Sequence record: NZ_CP145111.1 | Length of the DNA: 64,000 nt | DNA from: a plasmid | Reading direction: 5' to 3' (one strand) | Part shown: positions 1-64,000 of the stretch, one piece after another | Numbering within the stretch: the stretch's first letter is position 1 | Layout of the letters: the number at the start of each line of letters is the position of its first letter | Made by a program: the position numbers and the translations under genes | The notes under the pieces: generated by a model | Database searches by the model: none | Seen by the model: only the letters and a program-made list of their open reading frames with translations | Told to the model about the DNA's origin: nothing

Positions 1-1350
1 GGTGCTTACACCGCTCTTGCAGACAAGAGTCAAAATGTTACTGTAACTGGTACTAATGCCATTTACTCAAAGCCAGGTACTGTTAAGGGTGCCAAGGTCG
101 TTGCTTCTAAGAAGACAGTTGCTAAGTTAGCTGCTTCTAAGAAGTCTAGCGACACTTTCTACGCATACGGTACTAAGACTACTAACCGTGGTTCCGTATA
201 CTACAAGATCGTTACTATGGACAAGAAGTACCGTGGTTACATCTACGGTGGTAAGACTGCCGGTACTTTTGCTGGTGGTATCAAGACTACTGAAACTATG
301 ACCAAGGCAACTATGCCTAAGGAAACCACAGTTTACTTTGCAAATCCTGGTACTACTAATGTTACTTGGACTGCGCCAAAGAATACTGATATCCACGCGA
401 AGAAGAACGTTGTTAATACAACTCCATTTGCTGGTGATAAATTAACGATTACTGATGCAGCCACTAAGACAAAAGAAGGTAGCTTATACTACTACGTTAA
501 GGATGCTACTCATCCTTCAGTTAGTGGCTGGATCTACAGTGGCGCTGTTACTGCTGATTCGTCAGTCTCTTACAATCAAGCTACTGATGTTAAGGTTAAC
601 TTTGTAAGTCCTGAGGGTACTGCTGTTGCATCATCTACTTTACAAAAGCTTACCAAAAACAATGCAGCCAACAATGATATTTCTAAGCCAGCTGTAGCTG
701 CAAATGCTAAGGGTACACAAGTTGGTTTTGATGCTAAAACTAAGGCAAACGATGCTTGGGGTAAGACCGCATTAACTGGTACTGGCTATGTTTACTCCTC
801 AAAGACTGCAAGTAACCAGGCTGCACTTCTTGGTGCCAAGACCGGTGATACGATCACTTTGACGGTTACTAAGGGTACGCAAGTTGTTCAAGGACTTTCT
901 GCTTACTACCAAAAGGGTACTACGGTTACTCAATTAGTTGCTGAAGATAAGAGTGGTACTAGTACTGTTCCTTTGAACCTCCAAGTAAAGTTCCCTACTT
1001 TGGGTGCTGCATTTGCTGGTTCTGAAGGTGCTACTTACACTGCTGCTGATGTTCAAAGCTTCTTGACTACTAACAAGGCCGACACTTTGAACTCAGCTGA
1101 TTACGCTAAGAATAGTAAAGGTGAAATTGTTAAGCCTACGGATAATAGTGCGTTAGGCGTTGATGGAAAGGCTATTGGGTCTAGTTCCACCAAAAAGGCA
1201 CAAGTTTACCATACTGTTTACACGTTAACTTCTGGTGTTGCTGGTACCTATACTGCTAGTGGTAAGGCTTCTGCCTTCTACAACACTGCTAAGGAAGTTA
1301 AGGGTTCTGCTACTACTACTAATACTGGTGCCGTTAGCGTCTTCGGTTAA
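1..1350 (+). CDS. C-terminal portion of a repetitive extracellular/cell-surface protein (5' end outside window)
   Basis: Frame 1 open from base 1 to stop at 1348-1350. Thr/Ala/Gly/Lys/Ser-rich low-complexity repeats typical of Lactobacillales surface proteins. No LPXTG seen. Strong terminator follows. Confidence 0.55.
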   Translation, partial: GAYTALADKSQNVTVTGTNAIYSKPGTVKGAKVVASKKTVAKLAASKKSSDTFYAYGTKTTNRGSVYYKIVTMDKKYRGYIYGGKTAGTFAGGIKTTETMTKATMPKETTVYFANPGTTNVTWTAPKNTDIHAKKNVVNTTPFAGDKLTITDAATKTKEGSLYYYVKDATHPSVSGWIYSGAVTADSSVSYNQATDVKVNFVSPEGTAVASSTLQKLTKNNAANNDISKPAVAANAKGTQVGFDAKTKANDAWGKTALTGTGYVYSSKTASNQAALLGAKTGDTITLTVTKGTQVVQGLSAYYQKGTTVTQLVAEDKSGTSTVPLNLQVKFPTLGAAFAGSEGATYTAADVQSFLTTNKADTLNSADYAKNSKGEIVKPTDNSALGVDGKAIGSSSTKKAQVYHTVYTLTSGVAGTYTASGKASAFYNTAKEVKGSATTTNTGAVSVFG

Positions 1351-1374
1351 TAGTAAATATTTATTTATAGTAAG

Positions 1375-1407
1375 AAAGCCTGAATTTTTAGATTCAGGCT
1401 TTTTTAT
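1375..1407 (+). terminator. rho-independent terminator
   Basis: Hairpin AAGCCTGAATttttaGATTCAGGCTT followed by a T6 run. Confidence 0.65.
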
Positions 1408-1516
1408 ATTCAACTTGATTATATAATTTTGTATACGTAATACGGCAGTAGGCATCTGGCTGAACAGTGTGCGATCCATGGTATTTGCATATTTTTTGAT
1501 GATATAAAACATCCTT

Positions 1517-1828
1517 TTAAATAAATTCCAGATCCATTAGGGACTCTTCCAAGCTATCAATGGTTTCATTGCGTTCCATATAATCAACCCAGCCATCATA
1601 AGATTTTCGCTGACGGGGCTTCATGGCTGAACTCAATTTGGCTTGGATATTGCTAATGAATTTAATGACAGCACTGCTGGTCTCATTTTTAATGCGCAGG
1701 CTACTCCACTTTTTATTGGTGGGGCGGTCTGCGTTTTGTTCGTTTAAGAACGCAGCATATTTATCTCGAAAATTATCGACAATCTGACTGTTTGCTTCCA
1801 AGTATTCTTCTAATTCAAACGTTGTCAT
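1517..1828 (-). CDS. hypothetical protein (103 aa)
   Basis: ORF with RBS GGAGGCTG upstream of ATG (MTTFELEEY...). Sits where an integrase would be expected, but has no recombinase motifs. Confidence 0.45.
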   Translation of the reverse strand: MTTFELEEYLEANSQIVDNFRDKYAAFLNEQNADRPTNKKWSSLRIKNETSSAVIKFISNIQAKLSSAMKPRQRKSYDGWVDYMERNETIDSLEESLMDLEFI

Positions 1829-1954
1829 AATAGCAGCCTCCATATTTAAGTTGTGAATCAACTGATTACATAGGACTCGGACCCATGACCAACCACCCGG
1901 CTAATCAAACGTACGTTCTTTTGAAGTGCTAAGATAAGTCCCCATATAGGGGAC

Positions 1955-2632
1955 TTAAAGGATTACAATACCCTTTATTTTGAAGCTTTCATTCTCAGTG
2001 ACATCCATTGGCGCATATTCAGGGTTCAGGCTGATCAATTGGCATTCATAACTATTTCGATGGTACTTTTTAACGTATGCTTTTCCATCTACGTATGCAA
2101 TAATAATTTGGCCATTAAATGCTTCTTCGGCATATTTAACAAAAATTATTTGCTGATCAGTAAATAATGGTTTCATTGAATCGCCGTTAACTTGTAAAGC
2201 ATAATCGTAATCAGGAATTATACCGGTGTAATCAACTTCTGTTGTATCATCTTGTAACTCCTCACCAGTACCAGCAGATACGGCGCCGAGAAGCTTAATT
2301 TTAGTCCTAGGTATATGAATGACATTGCTGTTTTGCTCTTTTAGCTGCCTATTAGCATAATCATAGACGTTTTGTTGACGATCTGATGTTAGGTCAGACA
2401 CTATATTGTTTATCTTTTCAGGTAAACTGCCGTTAGAAAGCCCCATTAATTCAGCAAGGGAAACATGCAAAGCGCTTGCAACATGCGCAACCACTTCAAT
2501 TGGTAGTTTTTCTATATCGCCTTTTTCATATCTGAATATTGTAGACCTAGAAACACCAATGGCTTCTGCAAGCACGTCGGCACTTATACCTTGCTGTTTG
2601 CGAATAGCTTTCATTCTTTCACCAACATTCAT
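1955..2632 (-). CDS. phage CI-like repressor (HTH_XRE + S24 LexA-like peptidase)
   Basis: N-terminal HTH GISADVLAEAIGVSRSTIFRYEKG. C-terminal S24 motifs (GDSMKP ... K). Divergently arranged to the cro-like gene. Confidence 0.85.
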   Translation of the reverse strand: MNVGERMKAIRKQQGISADVLAEAIGVSRSTIFRYEKGDIEKLPIEVVAHVASALHVSLAELMGLSNGSLPEKINNIVSDLTSDRQQNVYDYANRQLKEQNSNVIHIPRTKIKLLGAVSAGTGEELQDDTTEVDYTGIIPDYDYALQVNGDSMKPLFTDQQIIFVKYAEEAFNGQIIIAYVDGKAYVKKYHRNSYECQLISLNPEYAPMDVTENESFKIKGIVIL

Positions 2633-2799
2633 TTACAATTCCCTCCTTAATATGATAATTTTAGTATACCATATTGTCGCAAAAATGCAACAATAAAAAG
2701 TCGCGTTTTTGCGATCTTGCTATTGCATTTTGCGAAGTTAAGCATTATACTTTATTCATTGAGTCGCAGCAATGCGACTAGGAAGGAGAGGCTACCTAT
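2633..2799. promoter_or_regulatory. genetic-switch intergenic region with operator repeats
   Basis: Four operator-like sites of consensus TCGCA-N4-5-TGCGA (about 2677-2691, 2701-2714, 2726-2738, 2765-2778), including the perfect palindrome GTCGCAGCAATGCGAC. AT-rich -10-like elements on both strands. Confidence 0.5.
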
Positions 2800-3048
2800 A
2801 TGTTAGATATTAAAATTGATCGTCTAAAAGGGCTGATGGTTGAACGGCATGTAACTCACGAAGCATTGTCAATGGCTTTGGGAATTAACCGGAGCACTTT
2901 ATCTAGAAAATTAAAAGATGGCGGAAACAAGTTTACAATTGATGAAATAAAAAAAATGCAAAATTTTATTCCTCTTACAAATGAAGAAGTAGTTGACATT
3001 TTTTTAACAGAAAAAGTCGCATTAACGCGACCAAAACAATCAGTATAG
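2800..3048 (+). CDS. Cro-like HTH regulator (82 aa)
   Basis: HTH ALSMALGINRSTLSRKL. First gene of the rightward early operon. RBS GGAAGGAGAG. Confidence 0.7.
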   Translation: MLDIKIDRLKGLMVERHVTHEALSMALGINRSTLSRKLKDGGNKFTIDEIKKMQNFIPLTNEEVVDIFLTEKVALTRPKQSV

Positions 3049-3054
3049 AAAGGA

Positions 3055-3291
3055 ATGATCCACATGACAGATAAAAACGATGCATATAAAAAAATTGCTA
3101 AAGGAGTTGCTTGTCTAAATCAAGTTGAGTGGGGCATGACTAAAAGCATTATTGATCGATTGTTTGAAAAAAAGATCTCCCATATTCAACTTAACGACTC
3201 TGATCTTCAAAAAAATTTGGCAGACTATTTTGAAGATCAGAATAAAAGCGAAATGGACGATCTTTTCAAAAGTTTCCCATCTAAACCATAA
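3055..3291 (+). CDS. hypothetical early protein (78 aa, N-terminus MIHM)
   Basis: Begins inside the conserved block GAAAGGAATGATCCACATGA. Confidence 0.45.
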   Translation: MIHMTDKNDAYKKIAKGVACLNQVEWGMTKSIIDRLFEKKISHIQLNDSDLQKNLADYFEDQNKSEMDDLFKSFPSKP

Positions 3292-3293
3292 AT

Positions 3294-3527
3294 TTAGTGA
3301 TAACTATTTGTTTTGGAAAATTTGAATTCTCTTATTAAATCTTCATCATTCATTTTTTCCAGAAGGTGTTTGATCACAGGAAGTTGGCTTTTTAGAAATG
3401 GAACTAAATTAGAGTCATCCGTAACTTCCGATTCGATTTTGGGATCATGAGTCAGATCCATAAGCATATAACCTGTTAAAGCTGAAATAATAAACTTTCG
3501 ATCAGATTCTAATAAAAATTTTGTCAT
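3294..3527 (-). CDS. hypothetical protein (78 aa)
   Basis: Minus-strand ORF MTKFLLESDRK... with RBS GAGGTG 6 nt before ATG. The longer track ORF to 3626 is an upstream extension. Confidence 0.45.
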   Translation of the reverse strand: MTKFLLESDRKFIISALTGYMLMDLTHDPKIESEVTDDSNLVPFLKSQLPVIKHLLEKMNDEDLIREFKFSKTNSYH

Positions 3528-3576
3528 ATTATTCACCTCGATCAATTGGAATAACTCAAGTATACAACTGAAAGGA

Positions 3577-4293
3577 ATGAACCACATGAATGACTTAGTA
3601 ATCATGAAAGACAAACAAGCAGTCACAAGTAGCTTGCAAGTAGCAGATACCTTTGGTAAGCGACATGATCACGTGGCAGATAGTATTGATAGCTTAAAAA
3701 AAGATGTCCCCAATTTTGGGGAGATGTTTATCGAAACCAATTTACCAGATTCTTATGGTCGGAACCGACGCGGATATTACATGAACCGTGATGGTTTCAC
3801 CTTACTAGCAATGGGATTCACTGGTAGCAAGGCGCTTCAATTCAAACTCCAGTACATTGATGCATTCAACGAGATGGAAGATCAAGTTAAATTTCAAGTT
3901 CCAGCTACGTTGCCAGAAGCATTACGTTTGGCCGCTGACCAAGCAGAGAAAATTTCAGTGCTGCAGCCTAAAGCAGACTACACCGACAAAATGTTAGCTA
4001 ATCCAGGATTGGAAACAACATCGGTAATCGCTAAGAACTACGGCTACTCAACACGTGAGTTTAATAAGCTGCTGCACGGACTGGGCATTCAATACAAGCA
4101 GGGTAAAACATGGCTGTTGTATGCCAAGTATCAGAATCAAGGATACACACACGTTGAGCCTTACGGATACACCAACAGTGATGGCATCGACAAGGTACGC
4201 AACACAATGAAGTGGACGCAAAAAGGGCAACATTTCCTTTATGACTTTCTTGAATCAAAGGGAATCATGCCTAAAGTTGAGCAGACATCATAA
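3577..4293 (+). CDS. phage antirepressor, Rha N-terminal / KilA-C (ANT) C-terminal
   Basis: N-terminus MNDLVIMKDKQAVTSSLQVADTFGKRHDHV is typical of the Rha family. C-terminal ANT-like region. Confidence 0.75.
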   Translation: MNHMNDLVIMKDKQAVTSSLQVADTFGKRHDHVADSIDSLKKDVPNFGEMFIETNLPDSYGRNRRGYYMNRDGFTLLAMGFTGSKALQFKLQYIDAFNEMEDQVKFQVPATLPEALRLAADQAEKISVLQPKADYTDKMLANPGLETTSVIAKNYGYSTREFNKLLHGLGIQYKQGKTWLLYAKYQNQGYTHVEPYGYTNSDGIDKVRNTMKWTQKGQHFLYDFLESKGIMPKVEQTS

Positions 4294-4305
4294 GGAGGTG
4301 AGCTG

Positions 4306-4491
4306 ATGAAGCTACTACGTCATCACATTACGTTGTACTTCAATGAAAAAAACGAGGCAGTTTTTGAATCTTGGATTCAATTGAGCCTGTTCGGCAGAAA
4401 CTTTTACTTTTCTGACGACAAGATTCTACTGAATCCAGAATCTGCAAACGACCTCGTCGTGTTAGAAAGATTAGTTAGAAATGCTAATTAA
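4306..4491 (+). CDS. small protein B1 (61 aa), paralog of 6014-6211
   Basis: Strong RBS AAGGAGGTGA. Shares NEKNEAVFESWIQL with the 6014 ORF. Convergent with 4484-4657, with overlapping stops. Confidence 0.45.
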   Translation: MKLLRHHITLYFNEKNEAVFESWIQLSLFGRNFYFSDDKILLNPESANDLVVLERLVRNAN

Positions 4492-4657
4492 CCTTTTTCC
4501 ACTTGTTGTGAGTTCCCTGACTAGTTGGCGGTAATGTTGAAGTATTGTTCTTCATCGTTGCGTGATGAGGATTAGATACTTTCCCGCCTCGTGGTCCCAC
4601 TTCAATGTATCGACCGGATTTGACATTATCAATACCCGGTTCAAATAGCTTGGCCAT
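4484..4657 (-). CDS. small protein A1 (57 aa), LFEPG..GPRGGK family
   Basis: RBS AAGGAGGTG 6 nt before ATG. Motif MAKLFEPGIDNVKSGRYIEVGPRGGK is shared with the 6208 and 6441 ORFs. Confidence 0.5.
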   Translation of the reverse strand: MAKLFEPGIDNVKSGRYIEVGPRGGKVSNPHHATMKNNTSTLPPTSQGTHNKWKKVN

Positions 4658-4751
4658 AATTTTCACCTCCTTTGTGACAATTATGCCACTTAAAAGGTGG
4701 ATAGAATTATTTTTTAAGCAAATCGAAGTTGAGCAGACAGAATAGAAAGGA

Positions 4752-5072
4752 ATGATCCACATGAATGACAGCTTAAACGAAAGCGTCATTAAAATCTTGT
4801 CTTCAAAAGAAAGAAGCCTTATGACTGCTGGCGTTTTACCTAAGCATGTAACCATCGCGATTGGCACGCTAGAAATTGATTTAACGATTGAAAGGGTTGG
4901 AGAGAGTGTAAATGCTGATTTTGATAATAAAAAAAGGCTCAAGACATTGTCCAAGTCTAATAGCCTTGAAGCTTTTCTAAGTGCCTCAAAATTGATTAAA
5001 GAGCTTTTTAACGATGAACAAATAACTGAAAGGAATGATCCACACGAAAGAACTAATCAAAGTAAACGTTAA
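4752..5072 (+). CDS. hypothetical early protein (MIHM N-terminus)
   Basis: Starts in the conserved block GAAAGGAATGATCCACATGAATGAC. The 3' end runs through the next copy of the block. Confidence 0.4.
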   Translation: MIHMNDSLNESVIKILSSKERSLMTAGVLPKHVTIAIGTLEIDLTIERVGESVNADFDNKKRLKTLSKSNSLEAFLSASKLIKELFNDEQITERNDPHERTNQSKR

Positions 5073-5301
5073 CACCAAAAAATACCTGCTGACTATTGTC
5101 CATCAGGAAATGAGAACTTTTGTTTTTGCAGATAATGTGTTGCTGAATGGTGTGTTTTATATTGATTTTGAAATTAAGCCCCATGATCCTGATGATTACT
5201 CTTCTGAAGCTAAATGTGTTTTGACAGTTGATAAGAACAAGTTTGCTCAGAATCATAAGGGCGCTAGGATTCTGTACGAAGATGGACAGTTATTTCAATA
5301 G
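5035..5301 (+). CDS. hypothetical early protein (88 aa, MIHT N-terminus)
   Basis: Uses the first ATG of a block copy in which the second ATG is mutated to ACG. Confidence 0.4.
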   Translation: MIHTKELIKVNVNTKKYLLTIVHQEMRTFVFADNVLLNGVFYIDFEIKPHDPDDYSSEAKCVLTVDKNKFAQNHKGARILYEDGQLFQ

Positions 5302-5503
5302 GGTCAATGTCAATGTGAGCAATTACGTCACGGCTAAACTGCCATTCTCTCATTGTTTCTTGAGCATCATGCATAGTCTCGAAATGCTGACGGCTAAATG
5401 AAAAACTTTTCCTATGATCATGTATAGCTTCTTTAACCAATGAATCAAAATATTTAAAATCGGCATCTTTAAGCTTTTCTTTGAAGCCATCTTCCAAACT
5501 CAT
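5264..5503 (-). CDS. hypothetical protein (~79 aa)
   Basis: MSLEDGFKEKLKDADFKYF... Convergent with 5035-5301 with a 38-nt 3' overlap. Confidence 0.4.
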   Translation of the reverse strand: MSLEDGFKEKLKDADFKYFDSLVKEAIHDHRKSFSFSRQHFETMHDAQETMREWQFSRDVIAHIDIDPIEITVHLRTES

Positions 5504-5558
5504 TTTTTTGATTTCCCCCCAACTTGATTTGCTTAATCCAATTATACAACTGAAAGGA

Positions 5559-5714
5559 ATGATCCACATGAAGAAACTGATCAACGTTTTATGGGCAATT
5601 GAAAAAGACCTCCATGTTATCGCAAGTAACACGGAAGCCCATAAGAATGGGAACAGCTCAGTAACCATAACCCCAAAAGGAACTATTGTTAGAAGCAAAA
5701 GGATAAATTACTAG
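5559..5714 (+). CDS. small hypothetical protein (51 aa, MIHM N-terminus)
   Basis: Starts in the conserved block. Stop overlaps the stop of 5711-5944 on the tetranucleotide CTAG. Confidence 0.35.
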   Translation: MIHMKKLINVLWAIEKDLHVIASNTEAHKNGNSSVTITPKGTIVRSKRINY

Positions 5715-5944
5715 TTCTGATCCTGAAAATTGTTATTTGGAGAATCGTAATTAGGTGTGAGGGATCCGTCTGCCTGTTTAATCCAATTGAAATTAGAGAG
5801 AAGCGTTGCTTTCCCAGCGGTTTGCTCAATGATTAGGATTAACCCATTGGAGTATTCATAACGTGCCTTGACGAAATCAGCACGTTGCTCAATTACTTTG
5901 AAATCCTTGGGCATTCCTTTTGGAGTATTAACTTTAATTTCCAT
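5711..5944 (-). CDS. hypothetical protein (77 aa)
   Basis: RBS GAGGTG 8 nt before ATG. The start lies within the conserved divergent block. Confidence 0.45.
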   Translation of the reverse strand: MEIKVNTPKGMPKDFKVIEQRADFVKARYEYSNGLILIIEQTAGKATLLSNFNWIKQADGSLTPNYDSPNNNFQDQN

Positions 5945-6013
5945 TATTTTATCACCTCGATTAATTGGAATAACTCAAGTATATAACTGAAAAAAGAAGA
6001 CAGCATAAGGTAG

Positions 6014-6211
6014 ATGATAAAAATGATTCATCATTACATTACAGAATATCGTAACGAAAAAAACGAAGTTGTATTTGAGTCTTGGATTCAACTTAATTTT
6101 TTAGGACTGGTGTGGTGCTATTCCATTAAAAGCTATGTTTTGGATCCTGGAAAAGACAGCTCCGGTGTAATTGAAAGCTTTTTAAAAACCGTGTCATATC
6201 ATGAACGCTAG
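6014..6211 (+). CDS. small protein B2 (65 aa), paralog of 4306-4491
   Basis: Shares NEKNEVVFESWIQL. Convergent with 6208-6393, with stops overlapping on CTAG. Confidence 0.45.
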   Translation: MIKMIHHYITEYRNEKNEVVFESWIQLNFLGLVWCYSIKSYVLDPGKDSSGVIESFLKTVSYHER

Positions 6212-6393
6212 TCTGTTTCCCTGCTAGCATGCTTCCACTTGTTGTGAGTATTGGCACTAACTGGTGGTAAACGATGACCAGATATGCGTATGGTAGCTTG
6301 TCTTGGATTCTTAAGCTTTCCACCTCGAGGGCCAACTTCAAGATATTTACCGATTGGAACGTTGTCAGTACCTGGTTCAAATAGTCTAACCAT
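6208..6393 (-). CDS. small protein A2 (60 aa), LFEPG..GPRGGK family
   Basis: RBS GAGGTG then ATG (MVRLFEPGTDNVPIGKYLEVGPRGGK). Coordinates follow the supplied ORF track frame. Confidence 0.5.
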   Translation of the reverse strand: MVRLFEPGTDNVPIGKYLEVGPRGGKLKNPRQATIRISGHRLPPVSANTHNKWKHASRETD

Positions 6394-6440
6394 ACTATTC
6401 ACCTCGATCAGTTTGAATAATGGCTATCGAACTAGCATAA

Positions 6441-6677
6441 CTATTTCGATTTTATGTGAGGATAAAAGAACTCTACTTTATTTGGATCGAAAATGATGCT
6501 GCTGAGAATATTTCCAGATTCATCGGTGAGATTGGCAGTTATAAGCAAATTGTCTGGTACACGTCCCTTACCGCCTAAAGGGCCTCTGATAAACAATTCG
6601 GTTCCACTATCAAAGTGAATGTTAAAAACGTTGTCGGTCTTTGAAAGAGCATTTTGCAAAATTTCTGAACTATTCAT
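6441..6677 (-). CDS. small protein A3 (78 aa), divergent member of the GP(R/L)GGK family
   Basis: RBS GAGGTG. Shares ELFIRGPLGGKG with A1/A2. Lies in tandem upstream of A2. Confidence 0.5.
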   Translation of the reverse strand: MNSSEILQNALSKTDNVFNIHFDSGTELFIRGPLGGKGRVPDNLLITANLTDESGNILSSIIFDPNKVEFFYPHIKSK

Positions 6678-6791
6678 AAAATCACCTCAAAATTAATTAT
6701 ACGCCTAAAAAGGAATGGTTATATGTAGCTTTAGAATCTTGGTAAATCAATAGGGTTAAGAACGTATCAACGGAAAGGAATGGTTATATAT

Positions 6792-6950
6792 ATGTACGAA
6801 GTTTACCTGCTAGTTGGCTTTCTAGCCTTCTGGCTAACAGTAATTGTATTGATCGCCTCAGCCGGTTATCAGCTACGGAAGTCAGTGGTACGTGCTGGCG
6901 GATGGGTACCATTTTGGAAAAACTTTTTTGGAATGGAGGAAAGCAAATGA
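6792..6950 (+). CDS. small hydrophobic membrane peptide (52 aa)
   Basis: MYEVYLLVGFLAFWLTVIVLIASAGYQL... One TM segment followed by a basic/aromatic tail. Preceded by the block variant GGAAAGGAATGGTTATATATATG. Not in the ORF track (<60 aa). Confidence 0.4.
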   Translation: MYEVYLLVGFLAFWLTVIVLIASAGYQLRKSVVRAGGWVPFWKNFFGMEESK

Positions 6951-7053
6951 AATTATGGCACAAAAAAAGAGTCCTGGGGGACAGCCCAGAACTCACCGAA
7001 AGATTACATGAATCAAGCATTTTCAATATGAATTCTACACTGAAAAAGGGGCG

Positions 7054-7314
7054 TTGGCAATGGCTTTAGGCGGAACTACCGCAGAATATGACCGGAAATT
7101 TTCTACGCCGGTAGTCACACACATCAATCGGACTGACGAGGAACAAGCGATCTTAGAGCATAACGCCCGCATTGCAGCGTTAAAAACATATGCAGTGGAA
7201 CTGCGCGCACACTTTAAAAATAGTGAGGACGAAAAGCATAAGCGGCATTTGGCATTGAAAATCGACCGCACTAATCAGCGATTGGAACAGCTACGAACGG
7301 AGGATACAAAATGA
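7054..7314 (+). CDS. hypothetical protein (86 aa)
   Basis: ORF with charged coiled-coil-like C-terminus. Overlaps the next gene by 4 nt. Confidence 0.45.
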   Translation: MAMALGGTTAEYDRKFSTPVVTHINRTDEEQAILEHNARIAALKTYAVELRAHFKNSEDEKHKRHLALKIDRTNQRLEQLRTEDTK

Positions 7315-7532
7315 AATTAGCTGAAATAATTGGCGAAAACTTACGTGTATTGATGGCTGTAAAGCAAGTAACCGTAAGCAAAGTACACCAAGAGACCAAC
7401 ATATCAAGATCAACCCTAGCAACGATTAAATCAGGGGAGTTCAAGATGATTCAAACAAGAATTTTGGAAACACTCGCTAATTATTTCGAAGTGCCCGTTG
7501 CTCAGCTAGTTACACCATTTGAGGAGGAATAG
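7311..7532 (+). CDS. HTH_XRE family DNA-binding protein (73 aa)
   Basis: HTH VHQETNISRSTLATIKSGE. Confidence 0.6.
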   Translation: MKLAEIIGENLRVLMAVKQVTVSKVHQETNISRSTLATIKSGEFKMIQTRILETLANYFEVPVAQLVTPFEEE

Positions 7533-7534
7533 GA

Positions 7535-8041
7535 ATGGCAAAAACCGCGTTAGAACTCTACCGACGTTACGAGCTTTTAAACGATCTGATGGGTAGCAAG
7601 ATCAGCAAATACAAAGACGAGATCGACTATGAAACGGATAAAAAGGCATTTGAACAAGATAAGACACTAGTTACAGCTCGTCAGCAGGCACTGCAAGCAG
7701 AAGTTGATGAAGCCTATGGCGAGTTCTTATCCGCTATGGACGGACATGAATCCTTAGATGGCGTTGATCGGGTTCGACATGATCCTTTTAAGAAAAACAG
7801 TTGGCAAGTTAAAGCTAAACTAACCCGTGCCAAGATTGGCAAGCTACCCGACGAGTCTGTACTACAGCAAGCGGTGCAAGAGTACCGGGAGCTTAATGAG
7901 TCACAAATTAAGCAAATGCTGGCTAATGGTGAAATTGCTAAGAGCGGTGATCATATTGTCGGGCCTGGCAATGAGAAGCTGGACGACTATATTTCCGTTG
8001 AAATCAAGCCAGACGAATTTAAAGAAACTAACTCAAAATAA
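7535..8041 (+). CDS. hypothetical protein of the recombination module (168 aa)
   Basis: ORF immediately upstream of the ERF-like gene, translationally coupled. Confidence 0.5.
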   Translation: MAKTALELYRRYELLNDLMGSKISKYKDEIDYETDKKAFEQDKTLVTARQQALQAEVDEAYGEFLSAMDGHESLDGVDRVRHDPFKKNSWQVKAKLTRAKIGKLPDESVLQQAVQEYRELNESQIKQMLANGEIAKSGDHIVGPGNEKLDDYISVEIKPDEFKETNSK

Positions 8042-8054
8042 GTAGGAGACAAAC

Positions 8055-8738
8055 ATGGAAAAAAGTGAATCAATTAAAAACTTGGCCACCAGCATGGCAC
8101 AATTCCGTAAGAATTTACTCAAAGCACAACCAAGTAAAGATGGAAAAAGTCATTATGGGAACTATGTAACTTTGGAAGACTTAACCGCTGCAGTAGATAG
8201 GGCGCTCCCAGAGTCGTTAGGTTATACGCAGGAAGCGACCAGCGATCCTAATGGTGTCTCTATTACGACTATGCTGTTTGATGCTAGTGGCGAGTACATC
8301 ATTTACAATCCACTTAGCATGCCAGTGCAGCGTAAAGACGCGCAGGCATTCGGCTCTGCTGAAACTTATGCACGACGATATAGTTTATCAGCAGCATTCG
8401 GTGTATCCGCTTCTAAAGATGACGATGGACAACAGGCAACTAAAGCGGCTCCTAACAACCGTACGGCACAACAACCAGCTCATAGGAATAACGGGACACA
8501 ACAAAGCAATCGTCAACCCCTGCCTGTAACTAAACAGCAGGCCACAACACTTAATGGATTGTTTGAGGCAATGAGTAAGGCAGCAAGCGCCCCAATTGAA
8601 GCTGTTAGAAACGGTTATCTGGAAAAATTAAACGTTAGCCAGGTCAAAGATTTGACGCATGATGGCGCTAACCAACTGATCAGCCTAGTGACTGTTCAAT
8701 TAAAAAATCAAAGTGAGAAGGGGAATTCTAATGATTAA
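8055..8738 (+). CDS. ERF-family single-strand annealing protein
   Basis: Motif [18 protein letters not shown] plus a Gln/Asn-rich C-terminus. Gene order ERF-SSB. Confidence 0.6.
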
Positions 8739-9162
8739 TCGAGTAGTTTTGACTGGACGACTAACCCGTGATGTGGATTTACGGTATACACAAGGCGGTG
8801 CCGCTGTAGCTACTTTCAATCTGGCCGTTGATCGGCGGTTCACCAACCAACAAGGTGAGCGCGAAGCTGATTTTGTTAGTTGCGTTATCTGGCGTAAGTC
8901 GGCGGAAAACTTTGCTAACTTCTTCCACAAAGGATCTCTGGTAGGTATTGAAGGCCGTATTCAAACACGCAACTATGAAAATCAGCAAGGCCAACGCGTA
9001 TACGTCACAGAAGTTATTGTTGAGAACTTCTCGTTCTTGGAATCAAAAAACTCTACTGGTAACGGTAGTTATCAAAATAATCGACCACAAAATAATACGA
9101 GTGATCCGTTTGCTAATAACGGTGGTTCCATTGATATTCAAGATGATCAGTTACCGTTCTGA
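8731..9162 (+). CDS. ssb: single-stranded DNA-binding protein
   Basis: OB-fold N-terminus [20 protein letters not shown]. Gly/Asn/Gln-rich tail ending DDQLPF. Confidence 0.85.
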
Positions 9163-9176
9163 TTTGAGGTGATTAA

Positions 9177-9893
9177 ATGCAGCGGTCACGATCAAAATAC
9201 TTTGAACGTAATGGAAAGTCATACTTGTTAGTCGAGCTTGATCATCATCCTAATTTAGACCATATCGAGACCATTAGCGGTTCACGTGACCAACTTTACC
9301 TGGATTGGGAACTAGCCGACACACGCAAAGCTAGGCCGCAACAACGACGTCTATTCTTTGCCCTGTTGAGTGACATTTATACCTGGTCAGGCATGCCTAC
9401 AGACTTTTTAAAAGAGCTGTTCTATCTGCAATATGAAGAATACACGTTTGGTAAACAGATTAGCCTGTCAGACACGACAGAATCGTCCGTAAGCGACGCT
9501 AACGTGTTACTCGACCTAGTTATCGACTTCATGTTTACGTGGCGTGTGCCGTTCAAGCAAGGCTATGAATTGCTACCGAGAGAGCAAGAGTATTACCAAT
9601 ATCAGTGTTGCCGGCATCGTCGGTGCATGGTGTGTGGCCGTGAACATTCGGATATTAATCACGTTGATACAGTTGGATCTGGCCGCAATCGTAATCATCT
9701 TGACCATACGCAACTACGAGTTAACTGTTTGTGTCGTGAGCACCATACAGAATGGCATAAGATTGGGCCGACAGCGTTTGGCGAGAAGTATCACATTCCA
9801 GTTGCTGGGATCAAGTTGGACGAAGAAACGTTGAGAAAGATTGGAGTTAGAGGAAATTATGGAAGTCACAGTAACGCGAGTCAAAAAGTATAA
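9177..9893 (+). CDS. Cys/His-cluster protein, putative HNH-like nuclease of the replication module
   Basis: C-terminal CCRHRRCMVCGREHSDINHVD...NHLDHTQLRVNCLCREHH motif. Confidence 0.4.
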   Translation: MQRSRSKYFERNGKSYLLVELDHHPNLDHIETISGSRDQLYLDWELADTRKARPQQRRLFFALLSDIYTWSGMPTDFLKELFYLQYEEYTFGKQISLSDTTESSVSDANVLLDLVIDFMFTWRVPFKQGYELLPREQEYYQYQCCRHRRCMVCGREHSDINHVDTVGSGRNRNHLDHTQLRVNCLCREHHTEWHKIGPTAFGEKYHIPVAGIKLDEETLRKIGVRGNYGSHSNASQKV

Positions 9894-10050
9894 CGCAGCT
9901 TGGAACAACGTTGTATCTGTAGACGGTGTACCGGTGGCCATCGCTAAATCAGCACATCGAGCTGGTCAGATTGCAGCATATATTCAAGGCTTGCCAGCTG
10001 AGGTTAATGACTTGTGGTTAAAACGTGAACTTAACAAACTACAAAAGTGA
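9859..10050 (+). CDS. hypothetical protein (63 aa)
   Basis: ORF MEVTVTRVKKYN... between the HNH-like gene and the replisome organizer gene. Confidence 0.3.
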   Translation: MEVTVTRVKKYNAAWNNVVSVDGVPVAIAKSAHRAGQIAAYIQGLPAEVNDLWLKRELNKLQK

Positions 10051-10065
10051 TTTGGAGGAATTGTT

Positions 10066-10764
10066 ATGGACAAACCAGAAAAGCCCAATTATTACGCTAT
10101 CATTCCTGCAAGCGTCAGATATGATAATAACCTTCCGAGCAAAGCTTCTTTGCTTTATGGAGAGATTACGGCTTTGTGCAATCAAAAGGGTTACTGCTGG
10201 GCAAGTGATAGCTACTTTGCCAATTTGTATGGAGTAGGGAAGTCAACTATTCAAACTTGGCTAAAAGCTTTAGAAGACGATGGACATATTTCACGAGACG
10301 TTATTTATAAAGAGGGTACACGTGAAATTGAGCATAGGTATATCAGAATTTCGGTGGAGGGTATACCGAAAAATCAGGGTACCCCTATACCGAAAAATCA
10401 GAGAGATAATATTACAAGTATTAATACTACAGTTAATACTACAAGTAATAAAAAGAATAGTGCAGCTGTCGCTGCACCTTCCTCAATTGAGTCTGACTTT
10501 GAGGAAATCTGGGCAGCTTATCCCAACAAAAAAGGAAAAAAGCAAGCGTTTAACCATTACAAAGCTTGGCGTAAAAAGTCAGCAAAGCATTCCAACGATT
10601 ATCTTTTCAACCAGTTAAAACTGTACAAGCAGTATATTTCTCAAAATAAAGATTGGTACAGCCCTATGGATGGATCTACATGGTTCAATGGCCGGTTTGA
10701 TGATGAGTATCAAGTATCGACTGAACAAAAACATGAGGGCCGCGAGTATTGGACGGGAGGTTAA
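10066..10764 (+). CDS. phage replisome organizer (DnaD-like N-terminal domain)
   Basis: N-terminus YYAIIPASVRYDNNLPSKASLLYGEITALCNQKGYCWASDSYFANLYGV is typical of phage_rep_org_N. Contains internal direct DNA repeats. Confidence 0.75.
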   Translation: MDKPEKPNYYAIIPASVRYDNNLPSKASLLYGEITALCNQKGYCWASDSYFANLYGVGKSTIQTWLKALEDDGHISRDVIYKEGTREIEHRYIRISVEGIPKNQGTPIPKNQRDNITSINTTVNTTSNKKNSAAVAAPSSIESDFEEIWAAYPNKKGKKQAFNHYKAWRKKSAKHSNDYLFNQLKLYKQYISQNKDWYSPMDGSTWFNGRFDDEYQVSTEQKHEGREYWTGG

Positions 10765-10765
10765 C

Positions 10766-11536
10766 ATGGAGCACGTTACTTTTGACCATGAATATATTCA
10801 ACGGCTAGCCAATGCCCACCATGTTGACCTGAACCACTTGCCAACTAAAGAAGAATTGGATCGTAAGACGGCTGAACAAGCAGCTCAACAATTGAAACGG
10901 GACAAAACGGCCCGGTACTATAGCTACTCGGTCTGGTCCGGAAACATACCGCTCAAGTTTTCGTTTGGCAACTGGGATATTGCTAAGCAGGACAATCCAC
11001 ACTTAGCTAAGTCATTAGGCAAGAAGGCATTCGTGTTGGCTAAGCAATTAGAAAACCAAAACTTCAATGTGGCTATGATGGGTGATCGTGGCGTTGGCAA
11101 AACGTCTTTAGCATTGGCCATGTTGGATCACCTGATGAGTCATGATCATAGTGGCATGTTTGTATCAACTGCTGAGCTGCTAAGAATGGTTAATGACAAA
11201 TATGAGGACACTTCAATTCGTTCCAAACTGATCAACATAACACGTTCGATGATTGAGGTTGATGTATTGGTACTAGATGATTTTGGCACGGAAGGCGGTA
11301 TGACTGGCAACATTAAACCGGTGCACAAGGATCTGCAAGACATCATGTATCGGGTATCTAACGCTAGAGTTGATTTTAATCACAACACCGCTAAAGGTAT
11401 CACCATCATTACGACCAACAATACCAAGGGACAGCTAAAAAATATGTATGAAGGCAAGTTCATTGATCGTGTATATCCAGATAACCCGGAACAGCAACTT
11501 ATTTTTGATGGCATGAAAGGGGTGCGTAACGTATGA
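10766..11536 (+). CDS. DnaC/IstB-like helicase loader ATPase
   Basis: Walker A GDRGVGKTSLA and Walker B VLVLDDFG. Confidence 0.75.
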   Translation: MEHVTFDHEYIQRLANAHHVDLNHLPTKEELDRKTAEQAAQQLKRDKTARYYSYSVWSGNIPLKFSFGNWDIAKQDNPHLAKSLGKKAFVLAKQLENQNFNVAMMGDRGVGKTSLALAMLDHLMSHDHSGMFVSTAELLRMVNDKYEDTSIRSKLINITRSMIEVDVLVLDDFGTEGGMTGNIKPVHKDLQDIMYRVSNARVDFNHNTAKGITIITTNNTKGQLKNMYEGKFIDRVYPDNPEQQLIFDGMKGVRNV

Positions 11537-11700
11537 GCGAATGTCCATTGTGTCATGGCACTGGCGTTGTTTACCACTGTACGGCAAGCACCGTCACAGC
11601 TAGCCCATGTCCCAATTGCAATGAAGTTTTGAGAGAACGGCGTAAACGTGAATTTGAAGAACTAAGGAACGAAGCAAAACGATTAGTAAGAAAGGAGTAG
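11533..11700 (+). CDS. small zinc-ribbon protein (55 aa)
   Basis: MSECPLCHGTGV...CPNC pairs. ATGA overlap with the upstream stop. Not in the ORF track. Confidence 0.4.
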   Translation: MSECPLCHGTGVVYHCTASTVTASPCPNCNEVLRERRKREFEELRNEAKRLVRKE

Positions 11701-11706
11701 AGGCGT

Positions 11707-12126
11707 ATGTCATCAAACAAGAAAATGGCAGCCACAATCAGAGCTGCTTACGCCAATTATGGCGATGATCCAGATAAGTGGCCGAAAGATGTTAAAAAAG
11801 AGATCCGCGGTCAAACTGAGGAAGGACACACGGCTGAAAATAAGATCCTACGCCACCTTATTTTACACGGATATACCAACAAATATATTTCACAAGAACG
11901 GTCGAAGACGCCGCAATATATCCAGCAACTACGTGGCAGAATGCGAAGACGTGATGAATTGGATTACCAAGCCACGCCAGATGAGCTGACGCAGCTTAAA
12001 TACAACGTCAAACACATGAATCGGCCTAACAACCAAGGAGTCGCTAGTGTTATGGGACGCGACAAAGATTGGGTGCGCTGTATGCGAGAGAAGCTACGGG
12101 AGGCAGGCAATGAGACACGGCGATAA
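11707..12126 (+). CDS. hypothetical protein (139 aa)
   Basis: ORF with a basic/acidic mix. Confidence 0.45.
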   Translation: MSSNKKMAATIRAAYANYGDDPDKWPKDVKKEIRGQTEEGHTAENKILRHLILHGYTNKYISQERSKTPQYIQQLRGRMRRRDELDYQATPDELTQLKYNVKHMNRPNNQGVASVMGRDKDWVRCMREKLREAGNETRR

Positions 12127-12298
12127 GGTGTATTACCACCGACACCATCACGTTAAGCAACCGGCCACATGGATATGCTGGATCACTCGTGGTGATAGGC
12201 GGATAGCAATGATAAAAGTTAAAGGTGGTCACAGGCATATTGAGGTGGCACCGAGTGATGTTGAGATTGTGAGGACAAATGATGGTACCAAAATTTAG
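12110..12298 (+). CDS. hypothetical His-rich small protein
   Basis: MRHGDKVYYHRHHH... Start overlaps the upstream gene. RBS GGAGG. Confidence 0.3.
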   Translation: MRHGDKVYYHRHHHVKQPATWICWITRGDRRIAMIKVKGGHRHIEVAPSDVEIVRTNDGTKI

Positions 12299-12674
12299 AG
12301 CGTGGCATATGCCGTTTGGACCTAAAGGGCCAATTCAAGAAATGGTACACGGAAAAGCTAGTAGTATTTTGGCGTTTGCTGAAATGTCTCCAGATGAGTA
12401 TATCGTAGAACAGTACACCGGAGTCAAAGATGAAAGTGACGTAGATATTTACGAGGGCGACATCGTGCGTGTGTCTGATGTTTATGGAGACTTAAGCTAT
12501 ATTGATGTCATTTGGGGTGGCAGTGATAGATACCCGGCGTTTGACATTAAAAATCACTCTAAATATTACGACTCAAATGCCCTGTTATCAATTGTCAACG
12601 GTGGCTTTGAAATTATTGAAGTTATTGGCAACGTACACACGAACCCAGAACTATTGGAGGCACAGCATGGATAA
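12279..12674 (+). CDS. YopX-family phage protein
   Basis: KFRAWH...YTGVKDESDVDIYEGDIV...VIGNVHTNPELLE is typical of YopX. Confidence 0.6.
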   Translation: MMVPKFRAWHMPFGPKGPIQEMVHGKASSILAFAEMSPDEYIVEQYTGVKDESDVDIYEGDIVRVSDVYGDLSYIDVIWGGSDRYPAFDIKNHSKYYDSNALLSIVNGGFEIIEVIGNVHTNPELLEAQHG

Positions 12675-13059
12675 AAGAATTAAAGAAATTGGAGAAGAAA
12701 CAACGAGTCATTTTTTAAAGCTGACTAAGAGTGTTTACGGATGGTCGGTTAAAGATGGCAAGTGCGTTCCACCAAAGATTATTTTTCCTAAACCAGTTGC
12801 CGACAGAATTGAGTATTTTGCAGAAGAAATGGAAAATGGTTTAACTTTCCAAGGCGCATTAGAATACATTTTTGCCAGAGACGAAGAAAATTGCAAAGAA
12901 GATTGTGAGCAGGTAATGGATTGGCTACCGGTCAGTGATGGATTCAAAAAATGGAGCGATGACTACTTCTCATACAATTTTAAAGAAGCACAGGTAATGC
13001 TTGCTTTGATTTATGGCAATTATCAAGTGGAGGCACAGCATGACACACGAACAGATTGA
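12667..13059 (+). CDS. hypothetical protein (130 aa)
   Basis: ORF MDKRIKEIGEETT... Confidence 0.45.
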   Translation: MDKRIKEIGEETTSHFLKLTKSVYGWSVKDGKCVPPKIIFPKPVADRIEYFAEEMENGLTFQGALEYIFARDEENCKEDCEQVMDWLPVSDGFKKWSDDYFSYNFKEAQVMLALIYGNYQVEAQHDTRTD

Positions 13060-13234
13060 GTATCGCGATTATATTATGCAAGGCATGGCAAGCTATGGCG
13101 GCGATGTGGCACAGGCGCTAGTGTGGTGCGGCAATCACTTTAACAATCTTAGCAACAGCAAACGCAACGCGATTAACAAGCTGTCAGCGAAGGAACGCAA
13201 CCAGGTTATTCATGAGCTGACGATGTTTATGTAG
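13040..13234 (+). CDS. hypothetical protein (64 aa)
   Basis: ORF MTHEQIEYRDYIMQ... Confidence 0.4.
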   Translation: MTHEQIEYRDYIMQGMASYGGDVAQALVWCGNHFNNLSNSKRNAINKLSAKERNQVIHELTMFM

Positions 13235-13242
13235 GAGGACGT

Positions 13243-13458
13243 ATGGATAAAACACGCGACGCAATGAACGGTAACCAGCGTATGCTGCTTAACTATCTGG
13301 AATCATTGGTGCCAGAAGACGATGTATTGATGGGGCTGGCTGAGTTTCAATCCAAATTAAGTGAGCACAGCGTGCCTAAGGAAGTTTACATTGCTTTGAG
13401 TATGCTGAGCAATGCGGAGATTACTAACGTGCTACACGAGCTTACACGGCCATTTTAG
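13243..13458 (+). CDS. hypothetical protein (71 aa)
   Basis: ORF with RBS GGAGGACG. Confidence 0.4.
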   Translation: MDKTRDAMNGNQRMLLNYLESLVPEDDVLMGLAEFQSKLSEHSVPKEVYIALSMLSNAEITNVLHELTRPF

Positions 13459-13467
13459 GAGGCATGA

Positions 13468-13887
13468 TTGGTGAAACGATCGACGATTAGAACGGTAGAG
13501 GATATTCTACGTGATTATCCTAAGATTGATAAGTTAATTAAGGCTAGAGAAGAGGAATTGCGCCATCCAATAAAACAGGAAGATGACAATGTTGGTGGTG
13601 GCAGATCATCTATGATAGGCGATAGTGTAACTACGGTATTGATAAAGCTAGAAGAAGATGGTCCACTAAATCTTTTGAAACGAAAAAAGAGTGCAGTTCA
13701 AGAGTGTTATGCTAGTTCTGATGAGGATACTCAGGTAATAATCAAAGAATTGTATTTTAAAAAACGGCCACGGCTTAGTGTAGAGGGAATAGTTGCTAAT
13801 GGGCTAGTTAATTGTAGCCGAAGCAGTGCTTTTCTTTTAAAAAAGGAGTTCATTGAAAAGTGTGCCAAAATGCTAGGAATATACTGA
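13468..13887 (+). CDS. ArpU-family late transcriptional regulator
   Basis: ~139 aa. Lies immediately upstream of the packaging module. TTG start 6 nt after AGGAGG. Confidence 0.5.
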   Translation: MVKRSTIRTVEDILRDYPKIDKLIKAREEELRHPIKQEDDNVGGGRSSMIGDSVTTVLIKLEEDGPLNLLKRKKSAVQECYASSDEDTQVIIKELYFKKRPRLSVEGIVANGLVNCSRSSAFLLKKEFIEKCAKMLGIY

Positions 13888-14012
13888 ATTGAAAAAACAC
13901 AAGATTATCATGATACTATTTTGATATTAATCCGATACTATTGTGATATTATTTTGATACTTTTGACCCCTAATTTGGGTGTAAATTAGTATCATAGATG
14001 AAAACCGTTAAG

Positions 14013-14072
14013 GCACGTGCATAGCTCAACGGCAGAGCAAAGAAGATACGGGTTCGACTCCCGTTGCACGTA
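14013..14072 (+). tRNA. truncated tRNA-like element (acceptor, D-arm, T-arm; no anticodon arm)
   Basis: Acceptor pairing ACGTGCA/TGCACGT. D-arm GCTC-AACGGCA-GAGC. Canonical T-arm CGGGTTCGACTCCCG. Only ~60 nt. Confidence 0.3.
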
Positions 14073-14136
14073 TTGGGCGCAAATAAACCCGAGGAGATGA
14101 ACTCTCCCGTTCGTCCAAGGCTATAGCGTCCATCGT

Positions 14137-14213
14137 GTGATTGTAACTGGCGTTGGCCTGCCAGAAGAGGGCGGTTTGAACCCCGTGTGTGGTTCGATTC
14201 CACGCCAATCACA
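14137..14213 (+). tRNA. tRNA-like gene, 77 nt, with non-canonical anticodon arm
   Basis: Perfect 7-bp acceptor GTGATTG/CAATCAC. D-stem CTGG/CCAG. Canonical T-arm TGTGGTTCGATTCCACG. Anticodon stem not resolvable by eye. Confidence 0.4.
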
Positions 14214-14220
14214 TTTAACA

Positions 14221-14256
14221 AGCGTTATCTGATACTTATGCGAAGATAACGCTTAC
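14221..14256 (+). terminator. strong hairpin 3' of the tRNA-like pair
   Basis: AAGCGTTATCTgatacttatgcgaAGATAACGCTT, an 11-bp stem. Confidence 0.4.
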
Positions 14257-14626
14257 AATGGAACTGTATTAGGGAATACCCCCAAAAACATTTCCTAATA
14301 CAGCGCCATTTGCATTAGCCAGCATTGCATCGCTGGCAATCATACACCTGGTCGTCTCTAACGAGGCGGCCTTTTAATTTGGAGGAATGGTAATGAGAAA
14401 CTATCAACGGGACAACTTAATATTCGGCCTGCTGATGGTGCTGCTCATTATCGTGTTGGGAGTGTGGCTACATGCGACACACTGAGTATGGCTACGTTAG
14501 CCCAACAGAAAATCACTGCTATCGTGACTTAGAACGTTGGTTGGCTGACAAGAAGAAACGTGAGCGTCGTGCTAAGAAGCGTGGCGCTTTTAGTTTGGAA
14601 AAGAAGCGGAGGCGTGGTGGTATGTA

Positions 14627-15352
14627 ATGAATAACCAGAAACAAGCTGAGAAGGATTATCTATCAGGAATGAAGTATAAGGACATTGCTGAAAAGTACCA
14701 AGTATCGATAAACACGGTTAAATCATGGAAAAAACGGTATGGTTGGCAACGCACACAAAATAAAAAGGGTGCACACAAAGTTACAAAAAGGGTGCACACA
14801 AAACCGAAAAAGGGTGCACACAAAAAAGAAGATAATTCTGATGAATTAACTCCCCAACAGGAATTGTTTGCACAATTGGTTGGCGGTCATAGAATTCCTT
14901 TATACCGAGCATATCAAGAAGCTTATTCAGCAACTAAGCCTTCACTGGCTACAGCTATGACGAATGGGTCTAAACTTGCCAAAAACGATAAAGTTAAGCT
15001 CAGAATAACTGAGATTTCCCAAGAGATAGCTCGTAAATATAATTGGTCAATTGAAAGTGTGGTTGACTCATATACTTTCCTGCATGATGAATCTAAGGCT
15101 GATATTCTAACCAATGGTGTCAGGAAAGCAACGGCGGATGCCATGATTCAGTCCCTCGAAGATATTACTGATGTCCTTGGATTGAAACAATCGTCTAAGG
15201 CTCAGGTCCGTAAAGCAAATGCAGAAGTTAAGATTGTTGAAGCTAAATTGGCAGGCCTCGAAGATGATAAAGATGATCAGATGGATGCATTAACCAACAT
15301 GATGAGCAAGCTTGCTAAGAACGTTCCGAAGGATGATCAGAATGACGATTGA
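14627..15352 (+). CDS. terS: terminase small subunit
   Basis: N-terminal [27 protein letters not shown]. Immediately upstream of TerL. Confidence 0.7.
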
Positions 15353-16661
15353 TAATCTATTTACTAAGAAGCAACAGCAGGTTTTAAACCAAGAACTGAA
15401 TAATCGTCATTGGAAATTGATGATTAATTACGGTGCCGTTCGTGCTGGTAAAACATTTGTTGATAATTTTGTTTTTCTATATGAAGTTAAACATGCTGCT
15501 GAAATTGCACGATCTAAGAAAGTTAAATATCCAATGTACATTTTGGCTGGAGTTTCAAGCAAATCAATTGCCAATAACATCTTGAATGAAATTGCTAATA
15601 CATTTGGATTGACCTTTAAATTTGATAAACACAATTCGTTCAAGATTAAATTTCCTGGTTTGCCGGCAGTTAAAATAGTTCAGACGTTTACAGGATCTAT
15701 ATCTGGATTGGGAGCTATTCGTGGAATGACTTCGTTTGGAGCCTACATTAATGAAGCCTCACTTGCCAACAAAGAAGTATTCGAAGAGATCCGTTCACGA
15801 TGCTCTACACCAGGTGCACGAGTTGTTTGTGATACTAACCCTGATGTGCCCACACATTGGCTCAAAACGGATTATATAGATAATCCTAAGCATTCTAGCG
15901 AAATCATCAGTAATCACTTTACAATGGACGATAACACCTTATTAGATCCGGAATACGTGGCTGGTCAAAAATCAACAACTCCATCTGGTATGTTTTATGA
16001 TCGTAAGATACTCGGATTATGGGTTGCCGGTGAAGGCCTGGTCTATCAAGACTTTGACAAATCAAAGAATCTAATTACTCGCGCCGAGTTTGATAAACGT
16101 ACCGCGGATCAAACACTTAACTACTATTGTGGCGTCGATTGGGGCTACGAGCACGATACGTCGCTTGTGGTGCTTGCTGACGACAATCAGGGTAATACGT
16201 ACTTGGTTGAGGAACACACCGGTAATTTACAACAGATTGACCATTGGGTTAGTGTCGCTAAGCAGATACAACAAGACTATGGGTACAATATTCCGTTTTA
16301 TTGTGACACGGCCCGGGTTGAACATATTGATGAGTTTCAAGCTAATCATATTAACGCCTTGTATGCCTATAAGTCAGTTCTAAAAGGTATTGAAACGGTT
16401 GCCGGTAAAATTAAGCAACGCCAGTTTATGGCCGTTCAAGAAGGCATGCAACAATTCTTAGACGAGGTTTATCAGTATGTCTGGAATGACAAAACGGGTG
16501 AGCCAGTTAAAGAGCATGACCATGTCATGGACGCTGTACGATATGCGATTGCAACCAAGCTGTGGAATCAAAATAACAAACAACCGGATAACAGTTATAA
16601 CGATCAGACTAAGCTATTAGCTGATAACGGATTGATCGATTACCCTGATGATTTTTGGTAA
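15342..16661 (+). CDS. terL: terminase large subunit
   Basis: ATPase Walker A GAVRAGKT plus a C-terminal nuclease domain. ~440 aa. Confidence 0.85.
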
Positions 16662-16824
16662 TTTATTCATGCCTAAAATAGACACTCAAAATGGACAGTT
16701 GATTAAACAATTAAAAAGCAGGTCTTAAGCTTACGGGTTTTGATTTTATAGGGGATTTGGCCTTTTAAGTTGTAATGTCTATATAGAGTACACCTAGATT
16801 AGACATTTAAGCATAGGTTTTGAG

Positions 16825-17178
16825 GTGACATTGATGGCAAAGCTAATGACAATGGAAGAGTGGAAAAAACAAGCAACTACCAAGGACACAGCACCGCTTG
16901 ATATGAATGTGTTTGAACCAATGCTGAATGGCAAGCCACTAGAATTTACCGATAGAGGCATTACTTATTCAGTACCAATTGGTTTAGATGTTAAATATAT
17001 TATTGAAGCAATGGCAGAATTGATTAACGATAATATTAACGAAGAAGATAAAACGGTCAGCGACTCTAATAGGTTGCTGGCCGTTAAGTTTGCACACAAT
17101 TATTGCCAACTGCATGAAAGCGAGGTGAACAATGATGGCAGAGACAAACGACAAAACAGCTCACAGCCTGTCGATTAA
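16825..17178 (+). CDS. hypothetical protein (117 aa)
   Basis: ORF between TerL and the portal gene. Confidence 0.4.
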   Translation: MTLMAKLMTMEEWKKQATTKDTAPLDMNVFEPMLNGKPLEFTDRGITYSVPIGLDVKYIIEAMAELINDNINEEDKTVSDSNRLLAVKFAHNYCQLHESEVNNDGRDKRQNSSQPVD

Positions 17179-18922
17179 TCCTAAGCCAAACTCGATTAGT
17201 TTGTTAAATGGTAAGCGTTATGGTGGGCGATATTCGTTCGATACTAATCAAAGATACAGCATTCCACAAGCAAGATGGGACGCTATTAAAGATACCCCAG
17301 CGGCGTTTGAAGAGTTAGTGCAGTGGTACGTTAACGATCACTACACAAATCAATTGCCACGAATTCTTGAATTGGAACGTTATTACCAAGCAGACAATAA
17401 CATTCATTACTGGTTGTCTAACAAGAAGAGCCATCGAGCAGATAACCGTATCTCTAGTGCATTGGCACGCTATATTACTAACATTCAAGTAGGATATGAG
17501 TTCGGCACGCCATTAACGTTCGGGTACCAAAACAAAGATGATGACACCGACACTGGCGAAGGGCCAATGCAAGCACTAGATGACTTTAATCAAACCAATG
17601 ATGAGCCGTATCACGAAAAGATTATGGGCAAGAACTTAGCGAATACTGGTCGTGCGTATGAGCTGCTATATGTAGCAGACGGTTCAAAAGATCCACGAGT
17701 AACGGCAATCGATCCCAATAGTGCGTTCGTAGTCTGGTCTACCGACGTAGAACCCGTAGAACTATTCGCTGTGCGTTATTACGTCGTTAAGGTGGCAGAT
17801 GAAACAAACTATCAAGTTGAAGTCTATACGGATAAGAACATTTATCACTTTACAGCGGGCGACGAACCCGATAGTGATTGGACTCTGACAGACACTGAAG
17901 AACACTTTTTCCAACAAGTGCCGTTAACTGAATATGGCTTAAATGAAGAACGCGTGGGCGCTTGGGAGACTAAACTTGATGAAATTGACGCCTATGACCA
18001 AGCGTTGTCTGAGATGGCTAACAGCCAAGAAGACTTTAGCAATTCAATGCTGATGATCAACGGAAAAGTTGCCAACAATTCTGGCAAGTCAGAGCAAAAA
18101 ATAGGACCAGACGGTCAGCCAGTTTACATTGACAATGTGAGTGGTGGATATACAAATGAATCCACAACCAACGGGAAAAGTAATGCACCCGTTATGGTTG
18201 AAAAGGTGCTTGATAGCAACACAAACGTTTTGTATCTACGGCCATATGTCCAGAAGAATCCAAACGGATCGCCAACTATTGTGCCAACATCGGCAGCTTA
18301 TCTGACTAAGTCGTTGAATGCTAGTGAGTGGCAAATTTACATTAACCAATTGTTATCCGATATTCATAAGGACACAAATACACCCGACACAACTGACCAA
18401 AACTTCGCGGCCAATGCGTCGGGTGTTGCCATGGCTTACAAGCTATGGGGTAGTGACCAAGAGATGGCTATGTCGGAGACACTTTATCAGCGTGGCATAC
18501 GGCGTCGGTTGCGGTTGCTAATGACGTATTGGAGCTATCTCAAAAATAACGACGTTACGATCACCGATGAAAACAATCCGGCCGACAATGTGACAATCAC
18601 ATTCACGCCTAATCTGCCTAAGAACAATCAGGAAACGATGACGCTTATTCAAGGTCTCAATCAGACGGGCAAGTTTTCTGCAGAAACATTGCGTAATTTG
18701 GCTGAACCGATTACTGGGATTCCGGCTGATCAAGAAAAACAACAAGTAGATGATGAGTCTGGCGATCAAGATGAACGAACAACAAATATGATTGCTGCTG
18801 CGCAAGCCAAACTGCAGAACGTGAATGGGGTAGGTGATAGCGTTGACAACGGTCAAGAAGGAGCGCCAGAAGATTCACCAACTGGTCAAACAGGACAAGG
18901 CGAACAGTCAGACGATCAATAG
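17132..18922 (+). CDS. portal protein (SPP1 gp6-like)
   Basis: 596 aa with an acidic C-terminus, following TerL. Confidence 0.85.
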   Translation: MMAETNDKTAHSLSINPKPNSISLLNGKRYGGRYSFDTNQRYSIPQARWDAIKDTPAAFEELVQWYVNDHYTNQLPRILELERYYQADNNIHYWLSNKKSHRADNRISSALARYITNIQVGYEFGTPLTFGYQNKDDDTDTGEGPMQALDDFNQTNDEPYHEKIMGKNLANTGRAYELLYVADGSKDPRVTAIDPNSAFVVWSTDVEPVELFAVRYYVVKVADETNYQVEVYTDKNIYHFTAGDEPDSDWTLTDTEEHFFQQVPLTEYGLNEERVGAWETKLDEIDAYDQALSEMANSQEDFSNSMLMINGKVANNSGKSEQKIGPDGQPVYIDNVSGGYTNESTTNGKSNAPVMVEKVLDSNTNVLYLRPYVQKNPNGSPTIVPTSAAYLTKSLNASEWQIYINQLLSDIHKDTNTPDTTDQNFAANASGVAMAYKLWGSDQEMAMSETLYQRGIRRRLRLLMTYWSYLKNNDVTITDENNPADNVTITFTPNLPKNNQETMTLIQGLNQTGKFSAETLRNLAEPITGIPADQEKQQVDDESGDQDERTTNMIAAAQAKLQNVNGVGDSVDNGQEGAPEDSPTGQTGQGEQSDDQ

Positions 18923-19778
18923 CTTCTATCAGCAATCCTTAAGCATTATCGCCAACCATCTAAAAGAGTTCTATAACGAGTACGCTGATGATAGTGGGTT
19001 AACTCTTAATCAAGTATCGTCAGCAGTTAGTTCATGGGACACGCAACACTTTTACGCTGCTATTAACGAAATGTTAACGGACGTTCAACCCGACGATAAA
19101 CTATCTAAGCAGTTACAGGCTGCTTATGTTAAAGCATCATTAACCAAACGAGATATGTTGGGTGCAATGATTGGGGCTGGTATGAGTATTGCGACAGCGA
19201 GAAGCGAACTATATGGTGTCACGGAACTGAATAGACAGCGTTCGGCAGCGTATGCAGATAACTCTTCACGTTCGCAGCAAAACGTTCCACAGAGCACTGA
19301 TCAGGCCGAATACGTGCAACGATTATGGGTGCACCAAGATGTTATGGCTAATCGCATGATTGAGACCTTAAATAAAGGTCTGAGTCGAGGAGTTTCAGTA
19401 ACTGCAATGAACAAGCTAACTAGGAGCATTCCACAGTCTGGCGATCGAATTGATGATAACTTGGCAACACCAATGAATCAGCTATTATCTCGAATTGATG
19501 GATTAATGCAGACACAATCGGTTGAGAACACCAACGAAGGTAAACGACAAGCTTACGAAGATAGCGACGTTAAATTTGTAATGTGGCTAACCGAAGAAGA
19601 CTACCATGTTTGTGATATTTGCCAACCATTAGACAAGCAGATATTTCCATTCGGCCAAGCACCGATTCCTCAAGAAGATACGCACCCACGTTGTCGATGC
19701 CAATTGGTAGCGTGCGATGAAGATGGTAATTTACTTGATGGCCAACTAGACGGCATGATGACAGGTGAATTTGATTAG
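18834..19778 (+). CDS. minor head protein (Mu F-like / SPP1 gp7 head morphogenesis)
   Basis: Follows the portal gene. C-terminal CDICQP...HPRCRC Cys motif. The start overlaps the portal gene and is uncertain. Confidence 0.65.
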   Translation: MIALTTVKKERQKIHQLVKQDKANSQTINSFYQQSLSIIANHLKEFYNEYADDSGLTLNQVSSAVSSWDTQHFYAAINEMLTDVQPDDKLSKQLQAAYVKASLTKRDMLGAMIGAGMSIATARSELYGVTELNRQRSAAYADNSSRSQQNVPQSTDQAEYVQRLWVHQDVMANRMIETLNKGLSRGVSVTAMNKLTRSIPQSGDRIDDNLATPMNQLLSRIDGLMQTQSVENTNEGKRQAYEDSDVKFVMWLTEEDYHVCDICQPLDKQIFPFGQAPIPQEDTHPRCRCQLVACDEDGNLLDGQLDGMMTGEFD

Positions 19779-19990
19779 GGGCTATTTCTGAATAATAGCC
19801 CCTTAAAAACACTTACAAATAAGGGTAGTTAACAAAGAATCGAAATTATAGGAGTTATTTATCTGTTTTATATGATAATAACTCCTATTTTTGTGGGCTT
19901 TTTCTTACTTGCAGCCCTAAAAGAACAAGCAATTTAGTCATTCGGACTTTAACTGATCTAGTCTGCGGACTTTAAAAAGGAGCTTTTACG

Positions 19991-20629
19991 ATGAAGATGA
20001 ACTTGCAATATTTTGCTGAACCTGGTGAAGAACCAAAGCCAATCGATCCTAATAAGGATCAGCAACAAGAACCTAAAGGTCAGGAACCATCCGGTAAAGC
20101 ATATTCACAAGATGACGTGAATAAAATGATGGGTGCTAAAGCTAAGCAGCTGGAAGAAAAGTTTAATGGTCAGCTGGAATCCCTGAAAGAAGAATGGATG
20201 TCTAAAGGGGAAGAACGCGCTGGCATGAATGCACAACAGAAGGCCGAAGCAGAACTCGATGACAAGCGACAAGCCCTGGCAGACCAAGAGAAACGGTTGC
20301 AGGAACGACTAGACGCCGTTGATGAGAAAAATGCTTTGGCTGCAACTAAGTCAGCCTTAACGGATAGCAAGATTCCTGTTGAATTTGCAGAATTTGTTAC
20401 TTCTAAAGATGACGATGTACGTAAGAACAATATCGACAAGTTTATCGACTTGTTCAACAAGGCTGTTCAAGATGGCGTAGAACAACGTGTCCAGGGCACA
20501 CATACGCCACAAAACGGTGGTCAAACAGTTCCTGGATCGCTGACACGCGAAGATTTTGCCAAGCTCAACATGGATCAGCAAACTCAAATTTATCGTGAGA
20601 ATCCAGATTTATACAACAAACTTAAATAG
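19991..20629 (+). CDS. scaffolding protein
   Basis: Acidic, coiled-coil-rich, 212 aa. Lies directly upstream of the capsid gene. Confidence 0.7.
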   Translation: MKMNLQYFAEPGEEPKPIDPNKDQQQEPKGQEPSGKAYSQDDVNKMMGAKAKQLEEKFNGQLESLKEEWMSKGEERAGMNAQQKAEAELDDKRQALADQEKRLQERLDAVDEKNALAATKSALTDSKIPVEFAEFVTSKDDDVRKNNIDKFIDLFNKAVQDGVEQRVQGTHTPQNGGQTVPGSLTREDFAKLNMDQQTQIYRENPDLYNKLK

Positions 20630-20641
20630 GAGGTGTAGGTA

Positions 20642-21718
20642 ATGGCTGTAATTAACGGCAATCCTACGAATTTTAGTAACTTAATTGAACCAAAAGTATT
20701 TCTTGATTGGGTCTATCGACAAAATACGCAAACTAATCGTTTTGTGGCGTCTGGTGTTTTAAAGAACGATCCCATTTTAGGTGGACGTTTGCTTCAACCG
20801 GGTCGGACTGTAGAGATCCCAGCAATGAATGACTTGTCCGGCGATGCTGATGAATGGAACGATACGCATGACATTCAAACGAATGGTGTCGACTCTGCAA
20901 TGGAACACGGCATTAAGATGTATCAAAGTAAGTCGTTTGGTAATACTGACTGGGGCGATTTGATTTCTGGTGCAAGTACACAGCAACAGATTGCTAATCG
21001 TTTCGGCAATTGGTGGACGCGCCAAGATACTGGTCTACTGCTGAATACGGTAAAAGCAACTTTCAACAACGCAGATATTGCAACTGCAAAGTCTTTCGGT
21101 GTTGGCGCTGAAAAGGAATTATCTGCCGCAGACTTTGTTAAGGCACTCGCACGTATGGGCGATGTGATGGATAACACCTTATCGACATTAGTTGTTAACT
21201 CAGCAGCTTATTCAGAAATGCGTGAACAACAATTGATTGAATACCTGCAACCTGCTGGTGCAGCAACTCCAATTGCTACGTACCAAGGCATGAGTATCGT
21301 TCAAGATGATAGTATTCCGGTTGCTTCTGATGGAACTACTTATGCACTCATCTTCGGTCCAGGAGCCATTGATTATGCAACTGCTACTCCAAATAATGGC
21401 CTAGTTGTACAACGCGATGAGTTCCAAAAGGGCGGCATGGTAGCCATTATTCAGAAACGAGTAGTTACTTGCCACGTTGCCGGAACAAACGTTGACCTGA
21501 CTCAAACTAATCCTGACACCTACCAAGCTGATTTGAAGGCCGGCACTAAGCCACTGTTTGCCGTGTCTTATGATCCACGACAGATTCAATTGGTTAAGTA
21601 TGGATTCAAGGTTGGCACAGATTACGTAGTGCCAACAATTAATGCGCCTAAGAAGGCAGCAAGCACTGGATCAAGTTCTACAGGTAGTGGATCAAGTTCA
21701 TCAGGTAGCGGCAAGTAG
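20642..21718 (+). CDS. major capsid protein
   Basis: 358 aa following the scaffold gene. Gly/Ser-rich C-terminal tail. Confidence 0.75.
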   Translation: MAVINGNPTNFSNLIEPKVFLDWVYRQNTQTNRFVASGVLKNDPILGGRLLQPGRTVEIPAMNDLSGDADEWNDTHDIQTNGVDSAMEHGIKMYQSKSFGNTDWGDLISGASTQQQIANRFGNWWTRQDTGLLLNTVKATFNNADIATAKSFGVGAEKELSAADFVKALARMGDVMDNTLSTLVVNSAAYSEMREQQLIEYLQPAGAATPIATYQGMSIVQDDSIPVASDGTTYALIFGPGAIDYATATPNNGLVVQRDEFQKGGMVAIIQKRVVTCHVAGTNVDLTQTNPDTYQADLKAGTKPLFAVSYDPRQIQLVKYGFKVGTDYVVPTINAPKKAASTGSSSTGSGSSSSGSGK

Positions 21719-21734
21719 AAAAAGGTGATTAGGT

Positions 21735-22076
21735 ATGGAAGACGCACTTATGCCGGAAAATATCAAGAGTGATATTAATATCTTCCAAGGATTTAGCGAT
21801 GCTCATATTAAAGAGCGGTTAGATGACGCGGCGCTTAAGGCTAGTCACGATCAAATTTCAGAGGACGCGTTAATCAACGCCACAAGAGCTTGGACGCGTC
21901 ATCTGCTATACAATGATTGGTTCATGAACTATGGTGGCGTTCAATCCGCAAGTACGTTTGGTAACTCGCAGACAATGGTCAACTTTAATGGATATGACGA
22001 CTACCGTGCTGAGTATGATGACATCGTTGATGATTATGGTGTGTCGGACTCAATGGGAGCCGTGTGGACAGAATGA
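21735..22076 (+). CDS. head-tail connector protein (gp6-like)
   Basis: Position and size (113 aa) after the capsid gene. Confidence 0.45.
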   Translation: MEDALMPENIKSDINIFQGFSDAHIKERLDDAALKASHDQISEDALINATRAWTRHLLYNDWFMNYGGVQSASTFGNSQTMVNFNGYDDYRAEYDDIVDDYGVSDSMGAVWTE

Positions 22077-22675
22077 CAGAAGACTTTGATAATACTGCAG
22101 AGGCAATTAGACGATTACAGGAGTTGCAGTCAGTTAGATTGTCCGTGGGTGTGCCGTGGCTTAATAATCATTTGAACATGATTGCTTTGGTCCAGGAATA
22201 CGGTAAGACTATTGTTCCAGTCAATCGACAGTGGCTGGCGTTGCCAACACCGAACTCAGGTGATAAACGGCCAGCAGATTTTCAAAACCTTTTCTTCATG
22301 TTAGGAAAAACTGCTGATCAAGCTTATTTAGCCATGCCGGATGCTAATAGTGGTTTTAAAATCATGTTTATTCTGCGCAAGAGTGTTGTGATTCCACCAC
22401 GGCCATTCTTGCGTTATTCGTTTAATCACCATCTCGGTCGGTGGACAGAGTTGGGAGCCGACTTGGCTTTTAAGCGTATGGTCGGTGAAATTGAGCCGAA
22501 AGATGTGTACTCAGTATTGGGAGAAGCGATGGTCAAAGACATTAAGCAAACCATTGCTGACTTCAGCACACCAAGTAACGCGCCATTAACTGCCAAGAAT
22601 AAAGGATTTAATGATCCGTTAATTGATAGTGGAGAACTGCGTGACTCGATCACATGGATTACAGAAAGGATTTGA
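22064..22675 (+). CDS. head completion / XkdH-like protein
   Basis: Position in the head-tail joining block. Confidence 0.4.
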   Translation: MDRMTEDFDNTAEAIRRLQELQSVRLSVGVPWLNNHLNMIALVQEYGKTIVPVNRQWLALPTPNSGDKRPADFQNLFFMLGKTADQAYLAMPDANSGFKIMFILRKSVVIPPRPFLRYSFNHHLGRWTELGADLAFKRMVGEIEPKDVYSVLGEAMVKDIKQTIADFSTPSNAPLTAKNKGFNDPLIDSGELRDSITWITERI

Positions 22676-22679
22676 GTTT

Positions 22680-23000
22680 ATGAGTATGGAATTAGTTATT
22701 GTTGCAGCAAAGACGGGGACAGACGGTGCTTATATCACGCCAAGTCGTGACACGGAACAAACGAGTGACATTGCCTTCTTCCCAGAAGATGATCCAAAGG
22801 TTGTCAAGATTACGGGGTACGCACCTGGCGATACAATTCCTAGTGGCAAATATTTTGCTGCTTTCTATAATCCAGACACTAAAAAGTTCCTGGGACAATT
22901 TGTGTCAGTATCTGGATTCACGGTTGCAGGCGAATCAACACCAAGTGATCTTAAAGTAAAACCAACCGATACTGGTGCTGAAGTCACATCAGGCAACTAG
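22680..23000 (+). CDS. head-tail joining protein (106 aa)
   Basis: ORF MSMELVIVAAKTG... Confidence 0.4.
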   Translation: MSMELVIVAAKTGTDGAYITPSRDTEQTSDIAFFPEDDPKVVKITGYAPGDTIPSGKYFAAFYNPDTKKFLGQFVSVSGFTVAGESTPSDLKVKPTDTGAEVTSGN

Positions 23001-23002
23001 CG

Positions 23003-23374
23003 ATGAATTTTCAAAATTTTGGGAATTTTGGATTCATGAATGACATGCTAGCTGAAGACCTGACAATCACCATTCCAGGTCATGACACCGGGGATTCTGA
23101 TGAATTAGGCCGACCAATCATGGCCCCAGCTACGGTAAAAAAGGTGCATGAGCCGATTGTTAATTCGACTAATCCAAACATGACGTATACCCCAGAATTG
23201 GGTGGTCAATTGCCTGTAGGCACACTTTATTGGTTATCAGGTCTAGTTGGCTGCCCCAAAGGAACAAAGGTGCAACGAGCTTCTGGTGCGACCTATGAGG
23301 TCATTAATCACGGTGATGATTTTGCAGCTGGACGTGTGTACTACCAGTTGAAGGAGGTTGGCACTGATGAGTGA
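23003..23374 (+). CDS. head-tail joining protein (123 aa)
   Basis: ORF in the structural block. Confidence 0.4.
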   Translation: MNFQNFGNFGFMNDMLAEDLTITIPGHDTGDSDELGRPIMAPATVKKVHEPIVNSTNPNMTYTPELGGQLPVGTLYWLSGLVGCPKGTKVQRASGATYEVINHGDDFAAGRVYYQLKEVGTDE

Positions 23375-23852
23375 GTTCAACCTGTATGATGCTGTTTCAG
23401 CAGCACTCGTAAAACAAATTAAAACGTATATGCCACAAGTTACGGTTCGTCCGGAGAGTGTTAAACACTTTACGCCTGATTATCCGTATGTTACGTACAA
23501 AATTTATGACGATTATGACCGAGTGCTTTTCAATACCGTGAATGAAGAAGTTTTTGATATTCACGTTCAATTTAAAGCCGTCTCAAATGACGAAGGAGAA
23601 GCTAAAACACTCGGGCACGAGTTGCGGAAGCTTTTTTTCTTGCAACAACCAGCGTATGAGCTGTTTCAGCAACACATCGTTGCCAAGGATTGTAACACGA
23701 TTCCATCAACTGACACGTTTCTTGACGTTGATTGGCAGTTTATGTCTGGTGCTGACTACACGTTTGGTGTTCAAGACAACTTCACTGATGAGACGCAAAC
23801 GGGAAGTATTGCGAGTGTTGACCCGCAAATTAATACAAAAGGAGCTGAATAA
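23367..23852 (+). CDS. tail completion protein (XkdJ-like)
   Basis: ORF MSEFNLYDAVS... upstream of the sheath gene. Confidence 0.4.
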   Translation: MSEFNLYDAVSAALVKQIKTYMPQVTVRPESVKHFTPDYPYVTYKIYDDYDRVLFNTVNEEVFDIHVQFKAVSNDEGEAKTLGHELRKLFFLQQPAYELFQQHIVAKDCNTIPSTDTFLDVDWQFMSGADYTFGVQDNFTDETQTGSIASVDPQINTKGAE

Positions 23853-23855
23853 ATT

Positions 23856-24944
23856 TTGGCAATTAAACAAACAACAGACGTCCACTTTACTGTTGCTATT
23901 CATGCGTTAAAGAACCCAAATGGCACGCCAGCCGTTGGTATTGCAACTAAAGGGGCAGACGCAACAACTAAGGCGTCTATTTATACAGACTTATATAGTC
24001 TGTCAGCAGATTTTGATGAAACAACTGGCGTTTACTCCCAAGCGGAGGCAATGTTTGACGCTGACAACTTCAAGGGCCCAGTGGAAGTTATCACCTATCC
24101 CAATGTTGACTCAAAGACCCCAGCCAATGTTCAAACAACGGGAACAACTACTGGTGCAACTGTCACGGCAACGACCACACCTGGGATTGTGGTTGGCCTG
24201 GCTGAACACTTATTTGATGGATTCAAGTATTTAGTTCTTGACGGGGCTACTGAAGCAGAGACTGAGGCCGTATCAGACTTTTTGTATGACAACCAACGTA
24301 TCATGCTGGTTACGCAACCTAAGTCGGTTGCTGATCTCCAAACGTTGTCCACCCATGTTAAGGGCATTCAAACAAAAAAGAATTCACTTGGGAATACAGC
24401 AGCTATTGTTGAAACGGCTAGTGATCGTTTCGTGGCTGCTCAAGCGGCCGCATACGCTGCAGCCAACTTACCAGTTGATTTTCAGCATATTGGTAATCAG
24501 ACACAGTTCGAACCAGACGCCGATTTATCAACCGATGATTACGACACGATTGCTGCAGCTAATGGGACAGTAGTTGTAAACAAGTCTGGTGATTACATGT
24601 TGCTGAACGGCCTAGCTTTGGCTGGAAACTACGTCGACCAATTTGTTCATACACAACTGGTCATCGATACGTTCCAGACGGCATTGCAGAAATATCTTAA
24701 CCGTCATAACTTCCCAATCTTCAATGACGCCACGATTAAAGAAATGGCACAAACCATTGAAGCTTGCGGTCAGCAACTGCAACAGCAAGGCGTATTGGCT
24801 AGTGCTGTTAAGATTACTAGCGTGCCTCGTTCTAATGTGTCTAGCAGTGATGTGGCCGCACGTAAGTACAACGGATTCGGGTTCAATGTTCAGATTGCCG
24901 ATGATATTGATACGATCAACGCCAAGATTGATTTGACGCTTTAA
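23856..24944 (+). CDS. tail sheath protein (XkdK-like)
   Basis: 362 aa, followed by a 166-aa tube-like gene and then chaperone/tape measure genes. TTG start after AAGGAG. Confidence 0.5.
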   Translation: MAIKQTTDVHFTVAIHALKNPNGTPAVGIATKGADATTKASIYTDLYSLSADFDETTGVYSQAEAMFDADNFKGPVEVITYPNVDSKTPANVQTTGTTTGATVTATTTPGIVVGLAEHLFDGFKYLVLDGATEAETEAVSDFLYDNQRIMLVTQPKSVADLQTLSTHVKGIQTKKNSLGNTAAIVETASDRFVAAQAAAYAAANLPVDFQHIGNQTQFEPDADLSTDDYDTIAAANGTVVVNKSGDYMLLNGLALAGNYVDQFVHTQLVIDTFQTALQKYLNRHNFPIFNDATIKEMAQTIEACGQQLQQQGVLASAVKITSVPRSNVSSSDVAARKYNGFGFNVQIADDIDTINAKIDLTL

Positions 24945-24957
24945 GGAGGGATAAGTT

Positions 24958-25458
24958 ATGGCAATCACTTTATCAAACGGAAAAGAAGTCAATTTATATT
25001 CCGCACGGTTCTTACACATTTATTTGTTGTGGAAAGGCCAATCGAAAGAATTAGGTGGCTTCCAAAACGGTGAAGCTTTTAGTTCACAACGTACGGCTGC
25101 AGATACAACTATGCAAGGCGATTTTCACTCAAACGTTATGTTCTTCGACACTGACGACGAGACGGGGACCCTAACGTTGAATACCTATCCTGGCACTTCA
25201 ACCACTGATATTCTGTTCAAGCTCTATCATTTACAACACGATGAAATGCAAGCAGGACTATTGAGTGCTGACCAAATGTTTGGCCTCAATATCGTCAATG
25301 ATTCTACTGGTGAAAAGATCACTGCAGAAGGCTGCCGGTTAGCCGGCCTGCCTAATAACCAAGGTAATGAGCAAGCATACTCGCTGGCCTGGACAGTACT
25401 GGCAGGTTACTACCAAAACACCGGTGCCGATGTTGACGACTCAATGTTTACAAACTAA
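24958..25458 (+). CDS. tail tube protein (XkdM-like)
   Basis: 166 aa with RBS AAGGAGGG. Lies between the sheath and chaperone genes. Confidence 0.5.
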   Translation: MAITLSNGKEVNLYSARFLHIYLLWKGQSKELGGFQNGEAFSSQRTAADTTMQGDFHSNVMFFDTDDETGTLTLNTYPGTSTTDILFKLYHLQHDEMQAGLLSADQMFGLNIVNDSTGEKITAEGCRLAGLPNNQGNEQAYSLAWTVLAGYYQNTGADVDDSMFTN

Positions 25459-25767
25459 AAGCGCACTAACCGTCCGTTAAGGGCAGATTAGCGCGTTGTT
25501 TTCACGTTAAATGACTGAACAAGAAGTACATCGACAAACGCGACAAATAAAAAATCCGCCCCTTAAATAACTTTGGCTAGTTACGGGCGGAATTTTATTT
25601 GTCGTGTTTAACTTGCCACCGCCTTTAAAGCGGCTTGCAGGGGGCGGTGTGATAGCACCGGCCTTTTTCTATGCCCATATTATAACACATTTTCAAATCG
25701 CAATCTTACAAATAGACTATGAGGCCACCAGACGGTGTCCTCTTTTTAAATAAGGAGAGACTTTTAT

Positions 25768-26397
25768 ATGTCAGAAAAAGATGAACAAGCTATTGCAGCG
25801 TTTATGGATAATCAATTTGAACGAACGGTAGAATATACCGATTCGAAGGGTGACAAGAAGACACGTAAGATCACGCTACAAGATCCTGGATTTGATATTG
25901 CCTCACAAGCAATTGATGCCCTAAACGTTGGTGAAGATACCGGAGACGCAGGTCGACTGTTTGACCTTATTATGCACAACGTATTAGTTAATCCACATAT
26001 GGATTATGAATCATTGAATGCAGACGTTCCAGACGACATTAAGAAGAAAACTGTTACTAAGAAAAATCGTAGCGGTAAAGACGTGCATATCAACATGGTT
26101 TGGCCAGGTTATCGTACTGCTTTGCAGATTGTTTTCATGTCGACGCGGCCATCTGGGGCATCTAATATGAACGGTACGATGACCAAGCTTAATAGTGAAG
26201 TTTTCCGCACAGATAAGAATGAAGTACTGAAGATGAACTTCTGGGACGCTACAGGAGATGGCAGTGGACTAGGTATGATTGCCATGCAGGATGCTACGAA
26301 GTTCTTAGCAGAAATCACGGACCGTAACGGTGATCAATCGGTATTAGGTAAAGCGTTTCAGTTTCTTATGGAGTCGTTACAACAAGTTAAACTCTAA
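25768..26397 (+). CDS. tail assembly chaperone (XkdN-like)
   Basis: Position upstream of the tape measure gene. Confidence 0.45.
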   Translation: MSEKDEQAIAAFMDNQFERTVEYTDSKGDKKTRKITLQDPGFDIASQAIDALNVGEDTGDAGRLFDLIMHNVLVNPHMDYESLNADVPDDIKKKTVTKKNRSGKDVHINMVWPGYRTALQIVFMSTRPSGASNMNGTMTKLNSEVFRTDKNEVLKMNFWDATGDGSGLGMIAMQDATKFLAEITDRNGDQSVLGKAFQFLMESLQQVKL

Positions 26398-26443
26398 GTT
26401 TACCGACGCTCATGGCAATGTTGATCAGTCATTATTAGACAAG

Positions 26444-26656
26444 GTGGTTGACAAGCGCATGGCCTTTGTTAACCCAGCGCTGTTTCTAGGAATGACAGAA
26501 CATGATATACGGCAACAGACCCAAGATGAATTTTTGGTAAGCAATGAGATTGCTGAACGGATTGGTAAGGAATTAAAAACAATCATTGCAAAAGGCGTGT
26601 CTGATGGAGTCCTGATGGCACTAGGAAAAATATTAGGTCAGAAAGGAGGAAAATGA
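26444..26656 (+). CDS. small tail assembly protein
   Basis: 70-aa ORF overlapping the tape measure start. Confidence 0.35.
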   Translation: MVDKRMAFVNPALFLGMTEHDIRQQTQDEFLVSNEIAERIGKELKTIIAKGVSDGVLMALGKILGQKGGK

Positions 26657-29600
26657 TGACAGAAACTAAAGAGTTGCGGCATGCCGGTATTGGCATTGAT
26701 CTTAACGTCAATGGACTAGAGGAATTTCGTAAGGCAAACTCGATGCTTGATGACTTCATGCGTTCGTTTCATGAAATCACTGGTCAGGCTGATAAACTAA
26801 AAGAATCACTAGGTTCTGGGCTTAACATATCTCGTGATGTTAATCAGTCTAAAGACAGCATGGCTGGATTTCGAAGTGAGTTCCGCAAGACGGCCCAGCA
26901 GGCTGATACCTTTAAACACAATCTGGACTTTTCCAACGTAGGGGCTAAAGACACTGAATCGATGCGTAAGCTCAACGATCAAGTCGGCAAGCTACGTTCT
27001 GACAAGATCACGCAGATCAAGGCTGAGATGCAGGGATCAAATAAGTCAACGAACGATGGTTCTGAGGCAATTAAAAAATATAGTAATCACGTAGATGAAG
27101 CTCATCATCGCATGCGTCGGCTACATGACATTATCTTCGGCAGCTTTGTAGGAACAGCCATTTCTAATGGCTTGCAGAACATGGCATCAGGTATTCAAAA
27201 CGTCGTCAAATCGGGCTATGAATTAGCTGAAGGTGGCGAACAAATTCGCAATCAGTGGAAAGATATTGGGCTAAGCAAAGCACAAGCCAAGGGCATGACC
27301 GATCAGATTGGTGAGATTCGTAGTAAGTCAAATATGGCTGGTTCAGCAATTGATGCGATGCAAAAGAAGTTTTATGCAGTGACGAACAGTGTGCCACAGG
27401 CAAAGAAGTTTACGAATGAAATTGCAGCGTTCGGTGCAGCTGCAAACAAGTCCAGTCAGCAGATTCAGCAAATCTCTATGGGTGTTGCTAAATTAGCTGG
27501 ATCTAAGAAAGTTTCGGCTGGATTTTTTCAACGTTCAATTGGACAGCTACCAGCATTCCAAAAAGCAATCATTTCAGCTAGCGGCATGACAACCAAGGCC
27601 TTTAACGATCAGTTGAAGAATGGCAAACTGACTGGTGCTAAGCTACAGCAGTACATGACAACTGCCGCTAAGATGAGCAGTAAGGAATGGGCCAATTTTA
27701 GCAAGACGACTAAGGGGCAACTGGCCGGAATTGAAGGGACTTGGCAAAACTTAAAAGCAAAATTCGCTGGTCCCCTCGTTGAGGGTATGGCTAAGGCCTT
27801 AGAATCGGTTGATAGCAAGAAAGGTGGCCTAGGCGACGTTAAAAAGCAATTGCAAGGCATTGCAGAAGCTTTGGGCGCTAAGATGGGCAATTATATTGGT
27901 GAGGCCATCAAATTCTTGGTTAAAAACCGGAAGGCTTTGTCTGAGATCGCTAGTTCTGTATTTACCATTGGTAAAAATTTAGCTATTGGGGCTTGGAAGC
28001 CTATTGCGTCGATCATCAAAACTATTGGTGGTCAAAGCGGCAAAGCTTCTAAAGGTTTGCGTGGATTTGGGGACGCGTTAAATGCTATTTCTAAACACAA
28101 GAGTGCTATTCAGTCTGTAGGTAAGGTTCTTATGGGTATGTTTGCCGCCAAGAAGCTTTTAGGCATGGGTACTAGGATTCTGGGACTAAGAAAGCACATT
28201 TTAGAGTTCACATCATCAACGAGATTAATGGGATCAGCCATTAAATTGCTTCCCTGGGCTTTGTGGATTGCAGGTATTGCCGCGGCAATTGCAATCTTAG
28301 TTAAGCTATACCAGCATGATAAAAAATTCCGCAAGTTTGTTAATGGCATTATAGCATCAACTAGAAAGATGGCTAAGTCGTTTAAAAATTTGTGGGGAGA
28401 CGCCAAAGGTATCTTTAAAAATGGATTTAAGACAATTGAAAGCATTGTTAATGTTGGAATTGATGTTCTAACTGGCGATTGGAAAGGCTTTAAGAAAGAC
28501 GGCGTTAAGCTGATCAAATCATTTTGGTCCTTAGCCAAAGACGTCTTTAAGGCTGACTTTGACTTTATCAATGATCTGACTGGTGGAAAATTAGAAAAAA
28601 TGACTAAGGCATTTAGAAATACTTGGAAAGATATTGGCAAGGGCTGGAAATCATTTTGGAATGGTATATCTGATTGGTTTGGCGATCTCTGGAAAGGTAT
28701 CGTTAACCACGTTCAAGATGGTATCAACAATGTCATCAAAGTTCTTAACTCAGGAATCAGCGGTATTGATTCAGTCATTCACGCATTTGGTGGATCTAGC
28801 AAAGCAATTGGAAAAATTAATCCAGTTCACTTAGCAACAGGGACTGGTGCTCTGTCTGGTCAGCGTAGAGCGATTACTAAGCCAACCATGGCGATGCTGA
28901 ATGATGGCCATGATTCGCCAGAAACTGGTAATCGAGAAATGCTAATTCACCCTAATGGTATGGGTGAACTGATTAAGGGAACCAATATTATGCGCATGTT
29001 AGAGCCGGGCGCTGAAGTGCTGAATGCCACGGAAACCAAAATGGCTATGAGCATGCAACACTTTGCTTCGGGTACTGGCTTCTTTAATAATCTCTGGAAG
29101 GGGACTAAAAAGGTGGCTGCTGACGCAGTCGGTGGTGTCGAATCAGGCATTTCAGGCATTGGTAATTTTGCGTCGAAAGCTTGGCATGGTACGACACACT
29201 TGCTGAGCACGATTCAAAAGATTATTTCCGGACCTGGCAAGTATTTAAATAGTCTTATGGGCAAGAAGCCATCAGGACAAGGCACTATTCTTAGCGACTT
29301 TGCCGGTGGCTTTTATAATTCCATGAAAAAACAAGCCTCGACTTGGTGGTCCTCACTTTGGTCAATGGCATCTGGAGTGCTAGATAGTAGTGGAACTGGT
29401 GGCAGTTGGCGTCATGATCCAGGATTGACTAAGACCAATGGATTTGGAGCATCTCGTAGCTTTGGATCACATGACGGCGTGGATTTTTCTGGGCCGTTGG
29501 GATCTCCTATTTTAGCAGTTCATGGTGGTAAAGTTACACACACCGGTCGGCCATTACACGGATGGCCTTATAGTCAGCTTGGAGATGTTATCACAGTTGC

Positions 29601-30606
29601 TAGTGATGATGGGTACCAAGAAATTTATCAAGAATTTGGCGGAATGAACAATATTAAAACTAGTACGGGAGATATCATCAAGACTGGACAGAAGATTGCT
29701 ACTTTAGGTCGCTTGAATGGGGCTGGTAGCGGATCACACGTTCATATTGGGGTGTCTCATGGTTCCCTTTGGGACCATGGTGGATCTAATACTAGTGGGT
29801 GGTATGACGTTACTAAGATGCATGGTAAGGATAATGGGTCATCAAAACTAAGCCACTCTCACACTGGTGGAGCTATGTATAAGCTCATTCAACAGGAAAC
29901 TGGTGGAATGATGGGGTGGATTAAGAAGCATCTATCACCGCTTATGGATGATGGTGGTGGTTCGATGGGTAATCCCGGTGGCGCCGGTGTTCAGCGTTGG
30001 AGATCTTATGTCAAAAAGGCCTTGAATGCTTTGAATCTGTCTACTTCCGGATCAATGGTCGATAGAATTCTACGTCAGATAAATACGGAATCTAGTGGTA
30101 ATCCAAAGGCTATGGGTGGTACAGATGGATTGAGTGATGGTCATGCAGAAGGACTTATGCAAGTAAAACCGGGAACTTTTGCTGCCAATAAATTATCCGG
30201 ACATGGCAACATTTGGAATGGATATGACAATATCCTTGCTGGACTTAACTACGCCAAGCACCGATATGGAAGTGGCCTAAGCTTTTTGGGAAATGGACAT
30301 GGTTATGCTAAGGGCGGAAAAATACCAAAGGGCCAACTTTCAGTTGTTGGGGAAAAAGGTTGGGAACTTTTCCAGCCCAACACTTCGGGAACAGTGATTC
30401 CACACGAAGCTTCAGAGAGATTGATTAATGGTAGCGGCAAAGGCAAAGTCTCAATTAGTGCACCCACTAAGGTGGTTATTCAAGGTAACGCTGACAAGTC
30501 AGCAATTGACGAGTTAGATAGTCGGTTAGAAAAACGTAATGATGATTTAGTTGAAAAGCTCCGAGAACTTTGGGGACTAAACGATGAAGGAGGGCTTACT
30601 GTCTGA
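26653..30606 (+). CDS. tail tape measure protein with M23 peptidase and lytic transglycosylase domains
   Basis: 1317 aa. M23 motifs HDGVDFSG...GSHVHIGV. SLT-like ESSGNPKAMG...EGLMQVKPGTF. Confidence 0.9.
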   Translation: MMTETKELRHAGIGIDLNVNGLEEFRKANSMLDDFMRSFHEITGQADKLKESLGSGLNISRDVNQSKDSMAGFRSEFRKTAQQADTFKHNLDFSNVGAKDTESMRKLNDQVGKLRSDKITQIKAEMQGSNKSTNDGSEAIKKYSNHVDEAHHRMRRLHDIIFGSFVGTAISNGLQNMASGIQNVVKSGYELAEGGEQIRNQWKDIGLSKAQAKGMTDQIGEIRSKSNMAGSAIDAMQKKFYAVTNSVPQAKKFTNEIAAFGAAANKSSQQIQQISMGVAKLAGSKKVSAGFFQRSIGQLPAFQKAIISASGMTTKAFNDQLKNGKLTGAKLQQYMTTAAKMSSKEWANFSKTTKGQLAGIEGTWQNLKAKFAGPLVEGMAKALESVDSKKGGLGDVKKQLQGIAEALGAKMGNYIGEAIKFLVKNRKALSEIASSVFTIGKNLAIGAWKPIASIIKTIGGQSGKASKGLRGFGDALNAISKHKSAIQSVGKVLMGMFAAKKLLGMGTRILGLRKHILEFTSSTRLMGSAIKLLPWALWIAGIAAAIAILVKLYQHDKKFRKFVNGIIASTRKMAKSFKNLWGDAKGIFKNGFKTIESIVNVGIDVLTGDWKGFKKDGVKLIKSFWSLAKDVFKADFDFINDLTGGKLEKMTKAFRNTWKDIGKGWKSFWNGISDWFGDLWKGIVNHVQDGINNVIKVLNSGISGIDSVIHAFGGSSKAIGKINPVHLATGTGALSGQRRAITKPTMAMLNDGHDSPETGNREMLIHPNGMGELIKGTNIMRMLEPGAEVLNATETKMAMSMQHFASGTGFFNNLWKGTKKVAADAVGGVESGISGIGNFASKAWHGTTHLLSTIQKIISGPGKYLNSLMGKKPSGQGTILSDFAGGFYNSMKKQASTWWSSLWSMASGVLDSSGTGGSWRHDPGLTKTNGFGASRSFGSHDGVDFSGPLGSPILAVHGGKVTHTGRPLHGWPYSQLGDVITVASDDGYQEIYQEFGGMNNIKTSTGDIIKTGQKIATLGRLNGAGSGSHVHIGVSHGSLWDHGGSNTSGWYDVTKMHGKDNGSSKLSHSHTGGAMYKLIQQETGGMMGWIKKHLSPLMDDGGGSMGNPGGAGVQRWRSYVKKALNALNLSTSGSMVDRILRQINTESSGNPKAMGGTDGLSDGHAEGLMQVKPGTFAANKLSGHGNIWNGYDNILAGLNYAKHRYGSGLSFLGNGHGYAKGGKIPKGQLSVVGEKGWELFQPNTSGTVIPHEASERLINGSGKGKVSISAPTKVVIQGNADKSAIDELDSRLEKRNDDLVEKLRELWGLNDEGGLTV

Positions 30607-31790
30607 TGGCTAGAAAAACGAAGAAGCTTAATTTAAAGGGTAAGAGTGACAAGAAGATTGCCAACGAAGCGCAGAAATGGAAGAAAACTGTTTCTGCTGA
30701 TGCGGCCAAGATTTCCAAGGCCGGTAAGGCGATTACTGCCGCCCAAAAGAAAATTGACACAGCTAATGACTATCTAAACAAATCCGATGGCTATAAAGCT
30801 AAGAGTTCAGCTTACGACGCTCTTGAAACTCAAATCGAAGCGCAAGAGAAGTTGCTTGCTAAGACAAAGAGTTCTTCCAAGAAGAAAACAATTACTTCCA
30901 AAATTACGTCACTGAAAAAAGATAAAAAATCATTAGTAAGTGATATGAAGAAGATTGCCTCCTCAGCTGGTTACCAGAAACAAATGTCAGCAAAAGCCAA
31001 AGCACAAGCGAACATTAAAACGGAAAAAAGCAAGATTAGCAGTTTAAAGGCTAAGAAGTCTAAAGACAAAAAAATTTATGGTCAATATTCTTCTACAAAT
31101 GCTGCACGCAAGTTAGCTGCACGGAAAAAGCTTCAAAAGGCTAATGGCAAGCGTATTAGTTCTAAGATTAAAGCAGTCAAGAAAAAGTATGGTGGCCAAA
31201 CGGCTATCTATCGTGCTGATTTAAAGACTAGTCGAGTATTTATGCTAGGGGAATTTGATCCGTCAGAAACTAATGATCAAGATGTGCCAACTAATGCAGT
31301 TGACAAGTCTGATCCACGAACTAACTACAGCGTACGTAATTCTAAACAATTATCCGGGACTTACTATTTATTTGGTAAGTCTTTTTCTGATTGTGATAAG
31401 CAGTATGAAATCTTACAAGGTTGGGCACGTAAGGGCGTTGAGGTCACTGTACGAGGCTTCTCTAAGTGGAATCATGCTTATCTATCGTCAGTTGGCAAGA
31501 CGGCTTATACAGCAGGCAATAAAAATAGCATGCAGCTATCAATTACCTTCACGTATGCCCAAAAAGACAAAATTGCTTATGCCAATAAAAAGACTAAAAA
31601 GAAGTCGAAGTCTTCGACGGGAGCAAAGAGCGGTACCAAGAAAACAACGCATAAAACAGTAACGGTAAAGTCTGGTATGACTTATTGGTCAATTGCCCAA
31701 AGCCATAATGTGTCAGTTTCCAGCCTGGAAAAGATGAATAAGTGGCCCGCTGCTAAGTTGCCGGTTGGTGTGAAAGTGAGGTATCAATGA
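30606..31790 (+). CDS. LysM-domain tail protein (XkdP-like) with Lys-rich N-terminal half
   Basis: C-terminal LysM YTVKSGMTYWSIAQSHNVSVSSLEKMN. Confidence 0.65.
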   Translation: MARKTKKLNLKGKSDKKIANEAQKWKKTVSADAAKISKAGKAITAAQKKIDTANDYLNKSDGYKAKSSAYDALETQIEAQEKLLAKTKSSSKKKTITSKITSLKKDKKSLVSDMKKIASSAGYQKQMSAKAKAQANIKTEKSKISSLKAKKSKDKKIYGQYSSTNAARKLAARKKLQKANGKRISSKIKAVKKKYGGQTAIYRADLKTSRVFMLGEFDPSETNDQDVPTNAVDKSDPRTNYSVRNSKQLSGTYYLFGKSFSDCDKQYEILQGWARKGVEVTVRGFSKWNHAYLSSVGKTAYTAGNKNSMQLSITFTYAQKDKIAYANKKTKKKSKSSTGAKSGTKKTTHKTVTVKSGMTYWSIAQSHNVSVSSLEKMNKWPAAKLPVGVKVRYQ

Positions 31791-32125
31791 TGACTGTTCA
31801 TGACACGATACCAATCGAACCAGATGATATGCCATATAATCGTCAAGTAGATTTAGATTCAGGAAGTTATATCTTTGGATTTCAATGGAATGAAATTGAT
31901 CGTACCTTTACGATAGACGTTTCCACGCTTGATGGTGTTGCTATTCGTCAAGGCGAAGTGCTGGTGCTTAACCAACCACTTTGGCGGAATATTAACATTG
32001 ATGGCTTGCCGGCAGAAACGATTATTCCTCTGGACGAGTCCGGAAATGAAATTGAAATCGATCCAGGCAATCTGGGTGATACCGTTAATTTATGCATTGA
32101 TGATATTCCTGATGGCGAGGTGTGA
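31787..32125 (+). CDS. hypothetical tail protein (112 aa)
   Basis: ORF within the baseplate block. Confidence 0.4.
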   Translation: MMTVHDTIPIEPDDMPYNRQVDLDSGSYIFGFQWNEIDRTFTIDVSTLDGVAIRQGEVLVLNQPLWRNINIDGLPAETIIPLDESGNEIEIDPGNLGDTVNLCIDDIPDGEV

Positions 32126-32130
32126 TTGTA

Positions 32131-33063
32131 ATGTCAGTAAAAGTTAAAAGTGACGGTTACTATTGGGGATATACGACAACTATCGTGATTACTCACAACG
32201 GGGCCAAACTCACTTTATCTGAAAAAAACAGTGTTCCGATCAATTATGAAGTACCGTCTGATGACGGTGGCAGTCCGGCAACGTGTACAGTCACCGTTTT
32301 TAATTTGGCCAAAACACACCTCAATAAGATTCATAAAGGCGACCATATAACGCTGCATACGGGACCAACAGGGCTCTATGGTCTACTTACCGAGGGGACC
32401 ATTTCGCAAGTCTCACCGGAGACGAGAGACGGCATGGATAAGGAAACACAGATTACGTTCACTGAAGGTAAGGACTACAGCAAAGAAAAACGATTGTACA
32501 GCAAATTTAATGGTTCAAAAATGGTTACACATAAGGTTAAGACGAGCGACGGTAAGACAATTTCTTATCAAACTAAGCAAGTTAAAAAGGTAAACATTGC
32601 CTTTAAAAAGAATGTTAAAGCTAGTCAAATTATCGCTAGGATTAAACGCGACGCTAAGATTGACATTTCCACAGTGCATTTAAAAAAGAACAAGGTTTAC
32701 AAGAAAGGATACTCGCTTTCATCTAAGCCATTGGCCGCTATTAAATCAATCGCTAAGGATTGTGGGAGCAAGGTCTACTATCGACGAGGTGCAATTTATA
32801 TTGATGATTGGCAGAAGCCTAACCCATACAATGAGCATTTATATCTAGCGATGACTAATGGGCTAACGCAAGAGCCAACCTATAACAGCACTGACGATGG
32901 TTCAGCAACCTGGACGCTAGAGTGTTTCGATGATCCACGAATACTAGCTGGCTCAGCTGTCTATGTAAAATCGACGGAGATTACTGGATTGAAACGAGTG
33001 AAGAGTGTTACCCATACGCACGATCGAGATAGTTACAAAATGGAGGTGGTTGTTTATGCCTAA
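32131..33063 (+). CDS. XkdQ / late control D-like tail protein
   Basis: ~310 aa, in the position of XkdQ in PBSX-like order. Confidence 0.5.
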   Translation: MSVKVKSDGYYWGYTTTIVITHNGAKLTLSEKNSVPINYEVPSDDGGSPATCTVTVFNLAKTHLNKIHKGDHITLHTGPTGLYGLLTEGTISQVSPETRDGMDKETQITFTEGKDYSKEKRLYSKFNGSKMVTHKVKTSDGKTISYQTKQVKKVNIAFKKNVKASQIIARIKRDAKIDISTVHLKKNKVYKKGYSLSSKPLAAIKSIAKDCGSKVYYRRGAIYIDDWQKPNPYNEHLYLAMTNGLTQEPTYNSTDDGSATWTLECFDDPRILAGSAVYVKSTEITGLKRVKSVTHTHDRDSYKMEVVVYA

Positions 33064-33469
33064 AGTTAAAAAGAAAGTGGTTGATCCCAAGCACAAGATG
33101 TCTGATTTTCTGGAAAAAGAACTAATCCCGTTGATTTCGTCGCAGATTAATTGCACCATGATTGGCCGGGTCATTTCATACAGAAAAACTGATCATCGTT
33201 GTAGTGTTCAACCGTTGCCGCTACAGTCTGACGGGGACAAGCGCGCGCCTCTAGTTGAGTGCGTGGTGCCATCGTCAATTTGGCAACTTGATGAAGTTCT
33301 TGGGAAACTAAGCAAAAGTTGGAAGCCAATGAAAGTCGGTTCAGTTGTGAGCATTGGCTTTTGCGATCGTGAAATGGACAACTGGACGGGTAAGAGCAAC
33401 TACAAAATTGAAACCAAACGGGTTCACAGCCTACAAGACACAATTATACAGGCGGTGATTTTACCATGA
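33056..33469 (+). CDS. XkdR-like baseplate protein
   Basis: 137-aa ORF MPKVKKKVVDPK... Confidence 0.45.
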   Translation: MPKVKKKVVDPKHKMSDFLEKELIPLISSQINCTMIGRVISYRKTDHRCSVQPLPLQSDGDKRAPLVECVVPSSIWQLDEVLGKLSKSWKPMKVGSVVSIGFCDREMDNWTGKSNYKIETKRVHSLQDTIIQAVILP

Positions 33470-33864
33470 TTGCTTTTGGATTAGATGACACCGGTGACCT
33501 GGATTTTGATGCCAACACTGGTGTTTTTAATTTGGTTGAAGATGACGACGAGTTGGCACAAAAGCTAAGCTTATTGCTCAATATCAACACGGCAGAACTT
33601 ATGTGGAACGAGGATATTGGGATTGATCATAATGATCTACTAGCCAATGCAGACGATCAAGGGGTTATCCAGTCAATTCTCGCTGATTACTTACAGGAAC
33701 AATGGCCCGAAGAATTTGATGCGGTTGAGATCACTGACTTTGAGGTGAATGCTGAACAGCGAATCACTAACTTGTCAGCGACAGTAACCCTTAATGGCGG
33801 CACCACAATTGCGGCAACAGTCGGAGTAGATGAAGGAGGCGACGTTGATGCCACTAACGACTGA
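33466..33864 (+). CDS. XkdS-like baseplate protein
   Basis: 132 aa, acidic. Precedes the baseplate J gene. Confidence 0.45.
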   Translation: MIAFGLDDTGDLDFDANTGVFNLVEDDDELAQKLSLLLNINTAELMWNEDIGIDHNDLLANADDQGVIQSILADYLQEQWPEEFDAVEITDFEVNAEQRITNLSATVTLNGGTTIAATVGVDEGGDVDATND

Positions 33865-35083
33865 TACAGGATTTGACCGAAAAGAATTAGACGACTTACG
33901 TGATGATATTAATGCACTATTCATTAAGCGGTTTGGTGACGGCATTGACTTAGATGACAGTCAGACACCCGGCATGCTGGCAGGCGTGTTATCTGAGGTA
34001 GACGATACATTGGAAAAACTGGCCCAAGGCGTTTATAACTCATTCTTTGTGCTGAAAAGTTCCGGTGCTAACTTAGACGACTTGGCGGCAGAACTTAAGG
34101 TCTATCGTAAGCCTGCAACGAATGCTTATGTAGACTTGCAAATTGACGGGTACGTAGACCCAGATTCACCAACAATCATTCCAGAAGAAACGCAATTTTC
34201 CACACCAGATGGACAGGTATTTTCGACCGTTGCTGACACGACGATTACACAACAAGCTACTTACGTTGATAGTGGGGGTAATACGCAACCATTAGAAGAC
34301 GACGACGGTAATGCATTAGGCAGGAAGATCGTTCAAGCGGTAGCCATCGAGACGGGCACAGCTTCGAATGTCATGCCCAATACGATCATTAATCCGGAAG
34401 ACTCAATTGACGGTTTTTATGCGGTGACAAATCCTTCCGCAGCAACCGGTGGTGGTGATCCAGAAACGGATGACGAGCTACGTCAGCGCGTACTAGCTAA
34501 CCGTTTAAATACACCCAATTCAACGCCAAATGGCATTCAAACCGCTGTTAAAAATCTATCTGGGGTTACCGACGTCCGACTGATTAACAACAACACCATG
34601 AGCAAAGATAGTTACGGCAATCCGGCCAAGTCAGTACATTTGTATGTCATTGGCGGTGCTGATGCTGATATTATCCAAACTTACTTTGATTACTTACCAC
34701 CGCAATCCAACACGATTGGCTCAGTGATGGGGACTGCGACGGATATTGGTGGCCGTCAACACATTGTGGCTTTTGATCGAGCAGAAACGGTCCCTGTCTT
34801 CATTAAAGTCGATATTCATATTGATGATACAAAGTTTGATACGGACAATGGACCGGCCAGCATTAAAACAAACATCGTTAATTACTTTGACACATTGGGC
34901 ATGGGCGATAAGGTACTTTATTCTAAATTATTTGCTCCCGCGTATTCGCCGGTTGGTGTCACTGATGTGACACTAACACTGGGAACCAGTTTAGATAAAT
35001 TAACGGAGGCTGATGTAAGCGTTAGTGATTTTCAACTAGCGGTAACCAGTTCAACTAATATCACGGTCAATATAATCAAGTGA
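33848..35083 (+). CDS. baseplate J-like protein (XkdT)
   Basis: 411 aa. Position and size match baseplate J. Confidence 0.6.
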   Translation: MPLTTDTGFDRKELDDLRDDINALFIKRFGDGIDLDDSQTPGMLAGVLSEVDDTLEKLAQGVYNSFFVLKSSGANLDDLAAELKVYRKPATNAYVDLQIDGYVDPDSPTIIPEETQFSTPDGQVFSTVADTTITQQATYVDSGGNTQPLEDDDGNALGRKIVQAVAIETGTASNVMPNTIINPEDSIDGFYAVTNPSAATGGGDPETDDELRQRVLANRLNTPNSTPNGIQTAVKNLSGVTDVRLINNNTMSKDSYGNPAKSVHLYVIGGADADIIQTYFDYLPPQSNTIGSVMGTATDIGGRQHIVAFDRAETVPVFIKVDIHIDDTKFDTDNGPASIKTNIVNYFDTLGMGDKVLYSKLFAPAYSPVGVTDVTLTLGTSLDKLTEADVSVSDFQLAVTSSTNITVNIIK

Positions 35084-35092
35084 GGTGACTAG

Positions 35093-35695
35093 ATGTACCA
35101 AACTGAAGCAGATTTATCAAACGATTCGCTACGCGATTGGATAACGGCCATGCTGCCTGGAAAGCTTAATCAAGAAGATGATTCCAACAACCAACGGCTT
35201 CTCAATATTATCAGCGATATTTTTTTGGCACATAAGAATGACTTGCTCAACATTTCGGACCAATTGCGACTGTCAAAAGCTTCTGGTCAAGTTTTAACTG
35301 AAATTGCGGCAGATTACGGTGTCACACGGCTTGATGACGATGATGATTTTTTGCGCTTTCAGGTACGGTTACAGTTGCTTAAAAATCATAGTGGTGTGAC
35401 AACCAATGACATCAAAAAGCTCATTGCAACGGTCTTAAGCATTGATCCTAGCGTGTTTGATATTGATGGCACAGATAATCCAGAAGAGATCGAAGTGACC
35501 AATATTCCGTTTGACTTCAACTCTGGCGATAAGGCTGAGATCAAACGGAAGATTTTAACAAACGCGATTCAGTCAATGCTACCGCCAGAATATTTGTTGA
35601 AAGACTTACAGTACGCCGTAACGGCCAATAAGCCATTATATGTGGCTGTACATGCCCAAGCATATTCACAGATAACCGTAAAGGAGACGATATAA
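35093..35695 (+). CDS. XkdU-like tail protein
   Basis: 200 aa after the baseplate J gene. Confidence 0.5.
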   Translation: MYQTEADLSNDSLRDWITAMLPGKLNQEDDSNNQRLLNIISDIFLAHKNDLLNISDQLRLSKASGQVLTEIAADYGVTRLDDDDDFLRFQVRLQLLKNHSGVTTNDIKKLIATVLSIDPSVFDIDGTDNPEEIEVTNIPFDFNSGDKAEIKRKILTNAIQSMLPPEYLLKDLQYAVTANKPLYVAVHAQAYSQITVKETI

Positions 35696-37374
35696 TGGCA
35701 ACACCAAACGTTGGTATCTTAACCACCGCCGGTAAAGCTTTAATTGATAAGGTGAATTCCGGTCAAGCAAAAATAAGTTTCAGCAAAATTGTCTTTTCAT
35801 CGATGGATAATTCCCAATTATCCGATATGCAAGTCAAGGCTTTAACCGCAATTGCCCCACAAGAGGTGGTGGTTAGTTCACCAGAAACGACACTGGACAC
35901 CAATTCTGGAGAGACTCGTATTCGAGCTACCGGGACTAATGAAAAATTAGCCGACGGCGTATACGTTAAAACCTACGGGGTCTTCGCCAAAGACGATACC
36001 GGCAGCGAAATTTTATATGGTGTGACCGTATCACCCAACCCCAACTACTTCCCTGCTTATGATGGTGTCACCCCACAAGCAGTGACTTACAGCTACAAAA
36101 CTGTCATTCAAGAGACTAGCAATATTACCATGACGAACTCGAATGATGTGTATGCCAGTCAGGAAGACTTAACAGAAGCATTACAGCCTTATATCAAGAC
36201 AGTTGACGTTAATCAGCAACTGGATAAAAAAGTGAATATTGCTGATATGCGTAAACCAGCCAGCGATGTAGCGGGAATTGAAGAAGTTAACGCCAAACAA
36301 GATAAAATTGGCTACACACCTGCCGACGATTCCAAAGTTTTGCATTCAACTGTAACTCCATTAAATTCAACGGATATGAATACTGTTTTAACTGCTGGAT
36401 TTTATCAGTTATTTAATGGAACTAATGGAATACCGAATGGAGATAATTGGACTCTTTATCAGGTAATTCCTTTAGGTAGTTCAAATAGTACAAATGGGAT
36501 TCAACTTGCATACGAAACAAATAACACTGTTTTAGGAATACGTTCTTGGGATACTTGGGGTAGTGGTACTCATTTTTCTAATTGGGTTCAGTTTGCTGAC
36601 GATTCCAAAGTTGTTCACAGTTCAGATATGCGTAAACCAGCCAGTGATGTGGCAGGAATTGAAGAAGTTAATGCTAAACAGGATAAAATTGGTTACACGC
36701 CTGCTGATGATTCCAAAGTTGCCCACCTATCTGGCACAAACAATTTTGATACCGTCCCAACGGTCAAAAATAATCCGTTATTACTAGCAAGCAGTTTACC
36801 GTCTGACCTAGCACGAACGACTAAGGATGCCAATTTTACAGGAAAACTTCAAAAGTCTGGAATTGACGTGGCTACCAAGTCTGATGTTACAACGGCTGTC
36901 AGCACTGCTACTGCTAATATGGTTGATTCCAGCAAGCCTACAAACTTCACGGCCGGATTACAGTCAGGAGGTGTCGATGTCGCAACCGCGGCTGACTTAA
37001 AAAGCATTGAAGACAGTGCTTGGCGTCAGCTAGATAATAAGTATATTACAGTTCGTTCTGGGAAACTTTCGTCAAATACAAATATTATCTATAAAATTGA
37101 CCAAATAACAAAGCGAATATACTTATCAGGTTTTGTTATCGCATCGGAGGGGGCAGCAGTAACGGTTAATCTTAGTCATATTATTAAAGCCTCAACGAGT
37201 ACAGGCAACGGTATAACCTATTATAACGGTGATAGCAACAGTTTTGGCGTATCAGGACTTGACACTGGTAATACCTTTACAATAGATACAACCGATGATG
37301 ACTATTGTTTAATTGGATTTAGAATAGGTGGAAATTCTGACCCTGCATATTTTGAATATACTGAATTAGTATAA
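35695..37374 (+). CDS. tail fiber / receptor-binding protein
   Basis: 559 aa. Contains an internal ~100-bp direct repeat (36241-36340 and 36617-36716). Confidence 0.6.
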   Translation: MATPNVGILTTAGKALIDKVNSGQAKISFSKIVFSSMDNSQLSDMQVKALTAIAPQEVVVSSPETTLDTNSGETRIRATGTNEKLADGVYVKTYGVFAKDDTGSEILYGVTVSPNPNYFPAYDGVTPQAVTYSYKTVIQETSNITMTNSNDVYASQEDLTEALQPYIKTVDVNQQLDKKVNIADMRKPASDVAGIEEVNAKQDKIGYTPADDSKVLHSTVTPLNSTDMNTVLTAGFYQLFNGTNGIPNGDNWTLYQVIPLGSSNSTNGIQLAYETNNTVLGIRSWDTWGSGTHFSNWVQFADDSKVVHSSDMRKPASDVAGIEEVNAKQDKIGYTPADDSKVAHLSGTNNFDTVPTVKNNPLLLASSLPSDLARTTKDANFTGKLQKSGIDVATKSDVTTAVSTATANMVDSSKPTNFTAGLQSGGVDVATAADLKSIEDSAWRQLDNKYITVRSGKLSSNTNIIYKIDQITKRIYLSGFVIASEGAAVTVNLSHIIKASTSTGNGITYYNGDSNSFGVSGLDTGNTFTIDTTDDDYCLIGFRIGGNSDPAYFEYTELV

Positions 37375-37391
37375 AAAGAAAGGACGATTAA

Positions 37392-37778
37392 ATGTTTATT
37401 TACATCAAATATGATACAGATGGTTTCATTACGGCTTATCAGAATAACGAAGCAGACGGGTACACGAAGGTGTTCATTCTCGATTCATGGATTACTAAGT
37501 TTGCCCAGCATTCTGACAAATTCCGGTACGATACCGATAAAAAGGTGATACTCAATCCGGGTAACCTTCCAGACGTATCCCTTGAGGAGTTGAATACCAA
37601 GTATTCCAGCGTGTTGGAAACTAGTCAGCAAGCGGTACAGTCGGCAACGGCTTTAGCACAACAGCAAACGGTATCCACAACGAGTATCAACCAGTTACAG
37701 AAGTCAATTACAGAACTTGCACTTAGTCAATCAGAAAAGAAACTTGCACTCAGTCAATCAGCAAAGGAGACGGTATAA
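37392..37778 (+). CDS. XkdW-like protein
   Basis: 128 aa following the fiber gene. Confidence 0.4.
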   Translation: MFIYIKYDTDGFITAYQNNEADGYTKVFILDSWITKFAQHSDKFRYDTDKKVILNPGNLPDVSLEELNTKYSSVLETSQQAVQSATALAQQQTVSTTSINQLQKSITELALSQSEKKLALSQSAKETV

Positions 37779-37779
37779 T

Positions 37780-37953
37780 ATGGTTCAAATTTATACATGG
37801 GCATATCAAGATTGGAAGACAATTACCAAGGAAACGTTAGCAACAGTCGTGGGATTACCCGCTGGGATTACTGCTGAAGATTACAAGGCCATCACTGGTG
37901 ATGATTATGTAGCACCAACAACTGAAGCAACGACCACAAGCACCACTAACTAG
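37780..37953 (+). CDS. XkdX-family small protein
   Basis: MVQIYTWAYQDWKTITKETL...AITGDDY is typical of XkdX. Confidence 0.55.
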   Translation: MVQIYTWAYQDWKTITKETLATVVGLPAGITAEDYKAITGDDYVAPTTEATTTSTTN

Positions 37954-38010
37954 CAGTCACTCAGCCAGTTAGTCAGTGCTTTTAATTTGTCCAAAATTAG
38001 GAGGAATATT

Positions 38011-38439
38011 ATGTTCAAAGAAATCACAGATGTGTTCAATTGGCTTAGTAATGCGGGAGTATTCGCTTTCTTACTAGTATTAATTCCCGCCGTATATAAG
38101 TTGGTAAAGCCAGTTTTAACTCACAAGGTACAGACAGAGAAGAATACTCACGTTAAGCAAGGCTTAGAATTTGGCTTAAACTTGGCGAATACGATTGTTC
38201 CAGAAATGGCAGTCATGGCTAGTTTATCCCTATCTGATCGCAAGAAGGAAGCAATCCGCTTCGTTAACGCTCAATTGACGGCCAATGGTTTCGACTTAGA
38301 TGGTCAAACTATCTCAGGACTGGTTGAGAAGGCTTACCAAACTTACAAGGTATCCGGTGGGGATAATCATGCCCCAATCTCTGTACCAGCACCAACGGAG
38401 GTCATGACCCCATCAGAAGGGACTGACAGCAATGACTAA
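38011..38439 (+). CDS. putative holin (142 aa, one TM segment)
   Basis: TM VFAFLLVLIPAVY. RBS AGGAGG. Directly upstream of the endolysin gene. Confidence 0.45.
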   Translation: MFKEITDVFNWLSNAGVFAFLLVLIPAVYKLVKPVLTHKVQTEKNTHVKQGLEFGLNLANTIVPEMAVMASLSLSDRKKEAIRFVNAQLTANGFDLDGQTISGLVEKAYQTYKVSGGDNHAPISVPAPTEVMTPSEGTDSND

Positions 38440-39247
38440 GAAAATTGTTGACCTATCCTCGTACCAATCCGACTCTTTGGCTTACATGAAGCAACTCAAG
38501 AAGTGGGGTGCTGATGGGATTATGGTCAAGTTAACCGAAGGTACTGGTTATCTCAGTCCCAAGGCTGGTACCCAGATTACCAATGGCTTCAAAGTGTTTG
38601 ATACCGTTGGGGTTTACCACTTCTTCCATGGCCGAGGAACAGCTGAAGCTCAATACTTTCTGGCTTGGGTTAAGAAGATGGGATTAGATAAGTCCACAGT
38701 ATTAGCCATTGATGTTGAAGCGCCTGATTTACCATGGAAGACGACCAGTCAGGTTAATGCCTTCCTTCGATACCTGATTATTCACGGGTACAAGAACGTG
38801 ATTACGTACGGTTCAGGTAGCTGGTTCAATGCTGGCCGAATTAATCGTTCCCAACTGGTAGATAAGGCAATCTGGGTGGCGGCTTATGGTGTTAGTCAAC
38901 CGGGAGTTAATAATGCCAACGCTTGGCAATATACTGATAACTGGCACGGCGTAGATTGCAGTTATGACTTCGACGGTAAGCTGTCTGATAAATCTAAAGT
39001 AGCGCATAAGAAAGCCTCATATTGGGCTGATAACGGCTTGTACGAGGTAATTACCAGTGAAGTTAACGTGTATGGTAAGCCAGCCCTGGACAAGGCTAAT
39101 AAGCGCCGTGTTCACTTCTCAAAGGGCAGTACCATTTACGGTAAGGCTGTCAAGTATGGCAAGGTGTACCGGATTAAGACTGATGTTGGTTACATCTCAG
39201 CTAACAAGAATTATGTGAAGCTGATTAGAAAGTCGGGTGGTAAATAA
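38432..39247 (+). CDS. endolysin, GH25 muramidase with C-terminal cell-wall-binding region
   Basis: N-terminus IVDLSSYQSDSLAYMKQLKKWGADGIMVKLTEGTGY is typical of GH25. Confidence 0.8.
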   Translation: MTKKIVDLSSYQSDSLAYMKQLKKWGADGIMVKLTEGTGYLSPKAGTQITNGFKVFDTVGVYHFFHGRGTAEAQYFLAWVKKMGLDKSTVLAIDVEAPDLPWKTTSQVNAFLRYLIIHGYKNVITYGSGSWFNAGRINRSQLVDKAIWVAAYGVSQPGVNNANAWQYTDNWHGVDCSYDFDGKLSDKSKVAHKKASYWADNGLYEVITSEVNVYGKPALDKANKRRVHFSKGSTIYGKAVKYGKVYRIKTDVGYISANKNYVKLIRKSGGK

Positions 39248-39519
39248 TGACTTTTGATCGTTGGATCGAATTAATCACCTTGGCTTTGGCTGTAGTCACG
39301 GGTATCTATGCGGCTTTGATGGTTGTCATGAAGCCTTTTACAGATCGGCTACAAGACATTGCCCAAAGTATGAAGGATAGCAGCCAGCGAATTGAACGGC
39401 TGTTTGATTCGCAAAATACACTGCGTGAAGACTTAATTACTAGCAGAAGTGAGCATAAAGTTATCAACGAACGCTTAGACAATGTCGAAGGCGATGTACG
39501 TGAATTGAAAAATAAATAG
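39247..39519 (+). CDS. XhlA-family membrane protein (holin-associated)
   Basis: 90 aa. N-terminal TM LITLALAVVTGIYAALMVV followed by a coiled coil. Confidence 0.55.
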   Translation: MTFDRWIELITLALAVVTGIYAALMVVMKPFTDRLQDIAQSMKDSSQRIERLFDSQNTLREDLITSRSEHKVINERLDNVEGDVRELKNK

Positions 39520-39551
39520 TGATAAACTAAGTTTTATCCAGGTACTATTTA

Positions 39552-39588
39552 TAAACTGAAAAGGCCACTCATCTCTTACGAGGTGGGT
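39552..39588 (+). terminator. rho-independent terminator ending the lysis operon
   Basis: GCCACTCatctcttacGAGGTGGGTGGC hairpin followed by T7. Confidence 0.6.
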
Positions 39589-39702
39589 GGCTTTTTTTAG
39601 TGAGTTGAGTGACATTTTCAATTGATTGCTATATAATTGATACGCCTTAATTAGGCACAAGCATTCCCCTAAATAATGTTTGTATAGATTGGCTTTAAAA
39701 AA

Positions 39703-39735
39703 AGTCCCCTACTTCGCATGGTAGAGGGCTTTTTT
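39703..39735. terminator. bidirectional terminator-like hairpin
   Basis: A7-AGTCCCCTAC...GTAGAGGGCT-T6. Confidence 0.4.
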
Positions 39736-39824
39736 GCGTGCATTCTGCTTAATTTAAACGGACAAGTATACGTCTAAAAGGTGAACGTGTCGTCTGAGAG
39801 CACGTAAGCATGGATAAAATAATA

Positions 39825-39862
39825 AAAAATAAATAATTTATTTTTTATTATTTATTATTAAA
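39825..39862. repeat. AT-rich palindromic repeat flanking par cassette 1 (left copy)
   Basis: AAATAAATAATTTATTTTTTATTATTTATTATTAAA, containing the palindrome AAATAAATAATTTATTT. Confidence 0.45.
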
Positions 39863-40090
39863 TTCGTCTGAATTGATTGCGAACTTTAGCATAGAGTCTA
39901 TGACATCAACTATCTTGGATTCTTGTCGATAGGCAATGTCTTTTACTTGCTTGTAAGTGGTTTCTCGGACTTGCACTGGACGAGTACTTTCTTTTTTTTG
40001 CTTAAATGGGCTTTCGTTATCGCCTAGTTGTTGGTTAGCCTGCTTTGCTAACTTGCCTAAAAAGTCATTAGCCATTTTCCATTTCTCCAA
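39848..40090 (-). CDS. small ParB/ParG-like partition partner (80 aa)
   Basis: Overlaps the 3' end of the ParA gene. Basic N-terminus. Confidence 0.45.
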   Translation of the reverse strand: MEKWKMANDFLGKLAKQANQQLGDNESPFKQKKESTRPVQVRETTYKQVKDIAYRQESKIVDVIDSMLKFAINSDEFNNK

Positions 40091-40856
40091 TCCGCTTTAA
40101 TTGTTCTTTTAGTACCATATCGTACATTCCAATTGCTCGTTTATCCCAATGGTCTTCATTCTTAATTCCTTCATTTGAAAAAAGCTTAACTCGCTCTTGT
40201 TGCCAAATTCTGTTAGCAAATACAGCATCTCCAAATGAATCTACGGCGGCTTGCGTTATTTCTTTATCAACTTTGGCGTCCTTTTTAACGAGATAAAGAA
40301 TAACACCGGCAACGTTAAATGATGCTTGATAATCGCTCTTTAATTGAAACATGTACTGAGCAGTTTTAAGAACGGATGTGTAAGCTTGTTTTTGAGTTTG
40401 TAATACTAATGATATATAGTCACTGGCTAAGATGGCGTTGTTAGTAAAAATTGAAAGTGTTGGTGGAACATCGATGATAATGTAATCAAATTGTTCCTTA
40501 AATTTTTTAATCAGCTCGCTTAGTATAAGCATGCGATCATGAGATTTAATCTTTTCAGCTTTACCGGGCCATAAGCTTAGTTCCCAATCAGCTGGAATTA
40601 TTGAAATATTATCAGTCAGAGCAACTACTGATTTGCTTAGATCAAAATTTAGAAGCCCGTTATAAAGAGATACAGTTGGTTCGATTTCTTTGTTAAAAGT
40701 AGCTTTCATAATTTCAGTTGCGTTAGCCTGCGGATCAAGGTCAATTAGCAAAACCTTGTTTTTATTAGAGCCTAATAAATATGTGTTCATGACGCTCAAT
40801 GTGGTCTTACCTACGCCACCTTTAAAGTTGAAATGTAATAACGTTTTAGCGCTCAT
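40068..40856 (-). CDS. parA: ParA-family partition ATPase
   Basis: Deviant Walker A NFKGGVGKTT. 262 aa. Confidence 0.85.
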   Translation of the reverse strand: MSAKTLLHFNFKGGVGKTTLSVMNTYLLGSNKNKVLLIDLDPQANATEIMKATFNKEIEPTVSLYNGLLNFDLSKSVVALTDNISIIPADWELSLWPGKAEKIKSHDRMLILSELIKKFKEQFDYIIIDVPPTLSIFTNNAILASDYISLVLQTQKQAYTSVLKTAQYMFQLKSDYQASFNVAGVILYLVKKDAKVDKEITQAAVDSFGDAVFANRIWQQERVKLFSNEGIKNEDHWDKRAIGMYDMVLKEQLKRIGEMENG

Positions 40857-40924
40857 AGCATATCCTCCTAATAAGATTAGAATAACACAAGCACGGAGTA
40901 ATTTAAAATAAATAATAAGTAATT

Positions 40925-40960
40925 TAAAATAAATAATTTATTATTTATAATTTATTATAA
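40925..40960. repeat. AT-rich palindromic repeat flanking par cassette 1 (right copy)
   Basis: AAAATAAATAATTTATTATTTATAATTTATTATAAA, a direct repeat of 39825-39862. Confidence 0.45.
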
Positions 40961-41039
40961 AGTTGACAAGCCACAGCTTAAGGGTTACTCTTACAGCATA
41001 GAGGTTGCTAAGCAAAGAGACTATTAAAATACATACAAA

Positions 41040-41590
41040 AAAACACCCACCAACGGGAATTGGTGAGCGCCACAAAAGTCTATTGAATTTATAGAGTATT
41101 ATATCATGGCCGGTGCGATTTTTAAAGCCCTAGGGGACAAGCTGGGGTCTAAATCCAAGGGGACACGTTTGCCAGTGCGACTTCAATAAGTCTGGCTATA
41201 CCACAACAAGGTCATCTGTACGGCTGGGTGGTGAATGGTGAGCGCGACCATTAACGGCGCGGGTGGTAAAACGAAGCTTCGGCTTGGTGCCACTGATTAG
41301 TTGGTGATCGAACAAAAATAAATACGTATCATCAACGCCTTCTAGGGCGTTTTTTAGTAGGCTAAACCGAAAACGTAGGTTTATAATGAGTGGTGGTAGC
41401 AATACCGCAATTGTACAGACAAGCGACGGGCGTTAACGACCGACGAACTAAGGGGAAACTTTTAGTAGTAGAATTGTACTCTGGTTCAGTTATTCCAAAT
41501 AGCTGATTCCAGGGAACAATTCTGCGCTCAAAACGTCACTCCCTCTAAACTGAATGGAAAACCGTAACCCGTCAAGTCAAAAACAAAAGA
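41040..41590 (+). ncRNA. conserved noncoding, probably structured element (copy A)
   Basis: Near-identical copy at 58280-58817. No credible ORF. Internal intrinsic terminator AACGCCttctaGGGCGTTTTTT (~41335-41358). Multiple hairpins. Confidence 0.35.
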
Positions 41591-42002
41591 TAATTAAATG
41601 GGGAGTGTTTATTTTTGGGGACATGGCTGTGGTATTTTGGTATAACTATTGTTTTTGTAGCATATTTTGTAATACTTGCTCGTAATAAACGGCTAACTAA
41701 GGTTAATCTAGTTTTATTTTTTATAAGCTATTTGATTATGATTTTTGCGCAAGTTATTGCTAGTCATTTTTGAGATACTTGGTTAATGATAAGTGGGAAT
41801 GGTCTAGGGAGAAACTAAGAAAATTTCACAAAGACGGTTTACCCAATTAAAGCCAAGCTGCAACCTATACCACTTCTTTTTTGGACAAGTTCACAATCAA
41901 AAAATAACGGATCGTTGTTTTATCAGGGCATGAAGGGGTTACTTGGGATAAGCCCCATTATGTAAAGTAAGAATCGGTATAGCTAATAGATGAGGTGATC
42001 AC

Positions 42003-42206
42003 ATGATTAATCGGGTTAATATTGCAGTTTTAATTCCATTCTTAATTTTAATTGGGGTTATTTGTCTAATTGTGGGATTCTGGCATGATTTTAAGGACTT
42101 AACCGTTATTCAAAAGACCGGTATTATCTTGTGTGTCATTGGCTACGTCGTTCCTGTTGTGTTAAGTCAGGTAATGAGAATTAAGAGCGTAAAATATCTT
42201 GTGTAA
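42003..42206 (+). CDS. small two-TM membrane protein (67 aa), C-terminus ends inside the IS256 terminal repeat
   Basis: MINRVNIAVLIPFLILIGVICLIVGFW... The homologous copy at ~59300-59515 has lost the ATG. Confidence 0.35.
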   Translation: MINRVNIAVLIPFLILIGVICLIVGFWHDFKDLTVIQKTGIILCVIGYVVPVVLSQVMRIKSVKYLV

Positions 42207-43513
42207 ATGCATAAAAGATTTCTGAATTGTATAGAAATAGGGAATGCCTTCCCTTATGATATTTAGTAACCACAGAAAACATCACAGGAGGCATTCCCCA
42301 TCAATGAACTTACCACAGAAATTATCGCTGCACTAGCCCAAAAGCAAGATTTGGACGAAATTTTTCGTCACCACCTCGAAATTGCGATTAACCAGCTGCT
42401 TCAAACCGAATTGGCAGAGTTTTTGGGTTACGAACGCTACTCATACGCTGGGATTAACACTGGTAATAACCGCAACGGCAGTTATGAGCGCTCGTTTGAT
42501 ACGAAGTACGGCCAACTTAACTTAACCATTCCTCGAGATCGCAATGGCCGGTTTGAAAATCATACCTTGCCAGCCTACGGTCGGCACAGTGATAATTTAG
42601 AAACAACGGTCATTCAGTTGTATACCAAGGGAATTACCACTGCTGAAATTGCCGAACTCATTGAGAAAATGTACGGTGCTCACTACTCCAAAGCCACGGT
42701 TTCCAATATGACTAAAGCCGTCAATGAACAGGTTCAAGCTTTCCAGCAACGTCGACTGGCTTCACAATATGCGGCCATCTTCTTAGATGCCACTTACTTG
42801 CCGTTAAAGCGGGATACCGTTCAAAAAGAAGCCGTTCATATTGCGATTGGCATTCGTCCAGATGGTACGAAAGAAGTGCTGAACTACCAAGTGGCGCCAA
42901 CGGAATCGACTGGAATCTGGACTGAACTGCTGGGAACCTTGATCAAGCAGGGCGTTAAAGATGTGCTGTTGTTTGTGGCCGATGGGTTAGTTGGTTTGGA
43001 TGAAGGCTTGAATCGGCATTTCCCTAAAGCCAAACGACAACGTTGCCTGGTTCATGTTGGGCGGAATCTGATGAACAAAGTTCGCGTAAAAGACCGCAAG
43101 GCCGTGATCAGTGACTTTAAACAAGTTCATCGGGCCGCCAACCGTGAAGCAGCCAAACTGAAACTGAATGAGTTCGCCAACAACTGGCATCAGACCTATC
43201 CCAAATTAATCAAAGATCTGCTTAAAATGCCGAATTTACTCACTTTCATGGACTTTCCACCAGCTATCCGGCAATCACTATACTCCACTAACCTGATTGA
43301 GAACTTTAATAAGCATCTCAAGCGCACCACCCACCACAAAGAACAATTTCCAACGGAAGATTCACTGGATCGCTTCCTGGTTTCTCAGTTTAATGTTTAT
43401 AACGAGAAGTCTCTGAAGCGGATCCACCGAGGGTTCAAAGGACTCCAGGACACCTTGGAAGCATCATTTATTTAAGTTAGATACATATTATATGTACGAA
43501 GGCATTTCATTTA
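42197..43513 (+). mobile_element. IS256-family insertion sequence, copy A
   Basis: Terminal inverted repeats ATCTTGTGTAAATG at 42197-42212 and 43499-43513. Mutator-type transposase inside. Confidence 0.7.
42304..43475 (+). CDS. IS256-family transposase (start codon ATG mutated to ATC relative to copy B)
   Basis: Identical to 59609-60784 except for a few SNPs. Only a TTG at 42351 is available as a start. Confidence 0.75.
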
Positions 43514-43586
43514 CACAAGATTCTTGACGCTACCCTATTTTTTTTGTTACAGTCAAAATAAAGCCAGCGAAAGCGAGGAGGACGTC

Positions 43587-44036
43587 ATGAAACAATACAC
43601 GAAATTTTTACTGATGATTCTTGTCTCTACAGTTATTATGTATGGGTTAATGTACCTTAATGTGTTCCAATTAGATCATATTTTTCTAAGCCAAACGCGA
43701 CTGTATATGGCGCTAATTATGGGCGCCACCATGGCCATTGTAATGCTGTTATTCATGTGGTCAATGTACCAGAATAAACGTTTGAACCGCCTGATCCTAC
43801 TTGGTAGTGCGGTGATATTTGCTGGCTCGCTTTATCTAGTTCGTAGCCAAGCGACCGTGCACGATGCAGCTTGGATGCAAGAAATGATCCCCCATCACTC
43901 GACCGCGATTCTAACCAGTGAACGCGCGCAACTCAGCGATCCGGAAGTCAAAGCCCTCGCACAGAAGATCGCTAAAACGCAACGTGAAGAGATCACGGAG
44001 ATGAAACGATTATTGAAAAAAGTTGCCGATCAATAG
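43587..44036 (+). CDS. DUF305-family membrane-anchored protein (possible metal homeostasis)
   Basis: N-terminal TM helices plus HDAAWMQEMIPHHSTAI motif. Promoter-like TTGACG-N17-TACAGT upstream. Confidence 0.55.
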   Translation: MKQYTKFLLMILVSTVIMYGLMYLNVFQLDHIFLSQTRLYMALIMGATMAIVMLLFMWSMYQNKRLNRLILLGSAVIFAGSLYLVRSQATVHDAAWMQEMIPHHSTAILTSERAQLSDPEVKALAQKIAKTQREEITEMKRLLKKVADQ

Positions 44037-44093
44037 CTGATAAAAAATAAGGAAGTTGACCAATCGGGCCAACTTCCTTATTTTTTAGGCTTA

Positions 44094-44660
44094 TTAATCA
44101 ACCGCAACGATCTGACCAGTCGCGATCGGTAACGTAACGTGTGCATCATAGTGGCCGACCATTCCGGCAACACTTTCTGGCAAGTGCACGTTAGCAGTCA
44201 CGCCGTGAATATAGATCACGCGTTTTTCAAGGTGTAATTCCGACTCACCAAATGCTTTTTTAAAGTTAGCTTGTAGCTCACTTAATGGGACTTTCTTCTC
44301 ATAAGTAAAATCACCGTGCTCATCCGCAGTTGGATAGCGGTCATGGGGAATATCCATATGTTCTGGGGCATCGTCAAAAGGTACCATCGTCGTCCCCGAA
44401 ACGGCTTCAGTCTCCATGAGATCAACAAAACCATCTGCATTCGCATCCTGTGCAGCCGTTGCGATCAACGCCTGCTTACCATCCGGAAAGCCATGAAAAT
44501 GTTCCCAATGCTGCATATTGGCCGGCGTGTTGTGCATTGTGATCTTAATCGTTAATTCATCATCTGCAATTGCGAACGTCGCTTCGCCATAAGCAGCCGT
44601 TCCAATCTTATCCGCATTCAATGGTACAATTTGTGCTGCATAGTGTGTGGTCATCAGCAA
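44094..44660 (-). CDS. His-rich hypothetical protein (188 aa), possible metal-binding
   Basis: Many His: HWEHFHGF, HMDIPHDRYPTADEHGDF, IHGVTANVHLP. Convergent with the DUF305 gene. Confidence 0.45.
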   Translation of the reverse strand: MLMTTHYAAQIVPLNADKIGTAAYGEATFAIADDELTIKITMHNTPANMQHWEHFHGFPDGKQALIATAAQDANADGFVDLMETEAVSGTTMVPFDDAPEHMDIPHDRYPTADEHGDFTYEKKVPLSELQANFKKAFGESELHLEKRVIYIHGVTANVHLPESVAGMVGHYDAHVTLPIATGQIVAVD

Positions 44661-44881
44661 AACCTCCTTGTATTACCTGAACAACGATCAATAGCTACGC
44701 CGCTAGTATAACACAGTTCAGCGCTTGCAAGTACCTGATTAGGCCAAGCAAGCAGTTATAGCATATTTTTAATTATGCTATGTGTAAAGTACCTACGGCG
44801 TAAAAATAGCGCAATTCAGCACGTCCTTAAAAGAACGAGTTTCCTTGCGCTTACATAAAAGCGGACAACTTTTATTCGATA

Positions 44882-45917
44882 TGGCAAATTACAAGTTTAA
44901 TCCGAACAAGCCCGGAATCTTTCAATGGCAGTCTGTTGATGATGTATTTTTAATGGTCGTTGATTAATTAGTTCAAGTGCTGCTAGGATCTCATCAGTCG
45001 TTACTTGGCTAAAATTGGTCTTTTTCGGGAAGAACCAGCGTAACCGTCTATTAAAATATTCATTGGAACCTCGCTCCCATGGTGAATATGGATGGCAAAA
45101 ATAAACTTTGATCTGATAATCCTGTTCTAAGGCCTGATAATTGGCAAACTCTTTACCATGATCAACAGTAATGGATTTTACTTGGGGACCGAAGGCCCCC
45201 ATAAACTTGCCAAAGGCGGTGTTTAGAGCCTTAGCCGTTCTATTAGGGGCTTTGATGGCCCATAGAAGTCGGGTCTTACGTTCTACGAATGTAACCAGAC
45301 ATGATCGTGACTCACTTCGACTAGAAAGCACCGTATCTACTTCCCAATGACCAAAAGCTAACCGTTGATTAACAGTTGTTGGCCGTTGTTCGATGGAAGT
45401 CCCACTTGTAAATTTCCCACGATTTTCGCTCACTCGGTGCTGGCGGACATTCCGATTGGGTAGATCAGTCAATTTGAAGGGGAGCCAGCCACGATTAAGC
45501 CAATTATAAATTGACGCAGTGCTCAAGTTATAAGCGGCCGCAATGGTTTCTGGTGACCAGGTTAATCGTAAGTGATTGGTAATTAAAGTCGCTAATGCTG
45601 CCGTCAGCATCGAACGACGACCGCAATTCCGCCTTTTGCGATCTGCATCTTGCTGAGCTAATTCTGGATCATAAGGTTTAACCCGGTCCAACTCATAGCT
45701 AATCGTAGCTTTGGCGACGCCTAAGGCGTCAGCCATTACTTGGTAAGATTTATTCCCCTCATTGACCAGTTGTGCTAGTGCGCCACGTTGAAAACGTGAT
45801 AAAGTAGATGTACCCAAAGTAATCACTCCCTATATTGGTTGGAATTAGCTACTACCATTGTAAGTGATTGCTTTGGGCTTTTTAATTTCTGTTCGGATTA
45901 ATTATAGAATTTGCCAA
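44882..45917 (-). mobile_element. IS30-family insertion sequence, copy A (~1036 bp)
   Basis: Inverted repeats TGGCAAATT...TAATCCGAACA at both ends. Confidence 0.75.
44897..45826 (-). CDS. IS30-family transposase
   Basis: 309 aa. N-terminal HTH. DDE region HWEVDTV...DHGKEF. Confidence 0.85.
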   Translation of the reverse strand: MITLGTSTLSRFQRGALAQLVNEGNKSYQVMADALGVAKATISYELDRVKPYDPELAQQDADRKRRNCGRRSMLTAALATLITNHLRLTWSPETIAAAYNLSTASIYNWLNRGWLPFKLTDLPNRNVRQHRVSENRGKFTSGTSIEQRPTTVNQRLAFGHWEVDTVLSSRSESRSCLVTFVERKTRLLWAIKAPNRTAKALNTAFGKFMGAFGPQVKSITVDHGKEFANYQALEQDYQIKVYFCHPYSPWERGSNEYFNRRLRWFFPKKTNFSQVTTDEILAALELINQRPLKIHHQQTAIERFRACSD

Positions 45918-46118
45918 ATAATATTATTTTATGCTGTGTTATCCGCAATTCTAAATCTGGATCATAGTGATATTTGATAGCTTTGTAGCAGTATGTAAAT
46001 AAAATTATTATTCTGATAAAAGCAAGCAACGATTGACAATTCTGATCGTTATTTTTTGAATCATGGCGTTTTTATATTACAATGATCCTAGAAAAAGTAA
46101 AGTTATGGAGGCGATTAG

Positions 46119-47324
46119 ATGAGTGATTTGGATCAGACAAACAGCTATCGATACGTCATTGTTGGTGGCGGAGTGGTTGCTGGCTATGCCATCAAGGGAA
46201 TTCGACAGGAAGATTCAGAGGGTGAGATCTTAATTATTTCGCAAGAGGCGGATGTCCCATATGAACGACCGGCACTGAGTAAAAAACTATGGCTAGATGA
46301 TGAATTTACTGAAGAGAACATTCAGATTGGTGCTGAAAATTATCCCAATGTGACTTTTAAGTTCAAGACAACGGTTACGGCTATTAATCGGCAAGATAAG
46401 GTCATTACATTGGCCGATAGTGAGCAAATCAAGTATGAACAGCTATTGCTAGCAACTGGCGGAGAACCTAGACAAATCCAGGGACCTTCTGATCCACATG
46501 TGCTAGTCTTTAGACAGTGGTCAGATTATCGCAAGTTACGTAAATTTAGTGGTCCGAACAAGCGAGTTGTGATCATTGGTGGTGGATATGTTGGTACAGA
46601 GCTCGCATCGTCACTGACCCAAAATGAGACTGAAGTTACGATGATTTTTCCAGAAAAAGCGCTGGGTGAGGGTAAATTTCCTGAGTCTATTCGGACTGAG
46701 TATGAAGCCACGTTCAAACGCAATGGTGTCACACTGATGAGTGGTCAGTTTGTCCAATCATATCAACGCCAAGGTGACCACTTGACTCTATTGACAAAGG
46801 ATGGTACGGTGATCGCAGCCGATACGATCATTGTTGGGTTAGGCGTTACGCCGCGGATTAGTTTAGCTGAAGACAGTTGTTTGGATTTAGCTGATGGTGG
46901 TGTGAAAGTTAATGAGTATCTCAATACTAGTGACCCAGCCATCTGGTCTGCTGGAGATATTGCCTCTTATCCAGATCACATCTTGGGTCGGCAACGGATT
47001 GAGCACGTGGACCATGCCCGACTTTCTGGTGAATTAGTTGGCCGTAATATGGCAGGTGCTCACATGAGCTATCAGCATACCCCATACTTCTATTCCATGA
47101 TTTTTGATATTTCCTGGCAAGCAATCGGTAATATTGATCCTAAATTGCAATTGATTTTTGATCGGCGAACGCATGGATCGCTTGTCTATTTCATAGATAC
47201 CGATAAGTTAGTTGGTGTTTTAGTTTGGAATGTTAAGGTGAATCTTGATGATGTTCGCGCATTGCTTGCGAACGCTCCAGCTACAGATGATCTGGTGGGC
47301 TCCATTCGAGAGAAGAAGGCTTAG
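46119..47324 (+). CDS. FAD-dependent pyridine nucleotide-disulfide oxidoreductase
   Basis: Two Rossmann GXGXXG motifs: VIVGGGVVAGYA and VVIIGGGYVGTE. Confidence 0.75.
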   Translation: MSDLDQTNSYRYVIVGGGVVAGYAIKGIRQEDSEGEILIISQEADVPYERPALSKKLWLDDEFTEENIQIGAENYPNVTFKFKTTVTAINRQDKVITLADSEQIKYEQLLLATGGEPRQIQGPSDPHVLVFRQWSDYRKLRKFSGPNKRVVIIGGGYVGTELASSLTQNETEVTMIFPEKALGEGKFPESIRTEYEATFKRNGVTLMSGQFVQSYQRQGDHLTLLTKDGTVIAADTIIVGLGVTPRISLAEDSCLDLADGGVKVNEYLNTSDPAIWSAGDIASYPDHILGRQRIEHVDHARLSGELVGRNMAGAHMSYQHTPYFYSMIFDISWQAIGNIDPKLQLIFDRRTHGSLVYFIDTDKLVGVLVWNVKVNLDDVRALLANAPATDDLVGSIREKKA

Positions 47325-47483
47325 TATCTGGATGAGATATCGGTGAATCATTGCGTCATCACGAATGTACTTTAGAACAAAATGGCCATCATTAACGATG
47401 GCTCAGTAGCAAATAAAAACTAGCCTTGAGTCATTTTAAAGTGCATGAAGTGCAACACAAAAGTTAGACAAAAGTAAATATTA

Positions 47484-48390
47484 TTATGCCGCTAAGGTAT
47501 GTTCTCGATATTCACACGGGGACATACCCTTTGTTTTTGATGAGATTCGTCGGTAATTGAACCAATTAACATATTCTAAAGAAACTGCTTTTAATTCGGC
47601 TAAGCCTTTACACGGTGGGAATCCAGCCAAACATTCGGTCTTATAAAGGTGAAAAAAGCTTTCAATCGGGGCATTATCATGACAATTTCCCTTGCGGGAC
47701 ATACTTTGGATAAATTCATGTTCAGATAATTTTTTTGTATAGGAATCTAGTTGGTAATGCCATCCTTGATCGGAATGAGTGATGGGTTGAACATTACTTG
47801 GTAACTTATTGATTAATTCATCAACGGTCTTGGTTATTAGAATGCAATTGGGACTATTACTGATTTGAAATGCTAAAATTTCCTTGCTGGCCTCGTCGGT
47901 AATAGCTGAGATATAAGCCCATCGTGGTTCGCTAAGCGAATTTGCGTAATATCTGTATGGAGTACTATATAAGGCTTAGCCTGTTTAAAGTCTTGTTCCA
48001 AGAGATTTTCGGCGATCTTACCGACGGTACCCTTATAAGAGGAATATTTACTACTGTTCTTGTTCCGGTTATAAAGACTCACTTGTACGCCCAATTCATC
48101 CATTAGTCGGCGTACAACCGCATCTGCGATATGAACATCAAGCTTAATTAGTTCATCTTGAACCCACCGGTAACCGTAGGTTAACCGACCACGATACTTA
48201 CCATTTTTAGCATATTTATCATTATGATTTTTGATCCTTTTACGTTCATCATGATGCGTGGCCTTCTTAAGCGCAATGGCACTAAGTATATCGCCAATTC
48301 TATAACGTTGTTTCTTGGGTAACTTGACTTGATCCGCCCTGATCTGATCAACTATTTCTTTTTTTGATGCCCTTTGAAGGTCCGAACAGG
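47484..48390 (-). pseudogene. IS3-family transposase orfB, disrupted
   Basis: Fragments YKGTVGKIAENLL...HTDITQ and NCHDNAPIESFF... lie in different frames with intervening stops. Confidence 0.6.
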
Positions 48391-48391
48391 G

Positions 48392-48883
48392 TCATTGATT
48401 TTTTAGGATGTCATTCTCCAACTTTGTGTCATAGAATTCCTGATTCTTTTGAGCGATCTCGCTTCGTAAACGCTCGATTTCACTCTGTTTTTCTAATTGA
48501 CGAATCTGTTTTTTAGAACGTTTCGTTTTGGTTGACCTACCTTTGGGATGAGGCTCTAAGCTAGAATAGCCGTCTCGAATAAGCGTTTTTCGCCAAACAC
48601 TAATCTGACAGGCTAAAACGTTGTATTTTCCGGCAACCTCGGCTAAAGACTCATCATGAGTTTGGTAGTAGTTTATCACATACCATTTAAATTCTGCCGA
48701 GAACTTACGCCGAGTTTTGTACCGCTTAAGTGTTTCAATGCCGTTCAGATGATATTGTTGAAGCCATCGATTAACTTGTCGCTTGGGTAATTGATGATTT
48801 CTTGCTAGTTCCGCTCCGGAAGTACCGTCGCTGAGATGTTCATTTATAATTTGAGCTTTTAAAACAGAACTATATTTAACCAT
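48392..48883 (-). CDS. IS3-family transposase OrfA (HTH + leucine zipper)
   Basis: 163 aa with the typical OrfA N-terminal HTH. Confidence 0.75.
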   Translation of the reverse strand: MVKYSSVLKAQIINEHLSDGTSGAELARNHQLPKRQVNRWLQQYHLNGIETLKRYKTRRKFSAEFKWYVINYYQTHDESLAEVAGKYNVLACQISVWRKTLIRDGYSSLEPHPKGRSTKTKRSKKQIRQLEKQSEIERLRSEIAQKNQEFYDTKLENDILKNQ

Positions 48884-49498
48884 GAAAAAAGTACCTCACA
48901 ATCGTTAGACTTCTTTGTCTAACAATTATGAAGCACTTCACTAAAGGGCATTTTTAACTCTGCACAAATTGATGAAGGTAGTATCTGAGGTGATTGGTAC
49001 AAGCAATATAATAACACGGATTAAGGCATAAGAAAAGCCCCTACAAGACCAAGAGTAAGGGCCAACGAATCATACATGAAAGGGCATTTTCATGCACTTA
49101 AATATTAACACTTTTTTACGTAATAAAAAAGCACTCTAGAAAGGAACTAGCGAGCTTTTTTAAGGCAAAGATTTTCTGGAATAAAATCTAAGCAAGAGGT
49201 AGATTAACTCTGGGACACTCAGAGTATAACACTTCTTCAGAACAAGAAAAGCCCCCTACCAGACTGATAGCAAGTACTCACAAAACGTAAATGAAAGAGC
49301 ATCCTCATGCAAACAATATGATATCACAGATGAAAGTAATAAAAAAGCCCTTACCCATGGGGGATAGGGACTCCTTCAATCAAGGGTCTAAAATTTTTGG
49401 GATTGATACCGTAAGGTATCAATCTTTTTTTGCATATAAATAGGGCATCGCCCTACTATTGAATTAGCCAATAATTCAGATAGAAAGAAGTAAAAACG

Positions 49499-50755
49499 AT
49501 GTCCCAAGACAAGCTTATCTTAAATTTAGTTGGTTTAAAAGACCCCCACATTCACTTCGAGGCTGATGTTAAAACCCAAACCGGGCTATATCACGGTCAT
49601 CCGGCAATATTTATCAATGCTAAATTGCTTAAAAAGATTTCACGGTGTCCAAATTGCGGGTTTGCTGATTGCCTTGTAAAAGACGGTCATAAGACCGTTA
49701 ATTTAAAATTATCCCCACAGAGATTCCACTTATTAATTCTCCGGTTAGCTAAGCAACGGTTTCTTTGTAAACACTGTGGTTCAATCCTTACTTCGCAAAC
49801 GGATGCTGTTAAGCCTAACTGCCAAATTTCCAAGAACGTTTGGCAATCAGTGGTGATGGACTTTCATGATAATATGGCAGCAACACTGATTGCTAAACAA
49901 AACGGGGTTTCTGCCAGTACCGTCAATCGAGCATATCCGCAAGCAGCGCAAATGATCAGTAATCGGTTTGTTCGCTTACCGAAACATCTCAGTTTTGATG
50001 AGTTTACCTCTTCGCACCAAAATCGGCGCATGCGGTTTATCTTTCAAGATGCCGATCATCACAATCAAGTTGTTATTCTGTATGGCCGCCGTAAGGCGTT
50101 CCTCAGGAGCTACTTCATGCAGTACTCACACAAAGAACGAGCTCGCGTTAAAACCATTTCTGTCGATCTAAACGCTGGCTACGTTCACCTAATCCCAGAG
50201 CTTTTCCCTAAAGCCAAAATTATAATTGACCGCTTCCACATCATTCAAATGACTCAAAGGTCACTAAATGAGGTACGTTTGTCAGTCGCGAAAAAGCAAC
50301 CTCATTCCTCGCGTGAATATCGGATGATTAAGAAATATTGGCGTTTATTCGACAAGCCCTTTGATAAGCTGGAAGCTAAACGACTCTATTATCGGACACC
50401 GTTAAAACGAGAGATGACTAGTCAACGAATTGTGACAGATGCCGTTGCCCTTAGCCCTAAATTTACCAGTGTTTACTTGGTTTATCAGGATATTTTAACG
50501 GCTGTTCAAAGACATGACCAGGATTTACTTGCCAAGACGATCTGTGACTATCGAAAACTCAATTGTTCAATGGATACCACTATTCGTAGCCTAAAACAAA
50601 ACTTAAAAGCAGTTACCAATTCCTTGAAATATGCTTACTCCAATGGACCTCTTGAAGGAGTTAACCGCAAAATTAAAGCTATTGGTAGAACTGCTTACGG
50701 TTATCGGAATTTTAACCATTATCGAACTAGGATTCAAATGGAATTATTTGCTTAA
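49499..50755 (+). CDS. ISL3-family transposase
   Basis: 418 aa. N-terminal zinc-finger CPNCGF...CKHCG. ISL3-like C-terminus GYRNFNHY. Confidence 0.8.
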   Translation: MSQDKLILNLVGLKDPHIHFEADVKTQTGLYHGHPAIFINAKLLKKISRCPNCGFADCLVKDGHKTVNLKLSPQRFHLLILRLAKQRFLCKHCGSILTSQTDAVKPNCQISKNVWQSVVMDFHDNMAATLIAKQNGVSASTVNRAYPQAAQMISNRFVRLPKHLSFDEFTSSHQNRRMRFIFQDADHHNQVVILYGRRKAFLRSYFMQYSHKERARVKTISVDLNAGYVHLIPELFPKAKIIIDRFHIIQMTQRSLNEVRLSVAKKQPHSSREYRMIKKYWRLFDKPFDKLEAKRLYYRTPLKREMTSQRIVTDAVALSPKFTSVYLVYQDILTAVQRHDQDLLAKTICDYRKLNCSMDTTIRSLKQNLKAVTNSLKYAYSNGPLEGVNRKIKAIGRTAYGYRNFNHYRTRIQMELFA

Positions 50756-51163
50756 TTCAATTAATGCAAAAGAAAAAGCAAATCCTTTCGGATTTGCTAT
50801 ATAAGCTGATATCAACCTCAGTTGACAAAGAGCCTCAATCAATCAACACACATGCACGTACACAGAGATACCTCTCCATGCACTTATATACTACCACCAA
50901 CTAGTACAGGATTGCAATAATCCATAACCCAATCCAGTCAATGGCACATACAGCACCAATGAATCCCCAGTTGAGAAAAGTGGATACCAGAAATATCCAA
51001 AAGCAGGATTTCCGTAGCGTTTTCAAGTCGGCATAACTAAGTTGTGACTTACATTCCTCTTTTCTACGTTTGGATCTCTGTACCCGATTTTCATGATGAT
51101 ACCATCTGGACATTGACGCAATCTTAAAAATATCTCGAAATATTTCTATTACTTTCTTCTTAT

Positions 51164-51734
51164 GGTTCTGGTGCAAAATTATAAATGGGCTCACATGAAT
51201 TGATCGTTCTGGGCTATAGGCAGTTTACGCTGCCAGCATTTGTTTTAATTCATTGATCACTGAAAAACCAAGGAGACTTCCGTTTCTTCGGTTTTCTTTC
51301 CTCATTGCGTGAATAACTTCAACTCCAGCCAGGGTACTTGCTGCCGTGCGTATGTTTTGAAATCCTGCTGACTGACGATGTCTTTTGATAAATCGATGAT
51401 CTTGTTCAATTAAATTGTTGCGCTATTTGGAACATTGATGGGCCTTTAGGTCCATCAAACCGTCTTTAGCCACAGGTTTAATTGCTCTGAGCGTTGCGCC
51501 ATAGTGGTGAACTCAGCGCATGATCGTTGTATGGTTTACCGAAACACCCCGATCATCCATAATTTCAACGATATCACGATAGCTTAAATTAAATCTAAAA
51601 TAATAGCCAACGGCTAATGTGATGATATCTCGATTAAAATGACGACCTTTAAACCCAATTCATGTCATCAACTCTCAAGAAATTTCTTTCATTCTACCAA
51701 ATTATGGGTGCTACTAAAGCTTTGCACCAGAACC
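51164..51734 (-). pseudogene. IS6-family (IS1216/ISS1-like) element remnant with internally deleted transposase
   Basis: Inverted repeats GGTTCTGGTGCAAA at 51164-51179 and 51719-51734. Minus-strand MTWIGFKGRHFNRDIITLAVGYYF...HTTIMR(stop)V, then C-terminal DHRFIKRH...AASTLAGVEVIHA. Confidence 0.6.
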
Positions 51735-51933
51735 GTTTCTTGTTGGTGGACGATCTAGATTGTTAAAATAGTAAATTTCTTTCTCAACAAATTTCATTAG
51801 TTCCTAAAAGGAGTATTTTTAGTTGAATTTGATTGACTTATTTTTAGAATGATTCTAAACTATATTTGGACCTTTTTTGTAAGTAGATTCATCTTATTAT
51901 TTGTCACCCATCTATTAGGAGGCTATATTTTTT

Positions 51934-53310
51934 ATGTCGAAGACAAAAGTTATTGTTGTTGGTGCCTCGCACGGCGGCCATCAGTCGGTTTTGGAACTTA
52001 CTCACAAATACTCAAACCTAGATATTAAACTATTCGAAGCGGGAGATTTTATTTCTTTTATGTCCTGTGGTATGGAATTATATTTAGAAAACAGTGTAAC
52101 GAGTATTAATGATGTCCGTAATTTTAAACCTGCAGATCTCGAAAAATTTGGGACAGAAGTATATGCCAATCATGAAGTGACCAAAATAAATCCAGAAAAT
52201 AAGCAAGTTACCGTGAAAGATTTAAGATCCGGTAAGATACAGAGCTATGATTACGATAAATTAATCTTAAGCTCAGGCGTAACTCCAAACGATTTACCCG
52301 TTCCTGGTCATGAGCTAAAAAACGTTTATTCAATGCGCGGCAAGGATTGGGCAGAAAAGATCAAAGCAAAATTATCTGACCCAGATGTTAAAAATATTAC
52401 TGTTATTGGTGCTGGTTACATTGGTGTTGAAGCTGCTGAAGCCAGCATCAAAGCTGGAAAGAATGTTACATTAATCGACATGATTAATCGGCCTCTGGGC
52501 AACTACCTAGATACCGAATTAACAGATATTTTATCAAAAGAATTGACTAGCAAAGGCGTTCAAGTTGTCACTGGCGCTAAGATTGAATGCTATGAAGGGA
52601 CTGAATCGGTTTCTGCTGTTAAGACCAACGATGCAGAATATCCTAGTGACTTGATCATTCAAGCTGTTGGAGTTAAACCTAATACTGATTGGTTAAAGGG
52701 AACGGTTGAACTAGATAAGCGCGGGTGGATTAAAACTGACAAATATTTGAGAACTAATCTGCCTGATGTCTATGCCATAGGTGATGCGGTGTTGGCCTAT
52801 TCAATTCCTGCTCAGAGGAACATGCCGATAGCTTTAGCCACGGTTGCCCGACGTGAAGCCCGTTATGTAGTGGAACACATCTTTGAGAACACACCGTCTA
52901 TGCCATTTTCAGGAGTAGTCGGCTCATCAGCATTAAGTGTTTTCGACTATCACTTTGCCACATCAGGTCTGAATATGACCACAGCCCAAAAGGCCGATAT
53001 TAAGATTAACACATCTTTTTACAAAGACACTTTACGTCCAGCTTATGTCCCTATGGAGAAGGGAAATACAGAGGTCTACGTAGAGCTGGATTACAATCCA
53101 AACACTCATCAACTATTAGGTGGTGCTGTATTGTCAACTTATGATATCACTGCCCAAGGTAATGTTATTTCATTAGCCATCCAACAAGGATTAAAACTGG
53201 AAGATTTAGCCGAAGCTGACTTTTTCTTCCAGCCAGGCTTTGACCGACAGTGGAGCCTATTGAACTTAGCAGCCCAACGTGCTCTTGGTGAACTTGAGTT
53301 TACAAAATAG
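51934..53310 (+). CDS. NADH oxidase / NADH peroxidase family flavoprotein (Cys-sulfenic acid type)
   Basis: VIVVGASHGG FAD motif. Redox Cys in SFMSCGM. Second Rossmann VIGAGYIGVE. Confidence 0.8.
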   Translation: MSKTKVIVVGASHGGHQSVLELTHKYSNLDIKLFEAGDFISFMSCGMELYLENSVTSINDVRNFKPADLEKFGTEVYANHEVTKINPENKQVTVKDLRSGKIQSYDYDKLILSSGVTPNDLPVPGHELKNVYSMRGKDWAEKIKAKLSDPDVKNITVIGAGYIGVEAAEASIKAGKNVTLIDMINRPLGNYLDTELTDILSKELTSKGVQVVTGAKIECYEGTESVSAVKTNDAEYPSDLIIQAVGVKPNTDWLKGTVELDKRGWIKTDKYLRTNLPDVYAIGDAVLAYSIPAQRNMPIALATVARREARYVVEHIFENTPSMPFSGVVGSSALSVFDYHFATSGLNMTTAQKADIKINTSFYKDTLRPAYVPMEKGNTEVYVELDYNPNTHQLLGGAVLSTYDITAQGNVISLAIQQGLKLEDLAEADFFFQPGFDRQWSLLNLAAQRALGELEFTK

Positions 53311-53510
53311 AAATTGTAACGACCACTTATAACTTGCTGTTTAGGATCACGAATAAATCAAAAAGAGGCTGTGACATAAGTCTCCACAAATAAGACGGTC
53401 TAGTGAGAATCTTCGGATTCTCACTAGACCGCCTTTTGATATAATGGAAAATAAAAAAGGCATCGGTCACACCCGATACCCACAGATTATCCCCGAAAGG
53501 ACATCTAAAT

Positions 53511-55234
53511 ATGCAAGACTATTATAACATGAATCAAACCACTTTGAGTATCACTTTAGACTATCTTCCTGAAGAAAACCATCCGGCAAGATACATCAAT
53601 CAACTCGTGGAAAGCTTAAAACTGACCTATACATACCAGTTTGGCCGGCCCCGGGAATACGATCTAGGAGCTCTACTAAAATTGGTTCTTTTGGCATACA
53701 GTTATGGTATTTTTAGCAGTCGTCAGATTGAAAGATTCGCGCGTGAAAATAAGCCAGCCGGATGGCTGGTCAGCAACCAAGTTCCTTCGTATCGAACCAT
53801 TTGTCGTTTTAGAATTTCCGATGAACTTGCGAAATTGACCGAAGCAGGGTTAACGCAACTGACCACTTTTCTTCGTCAAAATAAGCTGATTGATGACGTC
53901 TCATTCATTGATGGTACTAAGATTCTAGCCGATGCGAACAAGTATAGCTTCGTTTGGAAAAAGAATACAATTCGGTTCGATGAAATGAACCGTGAAAAGC
54001 TGGTTGAACTGTTAGGTGAGCTACATGAGGCAAAAATCATCGGTGAAGTTCCGGCTGGGTCGAACTTAACACCAGAGCTTTTGGATATGATGATCAGTAA
54101 GGTTGAAGACCATTTAGTGGTTTTAGAGCAGAAAATGGCGGAGACCGAAAAGGTCTCGCCAAATCCAGCAAAACAAAAACGTCGCACGTTCCGAGCAAAG
54201 AAACGGAAACTAGTTGAACGACGGGATAAGATGCGGGAGCATCAAGACCAACAGTCAATCTATGGGCAACGAAACAGCTATTCCAAGACCGATCATGACG
54301 CCACCTTTATGCGGGTCAAGGAAGATCCGATGCAAAATGGTCAATTGAAACCAGCGTACAATCTTCAAATTGCCACAAGCGGTCAGTTCATCACGGGTTA
54401 CCAACTCTTTCAAAACCCAACAGATACCCGCACACTACAGCCATTCATCAAACATTTACAGCAACACAGAACGTTAGGCACTACTATCGTGGCAGATGCT
54501 GGGTACGGCTCGGAAAGTAACTACCGTTTTCTAGAAGACAGCTTGCCTGAACATACGGCCCTAATACCTTATGGGACAATGATCAAAGAAAATAGTCGGA
54601 AGTGGAAAAGCGATGACCGCAAGGTCATGACCTGGGACTACTATGAAGCCGATGATTACTATATTGATAGTAAAGGCGTACGGCTCAACTTTAATGCGTA
54701 TCGGAAAGGACTGATAAGTAGGGATTTATACGTGATTTTAAAGAGTACGTCGCCGAAAAACTAGATGAGAATCAGAATGTGATTTCCGAAGCCCTCACGC
54801 CAAAAGGAAACCCACGAAGAATCCAAGTTAACAGCGCTTGGGAATACTTTAAAGCCAAGCAACGCGACCTTCTATCAACATCCCAAGCAGCGGCCATCTA
54901 CGCCCAACGAAAAATAGACGTGGATCCAATTTTTAGGAAAATGAAGGCCTCTTTAAGGTTCCATCGATTCTCGGTTCGTGGCCTAGACAGGGTCCGTAAG
55001 GAAGCCGGGATCGTGATTATGGCCTTGAATATCCGGAAACTGGTTACACTGGTAGCCAACTCCAAGAGCAAAAGAATAGGACGAGAAACCAAAGATCGTT
55101 TTCTCGTCCTATTCCATTATAAAGAGACTAGTTATGTCACAGCCTCTTTTTTGATTTGCTTTCATGTCAAACTCACAAATCTTTTAACTGATAAATATAT
55201 AATCATATATATCAAATACAAATATAAATTTTGA
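53511..55234 (+). pseudogene. IS1182-family transposase split by a frameshift (53511-54764 and 54779-55234)
   Basis: N-terminal DUF772-like region. DDE region IVADAGYGSESNY. The C-terminal part continues in another frame. Confidence 0.6.
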
Positions 55235-55918
55235 AAAAAGGTAGATTGCAAATTTAATCTGAATTTTTTGCCAAATTATCCAGCAAGACTTGATACGGTG
55301 TTTGCCAATTTAAAACTTTAAACAGTCGTTAATTAATTTCCAGCAATGCTGTACTCAGTTTTGTGCCCACAACGTGCTAATTCATATAAAACTATTGCCG
55401 GTGCCCGATTTAAGTAATTGGCAATGATCACCTGCGGTAACTCTAGATGACAAAGATTTCAATTTTTACGCGCTTCAACTAGGTTATACTAGATAAAAGT
55501 TCAGCTCCTTAAAATGGGGTTGTGATAAACACTATCTTAAGGGAGGATGGTCTTTTTTGATTCGAACTTCGTTCGGATTAATTTACAATCTACCACTAAC
55601 TTAAAATATTCAGATATAGCAAAACGGGGGAAAATACCATAACTCATTCAAGCAAACCATTTGTTAATGTGAATAACGAAATTAGTATTCGCTGTTAACT
55701 CACTTTTTAGTCTGATTAAGTTCACAATAACTAACCTAAAGATTGATAACGACAGGCAATAACTCATAATAAGGATATGAAACTCCGCTTAGATCAAACA
55801 ATTTCCAAGGCTCACCTTTCTAACTGTCTATCCCCTGAGGGGTAGATATCTGTTCATCATATTATAATATCCCCGTCAAAAATAATGAACGTGTACTCAG
55901 AATACGCCTATTTAACAG

Positions 55919-56541
55919 CTATACCAACCGATTTTTAATATTAATCACTGTCTGAACCGAGACGCCAGTTTCGGCCGCAATCGCACGATAGCTGATTTTA
56001 GCCCCGGTTGCTTTGGTTCTTAACTGATCAACGATTCGATGATAAATAAACCGTTTTTGTGGGTTAGGTGCGTCTGCAGCGTATGCCGGTCTAGTTCCTC
56101 GATATTTCCCATTAGCCTTAGCAATCTCAATTCCTTGACGCTGACGCTCACGAATTTTCTTCCGCTCCGTCTGGGCCATATAAGCTAGCAGCTTGGTTAG
56201 CATATCGAACATAAATTTGTCCATATCTGAATCGCCAGTTTGCATTGAAAGAAATGGGGCGTCTAAGACTTCCATTCTAACTTGTTTATCTCTAATCTGT
56301 TTGATTATATCACTGGCATCGTCATAGTTTCGACTAAGCCGATCCAATGAGGCCACCACTAATGTATCTCCTTGCCGCACATAAGCAATCGTCGCCTGTA
56401 ATTCTGGTCGGTTCTGGGTCGACTTGCCCGATTGTTTTTCTTCAAATATTTTCTCACATCTGGCCACTTTCAAGGCTTTAATTTGGCGGGCCAAATTTTG
56501 ATCAGTTGAGCTAACCCGTGCATAACCAACTTTCATCAATA
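55919..56541 (-). CDS. serine recombinase (resolvase/invertase)
   Basis: MKVGYARVSSTDQN catalytic N-terminus. C-terminal HTH. RBS GAAAGGAGAG. Confidence 0.85.
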
Positions 56542-56740
56542 ACTCTCCTTTCAGAAGATCAGTCTCCCCCCACTCTACTACATTTTGTTTAGACACTCTA
56601 ATTAGACAGTTTGACAAAAACAAAGAACTGCTTGTTATCCTAAGTAGAATCTAAGCTTTTCTTCATAAGTTGATTATACTGCTTTTCGTCCATTTAGGGT
56701 ATACATCTAAAAGCTGAACGTGTTGTCTGAGAGCGCGTAA

Positions 56741-57070
56741 TTATTTACTTTTTACGCGTACATCACGTTTTTCTAAAGAATCAATTTGAAATTCTAATTC
56801 TTTACGTTCGTCTGAAGTCAAAGATTCAATATAAACAGATAAAGCTACTTCAATAGCTGCCTTTTGATTGTCACTATACCCTAATACAGCCATTGCTTGC
56901 AATTTGTTTCTAATGTGGTTGTTGATTTTTAGGTTTGTGTCAAAAGTAACCGAAGCAACTTGATTTTGTGGGGTTTTAATTCCTTTATTTGAATTTGAAA
57001 AATCCGAAATTTCAGCCTGCTTATCTGGCTTAATTGGGTTGCGGTTAGACCGAATCAATTTATTAGCCAT
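56741..57070 (-). CDS. small ParB/ParG-like partition partner (109 aa)
   Basis: Overlaps the ParA stop. Basic N-terminal tail. Confidence 0.45.
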   Translation of the reverse strand: MANKLIRSNRNPIKPDKQAEISDFSNSNKGIKTPQNQVASVTFDTNLKINNHIRNKLQAMAVLGYSDNQKAAIEVALSVYIESLTSDERKELEFQIDSLEKRDVRVKSK

Positions 57071-57872
57071 TTTCGATTGCCTCCATTCTTTTTAACATCT
57101 CGTCAGTTACGTCTTTGTATACTTTGAACACACGTCTATCAAACTGAGTGTTGAAAGTAATACCGGTTATTCCGTAACGTTTGATCCTCTGCATCGAGTG
57201 GATTTTGTGTTTAAAAATGTTTTCAGTTCCAAACTGATTAATAGCATTTTGAATAGTTGCTTCGTCTACAGGAGCTCCGGCTTGCAATAGAACAGCCAAT
57301 ATACCAACGATTTCTAAACGAGGAGCCTTGTAGGTATCAATAACTTGTTCCTGGATGTACTCTATAAATGCTTGAGCTCCCTCAAAACTATGTTCATGAG
57401 TTTGCATAACAATTACACAATAATCGCTGGCATACAATGCTGAATCGGTGATTAACGAGATAGTAGGTGGCGTATCTATGATGACATAATCATATTTATC
57501 TTTAATTGGTTTGATAAGATTACTGAATTCTTTGACGCGTTCATTATAGTCTTTGATTTTTTCCATATAGCGTGGGAAAAGAGCAAAGTCAGGTGCAGAA
57601 GCTAGGATATCGAAGTTTTCTTTTATATGTATTAAAGACTGAGTTAAATCACCATCTTCAATACTAGCCATGAGAGATTTTTTAAAATGGCCAACTTTTC
57701 CATCAATATTAACTTTAGTATTCAAGAGTAGATTTGTGGCGTTTCCTTGGGGATCCAAATCAACTAGTAGTGTTTTGTAACCACGATTGCTAAGGTCTAG
57801 AGCTACTAATGTTGAATTACTAGTTTTTCCAACTCCGCCTTTAAAATTTCCAAATGTTATGGTTTGTGTCAT
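57063..57872 (-). CDS. parA: ParA-family partition ATPase
   Basis: Deviant Walker A NFKGGVGKTS. The C-terminus ...RMEAIENG resembles that of the 40068-40856 ParA (...RIGEMENG). Confidence 0.85.
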   Translation of the reverse strand: MTQTITFGNFKGGVGKTSNSTLVALDLSNRGYKTLLVDLDPQGNATNLLLNTKVNIDGKVGHFKKSLMASIEDGDLTQSLIHIKENFDILASAPDFALFPRYMEKIKDYNERVKEFSNLIKPIKDKYDYVIIDTPPTISLITDSALYASDYCVIVMQTHEHSFEGAQAFIEYIQEQVIDTYKAPRLEIVGILAVLLQAGAPVDEATIQNAINQFGTENIFKHKIHSMQRIKRYGITGITFNTQFDRRVFKVYKDVTDEMLKRMEAIENG

Positions 57873-57942
57873 GATAACGCCTCCTAACGATTGTTGTTAT
57901 ATTAGCACTATATCGTTTTTGAATCAACACGATATAGTGCTA

Positions 57943-58203
57943 TAGTGCGTTAGTTCTTTAGTTCTATAATGCTGTTGTTCTGTAGTGCTTATGTTCTACA
58001 GTGCTATAGTGCTGTAGTTCTATAGTGCTGTAGTGCTAGCACTACCGTATAGTTTCAAGCCTCATGTGTAAGCATTTTCTAAACAAGAAAATAGTGCTGT
58101 AGTTCTTTAGTTCCGTAGTTCTATAGTTCTATAGTTCTGTAGTGCTTATATTCTGTAGTGCTGTAGTTCTTTTGTTCTATAGTGCTGTAGTGCTGTAGTG
58201 CTA
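57943..58203. repeat. two arrays of ~13 tandem 8-bp iterons (TKCTRTAG), putative partition centromere
   Basis: Arrays at 57943-58040 and 58092-58203, made of TTCTATAG/TGCTGTAG units separated by ~50 bp. Immediately upstream of parA. Confidence 0.6.
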
Positions 58204-58279
58204 GTTTTTAAAACCATTGACTTTTGTTGTGGTTGAGCTATAATTCTAAATGAAATCGATAAATAGAACATAAAAAAAC

Positions 58280-58817
58280 ACCCACCAACAGCCATTGGTG
58301 AGCGCCACAAAAAAGTCATCATTGTTTAATGACTATTATATCATGGCCGGTGCGATTTTTAAAGCCCTAGGGGACAAGCTGGGGTCTAAATCCAAGGGGA
58401 CACGTTTGCCAGTGCGACTTCAATAAGTCTGGCTATACCACAACAAGGCTATCTGTACGGCTGGGTGGTGAATGGTGAGCGCGACCATTAACGGCGCGGG
58501 TGGTAAAACGAAGCTTCGGCTTGGTGCCATTGATTAGTTGGTGATCGAACAAAAATAAATACGTATCATCAACGCCTGCTAGGGCGTTTTTAAGTAGGTT
58601 AAACCGAAAACGTAGGTTTATAATGAGTGGTGGTAGCAATACCGCAATTGTACAGACAAGTGACGGGCGTTAACGACCGACGAACTAAGGGGAAACTTTT
58701 AGTAGTAGAATTGTACTCTGGTTCAGTTATTTCAAATAGCTGTTTCCAGGGAACAATTCTGCGCTCAAAACGTCACTCCCTCTAAACTGAATGGAAAACC
58801 GTAACCCGTCAAGTCAA
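58280..58817 (+). ncRNA. conserved noncoding, probably structured element (copy B)
   Basis: ~98% identical to 41040-41580. Its SNPs fall as nonsynonymous changes in the only ORF, arguing against a coding function. Confidence 0.35.
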
Positions 58818-58853
58818 AACCAACATTAGAATCAAGAAAGTTGATGATTTAAA

Positions 58854-59132
58854 ATGCTTGATTTAAGAGATTGTGAGATTGCTTTTACCGGACGTCTAAC
58901 TACCATGAATCGGGATCAAGCTTTTAGTTTGGCGAAAGTCTTTGGGGCGAAACCACAAAATTGGGTTACGAAACAGACAGATTATTTAGTGGTTGGGTTA
59001 ATTGAGACGGCTTTAGGTGAGGAGCCCATCACAAAAAAGTTATTGACGGGAACACCAACGATTTCAGAACGGGATTTTTTGGACTGGTGTCAGGCACGAT
59101 TGGCGCAATGGTCTAGGAGTTTAGGCGGTTAA
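58854..59132 (+). CDS. stand-alone BRCT-domain protein (resembles LigA C-terminal BRCT)
   Basis: FTGRLTTMNRDQAFSLAKVFGAKPQNWVTKQTDYLVVG pattern. Present only in copy B of the duplication. Confidence 0.45.
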   Translation: MLDLRDCEIAFTGRLTTMNRDQAFSLAKVFGAKPQNWVTKQTDYLVVGLIETALGEEPITKKLLTGTPTISERDFLDWCQARLAQWSRSLGG

Positions 59133-59505
59133 ATTCACAAAGTGAGTTTACTGATTTTTGGGGGATTTTTCATCTAGACCACTCCTCTCCCGTCAAATTT
59201 CACAAAGGAAAAATAACGGATCGTTGTTTTATCAGGGAGTGAGGGGGTTACTTGGGATAAGCCCCATTATGTGAAGTAGAAATTGGTATAGCTAGTTGAT
59301 GAGGTGATCATACGATTAATTGGGTTAATATTGCAGTTTTAATTCCATTCTTAATTTTAATTGGTGTTATTTGTCTAATTGTGGGATTCTGGCATGATTT
59401 TAAGGACTTAACCGTTATTCAAAAGACCGGTATTATCTTGTGTGTCATTGGCTACGTCGTTCCTGTTGTGTTAAATCAGGTAATGAGAATTAAGAGCGTA
59501 AAATA

Positions 59506-60822
59506 TCTTGTGTAAATGCATAAAAGATTTCTGAATTGTATAGAAATAGGGAATGCCTTCCCTTATGATATTTAGTAACCACAGAAAACATCACAGGAGG
59601 CATTCCCCATGAATGAACTTACCACAGAAATTATCGCTGCACTAGCCCAAAAGCAAGATTTGGACGAAGTTTTTCGTCACCACCTCGAAATTGCGATTAA
59701 CCAGCTGCTTCAAACCGAATTGGCAGAGTTTTTGGGTTACGAACGCTACTCATACGCTGGGATTAACACTGGTAATAACCGCAACGGCAGTTATGAGCGC
59801 TCGTTTGATACGAAGTACGGCCAACTTAACTTAACCATTCCTCGAGATCGCAATGGCCGGTTTGAAAATCATACCTTGCCAGCCTACGGTCGGCACAGTG
59901 ATAATTTAGAAACAACGGTCATTCAGTTGTATACCAAGGGAATTACCACTGCTGAAATTGCCGAACTCATTGAGAAAATGTACGGTGCTCACTACTCCAA
60001 AGCCACGGTTTCCAACATGACTAAAGCCGTCAATGAACAGGTTCAAGCTTTCCAGCAACGTCGACTGGCTTCACAATATGCGGCCATCTTCTTAGATGCC
60101 ACTTACTTGCCGTTAAAGCGGGATACCGTTCAAAAAGAAGCCGTTCATATTGCGATTGGCATTCGTCCAGATGGTACGAAAGAAGTGCTGAACTACCAAG
60201 TGGCGCCAACGGAATCGACTGGAATCTGGACTGAACTGCTGGGAACCTTGATCAAGCAGGGCGTTAAAGATGTGCTGTTGTTTGTGGCCGATGGGTTAGT
60301 TGGTTTGGATGAAGGCTTGAATCGGCATTTCCCTAAAGCCAAACGACAACGTTGCCTGGTTCATGTTGGGCGGAATCTGATGAACAAAGTTCGCGTAAAA
60401 GACCGCAAGGCCGTGATCAGTGACTTTAAACAAGTTCATCGGGCCGCCAACCGTGAAGCAGCCAAACTGAAACTGAATGAGTTCGCCAACAACTGGCATC
60501 AGACCTATCCCAAATTAATCAAAGATCTGCTTAAAATGCCGAATTTACTCACTTTCATGGACTTTCCACCAGCTATCCGGCAATCACTATACTCCACTAA
60601 CCTGATTGAGAACTTTAATAAGCATCTCAAGCGCACCACCCACCACAAAGAACAATTTCCAACGGAAGATTCACTGGATCGCTTCCTGGTTTCTCAGTTT
60701 AATGTTTATAACGAGAAGTCTCTGAAGCGGATCCACCGAGGGTTCAAAGGACTCCAGGACACCTTGGAAGCATCATTTATTTAAGTTAGATACATATTAT
60801 ATGTACGAAGGCATTTCATTTA
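59506..60822 (+). mobile_element. IS256-family insertion sequence, copy B
   Basis: Same inverted repeats as copy A. Intact ATG. Confidence 0.7.
59609..60784 (+). CDS. IS256-family transposase (intact)
   Basis: 391 aa. Full N-terminus MNELTTEIIAALAQKQDLDE. Confidence 0.85.
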   Translation: MNELTTEIIAALAQKQDLDEVFRHHLEIAINQLLQTELAEFLGYERYSYAGINTGNNRNGSYERSFDTKYGQLNLTIPRDRNGRFENHTLPAYGRHSDNLETTVIQLYTKGITTAEIAELIEKMYGAHYSKATVSNMTKAVNEQVQAFQQRRLASQYAAIFLDATYLPLKRDTVQKEAVHIAIGIRPDGTKEVLNYQVAPTESTGIWTELLGTLIKQGVKDVLLFVADGLVGLDEGLNRHFPKAKRQRCLVHVGRNLMNKVRVKDRKAVISDFKQVHRAANREAAKLKLNEFANNWHQTYPKLIKDLLKMPNLLTFMDFPPAIRQSLYSTNLIENFNKHLKRTTHHKEQFPTEDSLDRFLVSQFNVYNEKSLKRIHRGFKGLQDTLEASFI

Positions 60823-60895
60823 CACAAGATTCTTGACGCTACCCTATTTTTTTTGTTACAGTCAAAATAAAGCCAGCGAAAGCGAGGAGGACGTC

Positions 60896-61345
60896 ATGAA
60901 ACAATACACGAAATTTTTACTGATGATTCTTGTCTCTACAGTTATTATGTATGGGTTAATGTACCTTAATGTGTTCCAATTAGATCATATTTTTCTAAGC
61001 CAAACGCGACTGTATATGGCGCTAATTATGGGCGCCACCATGGCCATTGTAATGCTGTTATTCATGTGGTCAATGTACCAGAATAAACGTTTGAACCGCC
61101 TGATCCTACTTGGTAGTGCGGTGATATTTGCTGGCTCGCTTTATCTAGTTCGTAGCCAAGCGACCGTGCACGATGCAGCTTGGATGCAAGAAATGATCCC
61201 CCATCACTCGACCGCGATTCTAACCAGTGAACGCGCGCAACTCAGCGATCCGGAAGTCAAAGCCCTCGCACAGAAGATCGCTAAAACGCAACGTGAAGAG
61301 ATCACGGAGATGAAACGATTATTGAAAAAAGTTGCCGATCAATAG
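60896..61345 (+). CDS. DUF305-family protein (copy B)
   Basis: Identical to 43587-44036. Confidence 0.55.
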   Translation: MKQYTKFLLMILVSTVIMYGLMYLNVFQLDHIFLSQTRLYMALIMGATMAIVMLLFMWSMYQNKRLNRLILLGSAVIFAGSLYLVRSQATVHDAAWMQEMIPHHSTAILTSERAQLSDPEVKALAQKIAKTQREEITEMKRLLKKVADQ

Positions 61346-61402
61346 CTGATAAAAAATAAGGAAGTTGACCAATCGGGCCAACTTCCTTATTTTTTAGGCT
61401 TA

Positions 61403-61969
61403 TTAATCAACCGCAACGATCTGACCAGTCGCGATCGGTAACGTAACGTGTGCATCATAGTGGCCGACCATTCCGGCAACACTTTCTGGCAAGTGCACGT
61501 TAGCAGTCACGCCGTGAATATAGATCACGCGTTTTTCAAGGTGTAATTCCGACTCACCAAATGCTTTTTTAAAGTTAGCTTGTAGCTCACTTAATGGGAC
61601 TTTCTTCTCATAAGTAAAATCACCGTGCTCATCCGCAGTTGGATAGCGGTCATGGGGAATATCCATATGTTCTGGGGCATCGTCAAAAGGTACCATCGTC
61701 GTCCCCGAAACGGCTTCAGTCTCCATGAGATCAACAAAACCATCTGCATTCGCATCCTGTGCAGCCGTTGCGATCAACGCCTGCTTACCATCCGGAAAGC
61801 CATGAAAATGTTCCCAATGCTGCATATTGGCCGGCGTGTTGTGCATTGTGATCTTAATCGTTAATTCATCATCTGCAATTGCGAACGTCGCTTCGCCATA
61901 AGCAGCCGTTCCAATCTTATCCGCATTCAATGGTACAATTTGTGCTGCATAGTGTGTGGTCATCAGCAA
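61403..61969 (-). CDS. His-rich hypothetical protein (copy B)
   Basis: Identical to 44094-44660. Confidence 0.45.
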   Translation of the reverse strand: MLMTTHYAAQIVPLNADKIGTAAYGEATFAIADDELTIKITMHNTPANMQHWEHFHGFPDGKQALIATAAQDANADGFVDLMETEAVSGTTMVPFDDAPEHMDIPHDRYPTADEHGDFTYEKKVPLSELQANFKKAFGESELHLEKRVIYIHGVTANVHLPESVAGMVGHYDAHVTLPIATGQIVAVD

Positions 61970-62190
61970 AACCTCCTTGTATTACCTGAACAACGATCAA
62001 TAGCTACGCCGCTAGTATAACACAGTTCAGCGCTTGCAAGTACCTGATTAGGCCAAGCAAGCAGTTATAGCATATTTTTAATTATGCTATGTGTAAAGTA
62101 CCTACGGCGTAAAAATAGCGCAATTCAGCACGTCCTTAAAAGAACGAGTTTCCTTGCGCTTACATAAAAGCGGACAACTTTTATTCGATA

Positions 62191-63226
62191 TGGCAAATTA
62201 CAAGTTTAATCCGAACAAGCCCGGAATCTTTCAATGGCAGTCTGTTGATGATGTATTTTTAATGGTCGTTGATTAATTAGTTCAAGTGCTGCTAGGATCT
62301 CATCAGTCGTTACTTGGCTAAAATTGGTCTTTTTCGGGAAGAACCAGCGTAACCGTCTATTAAAATATTCATTGGAACCTCGCTCCCATGGTGAATATGG
62401 ATGGCAAAAATAAACTTTGATCTGATAATCCTGTTCTAAGGCCTGATAATTGGCAAACTCTTTACCATGATCAACAGTAATGGATTTTACTTGGGGACCG
62501 AAGGCCCCCATAAACTTGCCAAAGGCGGTGTTTAGAGCCTTAGCCGTTCTATTAGGGGCTTTGATGGCCCATAGAAGTCGGGTCTTACGTTCTACGAATG
62601 TAACCAGACATGATCGTGACTCACTTCGACTAGAAAGCACCGTATCTACTTCCCAATGACCAAAAGCTAACCGTTGATTAACAGTTGTTGGCCGTTGTTC
62701 GATGGAAGTCCCACTTGTAAATTTCCCACGATTTTCGCTCACTCGGTGCTGGCGGACATTCCGATTGGGTAGATCAGTCAATTTGAAGGGGAGCCAGCCA
62801 CGATTAAGCCAATTATAAATTGACGCAGTGCTCAAGTTATAAGCGGCCGCAATGGTTTCTGGTGACCAGGTTAATCGTAAGTGATTGGTAATTAAAGTCG
62901 CTAATGCTGCCGTCAGCATCGAACGACGACCGCAATTCCGCCTTTTGCGATCTGCATCTTGCTGAGCTAATTCTGGATCATAAGGTTTAACCCGGTCCAA
63001 CTCATAGCTAATCGTAGCTTTGGCGACGCCTAAGGCGTCAGCCATTACTTGGTAAGATTTATTCCCCTCATTGACCAGTTGTGCTAGTGCGCCACGTTGA
63101 AAACGTGATAAAGTAGATGTACCCAAAGTAATCACTCCCTATATTGGTTGGAATTAGCTACTACCATTGTAAGTGATTGCTTTGGGCTTTTTAATTTCTG
63201 TTCGGATTAATTATAGAATTTGCCAA
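62191..63226 (-). mobile_element. IS30-family insertion sequence, copy B
   Basis: Identical to 44882-45917. Confidence 0.75.
62206..63135 (-). CDS. IS30-family transposase (copy B)
   Basis: Identical to 44897-45826. Confidence 0.85.
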   Translation of the reverse strand: MITLGTSTLSRFQRGALAQLVNEGNKSYQVMADALGVAKATISYELDRVKPYDPELAQQDADRKRRNCGRRSMLTAALATLITNHLRLTWSPETIAAAYNLSTASIYNWLNRGWLPFKLTDLPNRNVRQHRVSENRGKFTSGTSIEQRPTTVNQRLAFGHWEVDTVLSSRSESRSCLVTFVERKTRLLWAIKAPNRTAKALNTAFGKFMGAFGPQVKSITVDHGKEFANYQALEQDYQIKVYFCHPYSPWERGSNEYFNRRLRWFFPKKTNFSQVTTDEILAALELINQRPLKIHHQQTAIERFRACSD

Positions 63227-63427
63227 ATAATATTATTTTATGCTGTGTTATCCGCAATTCTAAATCTGGATCATAGTGATATTTGATAGCTTTGTAGCAG
63301 TATGTAAATAAAATTATTATTCTGATAAAAGCAAGCAACGATTGACAATTCTGATCGTTATTTTTTGAATCATGGCGTTTTTATATTACAATGATCCTAG
63401 AAAAAGTAAAGTTATGGAGGCGATTAG

Positions 63428-64000
63428 ATGAGTGATTTGGATCAGACAAACAGCTATCGATACGTCATTGTTGGTGGCGGAGTGGTTGCTGGCTATGCCA
63501 TCAAGGGAATTCGACAGGAAGATTCAGAGGGTGAGATCTTAATTATTTCGCAAGAGGCGGATGTCCCATATGAACGACCGGCACTGAGTAAAAAACTATG
63601 GCTAGATGATGAATTTACTGAAGAGAACATTCAGATTGGTGCTGAAAATTATCCCAATGTGACTTTTAAGTTCAAGACAACGGTTACGGCTATTAATCGG
63701 CAAGATAAGGTCATTACATTGGCCGATAGTGAGCAAATCAAGTATGAACAGCTATTGCTAGCAACTGGCGGAGAACCTAGACAAATCCAGGGACCTTCTG
63801 ATCCACATGTGCTAGTCTTTAGACAGTGGTCAGATTATCGCAAGTTACGTAAATTTAGTGGTCCGAACAAGCGAGTTGTGATCATTGGTGGTGGATATGT
63901 TGGTACAGAGCTCGCATCGTCACTGACCCAAAATGAGACTGAAGTTACGATGATTTTTCCAGAAAAAGCGCTGGGTGAGGGTAAATTTCCTGAGTCTATT
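63428..64000 (+). CDS. FAD-dependent oxidoreductase, copy B (3' end outside window)
   Basis: Identical to the 5' part of 46119-47324. Confidence 0.7.
   Translation, partial: MSDLDQTNSYRYVIVGGGVVAGYAIKGIRQEDSEGEILIISQEADVPYERPALSKKLWLDDEFTEENIQIGAENYPNVTFKFKTTVTAINRQDKVITLADSEQIKYEQLLLATGGEPRQIQGPSDPHVLVFRQWSDYRKLRKFSGPNKRVVIIGGGYVGTELASSLTQNETEVTMIFPEKALGEGKFPESI

Follow-up and report, generated by a model that had tools for sequence, protein, structure and literature searches.

The 64,000-nucleotide stretch of plasmid DNA analyzed here (sequence record NZ_CP145111.1, referred to below as the window) quite probably contains a temperate phage-plasmid of ~42.6 kb that has no integrase and carries a partition operon of its own, in a copy that has become fused to plasmid DNA. 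Pfam and PHROGs matches identify an intact temperate phage of the myovirus type at 1.4-39.6 kb of the window, composed of a repressor switch, a replication module, terminase, head, and contractile tail genes, and lysis genes; the group to which the unit belongs is that of Levilactobacillus phage Lb (Heilongjiangvirus), and its tail is contractile. The features picked out in an earlier note on this DNA were all recovered at or near the positions that it gave them, and its statement that every module of a viable temperate phage is present is borne out, the modules being complete by Pfam and PHROGs and the reading frames full-length, with lengths that match those of phage Lb (1317 aa for the tape measure protein, 596 aa for the portal, and others likewise). 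The phage genes are as follows.

1955-2632, - strand: cI-like repressor with HTH_3 and Peptidase_S24 autocleavage domains (Pfam, 2.6e-25 and 2.6e-12)
2800-4293, + strand: early rightward genes, comprising the Cro-like gene, a small ORF, and Rha/KilAC (Pfam)
2800-3048, + strand: Cro-like HTH protein (Pfam)
3577-4293, + strand: Rha/KilAC antirepressor (Pfam)
8055-9893, + strand: Erf single-strand annealing protein, SSB, and HNHc-type nuclease (PHROGs; Pfam ERF, SSB, HNHc_6)
10066-10764, + strand: DnaD-like initiator (phrog_270, 2.8e-45)
10766-11536, + strand: DnaC-like helicase loader (phrog_50, 1.9e-40; NCBIfam DnaC/IstB families)
13468-13887, + strand: RinA-family late-gene activator (NCBIfam TIGR01636, 1.5e-25, over the cutoff)
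14627-16661, + strand: small and large terminase subunits (Pfam/PHROGs)
17132-21718, + strand: SPP1-type portal, MuF-like protein, DUF4355 scaffold, and major capsid protein (Pfam/PHROGs)
21735-37374, + strand: connector and contractile-tail genes, from neck proteins to tail fibre, with a LysM protein also encoded among them
23856-24944, + strand: tail sheath
26653-30606, + strand: tape measure protein
33830-37374, + strand: baseplate J protein and tail fibre (tail fibre, 35695-37374)
37987-39519, + strand: lysis module, including a 90-aa ORF
37987-39247, + strand: holin and GH25 endolysin

The phage-plasmid interpretation of the unit is supported by sequence comparison with its relatives. A contig from another assembly, CABMJF010000019.1 (42,617 bp), is 100% identical to positions 1-41911 and 41936-41987 of the window; its ends abut exactly, and the join is crossed by an independent contig with an exact match of 120 nucleotides. 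The identical element is a closed circle of 42,617 bp, and it has neither a plasmid Rep nor a plasmid backbone of any other kind. Three genomes, those of phage Lb (43,416 bp) and the circular plasmids pl12112-1 (44,555 bp) and pLBN-2 (44,181 bp), can each be aligned to 72-73% of the unit with ~93% identity, and in all three the par cassette is situated between the lysis genes and the S-layer gene. Six complete circular plasmids of 43-44.6 kb (pl12112-1 (CP016798.1), pLBN-2, NZ_CP076340.1, NZ_CP113123.1, NZ_CP019739.1, and NZ_CP129545.1) are, together with phage Lb, collinear with the unit and have par in the same slot. The hosts of the related circular "plasmids" of 42-45 kb are L. brevis and L. 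pentosus, L. mulengensis and L. muriae have related contigs, of 42.6 and 41.9 kb, and relatives are already listed as viral genomes in IMG/VR. Related elements are also present within contigs of 2.3 Mb, one of them adjoining chromosomal-type genes, so that integrated or rearranged forms may exist.

The unit starts ~630 bp before position 1 of the window and reaches 41987, and the limits of the earlier note (1408-40960) have to be widened on both sides, as the S-layer gene and the DNA as far as 41987 belong to it. The features concerned are the following.

1-1350, + strand: 3' part of a gene for an S-layer-like surface protein of 486 aa, with its start 111 nt upstream of the window
1377-1406, + strand: intrinsic terminator that closes the S-layer-like gene, read from the sequence as hairpin AAGCCTGAAT...ATTCAGGCTT with a T-run behind it
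1517-1861, - strand: ORF of 103 aa from its ATG, function not assigned (phrog_7823, 3.8e-23)
41037-41586, + strand: conserved structured non-coding element of 550 bp, copy 1

The S-layer-like gene, which is complete in the identical contig, encodes a protein with no Pfam family; phage Lb (orf53), pl12112-1, and pLBN-2 have it in the interval from cI to par as well, under the annotation of S-layer protein, and from this comparison it is assigned to the cargo of the phage-plasmid rather than to host DNA. The terminator that had been read as host-side closes this gene and is part of the element itself, but the observation that the slot on the cI side holds only a 103-aa ORF stands, 1517-1861 being the only one there. 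In relatives, this variable cargo slot beside cI is occupied by other genes, for example an ABM monooxygenase or DUF805. The 550-bp element, present in phage Lb too, is part of the phage-plasmid backbone and is common to hundreds of ordinary plasmids.

A ParA with a small partner had been placed after the lysis genes, at 39848-40856, and both genes are present, with sites on either side.

39817-39859: AT-rich palindrome 3' of the par operon, with 18-nt arms that are 100% complementary, a candidate centromere or operator site
39848-40090, - strand: partner of ParA-1, 75-80 aa (39848-40075 for the 75-aa form)
40068-40856, - strand: ParA-1, small Walker-type (type Ib) partition ATPase (Pfam AAA_31, 3.9e-34)
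40897-40958: AT-rich repeat site upstream of parA, a 21-bp tandem pair and a palindrome, overlapping the parA promoter

The best match of ParA-1 among solved structures is 2OZE, the delta protein of pSM19035 (1.9e-43, aligned end to end), and its best NCBIfam match is PrgP, with a score of 166 that is below the equivalog cutoff of 400. The alignment of the partner family displays a beta-alpha-alpha pattern, and the AlphaFold2 model of the partner has pLDDT values of 89-95 across residues 31-70; the closely superposing top matches in Foldseek are all ribbon-helix-helix proteins, with weak E-values (>0.4). The alignment pattern and the modeled fold suggest that the partner is likely to be a ribbon-helix-helix centromere-binding protein. 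The palindrome AAATAAATAATTTATTT occurs exactly at 39827-39843 and with one mismatch at 40927-40943; these are its only two occurrences in 64 kb, both flanking the par operon, when 0.11 would be expected, and none of 100 shuffles reached this count. Palindromic sites are kept in related par cassettes. The earlier note had described direct repeats of ~36 bp that each contain a palindrome; palindromes do flank the cassette, but what is found is AT-rich imperfect palindromes and the 21-bp tandem pair instead of such repeats. Phage Lb and pLBN-2 have another ParA in the par slot, 31% identical to ParA-1, and at the level of sequence it is the slot that is conserved and the occupant that is exchanged.

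A candidate replicon of the plasmid state is the module of DnaD-like and DnaC-like genes at 10066-11536. Short direct repeats are clustered at 10362-10451, within the initiator gene (a 16-nt unit in two exact copies and a 12-15-nt unit in about three), and this cluster is a candidate origin by analogy with the origins that lie within phage initiator genes.

On its right side, the unit ends at the junction 41987/41988, which is the right edge of a stretch of ~100 bp (41887-41987) common to ordinary plasmids. Compared with the circle, the window differs only in a patch of 24 nt (41912-41935) and departs from it completely from 41988, beyond which the DNA is 98-99.7% identical to ordinary plasmids.

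41988-64000: ordinary Lactobacillaceae plasmid DNA with IS256, DUF305, IS30, IS3, ISL3, IS1182, and two FAD-dependent oxidoreductases
55919-56623, - strand: small serine recombinase of the resolvase/invertase type (Pfam Resolvase, 1.9e-35; NCBIfam)
56741-57872, - strand: second partition operon, with ParA-2 (57063-57872) and a DUF5388 partner (56741-57070)
57933-58203: upstream of ParA-2, two arrays in which an 8-bp unit is present in ~13 copies, a candidate centromere
58272-58823, + strand: 550-bp structured element, copy 2, 95.8% identical to copy 1
59196-64000: direct duplication of 4.8 kb, a second copy of 41887-46691, 99.56% identical

A search of 41988-64000 for a replication-initiator gene found none, and ParA-2 is 35% identical to ParA-1. 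The 21 differences between the two copies of the duplication all fall within the first 820 bp, and because no further difference follows before the end of the window, the 4.8-kb repeat may run past it. The composite comprises at least 64 kb, of which the ordinary plasmid DNA covalently joined to the unit makes up 22 kb or more, and its left junction lies outside the window. It is larger than every free member of the family and, its size being well above their 42-45 kb, it probably cannot be packaged whole unless it is resolved first, where the packaging limit is taken solely from the narrow size range of the relatives. Remnants of holin-lysin genes are seen beside par on ordinary plasmids and look like fossils of such fusions.

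It is unlikely that the join between phage-plasmid and plasmid was produced during assembly, through the 550-bp element and the repeats, and that the real form is the free 42.6-kb circle. A free circle of the same element does exist at 100% identity, the join falls in sequence common to other plasmids, and the 4.8-kb duplication extends to the window end; however, the sequence does not switch at the 550-bp repeat, which is followed by 300 bp that are specific to the phage-plasmid (41587-41886), copy 1 of the duplication is not a re-used copy since it has those 21 differences from copy 2, and related assemblies contain composite plasmids that measure 108-114 kb and have several par loci.

No integrase or excisionase was found in the phage unit: among ORFs of at least 150 aa in 1-41 kb there were no matches to tyrosine or serine recombinases, and none appears in the Pfam lists of the identical contig either, in agreement with what had been claimed from the letters. 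The sole site-specific recombinase detected in the window is the small serine recombinase at 55919-56623, which is outside the phage unit. Annotated integrase or plasmid Rep is absent from the record of phage Lb and from the six circular plasmid relatives. The proposal of the earlier note that an integrase-less phage is maintained as a plasmid by its ParA cassette is supported by the identical circle and the collinear circular relatives. The other reading that it offered, of a prophage located on a plasmid, is partly right for this copy, which is continuous with 22 kb or more of plasmid DNA, but not with respect to loss of the integrase, as phage Lb and the plasmid relatives never show one. 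In its full form this explanation, in which an integrative prophage entered a conventional plasmid and its integrase was lost later, ParA and replication being those of the host plasmid, is improbable in our judgment. The plasmid DNA contiguous with the phage does have its own par locus and resolvase, and ParA-1 and the 550-bp element are found at ~97% identity on non-phage plasmids as well. Against this, the identical element is a 42.6-kb circle that lacks plasmid Rep and backbone, the same composition recurs in more than six independent circular relatives and in phage Lb, neither an integrase remnant nor att-like repeats were seen, and the par slot is kept even with a different cassette. There is similarly little reason to favor a defective, domesticated remnant or tailocin-like element on a plasmid whose infectious cycle is gone, as might be supposed from the size of the composite relative to genomes of the family, the IS605/IS607 insertions in the tail and early regions of relatives, and the shortened lysis-par fossils common on ordinary plasmids, since every module is intact, the ORFs have the full length seen in phage Lb, a free circle exists at 100% identity to the unit, and the narrow range of 42-45 kb across species suggests continuing selection for packaging.

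The closest known system to the phage-plasmid is phage Lb (NC_047983.1 / MG020111.1, Heilongjiangvirus Lb), which is collinear with the unit over 72% at 93% identity, has no integrase, has a ParA-like gene and partner between the lysis genes and an S-layer-like gene, and has structural genes and the 550-bp element in common with it. It differs in its ParA, initiator allele, small terminase subunit, N terminus of the large subunit, cI/cro, C terminus of the tail fibre, and cargo, and it is a free genome of 43.4 kb, in contrast to the copy in the window with its attached plasmid DNA. A search for a paper on phage Lb found none, and it is known here from its genome record. Plasmid pl12112-1 of L. 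brevis TMW 1.2112 and its sisters, which their records and annotation describe as plasmids, form closed circles of 43-44.6 kb that likewise combine phage, par, and S-layer gene, and pl12112-1 carries the ParA-1 cassette and palindromes; unlike the window copy, they are all free of a second plasmid backbone. The surveys of L. brevis prophages that were consulted make no mention of these plasmids. The delta/omega system of pSM19035 and PrgP/PrgO of pCF10 resemble the par locus in the homology of ParA-1 to delta and PrgP, in having a small adaptor of the ribbon-helix-helix type, and in having repeats that adjoin the operon. The adaptor of the unit has no detectable sequence similarity to omega, and its sites are AT-rich palindromes on both flanks, whereas those of omega in pSM19035 are heptad arrays. 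P1 and N15 of enterobacteria are, like the unit, extrachromosomal temperate phages in which active partition replaces an integrase, and the P1/N15-like architecture proposed earlier holds as regards lifestyle. It does not extend to the components: P1 has a type Ia ParA/ParB, RepA, and Cre-lox, and N15 is linear and has a protelomerase, whereas no RepA, Cre, or protelomerase was found in the unit, its ParA-1 is of type Ib and matches P1 ParA at only 1e-6, and its partner appears to be a small ribbon-helix-helix protein. Putative phage-plasmids have already been predicted computationally in lactobacilli, and the kind is thus not new. The pLP39 community, which is computationally defined, loosely related internally, and made up of putative members only, numbers 17 phage-plasmids with a mean size of 40 kb, and lactobacilli are the source of 14 (Pfeifer et al. 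2021, PMC7969092).

In the mechanism that we propose, lysogeny would be maintained by the S24-type cI repressor, which would make the prophage SOS-inducible, and since there is no integrase the prophage would be extrachromosomal, as the comparisons indicate for this element. Replication would depend on its own DnaD-like initiator and DnaC-like loader, with an origin that is probably inside the initiator gene, and segregation, to judge from homology and anatomy, on a type Ib par locus comprising a delta/PrgP-like ParA, a ribbon-helix-helix adaptor, and AT-rich palindromes on both sides. The interval from cI to par holds cargo, including the S-layer-like gene and the conserved structured non-coding element. 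In the copy described here, homologous recombination in the ~100-bp stretch that the circle has in common with plasmids appears to have opened it at 41987/41988, and the outcome would be a composite replicon, 64 kb or more in size, in which the plasmid part contributes insertion sequences, a resolvase, another par locus, and the direct duplication of 4.8 kb.

The phage in the window belongs to a unit that exists elsewhere as a closed 42.6-kb circle, as indicated by three observations: contig CABMJF010000019.1 (42,617 bp) is 100% identical to window positions 1–41911 and 41936–41987, reaching 682 bp upstream of the window start; its ends abut exactly; and the resulting join (...AACGGA ATGTGGAAGTACCGCGGTGAATGT GGGTTAC...) is spanned, with 120 nt matching exactly, by an independent contig from a different sample. 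The circle contains the phage, a gene for an S-layer-like protein, a partition cassette encoding ParA-1 (the ParA of the phage unit) and its small partner, and ~1.1 kb of non-coding DNA, and nothing else. Exact-protein matches for the tail fibre, cI, ParA-1, Erf, the ORF at 42003–42206, and ParA-2 (a second ParA, encoded in the adjoining plasmid DNA) were found only in the 42.6-kb circle, in short contigs, and in unrelated plasmids. The reading of the unit as a phage-plasmid, an extrachromosomal replicon without an integrase, is supported by the circle and by comparison with other public records.

The circle also corrects the boundaries of the element. An earlier note placed it at 1408–40960; the phage itself does occupy 1.4–39.6 kb, but the unit also takes in the S-layer-like gene on the left and continues to 41987 on the right, passing beyond ParA-1 through a conserved 550-bp non-coding element (41037–41586). 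What had been taken for a host-side terminator at ~1400 actually ends the S-layer-like gene, which is itself cargo of the unit. The S-layer-like surface protein has 486 aa, and its gene occupies window positions 1–1350 with its start 111 nt upstream of the window; it is a constant cargo of the phage-plasmid family, divergent in sequence between members. The protein has no Pfam family and could have a role in lysogenic conversion or in changing a phage receptor. The 103-aa ORF described beside cI is present and matches phrog_7823; its slot holds variable cargo, being filled by other small genes in the relatives.

The DNA of the window is Levilactobacillus-like, and domain and family searches recovered every module of the complete temperate-phage gene set that the note had described, on the plus strand with a divergent repressor. 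The features of the unit are as follows.

1955–2632, minus strand: cI-like repressor, S24/HTH (lysogeny switch)
Cro-like HTH protein and Rha/KilAC antirepressor (lysogeny switch)
Early genes: Erf, SSB, HNHc-type nuclease, DnaD-like initiator, DnaC-like loader
RinA-family late activator (late regulation)
Small and large terminase subunits (packaging)
Head: SPP1-type portal, MuF-like protein, scaffold, major capsid protein
Tail: sheath, tape measure protein, baseplate J protein, tail fibre
Lysis: holin and GH25 endolysin
39848–40090, minus strand: small ParA partner, 3′ of the lysis terminator
40068–40856, minus strand: ParA-1 gene, 3′ of the lysis terminator

Functions for the lysogeny switch, replication, packaging, the virion, and lysis are therefore all present in the unit, and all of its ORFs are full length relative to those of the phage Heilongjiangvirus Lb (phage Lb). 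The reported absence of an integrase holds: ORFs of at least 150 aa in the phage stretch gave no match to tyrosine or serine recombinases, and the precomputed Pfam lists of the 100%-identical contig are without a recombinase as well. RepA, Cre, and protelomerase-type domains are absent from every scanned ORF. A 22–23-bp tandem repeat of ~3.5 copies at 14751–14826, within the gene for the small terminase subunit, is a candidate pac site. Two tRNA-like elements on the plus strand lie in the 500-bp non-coding stretch that separates the RinA-like activator from the terminase, a region conserved in the L. brevis plasmid pl12112-1; that at 14015–14072 scores 48 bits against the Rfam tRNA family, is without an anticodon arm, and is not called by ARAGORN, and that at 14137–14212 is a weak match to tRNA-Sec (26.8 bits, under threshold). 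The opposite-strand ORFs and the S-layer-like protein had no match among the defence systems of PADLOC.

The unit is collinear with phage Lb (NC_047983.1, 43,416 bp; ICTV species Heilongjiangvirus Lb), which is likewise without an integrase and has a ParA-like gene with a partner between the lysis genes and the S-layer-like gene, the par cassette lying inside the deposited phage genome; this record is the one support for putative virions that package the whole element. Two L. brevis plasmids, pl12112-1 (44,555 bp) and pLBN-2 (44,181 bp), are complete circles with the same content and order as the unit, and no integrase or plasmid Rep is annotated in either full record; further collinear plasmids of 43–44 kb come from L. 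brevis (three) and L. pentosus (one). About 72–73% of the unit aligns to each of phage Lb, pl12112-1, and pLBN-2, at ~93% identity, and the unaligned gaps correspond to mosaic modules, namely cI/cro, the opposite-strand ORFs, the initiator, the small terminase subunit, and the tip of the tail fibre. The ICTV genus criterion is a nucleotide identity of ~70% or more across the full genome length; alignment of 72% of the unit to phage Lb at 93% gives, as an aligned-fraction estimate, ~67% overall, which is borderline for the genus Heilongjiangvirus. A search of species-representative genomes with the window's first 50 nt yielded only ~42-kb contigs, from two other Levilactobacillus species; contigs of 42.6 and 41.9 kb occur in L. 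mulengensis and L. muriae, and relatives are entered in IMG/VR as viral genomes.

Relatives with 94–99% identity and an identical ParA-1 also lie inside two large contigs, JAMRWK010000002.1 (2.33 Mb) and JAMRWL010000001.1 (2.32 Mb). To the right of locus position 4030 the two loci do not differ; to its left they diverge, and there one goes on as phage with a gene for a KwaB-domain protein and the other abuts chromosomal-type genes (YjeF_N, CBAH, and LVIS_2131). These may be integrated copies, rearranged copies, or assembly joins.

The ParA gene and small partner were found, as had been described, directly after the lysis terminator. ParA-1 has 262 aa with a Walker box at residues 10–17, and residues 5–261 align to the δ protein of pSM19035 (2OZE, 1.9e-43); it is a ParA of the small Walker type, has no N-terminal DNA-binding domain, and finds its best NCBIfam match in PrgP, under the cutoff. 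Its partner of 75 aa gave no sequence-family match in Pfam, in NCBIfam, or in a comparison with ω, and the alignment of its small family has a strand-helix-helix (β-α-α) pattern. The AlphaFold2 model of the partner is confident for residues 31–70, and its closely superposing neighbours are all ribbon-helix-helix proteins (ParG, CopG, Arc, AmrZ, and CdbA), with rmsd values of 1.2–1.8 Å over ~40 residues and E-values >0.4, as is usual for so short a domain. By its anatomy, the ParA-1 system is of type Ib. The palindrome AAATAAATAATTTATTT occurs only at 39827–39843 and 40927–40943 within the 64 kb (expected count 0.11; the observed count was reached in 0 of 100 shuffles), and these sites, one on each flank of the operon, are conserved in related par cassettes. 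The upstream site has an additional 21-bp tandem pair and overlaps promoter-like hexamers. The palindromes are the putative centromere sites of the system. Phage Lb and pLBN-2 have a different ParA, 31% identical to ParA-1, in the same slot; retention of the slot while the cassette is swapped argues for partition as a need of the element and not as a hitch-hiker.

The likeness to P1 and N15 that had been proposed is one of lifestyle only. The type Ia ParA/ParB, RepA, and Cre-lox of P1 are not found in the unit, ParA-1 matches P1 ParA only weakly (1e-6), and, in contrast with the protelomerase and linear genome of N15, the unit has no protelomerase and its relatives are circular.

With respect to replication, no plasmid Rep domain was found in the unit, nor among the non-phage ORFs of its relatives. 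Short direct repeats are clustered inside the initiator gene (10362–10451), whose alleles vary among relatives, and there are other phages whose origin lies within the initiator gene. From the absence of a Rep domain, the location of the repeats, and this precedent, we infer that the initiator/loader module of the phage would be the replicon of the plasmid state.

In the window, the unit is fused to ordinary plasmid DNA. The window differs from the circle in a 24-nt patch at 41912–41935, where it has the allele of its own second copy of this sequence, and leaves the circle completely at 41987/41988. The DNA to the right of 41988 is 98–99.7% identical to ordinary Lactobacillaceae plasmids and carries the following.

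Cargo: IS256, DUF305, IS30, two FAD-dependent oxidoreductases, IS3, ISL3, and a split IS1182
55919–56623: small serine recombinase
Second par operon: ParA-2 with a DUF5388 partner

To the right of the ParA-2 region, the 550-bp element occurs a second time, as does the stretch 41887–46691, and there is also a small BRCT-domain ORF. The resulting 4.8-kb direct duplication (41887–46691 and 59196–64000, spacing 17,309 bp) covers a small ORF, IS256, DUF305, a 188-aa ORF, IS30, and the start of an oxidoreductase gene. The two copies have 21 differences, all within the initial 820 bp, and no difference from 42708 to the end of the window; the 17.3-kb duplication period has no replication-initiator gene. 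At 42302, in IS256, copy 1 has C and copy 2 has G, and copy 1 loses the ATG start that copy 2 uses. Being broken into two ORFs (53511–54764 and 54779–55234), the IS1182-type transposase is probably inactive. Upstream of ParA-2 are arrays of an 8-bp unit (TATAGTGC / TAGTTCTG; ~13 copies, 57933–58038 and 58092–58203), which are likely to be the centromere or operator of the DUF5388-type par system.

The junction lies inside a ~100-bp stretch that is common to the phage-plasmid and ordinary plasmids. The simplest origin of the arrangement would be the joining of the circle and a conventional plasmid by homologous recombination, with the duplication arising before or after. A trivial mis-assembly that joined phage and plasmid is less likely, since no switch occurs at the long 550-bp repeat and since copy 1 of the duplicated block is distinct from, rather than a re-use of, copy 2. 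Terminal over-assembly of a circular contig as the source of the 4.8-kb duplication was rejected, the first copy being internal and the copies differing at 21 sites. The composite of at least 64 kb exceeds the 42–45 kb of every free relative, and, to judge by this size range, it probably cannot be packaged whole. Related assemblies contain composite plasmids of 108–114 kb with several par loci, and ordinary plasmids often have a holin-lysin remnant beside par; these remnants look like fossils of fusion between phage-plasmids and plasmids and fit repeated fusion and decay. In NC_021904.1, a remnant of a holin and a GH25 lysin (15745–18556) directly adjoins a DUF5388/ParA operon; this record was considered as "pLP39" and rejected, being pLP-ZJ102, an ordinary exopolysaccharide plasmid of L. 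plantarum with a lysis-gene remnant.

The two copies of the 550-bp element (41037–41586 and 58272–58823) adjoin both par loci and are unannotated. The element is present in 431 Lactobacillaceae plasmids of PLSDB, mostly at 93–98% identity and with near-full coverage in 353 of them; it is in every examined phage-plasmid of the family, and phage Lb is the only searched phage record that has it. It has no match in Rfam at either gathering or E-value thresholds. Of 60 pairs predicted, 17 have compensatory changes among eight copies, two of them divergent (shuffled controls, 4.7 ± 1.8, with 0 of 500 reaching 17; slid controls, ≤3), and an intrinsic terminator at 41334–41356 closes the plus-strand fold. 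The element may be a structured RNA or a single-strand DNA signal. A candidate identity for the element is the Rep-less "miniori" of p256, of which the one published primer that was compared does not occur in the window. That the element is a portable, Rep-independent determinant of maintenance or replication and also, with the ~100-bp stretch, provides homology for repeated phage-plasmid/plasmid fusion, par swaps, and cargo exchange is a speculative and rather improbable proposal. If it were true, the window would be a fresh cointegrate of a phage-plasmid and a plasmid, an intermediate in such traffic.

Well-studied phage-plasmids come from enterobacteria, Bacillus, and Clostridium. The one lactobacillar group located, the pLP39 community, is a computational prediction without an experimental case: it is a loose set of 17 putative phage-plasmids, of which 14 are lactobacillar and none has been shown experimentally, and for which phage Sha1 is named as a homologous phage (Pfeifer et al. 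2021, PMC7969092). At 81% identity, phage Sha1 shares ~5% of the window's early region. The prophage surveys of L. brevis that were consulted give chromosomal attL/attR sites, are silent on plasmid-borne prophages, and thus appear to have missed such elements; a literature search found no publication on phage Lb or on phage-plasmids of L. brevis. Near-identical sequences are already in the databases under other labels. With an identical free circle and a deposited genome of the same family, that of phage Lb, the element is a concrete, testable model for lactobacillar phage-plasmids. The fused state in the window and the lysis-par fossils in ordinary plasmids illustrate gene flow between phage-plasmids and plasmids. 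The matter has practical relevance, L. brevis being both a beer spoiler and a food starter. Many "plasmids" of its brewery and food strains are really prophages, and the cargo of these elements includes an S-layer-like surface protein.

Follow-up and report, generated by a model that had tools for sequence, protein, structure and literature searches.

How do early genes of a prophage that have nothing in common come to start in the same few bases? The question is raised by the early region of the window (the whole stretch of 64 kb that was analysed), which a preliminary description had read as an array of modular cassettes, separated by a recombinogenic boundary sequence or by a shared promoter or translation-initiation unit. 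Of this proposal, the breakpoints at the boundary sequence and the translation-initiation unit stand, while the promoter is not supported.

The repeated block and its copies

The recurrence of a block of about 20-25 nt was confirmed: GAAAGGAATGATCCACATG is found five times, always on the + strand (3048-3066, 3570-3588, 4745-4763, 5028-5046 and 5552-5570) and nowhere else in the 64 kb, and dinucleotide shuffles give an expectation of 0.00-0.03 copies by chance. The copy at 3570-3588 has one mismatch (T->A), and in the copy at 5028-5046 the second ATG reads ACG, as it does in two relatives (L021 and L084), while orthologues elsewhere retain ATG; only the first ATG of this copy is available as a start for orfF (5035-5301). 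The degenerate variants noticed earlier near 6706-6726 and 6769-6794 were confirmed and represent a second allele, GAAAGGAATGGTTATAT(AT)ATG, at 6708-6725 and 6773-6794. Both the five copies and the two variants are restricted to the + strand at 3.0-6.8 kb, the block having a single orientation and staying within the first ~4 kb of the early operon, and they end in, or just 5' of, an ATG that opens an ORF, except for the relic at 6708-6725, whose ATG is followed by TAG. The 65 bp between this relic and the next copy correspond to the flank found 5' of the same gene in other phages. In L021, L026, L032 and L042 the 52-aa gene that lies behind the second allele in the window is preceded by the canonical block and starts with MNEVYLL; because the same gene thus begins with MYE after the second allele but with MNE after the canonical block, codon 2 moves together with the block.

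Features of the early region discussed in the text (positions in the window)
Feature	Position	Strand	Remarks
Prophage integrase	217-1350		sole tyrosine-recombinase candidate, 1.7 kb off, beyond cI
Block copy 1	3046..3066	+	cro TAG stop (3046-3048) overlaps first base of GAAAGGAATGATCCACATG; ATG 3064-3066 opens orfA
orfA	3064-3291	+	75 aa
Cassette 1	3068..3569	both	orfA, orfB and extended intergenic element; between block copies 1 and 2
orfB	3294-3527	-	SD in the extended version from 3534
Block copy 2 with extended version	3534..3588	+	CACCTC, then GATCAATTGGAATAACTCAAG, GTATAC box, GAAAGGAATGAACCACATG
Rha/KilAC antirepressor (ant)	3586-4293	+	ATG 3586-3588 in block copy 2; 235 aa
Cassette orfC + orfD	4294..4725	both	flanks are the 19-nt ant-end repeat, not blocks
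orfC	4306-4491	+	phrog_10400
orfD	4484-4657	-	YjzC-like
Block copy 3	4743..4763	+	TAG and 19-nt ant 3'-end relic (4726-4744) upstream; ATG 4761-4763 opens orfE
orfE	4761-5072	+	103 aa; start in block copy 3
Cassette orfF + orfG	5022..5565	both	between block copies 4 and 5
Block copy 4	5024..5046	+	inside orfE 3' end; ACG replaces second ATG
orfF	5035-5301	+	starts in block copy 4
orfG	5264-5503	-	start 5503, 48 nt upstream of block copy 5
Block copy 5	5541..5570	+	ATTATAC box and block; ATG 5568-5570 opens orfH
orfH	5568-5714	+	48 aa, phrog_37331
Extended version, non-block right half	5953..6025	+	ordinary TIR (GAAAAAAGAAGACAGCATAAGG...ATG), serves orfC' (6023-6211)
Truncated extended version	6391..6420	+	only the part adjoining the minus-gene start of YjzC-like orfD' (6208-6393)
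Second-allele relic	6708..6725	+	AAAAGGAATGGTTATATG, then directly TAG; no gene
Second block allele	6773..6794	+	GAAAGGAATGGTTATATATATG; ATG 6792-6794 opens 52-aa membrane peptide (MYEVYLLVGF)
ERF-family single-strand annealing protein	8055..8738	+	same prophage, 3 kb downstream

The five genes behind the blocks in the window are mutually unrelated. The alternation of + and - genes reported for this region is real, with six small minus-strand ORFs with strong SDs placed between the + genes, and convergent neighbours either touch or share 4-38 nt. The orfC/orfD cassette has a paralogue at 6023-6393 (orfC'/orfD'). The recognisable cargo consists of antirepressors and YjzC-like proteins and PADLOC returned no defence hits in it, which lends no support to the suggestion of defence or anti-defence functions.

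Anatomy of the block and complementarity to 16S rRNA

The block comprises an upstream stop codon (TAG or TGA), the extended SD GAAAGGA, a 9-nt spacer ATGATCCAC and the start codon, and it usually includes codon 2 and the beginning of codon 3 (AAY GA); the stop of the preceding gene overlaps block position 1 in at least eight unrelated upstream families. The two in-frame ATGs had been taken to mean that the five genes start with MIHM or MNHM, which is unlikely: the first ATG has zero spacing to the SD, while AGGA lies 9 nt from the second, an independent gene caller chose the second ATG (75, 235 and 103 aa), and variants in relatives have lost the first ATG and kept the second. For these reasons the second ATG is likely the true start. 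The block is a translation-initiation region (TIR), as the shared initiation unit proposed earlier would have it.

The spacer adds complementarity to the 3' tail of 16S rRNA, whose end in L. plantarum is documented as TGGATCACCTCCTTTCT (PMC4739695), giving a duplex of 8+7 bp with -19.6 kcal/mol. Block copies rank as the top three among the 543 ATGs in the window, and only 1.3% of random spacers match the duplex of the block. This extended pairing is not strictly maintained, because it is weakened in the common T12A variant, represented by copy 2 (second half of the duplex, -14.3 kcal/mol), and in the AATAATTCAC variant (-11.8 kcal/mol); besides, a duplex that ends 1 nt 5' of the AUG would have to open partially for the start codon to be placed. 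Fold analysis found the + strand TIRs unstructured, with MFE values between -1.9 and -5.7 kcal/mol at copies 1, 2, 4 and 5, which do not improve on those of the respective shuffles, and the -10.8 kcal/mol (z -1.8) around copy 3 stems from a downstream coding hairpin outside the block. Neither repeat search nor folding revealed a hairpin or dyad symmetry in the block, and it matched no Rfam family.

The extended version and divergent genes

The longer version previously placed at 3534-3588 and 5953-5995 was found at 3534-3573 and 5953-5992 as CACCTCGATyAATTGGAATAACTCAAGTATAyAACTGAAA, and a truncated form lies at 6391-6420. Read on the reverse strand, the CACCTC of this version is GAGGTG, the SD for the minus-strand genes starting at 3527, 5944 and 6393, in agreement with the earlier assignment of an opposite-strand RBS for a divergent gene. 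A palindromic GTATAC box (3560-3565) separates GATCAATTGGAATAACTCAAG from GAAAGGAATGAACCACATG, and a conserved TATAC/TATAAT box is carried by the extended version only. The right half need not be the block, and in L051 orfH is served by the same ordinary-TIR right half as is present at 5953..6025. All 15 divergent modules carry TATAAT or TATACT on the minus strand, 27-36 nt 5' of the minus-gene ATG, and TCGATY followed after 16-17 nt by TATACA on the + strand, and the ~57-nt module is conserved more than the surrounding genes. The extended version contains no inverted repeat and its + strand fold is weaker than that of shuffles.

Reassortment and breakpoints in related prophages

We compared 82 unique block contexts from Levilactobacillus and Lactiplantibacillus prophages; most loci were collected by the block itself, so its frequency among them is inflated, and a sample based on Ant corrects for this only partly. 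The contexts combine 28 upstream with 16 downstream families in 50 combinations, including 12 complete 2x2 (four-gamete) squares. The downstream families are nucleotide clusters, which group into about 11 unrelated protein families and include four different antirepressor architectures. Of the 34 pairs that agree in the upstream family and differ in the downstream one, 28 have the end of the shared sequence at positions 19-24; of the 170 pairs that agree downstream and differ upstream, 136 have its beginning at -2 to +3. The block is common to phages with at least 10 different cro-end flanks and different immunity regions, and it is exact over two genera and about 60 prophage loci with unrelated flanks, most copies lying directly on the stop codon of the upstream gene, within the operon. 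In a genome scan every Lactobacillaceae match fell in a prophage early region, and the 19-mer was seen before genes of unrelated bacteria about 20 times, against about 17 expected by our own estimate.

It had been suggested beforehand that alignments should show whether the block lies at breakpoints of gene gain and loss in related prophages. It does, and at breakpoints of replacement as well. In L097 two blocks enclose an additional Bro-N antirepressor cassette, and L093, L168, L171 and L172 are without the 522-bp cassette (3068-3569) and have a single block instead, the identity of the last three being 99.8-99.9% up to 3067 and 83% from 3570. In L051, 564 bp of unrelated sequence take the place of the orfF/orfG cassette (5022..5565), with both sides 98-99% identical; at the joint at 5021 the partner has no block, and the 19-nt ant-end repeat serves as another joint in the same region.

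In the sample gathered through Ant and not through the block (38 distinct starts), 22 starts have 0-2 mismatches to the block and the rest have 8-15, with none in between. Pairwise identity in this sample reaches 0.90 in the block, compared with 0.66 over the initial 150 nt of ant, 0.52 for third codon positions and 0.34 for the upstream sequence, so that conservation of the block is well above that of the neighbouring synonymous sites. The block is not essential, because in close relatives an ordinary SD suffices for the same gene.

A probable translation-start adaptor and recombination joint

We consider it probable that the block is a portable translation-start adaptor which doubles as a microhomology for cassette exchange. 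This reading builds on the anatomy of the block, the unrelated genes downstream, the reassortment of flanks, the indels between two blocks, the sharp breaks in identity and the conservation described above. The block is shared among many unrelated early lytic genes in the pool of temperate phages of Levilactobacillus and Lactiplantibacillus. A gene placed behind it should recruit ribosomes strongly, because the spacer extends the pairing with 16S rRNA and the mRNA is unstructured; we infer from the sequences that ribosomes make use of this extended pairing and that the block is held constant by translational selection. With 19-27 identical bases present at many boundaries, both within a genome and between co-resident phages, the block would offer short homology by which cassettes may be exchanged, duplicated, inserted and deleted. 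The recombinants would stay viable, because a crossover in the block attaches the new gene exactly where its start codon lies and leaves the stop of the upstream gene intact. The exchange would be homologous, its probable catalyst being an ERF-type annealing protein of the phage or else the host RecA, and the ERF protein of this prophage (8055..8738) is the candidate enzyme. Annealing proteins of the Red-beta type need a minimal efficient pairing segment of 23-27 bp, and RecA needs one of 31-34 bp (PMC3945230); the block, with its 19-24 bp, is at or below these lengths. Co-location alone is no proof that the block causes exchange, because the joints of phage mosaics lie at gene boundaries anyway, and because some joints use other repeats or a partner without a block, we regard it as a favoured microhomology and not as a dedicated recombination site.

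Alternatively, the block might be a translational operator, through which an RNA-binding protein of the phage or host, or an sRNA, would co-regulate the early genes, with recombination as a side effect. RegA of phage T4 is a known translational regulator of this type. An operator would fit the nearly invariant non-SD positions, far above neighbouring synonymous sites, the confinement of the block to the beginning of the early operon in one orientation, its specificity for phages in the genome scan and its bimodal occurrence, either present or replaced with no gradual decay, and a role of this kind has been proposed for the SAS of cluster K mycobacteriophages (PMC3203893). However, no candidate regulator was identified, the rest of the 64 kb has no sequence complementary to the block, complementarity to the 16S tail largely accounts for the conserved non-SD positions, phages of different immunity regions have the block in common, and ordinary SDs interchange with it for the same genes, all of which makes an operator unlikely. 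We find it rather improbable that the block or its extended version restarts transcription for each cassette, with the conserved TATAC/TATAAT box 4 nt upstream providing the -10 element of the + gene, of the divergent minus gene or of both. The boxes and the strong conservation of the divergent modules agree with this, as does one 9/12 minus-strand match spanning copy 1 in the consensus scan, but the same scan gave no + strand match to a sigma-70-type consensus at the blocks, promoter-like sites in the region number 18 against 17.9 in shuffles, and neither a -35 nor an extended -10 is conserved. Moreover, most copies in relatives sit on the upstream stop codon in the operon and hence leave no room for a promoter, and the fixed distance of the block is to the ATG, as that of an SD would be. 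The promoter role envisaged earlier is thus not supported.

That a repeated site bounds cassettes, with two copies flanking indels, could also point to a dedicated target of site-specific recombination, integron-like or homing-endonuclease-like, that moves the cassettes. The block is, however, without dyad symmetry or hairpin, no recombinase lies beside the array except the prophage integrase (217-1350) and ERF, the cassette genes have both orientations, other short repeats act as joints in the same region and the crossover unit coincides with a functional TIR, so we deem such a target very improbable. It is scarcely credible that the block is an ordinary strong RBS that only seems repeated through recent local duplications: although true paralogous duplications do occur (orfC/orfD and orfC'/orfD') and the 19-mer is found at chance frequency before genes of unrelated bacteria, the five downstream genes are unrelated, the block remains exact across both genera amid unrelated flanks, and the reassortment matrix contradicts this explanation.

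Comparison with known systems

The block resembles the SAS of mycobacteriophages and the PeSLs of T4. Like the SAS of cluster K mycobacteriophages (PMC3203893), it is a short asymmetric repeat with an SD, located a few bases 5' of the ATG of a subset of genes in one orientation, confined to the non-structural arm and placed before genes from different families. The two also agree in that the upstream stop is sometimes inside the repeat, that conservation goes beyond canonical SD pairing, that a subset has an extended upstream element, and that host genes are devoid of the repeat. As late as 2025 the function of SAS had yet to be tested (PMC12699233). The block is not a member of SAS: GAAAGGAATGATCCACATG exceeds the two deviations allowed from the 13-bp consensus GGGATAGGAGCCC and shares with it only AGGA of the SD. 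The host phylum differs, conservation of the block covers the spacer, the ATG and codon 2, and its extra conserved bases complement the 16S tail, whereas the authors of SAS stressed that theirs cannot pair. The ESAS is an imperfect 17-bp inverted-repeat pair, while the extended version of the block is an intergenic module of divergent genes, and the part of a recombination joint, which we assign to the block, has not been claimed for SAS.

With the PeSLs of T4-type phages (Arbiol et al. 2010, PMC2839356; PMC4122927) the block shares the repetition of a short, conserved regulatory motif between small genes, mostly of unknown function, in a plastic region, as well as the bounding of indels and replacements between close relatives (here the window versus L097, L093, L168, L171, L172 and L051); for PeSL shuffling, recombination between motifs was proposed (PMC2839356; PMC4122927). 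A PeSL, however, consists of a sigma-70 promoter and a terminator stem-loop, and the block is a translation signal with neither: the consensus scan found no + strand match to a sigma-70-type early promoter at the blocks and no enrichment of the region over shuffles, and a scan for terminator-like sites at the blocks found none.

The block does not match integron attC sites, having neither dyad symmetry nor a stable fold; the cassettes hold genes on both strands and the only candidate recombinase is the prophage integrase, 1.7 kb away. Stoperators of the kind known from cluster A mycobacteriophages were rejected as well: the operator-like repeats of the cI-cro region, GTCGC-N5-GCGAC, are unrelated to the block, which spans at least 10 cro-end flanks. 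Linker or boundary sequences at the module junctions of lambdoid phages figure in the modular theory of Susskind and Botstein, and boundary sequences have reportedly been found in HK620/P22-like phages. In lambdoid phages, homologous recombination at linkers reassorts modules. Like these linkers and boundary sequences, the block is short, conserved and located between non-homologous genes, and its two sides reassort independently, as evident from the 50 combinations and 12 squares; lambdoid linkers, however, are generally intergenic patches with no assigned function, whereas the block is a functional translation-initiation region that includes the start codon. Annealing proteins of the Red-beta, Erf and Sak types make mosaics via short or diverged homologies (De Paepe et al. 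2014, PMC3945230), and such Rad52-like recombinases provide a mechanistic frame for the block rather than a comparable element: the prophage encodes ERF, in length the block is at the lower bound reported, and the link of ERF to the joints is putative. The block is not a new kind of system, but a clear example of a linker sequence that shapes phage mosaicism.

Location and gene content of the block region

The block, a 19-24-nt element that combines a stop codon, a Shine-Dalgarno sequence (SD) and a start codon, precedes genes in the lysogeny-switch and early-lytic end of a prophage, whose features are listed in the table. The first part of this region (window 1-8632) is 100% identical to contig CABMJF010000019.1 (NCBI assembly GCA_902386565.1). 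To the right of the antirepressor gene (ant) there is an HTH gene, followed by a gene for an ERF recombinase, which is a single-strand annealing protein.

Genes and repeated elements at the lysogeny-switch and early end of the prophage
Feature	Position	Strand	Remarks
Integrase gene	217-1350		
cI-type repressor gene	1955-2632	minus	HTH and Peptidase_S24
Operator-like repeats	2677-2714, 2754-2779, 3015-3031		GTCGC-N5-GCGAC
cro-type HTH gene	2800-3048		
ant	3586-4293		Rha/KilAC antirepressor
Core block, copy 1	3048	plus	
Core block, copy 2	3570	plus	T12A
Core block, copy 3	4745	plus	
Core block, copy 4	5028	plus	ACG for second ATG
Core block, copy 5	5552	plus	
Second allele of the block	6708, 6773		
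Extended version of the block	3534-3573, 5953-5992		truncated copy at 6391-6420
Contacts of convergent 3' ends	3291-3294, 4484-4491, 5264-5301, 5711-5714, 6208-6211		
Paralogous convergent gene pairs	4306-4657, 6023-6393		
19-nt direct repeat of ant 3' end	4274-4292, 4726-4744		flanks orfC/orfD

The operator-like repeats are found in the cI-cro intergenic region and in the 3' end of cro, where the last of them lies 17 nt ahead of block copy 1; the cro-end flank of this copy recurs in five related prophage loci (L040, L048, L049, L051 and L073). The 3' ends of every convergent gene pair touch or overlap, in two cases with a CTAG palindrome as a double stop, and since this arrangement leaves no space for a terminator, rightward early transcription would be antisense across every minus-strand gene. 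In each of the two paralogous pairs (DNA identity 71-76%), a 61/62-aa phrog_10400 protein on the plus strand faces a YjzC-like PF14168/phrog_3202 protein on the minus strand, and the pair seems to have been inherited and duplicated as one unit. The interior of orfA (3199-3241) contains a 21-nt inverted repeat, with arms 86% complementary and 1 nt apart, to which the related locus L076 aligns in both orientations. The cassettes had been suspected of carrying defence functions, but no defence genes were detected by PADLOC among the ten small cargo proteins, for which Pfam and PHROGs yielded YjzC (PF14168), three PHROGs without known function and nothing else; the recognizable cargo consists of antirepressors and two YjzC-like proteins.

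Anatomy of the block

The 19-nt core, GAAAGGAATGATCCACATG, is present in five copies, all on the plus strand, whereas 0.00-0.03 copies are expected from shuffled sequences, and no further copy was found on either strand of the 64 kb. The preliminary description had located and described the repeats correctly, including the five core copies, the extended version and the two "degenerate" copies, which represent a distinct second allele, GAAAGGAATGGTTATAT(AT)ATG. It had, however, read the genes as starting with MIHM or MNHM from the first of two ATGs. The SD inside the block is GAAAGGA, to which the first ATG is directly attached with zero spacer, while the second ATG lies 9 nt past AGGA, the usual distance between an SD and a start codon. 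An independent gene caller, in its annotation of the identical contig, takes the second ATG as the start of orfA, ant and orfE (75, 235 and 103 aa, respectively), and the natural variants AATAATTCAC and AGTGATCC in relatives have lost the first ATG and retained the second. On these three grounds the MIHM frame is rejected, and the block-led genes most probably begin with M-T/N/K... In copy 4 the second ATG is ACG, so the first ATG is the sole start left there. This copy sits within the frame of orfE, which runs 17 codons further through it (window 5024-5072); orfE of L051, a related prophage, terminates ahead of this point. The ACG is shared with a prophage of L. cerevisiae (L021/L084), and the other orthologues have ATG.

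The block is found in two kinds of context. In class A, the block begins within the stop codon of the upstream plus-strand gene, with which it shares one or more bases (TAGAAAGG or TGAAAGG); cro of the window belongs here, as do at least eight unrelated upstream gene families in relatives. In class B, two divergent start codons are separated by a compact module of ~57 nt with the block at its right end, CAT-N7-9-CACCTCGATyAATTGGAATAACyCAAG-TATAC-AACT-block, in which the minus-strand gene has CACCTC as its SD and the TATAC box, 4 nt upstream of the block, appears on the minus strand as TATAAT or TATACT. An extended module with an alternative right half, GAAAAAAGAAGACAGCATAAGG..., and an ordinary SD occurs at window 5953-6025 and at 4440-4520 of L051; this half serves two genes, orfC' of the window and orfH of L051, and therefore at least one more translation-initiation region (TIR) is common to unrelated genes.

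Reassortment of genes around the block

Clustering of 120 nt on either side of 82 non-identical block contexts yielded 28 upstream and 16 downstream families, joined in 50 combinations, among which there are 12 complete 2x2 squares, i.e. two upstream types each found with both of two downstream types; unless the two sides recombine, such squares require repeated independent origin. The downstream genes include four antirepressor architectures (Phage_pRha+ANT, Bro-N, ORF6N+ORF6C and AntA+ANT) and at least six small proteins of unassigned function. When contexts with the same upstream and different downstream families were compared, 28 of 34 pairs lost their similarity at block positions 19-24; of the 170 pairs with the same downstream and different upstream families, 136 became similar at positions -2 to +3. 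As judged from these alignments, the block alone is common to the reassorted contexts. Its right edge often extends past ATG-AAY-GA, many unrelated proteins start with MN(D/E), and one gene begins with MYEVYLL after the second allele and with MNEVYLL after the canonical block, which indicates that codon 2 is part of the exchanged unit. In L098 (~2790-2840), the flank ...aaaattttaggaatt... and an antirepressor gene are joined by an unrelated TIR, GAGGAGGACTAATT, whereas in L155 and L165 the block joins the same flank to the same gene; the TIR itself is therefore replaceable between constant flanks.

Related prophages also differ by whole cassettes. L097 aligns with the window up to 3067 and then again from 3041, and carries an extra Bro-N antirepressor cassette of 760 bp, flanked by two blocks at a site with a single block in the window. 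Conversely, the 522-bp cassette 3068-3569 (orfA and orfB) is absent from L093, L168, L171 and L172, which retain one block at that site. The last three encode a cI protein identical to that of the window. Their identity to the window is 99.8-99.9% through the final base of copy 1 and falls to 83% beginning with the first base of copy 2, a sharp mosaic joint. In L051, 564 unrelated bases replace the cassette between copies 4 and 5, with 98-99% identity on both sides, and ordinary TIRs are found at the sites of these two copies. The relic at 6708 and the following 65 bp look like the scar of a cassette event. On the other hand, the orfC/orfD cassette is flanked by the direct repeat of the ant 3' end (AAGTTGAGCAGACA...), and this recombination joint uses microhomology other than the block. 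The breakpoints in related prophages, the comparison that the preliminary description had itself put forward, thus support the proposal of cassettes delimited by a common block for translation initiation and recombination.

Conservation and predicted pairing with 16S rRNA

A sample of relatives was gathered via the Ant protein, and not via the block. In it, the 16 nt that lead up to the ATG differ from the core at 0-2 positions in 22 distinct starts and at 8-15 positions in 16, with no start in between. Mean identity among pairs of block-bearing sequences reaches 0.90 for the block, against 0.66 for the opening 150 nt of ant; third codon positions give 0.52 and the upstream sequence 0.34. Both the two groups of starts and the contrast in identity show that the block is kept nearly unchanged or swapped whole, and its constancy fits purifying selection, frequent homogenization, or both.

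The block resembles the complement of the 16S rRNA 3' tail (AGAAAGGAGGTGATCCAG compared with (A)GAAAGGA-ATGATCCAC), for which the L. plantarum end, TGGATCACCTCCTTTCT, documented by a published primer (PMC4739695), stood in for that of the host. A bipartite duplex of 8+7 bp and -19.6 kcal/mol is predicted, compared with -10.5 kcal/mol when the SD is kept and the spacer scrambled; in predicted pairing, the three canonical copies take ranks 1-3 among the 543 ATGs of the window that open at least 45 codons, and 1.3% of random 9-nt spacers equal the block. However, the second helix is weaker in the AATAATTCAC and the common T12A variants, and the duplex extends to 1 nt before the AUG and would have to open for initiation; extended pairing is therefore a likely, and not a proven, origin of the block sequence and contributor to its function.

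According to RNA folding of the five TIRs, the plus-strand RNA around the blocks is unstructured and the block itself is unfolded in every copy, the sole stable stem (-10.8 kcal/mol, z -1.8) lying near copy 3 within the downstream coding sequence. In a minus-strand transcript over copy 2 (3520-3590), the complement of the block is predicted to pair with the orfB start region, both SD and ATG (-16.7 kcal/mol, z -2.2, equalled by 2 of 200 shuffles). This fold would need a minus-strand transcript beginning within ant, and the block complement in it mimics the 16S tail; it may be a by-product of two facing TIRs. At gathering thresholds, Rfam detected in the whole window a tRNA (RF00005, 48 bits) at 14015-14072 on the plus strand and no family at the block, and at permissive thresholds chance-level matches alone in 2400-7400. 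The tRNA, ~7 kb past the flagged region 3040-6800, is possibly still inside the prophage.

Distribution of the block

In a scan of one genome per species (596 Gb), the exact core was found at 14 loci in 12 species of Levilactobacillus, Lactiplantibacillus and Lactobacillus, always in a prophage early region, and as ~20 other single matches in unrelated bacteria, with ~17 chance matches estimated for a database of this size. IMG/VR contains 53 stretches with the core, mostly prophages of ~40 kb and including the published phages Sha1 and Lb. The scan with the second allele gave ~20 genuine matches within the same phage group, where it is tied to one single gene, the remainder being chance matches in unrelated viral contigs. 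The block is a real element, well above chance and widespread within one phage pool. A literature search by its sequence revealed no occurrence in the papers covered. Two exact blocks (5330 and 6020) are also present in L217, deposited as 'Hujiaoplasma phage zrk29-2' (OP650937.1, UNVERIFIED_ORG), together with a Rha-type antirepressor; their flanks are those of the Lactobacillaceae prophage L072, and the attribution to a deep-sea Tenericutes host looks doubtful.

Alternative explanations

A promoter within the core block, as raised in the preliminary description, is not supported, because a consensus scan for promoters and terminators gave no site at the blocks and no enrichment over shuffles, and because class A contexts leave no room for one. 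The TATAC/TATAAT box of the extended version is, by comparison, a reasonable candidate for a -10 element, above all for the minus-strand genes, since it lies 27-36 nt ahead of their ATG in 15 of 15 modules, although neither a conserved -35 nor a TG extension accompanies it. A repressor operator or stoperator was considered and rejected, as the block bears no relation to the GTCGC-N5-GCGAC repeats and occurs across different immunity types. An ordinary duplicated ribosome-binding site is contradicted by the data, and so is integron-like site-specific recombination: some joints are made without the block, which argues for general short-homology recombination and not for a dedicated system.

The closest described elements are the Start-Associated Sequences (SAS) of cluster K mycobacteriophages, which likewise include the SD within the repeat, are located just ahead of ATG starts in one orientation and in the non-structural arm only, precede varied gene families, have an extended form in a subset of cases and sometimes contain the upstream stop codon (PMC3203893, PMC12699233). 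However, the two sequences are unrelated, the extended form of the block has no inverted repeats, and its extra conserved bases, unlike those of SAS, can pair with 16S rRNA; the block is SAS-like in position and not a member of the SAS family. A translational operator of the SAS type, recognized by some factor, seems to us improbable. We also regard it as unlikely that the block acts as a phage-specific "16S-tail clamp" or translational operator defining a freely extendable early-gene regulon. It would then pair with nearly the whole 18-nt 16S 3' tail, or be read by some factor, so that freshly induced phage messages gain priority or timed control, and because every regulon member has the block in common, recombination could extend the regulon freely. 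If true, the block would serve expression and evolvability in a single device, and the unexplained SAS-type repeats of other phages would gain a functional answer.

Proposed mechanism and significance

We propose that the block is a portable adaptor composed of a stop codon, an extended SD, a spacer, a start codon and codon 2. A gene placed behind it would be translated either by coupling to the upstream gene (class A) or off a short leader (class B). As ~19-27 identical bases recur at many boundaries, cassettes could reassort by exchange between block copies, whether these belong to one genome, to co-resident prophages or to a prophage and an infecting phage, and both neighbouring genes would be left intact. 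The probable agent is the ERF protein of the prophage; annealing proteins of this class use shorter and more diverged homologies than RecA, with a minimal efficient segment of 23-27 versus 31-34 bp (PMC3945230).

In evolutionary role the block is similar to the PeSL cassettes of T4-type phages, from which it differs in being a translation signal and not a promoter-terminator (PMC2839356). It is also similar in this respect to the linker sequences of the modular theory. Two long-standing views attribute phage mosaics either to random illegitimate joints followed by selection or to homologous exchange at short linkers. The locus described here is a compact natural case for the latter, in which the linker itself is a translation start signal, and this function would explain why the linker is kept and why the recombinants are viable.

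For annotation, the true starts of the block-led genes would be the second ATGs, and the N-terminal MN(D/E) shared by unrelated proteins is a footprint of the block and not a sign of homology. The unexplained SAS repeats known from mycobacteriophages have in the block a Gram-positive counterpart, and a 19-24-bp element, an ERF recombinase and many donor prophages together offer a testable system in genetically tractable lactic acid bacteria. In starter-culture and probiotic strains, the block would mark the likeliest sites of swapping in prophage early regions, antirepressor genes included.

Follow-up and report, generated by a model that had tools for sequence, protein, structure and literature searches.

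A small convergent two-gene cassette, present in two diverged copies among the early genes of a Levilactobacillus prophage

Antisense transcription and transcriptional interference have precedents in phage P22 (sar/ant), phage lambda (oop/cII) and coliphage 186 (interference between pR and pL). Phage operons may also contain morons, inserted genes that form transcription units of their own (Cumby et al., 'The moron comes of age', PMC3594210), and prophages of Bacillus harbour type I toxin-antitoxin loci such as bsrG/SR4 with convergent genes that overlap at their 3' ends (PMC3834814). Rv1954A, a YjzC-like gene of Mycobacterium tuberculosis, heads the HigBA-chaperone operon (PMC3912914), the one useful entry in a literature search on YjzC that otherwise returned incidental mentions.

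The stretch of DNA analysed here, 64,000 nucleotides of the plasmid sequence record NZ_CP145111.1 and called the window in the following, carries a Levilactobacillus prophage, in the early region of which a tiny two-gene cassette occurs twice, in diverged form. The region is oriented by two genes with Pfam assignments, a cI-like repressor with HTH_3 and Peptidase_S24 domains (1955..2632, minus strand), which marks the lysogeny strand, and an antirepressor with Phage_pRha and ANT/KilAC domains (3577..4293, plus strand), which matches the anti-repressor of phage Lb at 88% on the DNA level and marks the early lytic strand. The next gene after this Rha/KilAC antirepressor is A1 (4306..4491, plus strand, 61 aa) on the lytic (cro/ant) strand, and convergent with it lies B1 (4484..4657, minus strand), which encodes a YjzC-like protein of 57 aa. 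The second copy consists of A2 (6023..6211, plus strand, 62 aa, in an open reading frame that opens at 6014) and the convergent B2 (6208..6393, minus strand), which encodes a YjzC-like protein of 61 aa. A1 and A2 share the strand of the antirepressor; B1, B2 and a 78-aa open reading frame next to B2 share that of the cI-like repressor.

The preliminary description of this DNA, whose open reading frame coordinates are all borne out, had presented the two pairs as paralogous and overlapping, which is confirmed, and had added a third paralog, which is not. A1 and A2 are 44% identical over 52 aa (E 2e-15) and B1 and B2 61% identical over 54 aa (E 2e-25), and the motifs said to be common to the A copies and to the B copies are found. 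Read from the sequence, the 3' overlaps amount to 8 nt at 4484-4491 (A1/B1) and to the 4 nt CTAG at 6208-6211 (A2/B2). A Shine-Dalgarno-like sequence precedes all four genes, as had been claimed, but is not equally good in each case: A1 has the strong AAGGAGGTGA 6 nt ahead of its ATG, B1 has AAAGGAGGTGA and B2 GAGGTGA, and the AAGGTAG ahead of A2 is weaker. The start of A2 is most likely the second ATG of the frame at 6023, giving 62 aa, because its close homologues begin with MIHHY or MLHHY (five of five, four of them being 62 aa long). Divergence of the C-termini holds for A, where the family core comprises the first ~38-40 residues, but for B only marginally, after KWK.

Neither family had been recognised at first. 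B is a member of the Pfam family PF14168 (YjzC-like), membership being defined by a score above the curated gathering score of 25 bits over most of the profile, which both copies exceed (B1, E 2.9e-8, 34.3 bits over positions 2-55 of the 55 in the profile; B2, E 9.3e-9, 35.9 bits, positions 5-54 of 55). Both also match the PHROG profile phrog_3202 (E 2e-16 for B1 and 3.3e-15 for B2), annotated there as 'unknown function', and B2 is 97% identical to a 'YjzC family protein' of L. brevis, as NCBI names the close homologues; contig28 of DSM 100836 matches B1 at 100%. B is strongly hydrophilic with a pI of 10.2 (B1) and 10.6 (B2). A structure model of B from a seven-sequence alignment is uninformative (pLDDT 49), and a sequence search of the PDB with the B profile gave no match.

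A1 and A2 are members of phrog_10400 (E 3.3e-8 and 1.8e-12, respectively), equally annotated in PHROG as 'unknown function', and A1 matches the A-family HMM built here with E 2e-16. The proteins of this family are ~40-60 aa long, with conservation in the N-terminal core mentioned above. This core is predicted to form a three-stranded beta-meander, as in the AlphaFold model of A2 three strands at residues 2-40 are followed by a C-terminal helix (mean pLDDT 77). Neither A nor B contains a hydrophobic segment, the highest Kyte-Doolittle(19) average being 1.13 (A2). No NCBIfam match was obtained for A or B, and PADLOC-DB 2.0 at E <= 0.1 gave none for A1, A2, B1, B2 or the 78-aa open reading frame.

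The latter (6441..6677, minus strand), located in tandem upstream of B2, had been taken for a diverged third member of the B family on the basis of a GP(R/L)GGK motif. It is not a YjzC paralog: the BLASTP similarity has an E of 0.026 over 15 residues, hhalign against a 16-sequence B profile gives a probability of 2.5%, and Pfam, PHROG and NCBIfam hold no match to it. It is probably co-transcribed with B2, and an open reading frame of 78 aa occupies the same place upstream of B in one related locus (L021).

The shared tetranucleotide CTAG and the overlap as such had been emphasised; CTAG is not special, and the geometry of the overlap does not support coupling. Where A and B overlap by 4 nt (96 pairs), the shared letters can be any YTAR, namely CTAA in 59, TTAA in 17, TTAG in 12 and CTAG in eight. 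Convergent genes unrelated to A and B overlap by 4 nt as well, both in this region and in relatives; an example in the window consists of 5559-5714 (plus strand, phrog_37331) and 5711-5944 (minus strand), with the CTAG overlap at 5711-5714 that had been described. This pair is an internal control, which demonstrates that the tail-to-tail geometry is generic. The product of 5559-5714 has only its first 27 aa in common with gp45 of phage Lb, which faces a different gene of 261 aa. The other convergent pairs of this region do not retain their partners.

A and B do retain each other, and their pairing is found in many phages of Gram-positive bacteria. A scan of IMG/VR identified 175 contigs with phage-type B and 412 with A. 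Loci fetched by B alone carry a convergent A-like open reading frame in 72 of 80 cases, at a gap of -8 to +36 nt (IMG/VR), viral loci fetched by A alone carry B in 40 of 80, and species-representative genomes fetched by B carry A in 29 of 78, across several orders of Bacillota, counts which, as the samples were motif-seeded, do not represent an unbiased survey. The preliminary reading of a two-gene module instead of chance neighbours is upheld, as convergent pairing is kept across phages and prophages down to ~45% identity. Hosts include Streptococcus, Levilactobacillus, Lapidilactobacillus, Acetobacterium, Clostridium, Solobacterium, Virgibacillus and others, with the cassette found in prophages of the mitis group (S. 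mitis, S. oralis, S. pseudopneumoniae), S. suis, Clostridium tetani and lactobacilli. A DNA match had pointed to Streptococcus phage Spn1 as a further carrier, but translation gives unrelated open reading frames. The protein to the right of the cassette was at one locus considered a terminase (L114) and at another a head protein (L187), assignments that were dropped for want of Pfam support.

Convergent co-occurrence is recurrent but not universal, each gene being often found alone. A stands alone in the other 40 of the 80 A-selected viral loci, for example in Lactococcus phage 56301 (classified as Skunavirus) and Listeria phage B054, and B in 49 of the 78 species genomes, where no alternative partner recurs; few decayed remnants of a partner are seen. 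Neither A nor B strictly needs its partner, and an obligate dependence of the toxin/antitoxin type is not supported.

Over 98 unique pairs, the pairwise identities of A and B correlate with a Mantel r of 0.84, which none of 2000 permutations reaches; physical linkage by itself could produce such a correlation. Mutual information between the two proteins exceeds that of permuted pairings and was rejected as evidence for contact, phylogeny being a confounder at an Neff of 34. Diversifying selection, which had been suggested, is contradicted by a median dN/dS of 0.27 for the conserved parts of A as well as B, values that indicate protein-coding genes under purifying selection. On the whole, the earlier interpretation is supported in the two-gene module, but not in diversifying selection, the third paralog or the overlap as a sign of coupling. 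We are highly confident that the cassette is real; whether A and B share a genuine functional link is nearly balanced, leaning slightly towards no.

The orientation of the cassette follows the organisation of the phage genomes. Wherever both B and the S24/HTH repressor were called at a locus, the two are on one strand, and the neighbours of the cassette are mostly on the strand of A, upstream of A in 20 of 27 clusters and past B in 21 of 28 (clusters at 80% identity). In the window, a promoter-like extended -10 TGGCATAAT (4680..4688, minus strand), identified as a consensus match, is located ~25 nt upstream of the Shine-Dalgarno sequence of B1, and a perfect TATAAT (6701-6696, minus strand), likewise a consensus match, precedes the unit of the 78-aa open reading frame and B2. 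A generic sigma-70 scan of the window is not above background (21 matches versus 19.3 in shuffles). Across relatives, a promoter-like -10, defined as a -10 together with a -35 or an extended TG, is present ahead of B in 77 of 160 unique upstream regions versus 20.8 +/- 4.6 in shuffles. A hairpin followed by a T-run is found on the B strand in 20 of 28 clusters, in most of them 26-50 nt past the B stop codon, and 75% of the unique pairs have such a structure on the strand of B versus 29% on that of A. This putative terminator of B resides within the 3' coding tail of A or at its end; the candidate terminators of B1 and B2 inside A1 and A2 score no better than shuffles (z-scores of -1.3 and -0.8). 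With a promoter-like -10 and a putative intrinsic terminator of its own, both typical across relatives, B looks like an autonomous transcription unit of the moron type, embedded antisense in a lytic operon.

The cassette is a conserved, mobile, two-gene accessory unit of phages. Variable presence and different genomic positions, as known for morons, are both observed: phage Lb, the closest cultured relative, is devoid of the cassette, and in Clostridium phage phiCT9441A it is found not in the early region but between the genes for a minor head protein and the scaffold, with A co-directional with the late genes and B opposed to them.

What the two genes might do together can be approached from their strands. 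Our best inference is that A and B constitute an antagonistic lytic/lysogenic protein pair. B would be produced in the lysogen and A when the lytic operon fires, the transcript of which would have to run antisense through B, and the products would antagonise each other across the boundary between lysogeny and lysis, one neutralising or countering the other. B could be an exclusion or immunity factor provided by the prophage and A its lytic-phase antagonist; alternatively, A could be a lytic effector aimed at the host and B the lysogen's protection from A. Convergent transcription would add mutual interference, and a phage with two diverged pairs would have two specificities. In its full extent, that is a previously unrecognised antagonist pair across the lysogeny/lysis divide, widespread in Bacillota, with B as immunity protein or antidote and A as counter-factor or weapon, this proposal is rather unlikely to hold. 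If it did, a solitary A gene, as in Lactococcus Skunavirus 56301, would act in counter-defence or as an effector without an opponent, YjzC genes that stand alone on chromosomes would provide orphan immunity, and the YjzC family, with Rv1954A from the HigBA-TAC operon of M. tuberculosis among its members, would gain its first function.

Among the alternatives, physical hitchhiking survives best, and we consider it a serious possibility, if a doubtful one. According to this explanation A and B are unrelated accessory genes with independent functions that once became neighbours in an ancestral phage, when a B moron landed behind A, and have stayed together since, recombination in these mosaic regions having its breakpoints at gene starts and not at the tail-to-tail junction. 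Indeed, the junction leaves no intergenic DNA for recombination (gap of -4 in 96 of 161 pairs), conserved junction repeats are located at gene starts, unrelated pairs show the same geometry, and solitary A and solitary B are both common. The pairing state is also phylogenetically clustered, with at least 13-15 changes on neighbour-joining trees, noisy as the sequences are short, versus 28-39 expected at random, which fits a single origin followed by losses. However, hitchhiking does not readily account for a pair that persists to ~45% protein identity and over several bacterial orders in otherwise highly mosaic genomes, nor for the cassette being a unit also in another module, the head genes of phiCT9441A. 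The neighbouring pair 5559/5711, of the same geometry, has not kept its partner even between close relatives, and one phage retains two diverged copies of A/B.

An improbable explanation is a regulatory device in cis, in which A and B are linked at the RNA level and the identity of the proteins is secondary. The promoter of B would oppose the lytic operon and its transcript overlap the 3' part of the A mRNA, with transcriptional interference and processing of the RNA duplex as the outcome, such that the lysogen damps leaky early transcription of the ant/cro-proximal genes and induction silences B. The 3' ends are convergent and overlap or abut in all pairs, the terminator of B is placed in or at the end of the coding tail of A, B is aimed at the cro/ant side in early-region contexts, and the weak terminators of the copies in the window imply read-through into A and ant. 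Nevertheless, the strong conservation of the amino acid sequences (dN/dS 0.27) is needless for a role of the RNA only, and the overlap with the A mRNA is short in most lineages, where the putative terminator of B follows 26-50 nt past the stop codon. The cassette is also present among late head genes with no lysis-lysogeny switch nearby, and A retains B specifically although other antisense genes could serve.

A classical toxin-antitoxin (addiction) module of type II or type I, to which small, paired and duplicated genes on a mobile element, a convergent 3' overlap reminiscent of bsrG/SR4 and the position of Rv1954A at the head of the HigBA-chaperone operon could point, is very improbable, as A and B are neither co-directional nor an operon, which makes co-regulation by an antitoxin-repressor impossible, both encode proteins under purifying selection that are devoid of a hydrophobic segment and of matches to known toxin or antitoxin families (Pfam, NCBIfam, PADLOC), and each is frequently solitary, which renders a classical dependency unlikely.

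The A and B families have already been catalogued (Pfam, PHROG), and the literature searched holds no mention of the pairing of phrog_10400 with phrog_3202. The pairing offers a testable entry to the role of the many tiny antisense genes in the early regions of temperate phages and of YjzC-like proteins in bacteria generally. Natural controls are at hand in the two diverged pairs of one phage and in solitary A and solitary B, and the genes are small enough for synthesis.

Compared with the systems described above, A/B resembles several and coincides with none. Type II toxin-antitoxin systems, with co-directional, co-transcribed genes and a toxin never found without its antitoxin, and type I systems, with a small hydrophobic membrane toxin and a non-coding antisense RNA, do not describe A/B. 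The type I loci of Firmicute prophages, bsrG/SR4 and txpA/RatA, are alike in convergence, overlapping 3' ends, small genes and location in prophages, but A and B both encode conserved proteins, predicted to be soluble, and each is viable alone. With P22 sar/ant, lambda oop/cII and the pR/pL promoters of 186, the cassette shares a leftward unit which, close to cro or the antirepressor, opposes an early operon that runs rightward; those devices, however, work by short non-coding RNAs or by promoters that face each other, whereas B encodes a conserved protein, and, in contrast to antisense control of switch regions, the cassette is also found outside them. Within the YjzC-like family (PF14168; YjzC of B. 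subtilis, Rv1954A of M. tuberculosis), B is of the same size, ~55-60 aa, but the phage clade has a signature of its own, KPGTDN...EVGPRGGKV...GDRLPPT, and is usually coupled to A, whereas the YjzC members in genomes of Floricoccus, Oscillospiraceae and Acidobacteria are solitary. Phage morons come close to B, which is small and accessory, has a promoter-like element and a putative terminator and is oriented opposite to the phage operon; but morons are usually single, whereas B is accompanied by a specific partner gene, which lies on the strand of the operon.

All ORFs claimed in the preliminary description were found in their places, and the two pairs of small convergent genes, A1 (4306-4491, +) with B1 (4484-4657, -) and A2 (6023-6211, +) with B2 (6208-6393, -), are indeed paralogous, with 44% identity over 52 residues for A1 and A2 (E 2e-15) and 61% over 54 residues for B1 and B2 (E 2e-25). 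The stop codons overlap, as described; the overlap is 8 nt long in pair 1 and 4 nt long, CTAG, in pair 2, CTAG being shared also by the unrelated genes 5559-5714 (+) and 5711-5944 (-). The 78-aa ORF at 6441-6677 (-), in tandem upstream of B2, had been counted as a third B paralog, a kinship that does not hold up (BLASTP E 0.026, hhalign probability 2.5%, family searches without match). A2 probably starts at 6023, as close homologues begin with MIHHY or MLHHY and four out of five are 62 aa long.

The basic and hydrophilic B1 and B2 (pI 10.2 and 10.6) belong to the YjzC-like family PF14168 (34.3 and 35.9 bits; cutoff 25) and also match phrog_3202, and A1 and A2 match phrog_10400, a profile of just 39 residues. 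A profile of A, run against 1.84 billion representative proteins, retrieved 92 clusters, all of which have in common an N-terminal core of ~38-40 residues, with the consensus M-x-HHYITKY-x(6)-YAE(A/S)W(I/L)Q(I/L)NLFG-x(3)-CFSK(R/K), followed by C-terminal tails of 0 to ~90 residues. The diversifying selection suggested earlier is not supported, the median dN/dS being 0.27 in both families and over 90% of the comparisons falling under 0.5; the conserved parts are under purifying selection, so that A and B are both real protein genes. Within A1 (4343-4392), the codons of the FESWIQ motif form a perfect 7-bp inverted repeat, TTGAATC-TTG-GATTCAA, and those of NEKNE an A7/T7 run; read on the minus strand, this is a hairpin followed by U7 (dG -12.9), no better than in shuffles (z -1.3). 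A chromosomal YjzC-like ORF of ~106 aa in Floricoccus (loci L227 and L240, 3001-3321), convergent with a lipoprotein gene that by eye is substrate-binding-protein-like, scores about twice the single-domain value (E 3e-49), which suggests a tandem-duplicated fusion.

Whether the genes belong together was surveyed at loci retrieved through one partner alone, with the other sought using HMMs built from sequences gathered in this analysis. Among IMG/VR loci retrieved by B, 72 of 80 carry an A-like ORF convergent directly after B, including loci whose A was missed by public gene calls and a large Streptococcus mitis-group set with a B ~60% identical to that of the window and an A of 47 aa; 60 of the 72 pairs overlap by 4 nt and 4 by 8 nt, the others lying 0-36 nt apart. 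Retrieval by A matched 412 IMG/VR contigs, and of 80 loci examined 40 possess B, with same-strand genes coming after A in the other 40. With one genome per species, A accompanies B in 29 of 78 B-carrying genomes (Streptococcus, Levilactobacillus, Lapidilactobacillus, Solobacterium, Acetobacterium, Virgibacillus, Allofustis, Dorea, Porcincola, Clostridium and Stomatobaculum among them), while B is solitary in 49, including those of Oscillospiraceae, Spirochaetes, Acidobacteria and Chloroflexi; no recurrent substitute partner was found beside B in these 49. Decayed partner remnants are rare (2/42 and 1/58 solitary cases), the identity matrices of A and B correlate (Mantel r 0.84, 0/2000 permutations, 98 unique pairs), and the paired or unpaired state is clustered on neighbour-joining trees, yet with at least 13-15 changes. 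A and B have thus long been strongly associated and are passed on as a unit, though the partnership is obligatory for neither gene. In the public record of Streptococcus phage Clyde, the YjzC-like gene at 4001-4156 is unannotated, the short opposite-strand ORF CDS0025 being annotated instead; several L. brevis records likewise lack a public call of the A gene.

A temperate siphovirus-type prophage akin to Lactobacillus (Levilactobacillus brevis) phage Lb occupies the first ~39 kb of the window; its DNA matches that of phage Lb at 88% across the antirepressor and in some stretches of the early region. Both pairs are located between the Rha/KilAC antirepressor (3577-4293, +; Pfam) and an Erf-type recombination module starting at ~8 kb, in which a 227-aa ORF (8055-8738) matches in length and position phage Lb gp40, annotated as Erf-like; the cI-like repressor (Pfam HTH_3 and Peptidase_S24) is encoded at 1955-2632 (-). 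The small genes at 3055-6950, from the cro side to the replication genes, show five strand alternations: + 3055-3291 / - 3294-3533, + 3577-4491 / - 4484-4657, + 4752-5301 / - 5264-5506, + 5559-5714 / - 5711-5944 and + 6023-6211 / - 6208-6677. In its right part, the window resembles plasmid or IS-rich DNA and not phage; this part encodes a ParA-like ATPase (40068-40856) and contains direct repeats spaced 17.2-17.3 kb apart (41088-41387 / 58325-58624, 97% identical; 41865-42164 / 59174-59473, 91% identical), each copy followed by the same ORF set (42351-45826 and 59609-63135), which in the first set consists of an IS256-type Transposase_mut, a DUF305 protein, a 188-aa ORF and an rve integrase-core protein.

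Convergent small-gene pairs with a 4-nt stop overlap are common in these phages, as exemplified by the 5559/5711 pair, a DUF2188 gene with a 67-aa partner (L018-L024) and a 51/69-aa pair (L002) unrelated to the one in the window, and in the control pairs compared the partners are not kept; the 5559 gene has no more than its first 27 residues in common with phage Lb gp45, opposite which lies a different gene, of 261 aa. The overlap geometry is thus generic and does not speak for coupling, and it is partner conservation that distinguishes A and B. The YTAR overlap that also holds the stop of B is CTAA in 59, TTAA in 17, TTAG in 12 and CTAG in 8 cases.

B lies on the strand of repressor and integrase in every locus where those genes were called, and on either side of the cassette the neighbouring genes mostly share the strand of A (in 20 of 27 lineage clusters on one side and 21 of 28 on the other). 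A promoter-like -10 element, often of the extended TGnTATAAT type, stands just upstream of B in 77 of 160 unique upstream regions, where shuffles give 20.8 +/- 4.6; in the window, TGGCATAAT precedes B1, and a perfect TATAAT the 78-aa ORF before B2. A B-strand hairpin with T-run occurs in 20 of 28 lineage clusters, in most of these 26-50 nt past the B stop, and downstream terminator-like sites are found on the strand of B in 75% of unique pairs versus 29% on that of A. Where the stops are ~30-44 nt apart the hairpin fills the gap, and where they overlap it lies inside the C-terminal tail of A. The reported divergence of A C-termini is real beyond the 38-aa core, but arises because the frame runs there through the terminator region of B to the next stop, very often the shared YTAR. 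The 101-aa public A protein P0031 ends in ...PPRGPTSTY..., as the YjzC GPRGG motif reads when translated in antisense, its frame thus being open through the entire B gene. In both lineages of the window the B terminator is weak or displaced, and B transcripts probably continue into antisense A. The strongest terminator-like site of the region (6969-6994, minus strand; 10-bp stem with 6 GC pairs, then T7) would halt leftward transcription coming from the replication module.

B accordingly looks like a transcription unit of its own on the lysogeny strand, and A is part of the surrounding operon. B would be made in the lysogen and A upon lytic transcription; a functional link of some kind between them is tentatively favoured, at a little short of an even chance. 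In the favoured form, A and B would be an antagonistic protein pair across the lysogeny/lysis boundary, to which convergent transcription would add interference. Such antagonism could accommodate solitary A, as in Skunavirus 56301 and Listeria phage B054, as well as solitary chromosomal B, and would account for the presence of two diverged pairs in a single phage.

The main rival reading, that the link is only physical, with no functional coupling, is a real, if doubtful, possibility, as the tail-to-tail junction offers no intergenic DNA for recombination and conserved junction repeats are located at gene starts. GAAAGGAATGATCCACATG, a translation-initiation block of 19-27 nt (SD, 9 nt, ATG), stands before five different genes of the plus strand in a stretch of 2.5 kb (3041-3067, 3563-3589, 4738-4764, 5021-5047 and 5545-5571) and may be a conserved junction for cassette shuffling; given this repeat, the second ATG is the probable start of several of these genes, as at 3586, 4761 and 5568. 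A second repeat, CATAYTATTCACCTCGATCA(A/G)TT(G/T)GAATAA, forms the start (SD and ATG) of three different minus-strand genes (3525-3554, 5944-5973 and 6391-6420), the copies at 3525 and 5944 extending into the common divergent intergenic sequence ATTGGAATAACTCAAGTATA. The direct repeat AAAGGAATGGTTATAT(G/A)TA (6709-6727 and 6774-6792, 65 nt apart), in the divergent intergenic stretch that separates the 78-aa minus-strand ORF from a 56-aa plus-strand ORF at 6780, could be an operator-like or RBS-like element.

The same pair is encoded by Clostridium tetani phage phiCT9441A as gp42 (+) and gp43 (-, "YjzC family protein"), between the minor head protein and scaffold genes, with A along the late operon and B opposed to it. 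An antisense device acting through RNA only is improbable, being hard to reconcile with this head-module location and with conservation at the protein level. A classical toxin-antitoxin module, at odds with the orientation and the hydropathy and with the fact that each gene often occurs by itself, is most improbable.

Both families are already catalogued and uncharacterised, and the literature searched yielded nothing on the function of either; the conserved pairing, the orientation rule and the moron-like signals appear to be undescribed. The YjzC-like Rv1954A is the first gene of the Mycobacterium tuberculosis HigB-HigA-chaperone operon (PMC3912914), an association only. The closely related phage Lb has a different gene after the antirepressor and lacks a YjzC gene; together with the head-module site in phiCT9441A, this indicates moron-like behaviour of the cassette, morons being independent transcription units that spread by horizontal transfer (PMC3594210). 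This conserved, mobile and convergent cassette of two protein genes, widespread, clean and easily testable, is rated as a moron-type accessory unit with an obligately oriented partner, which resembles phage morons in mobility, but differs from them in having two genes.
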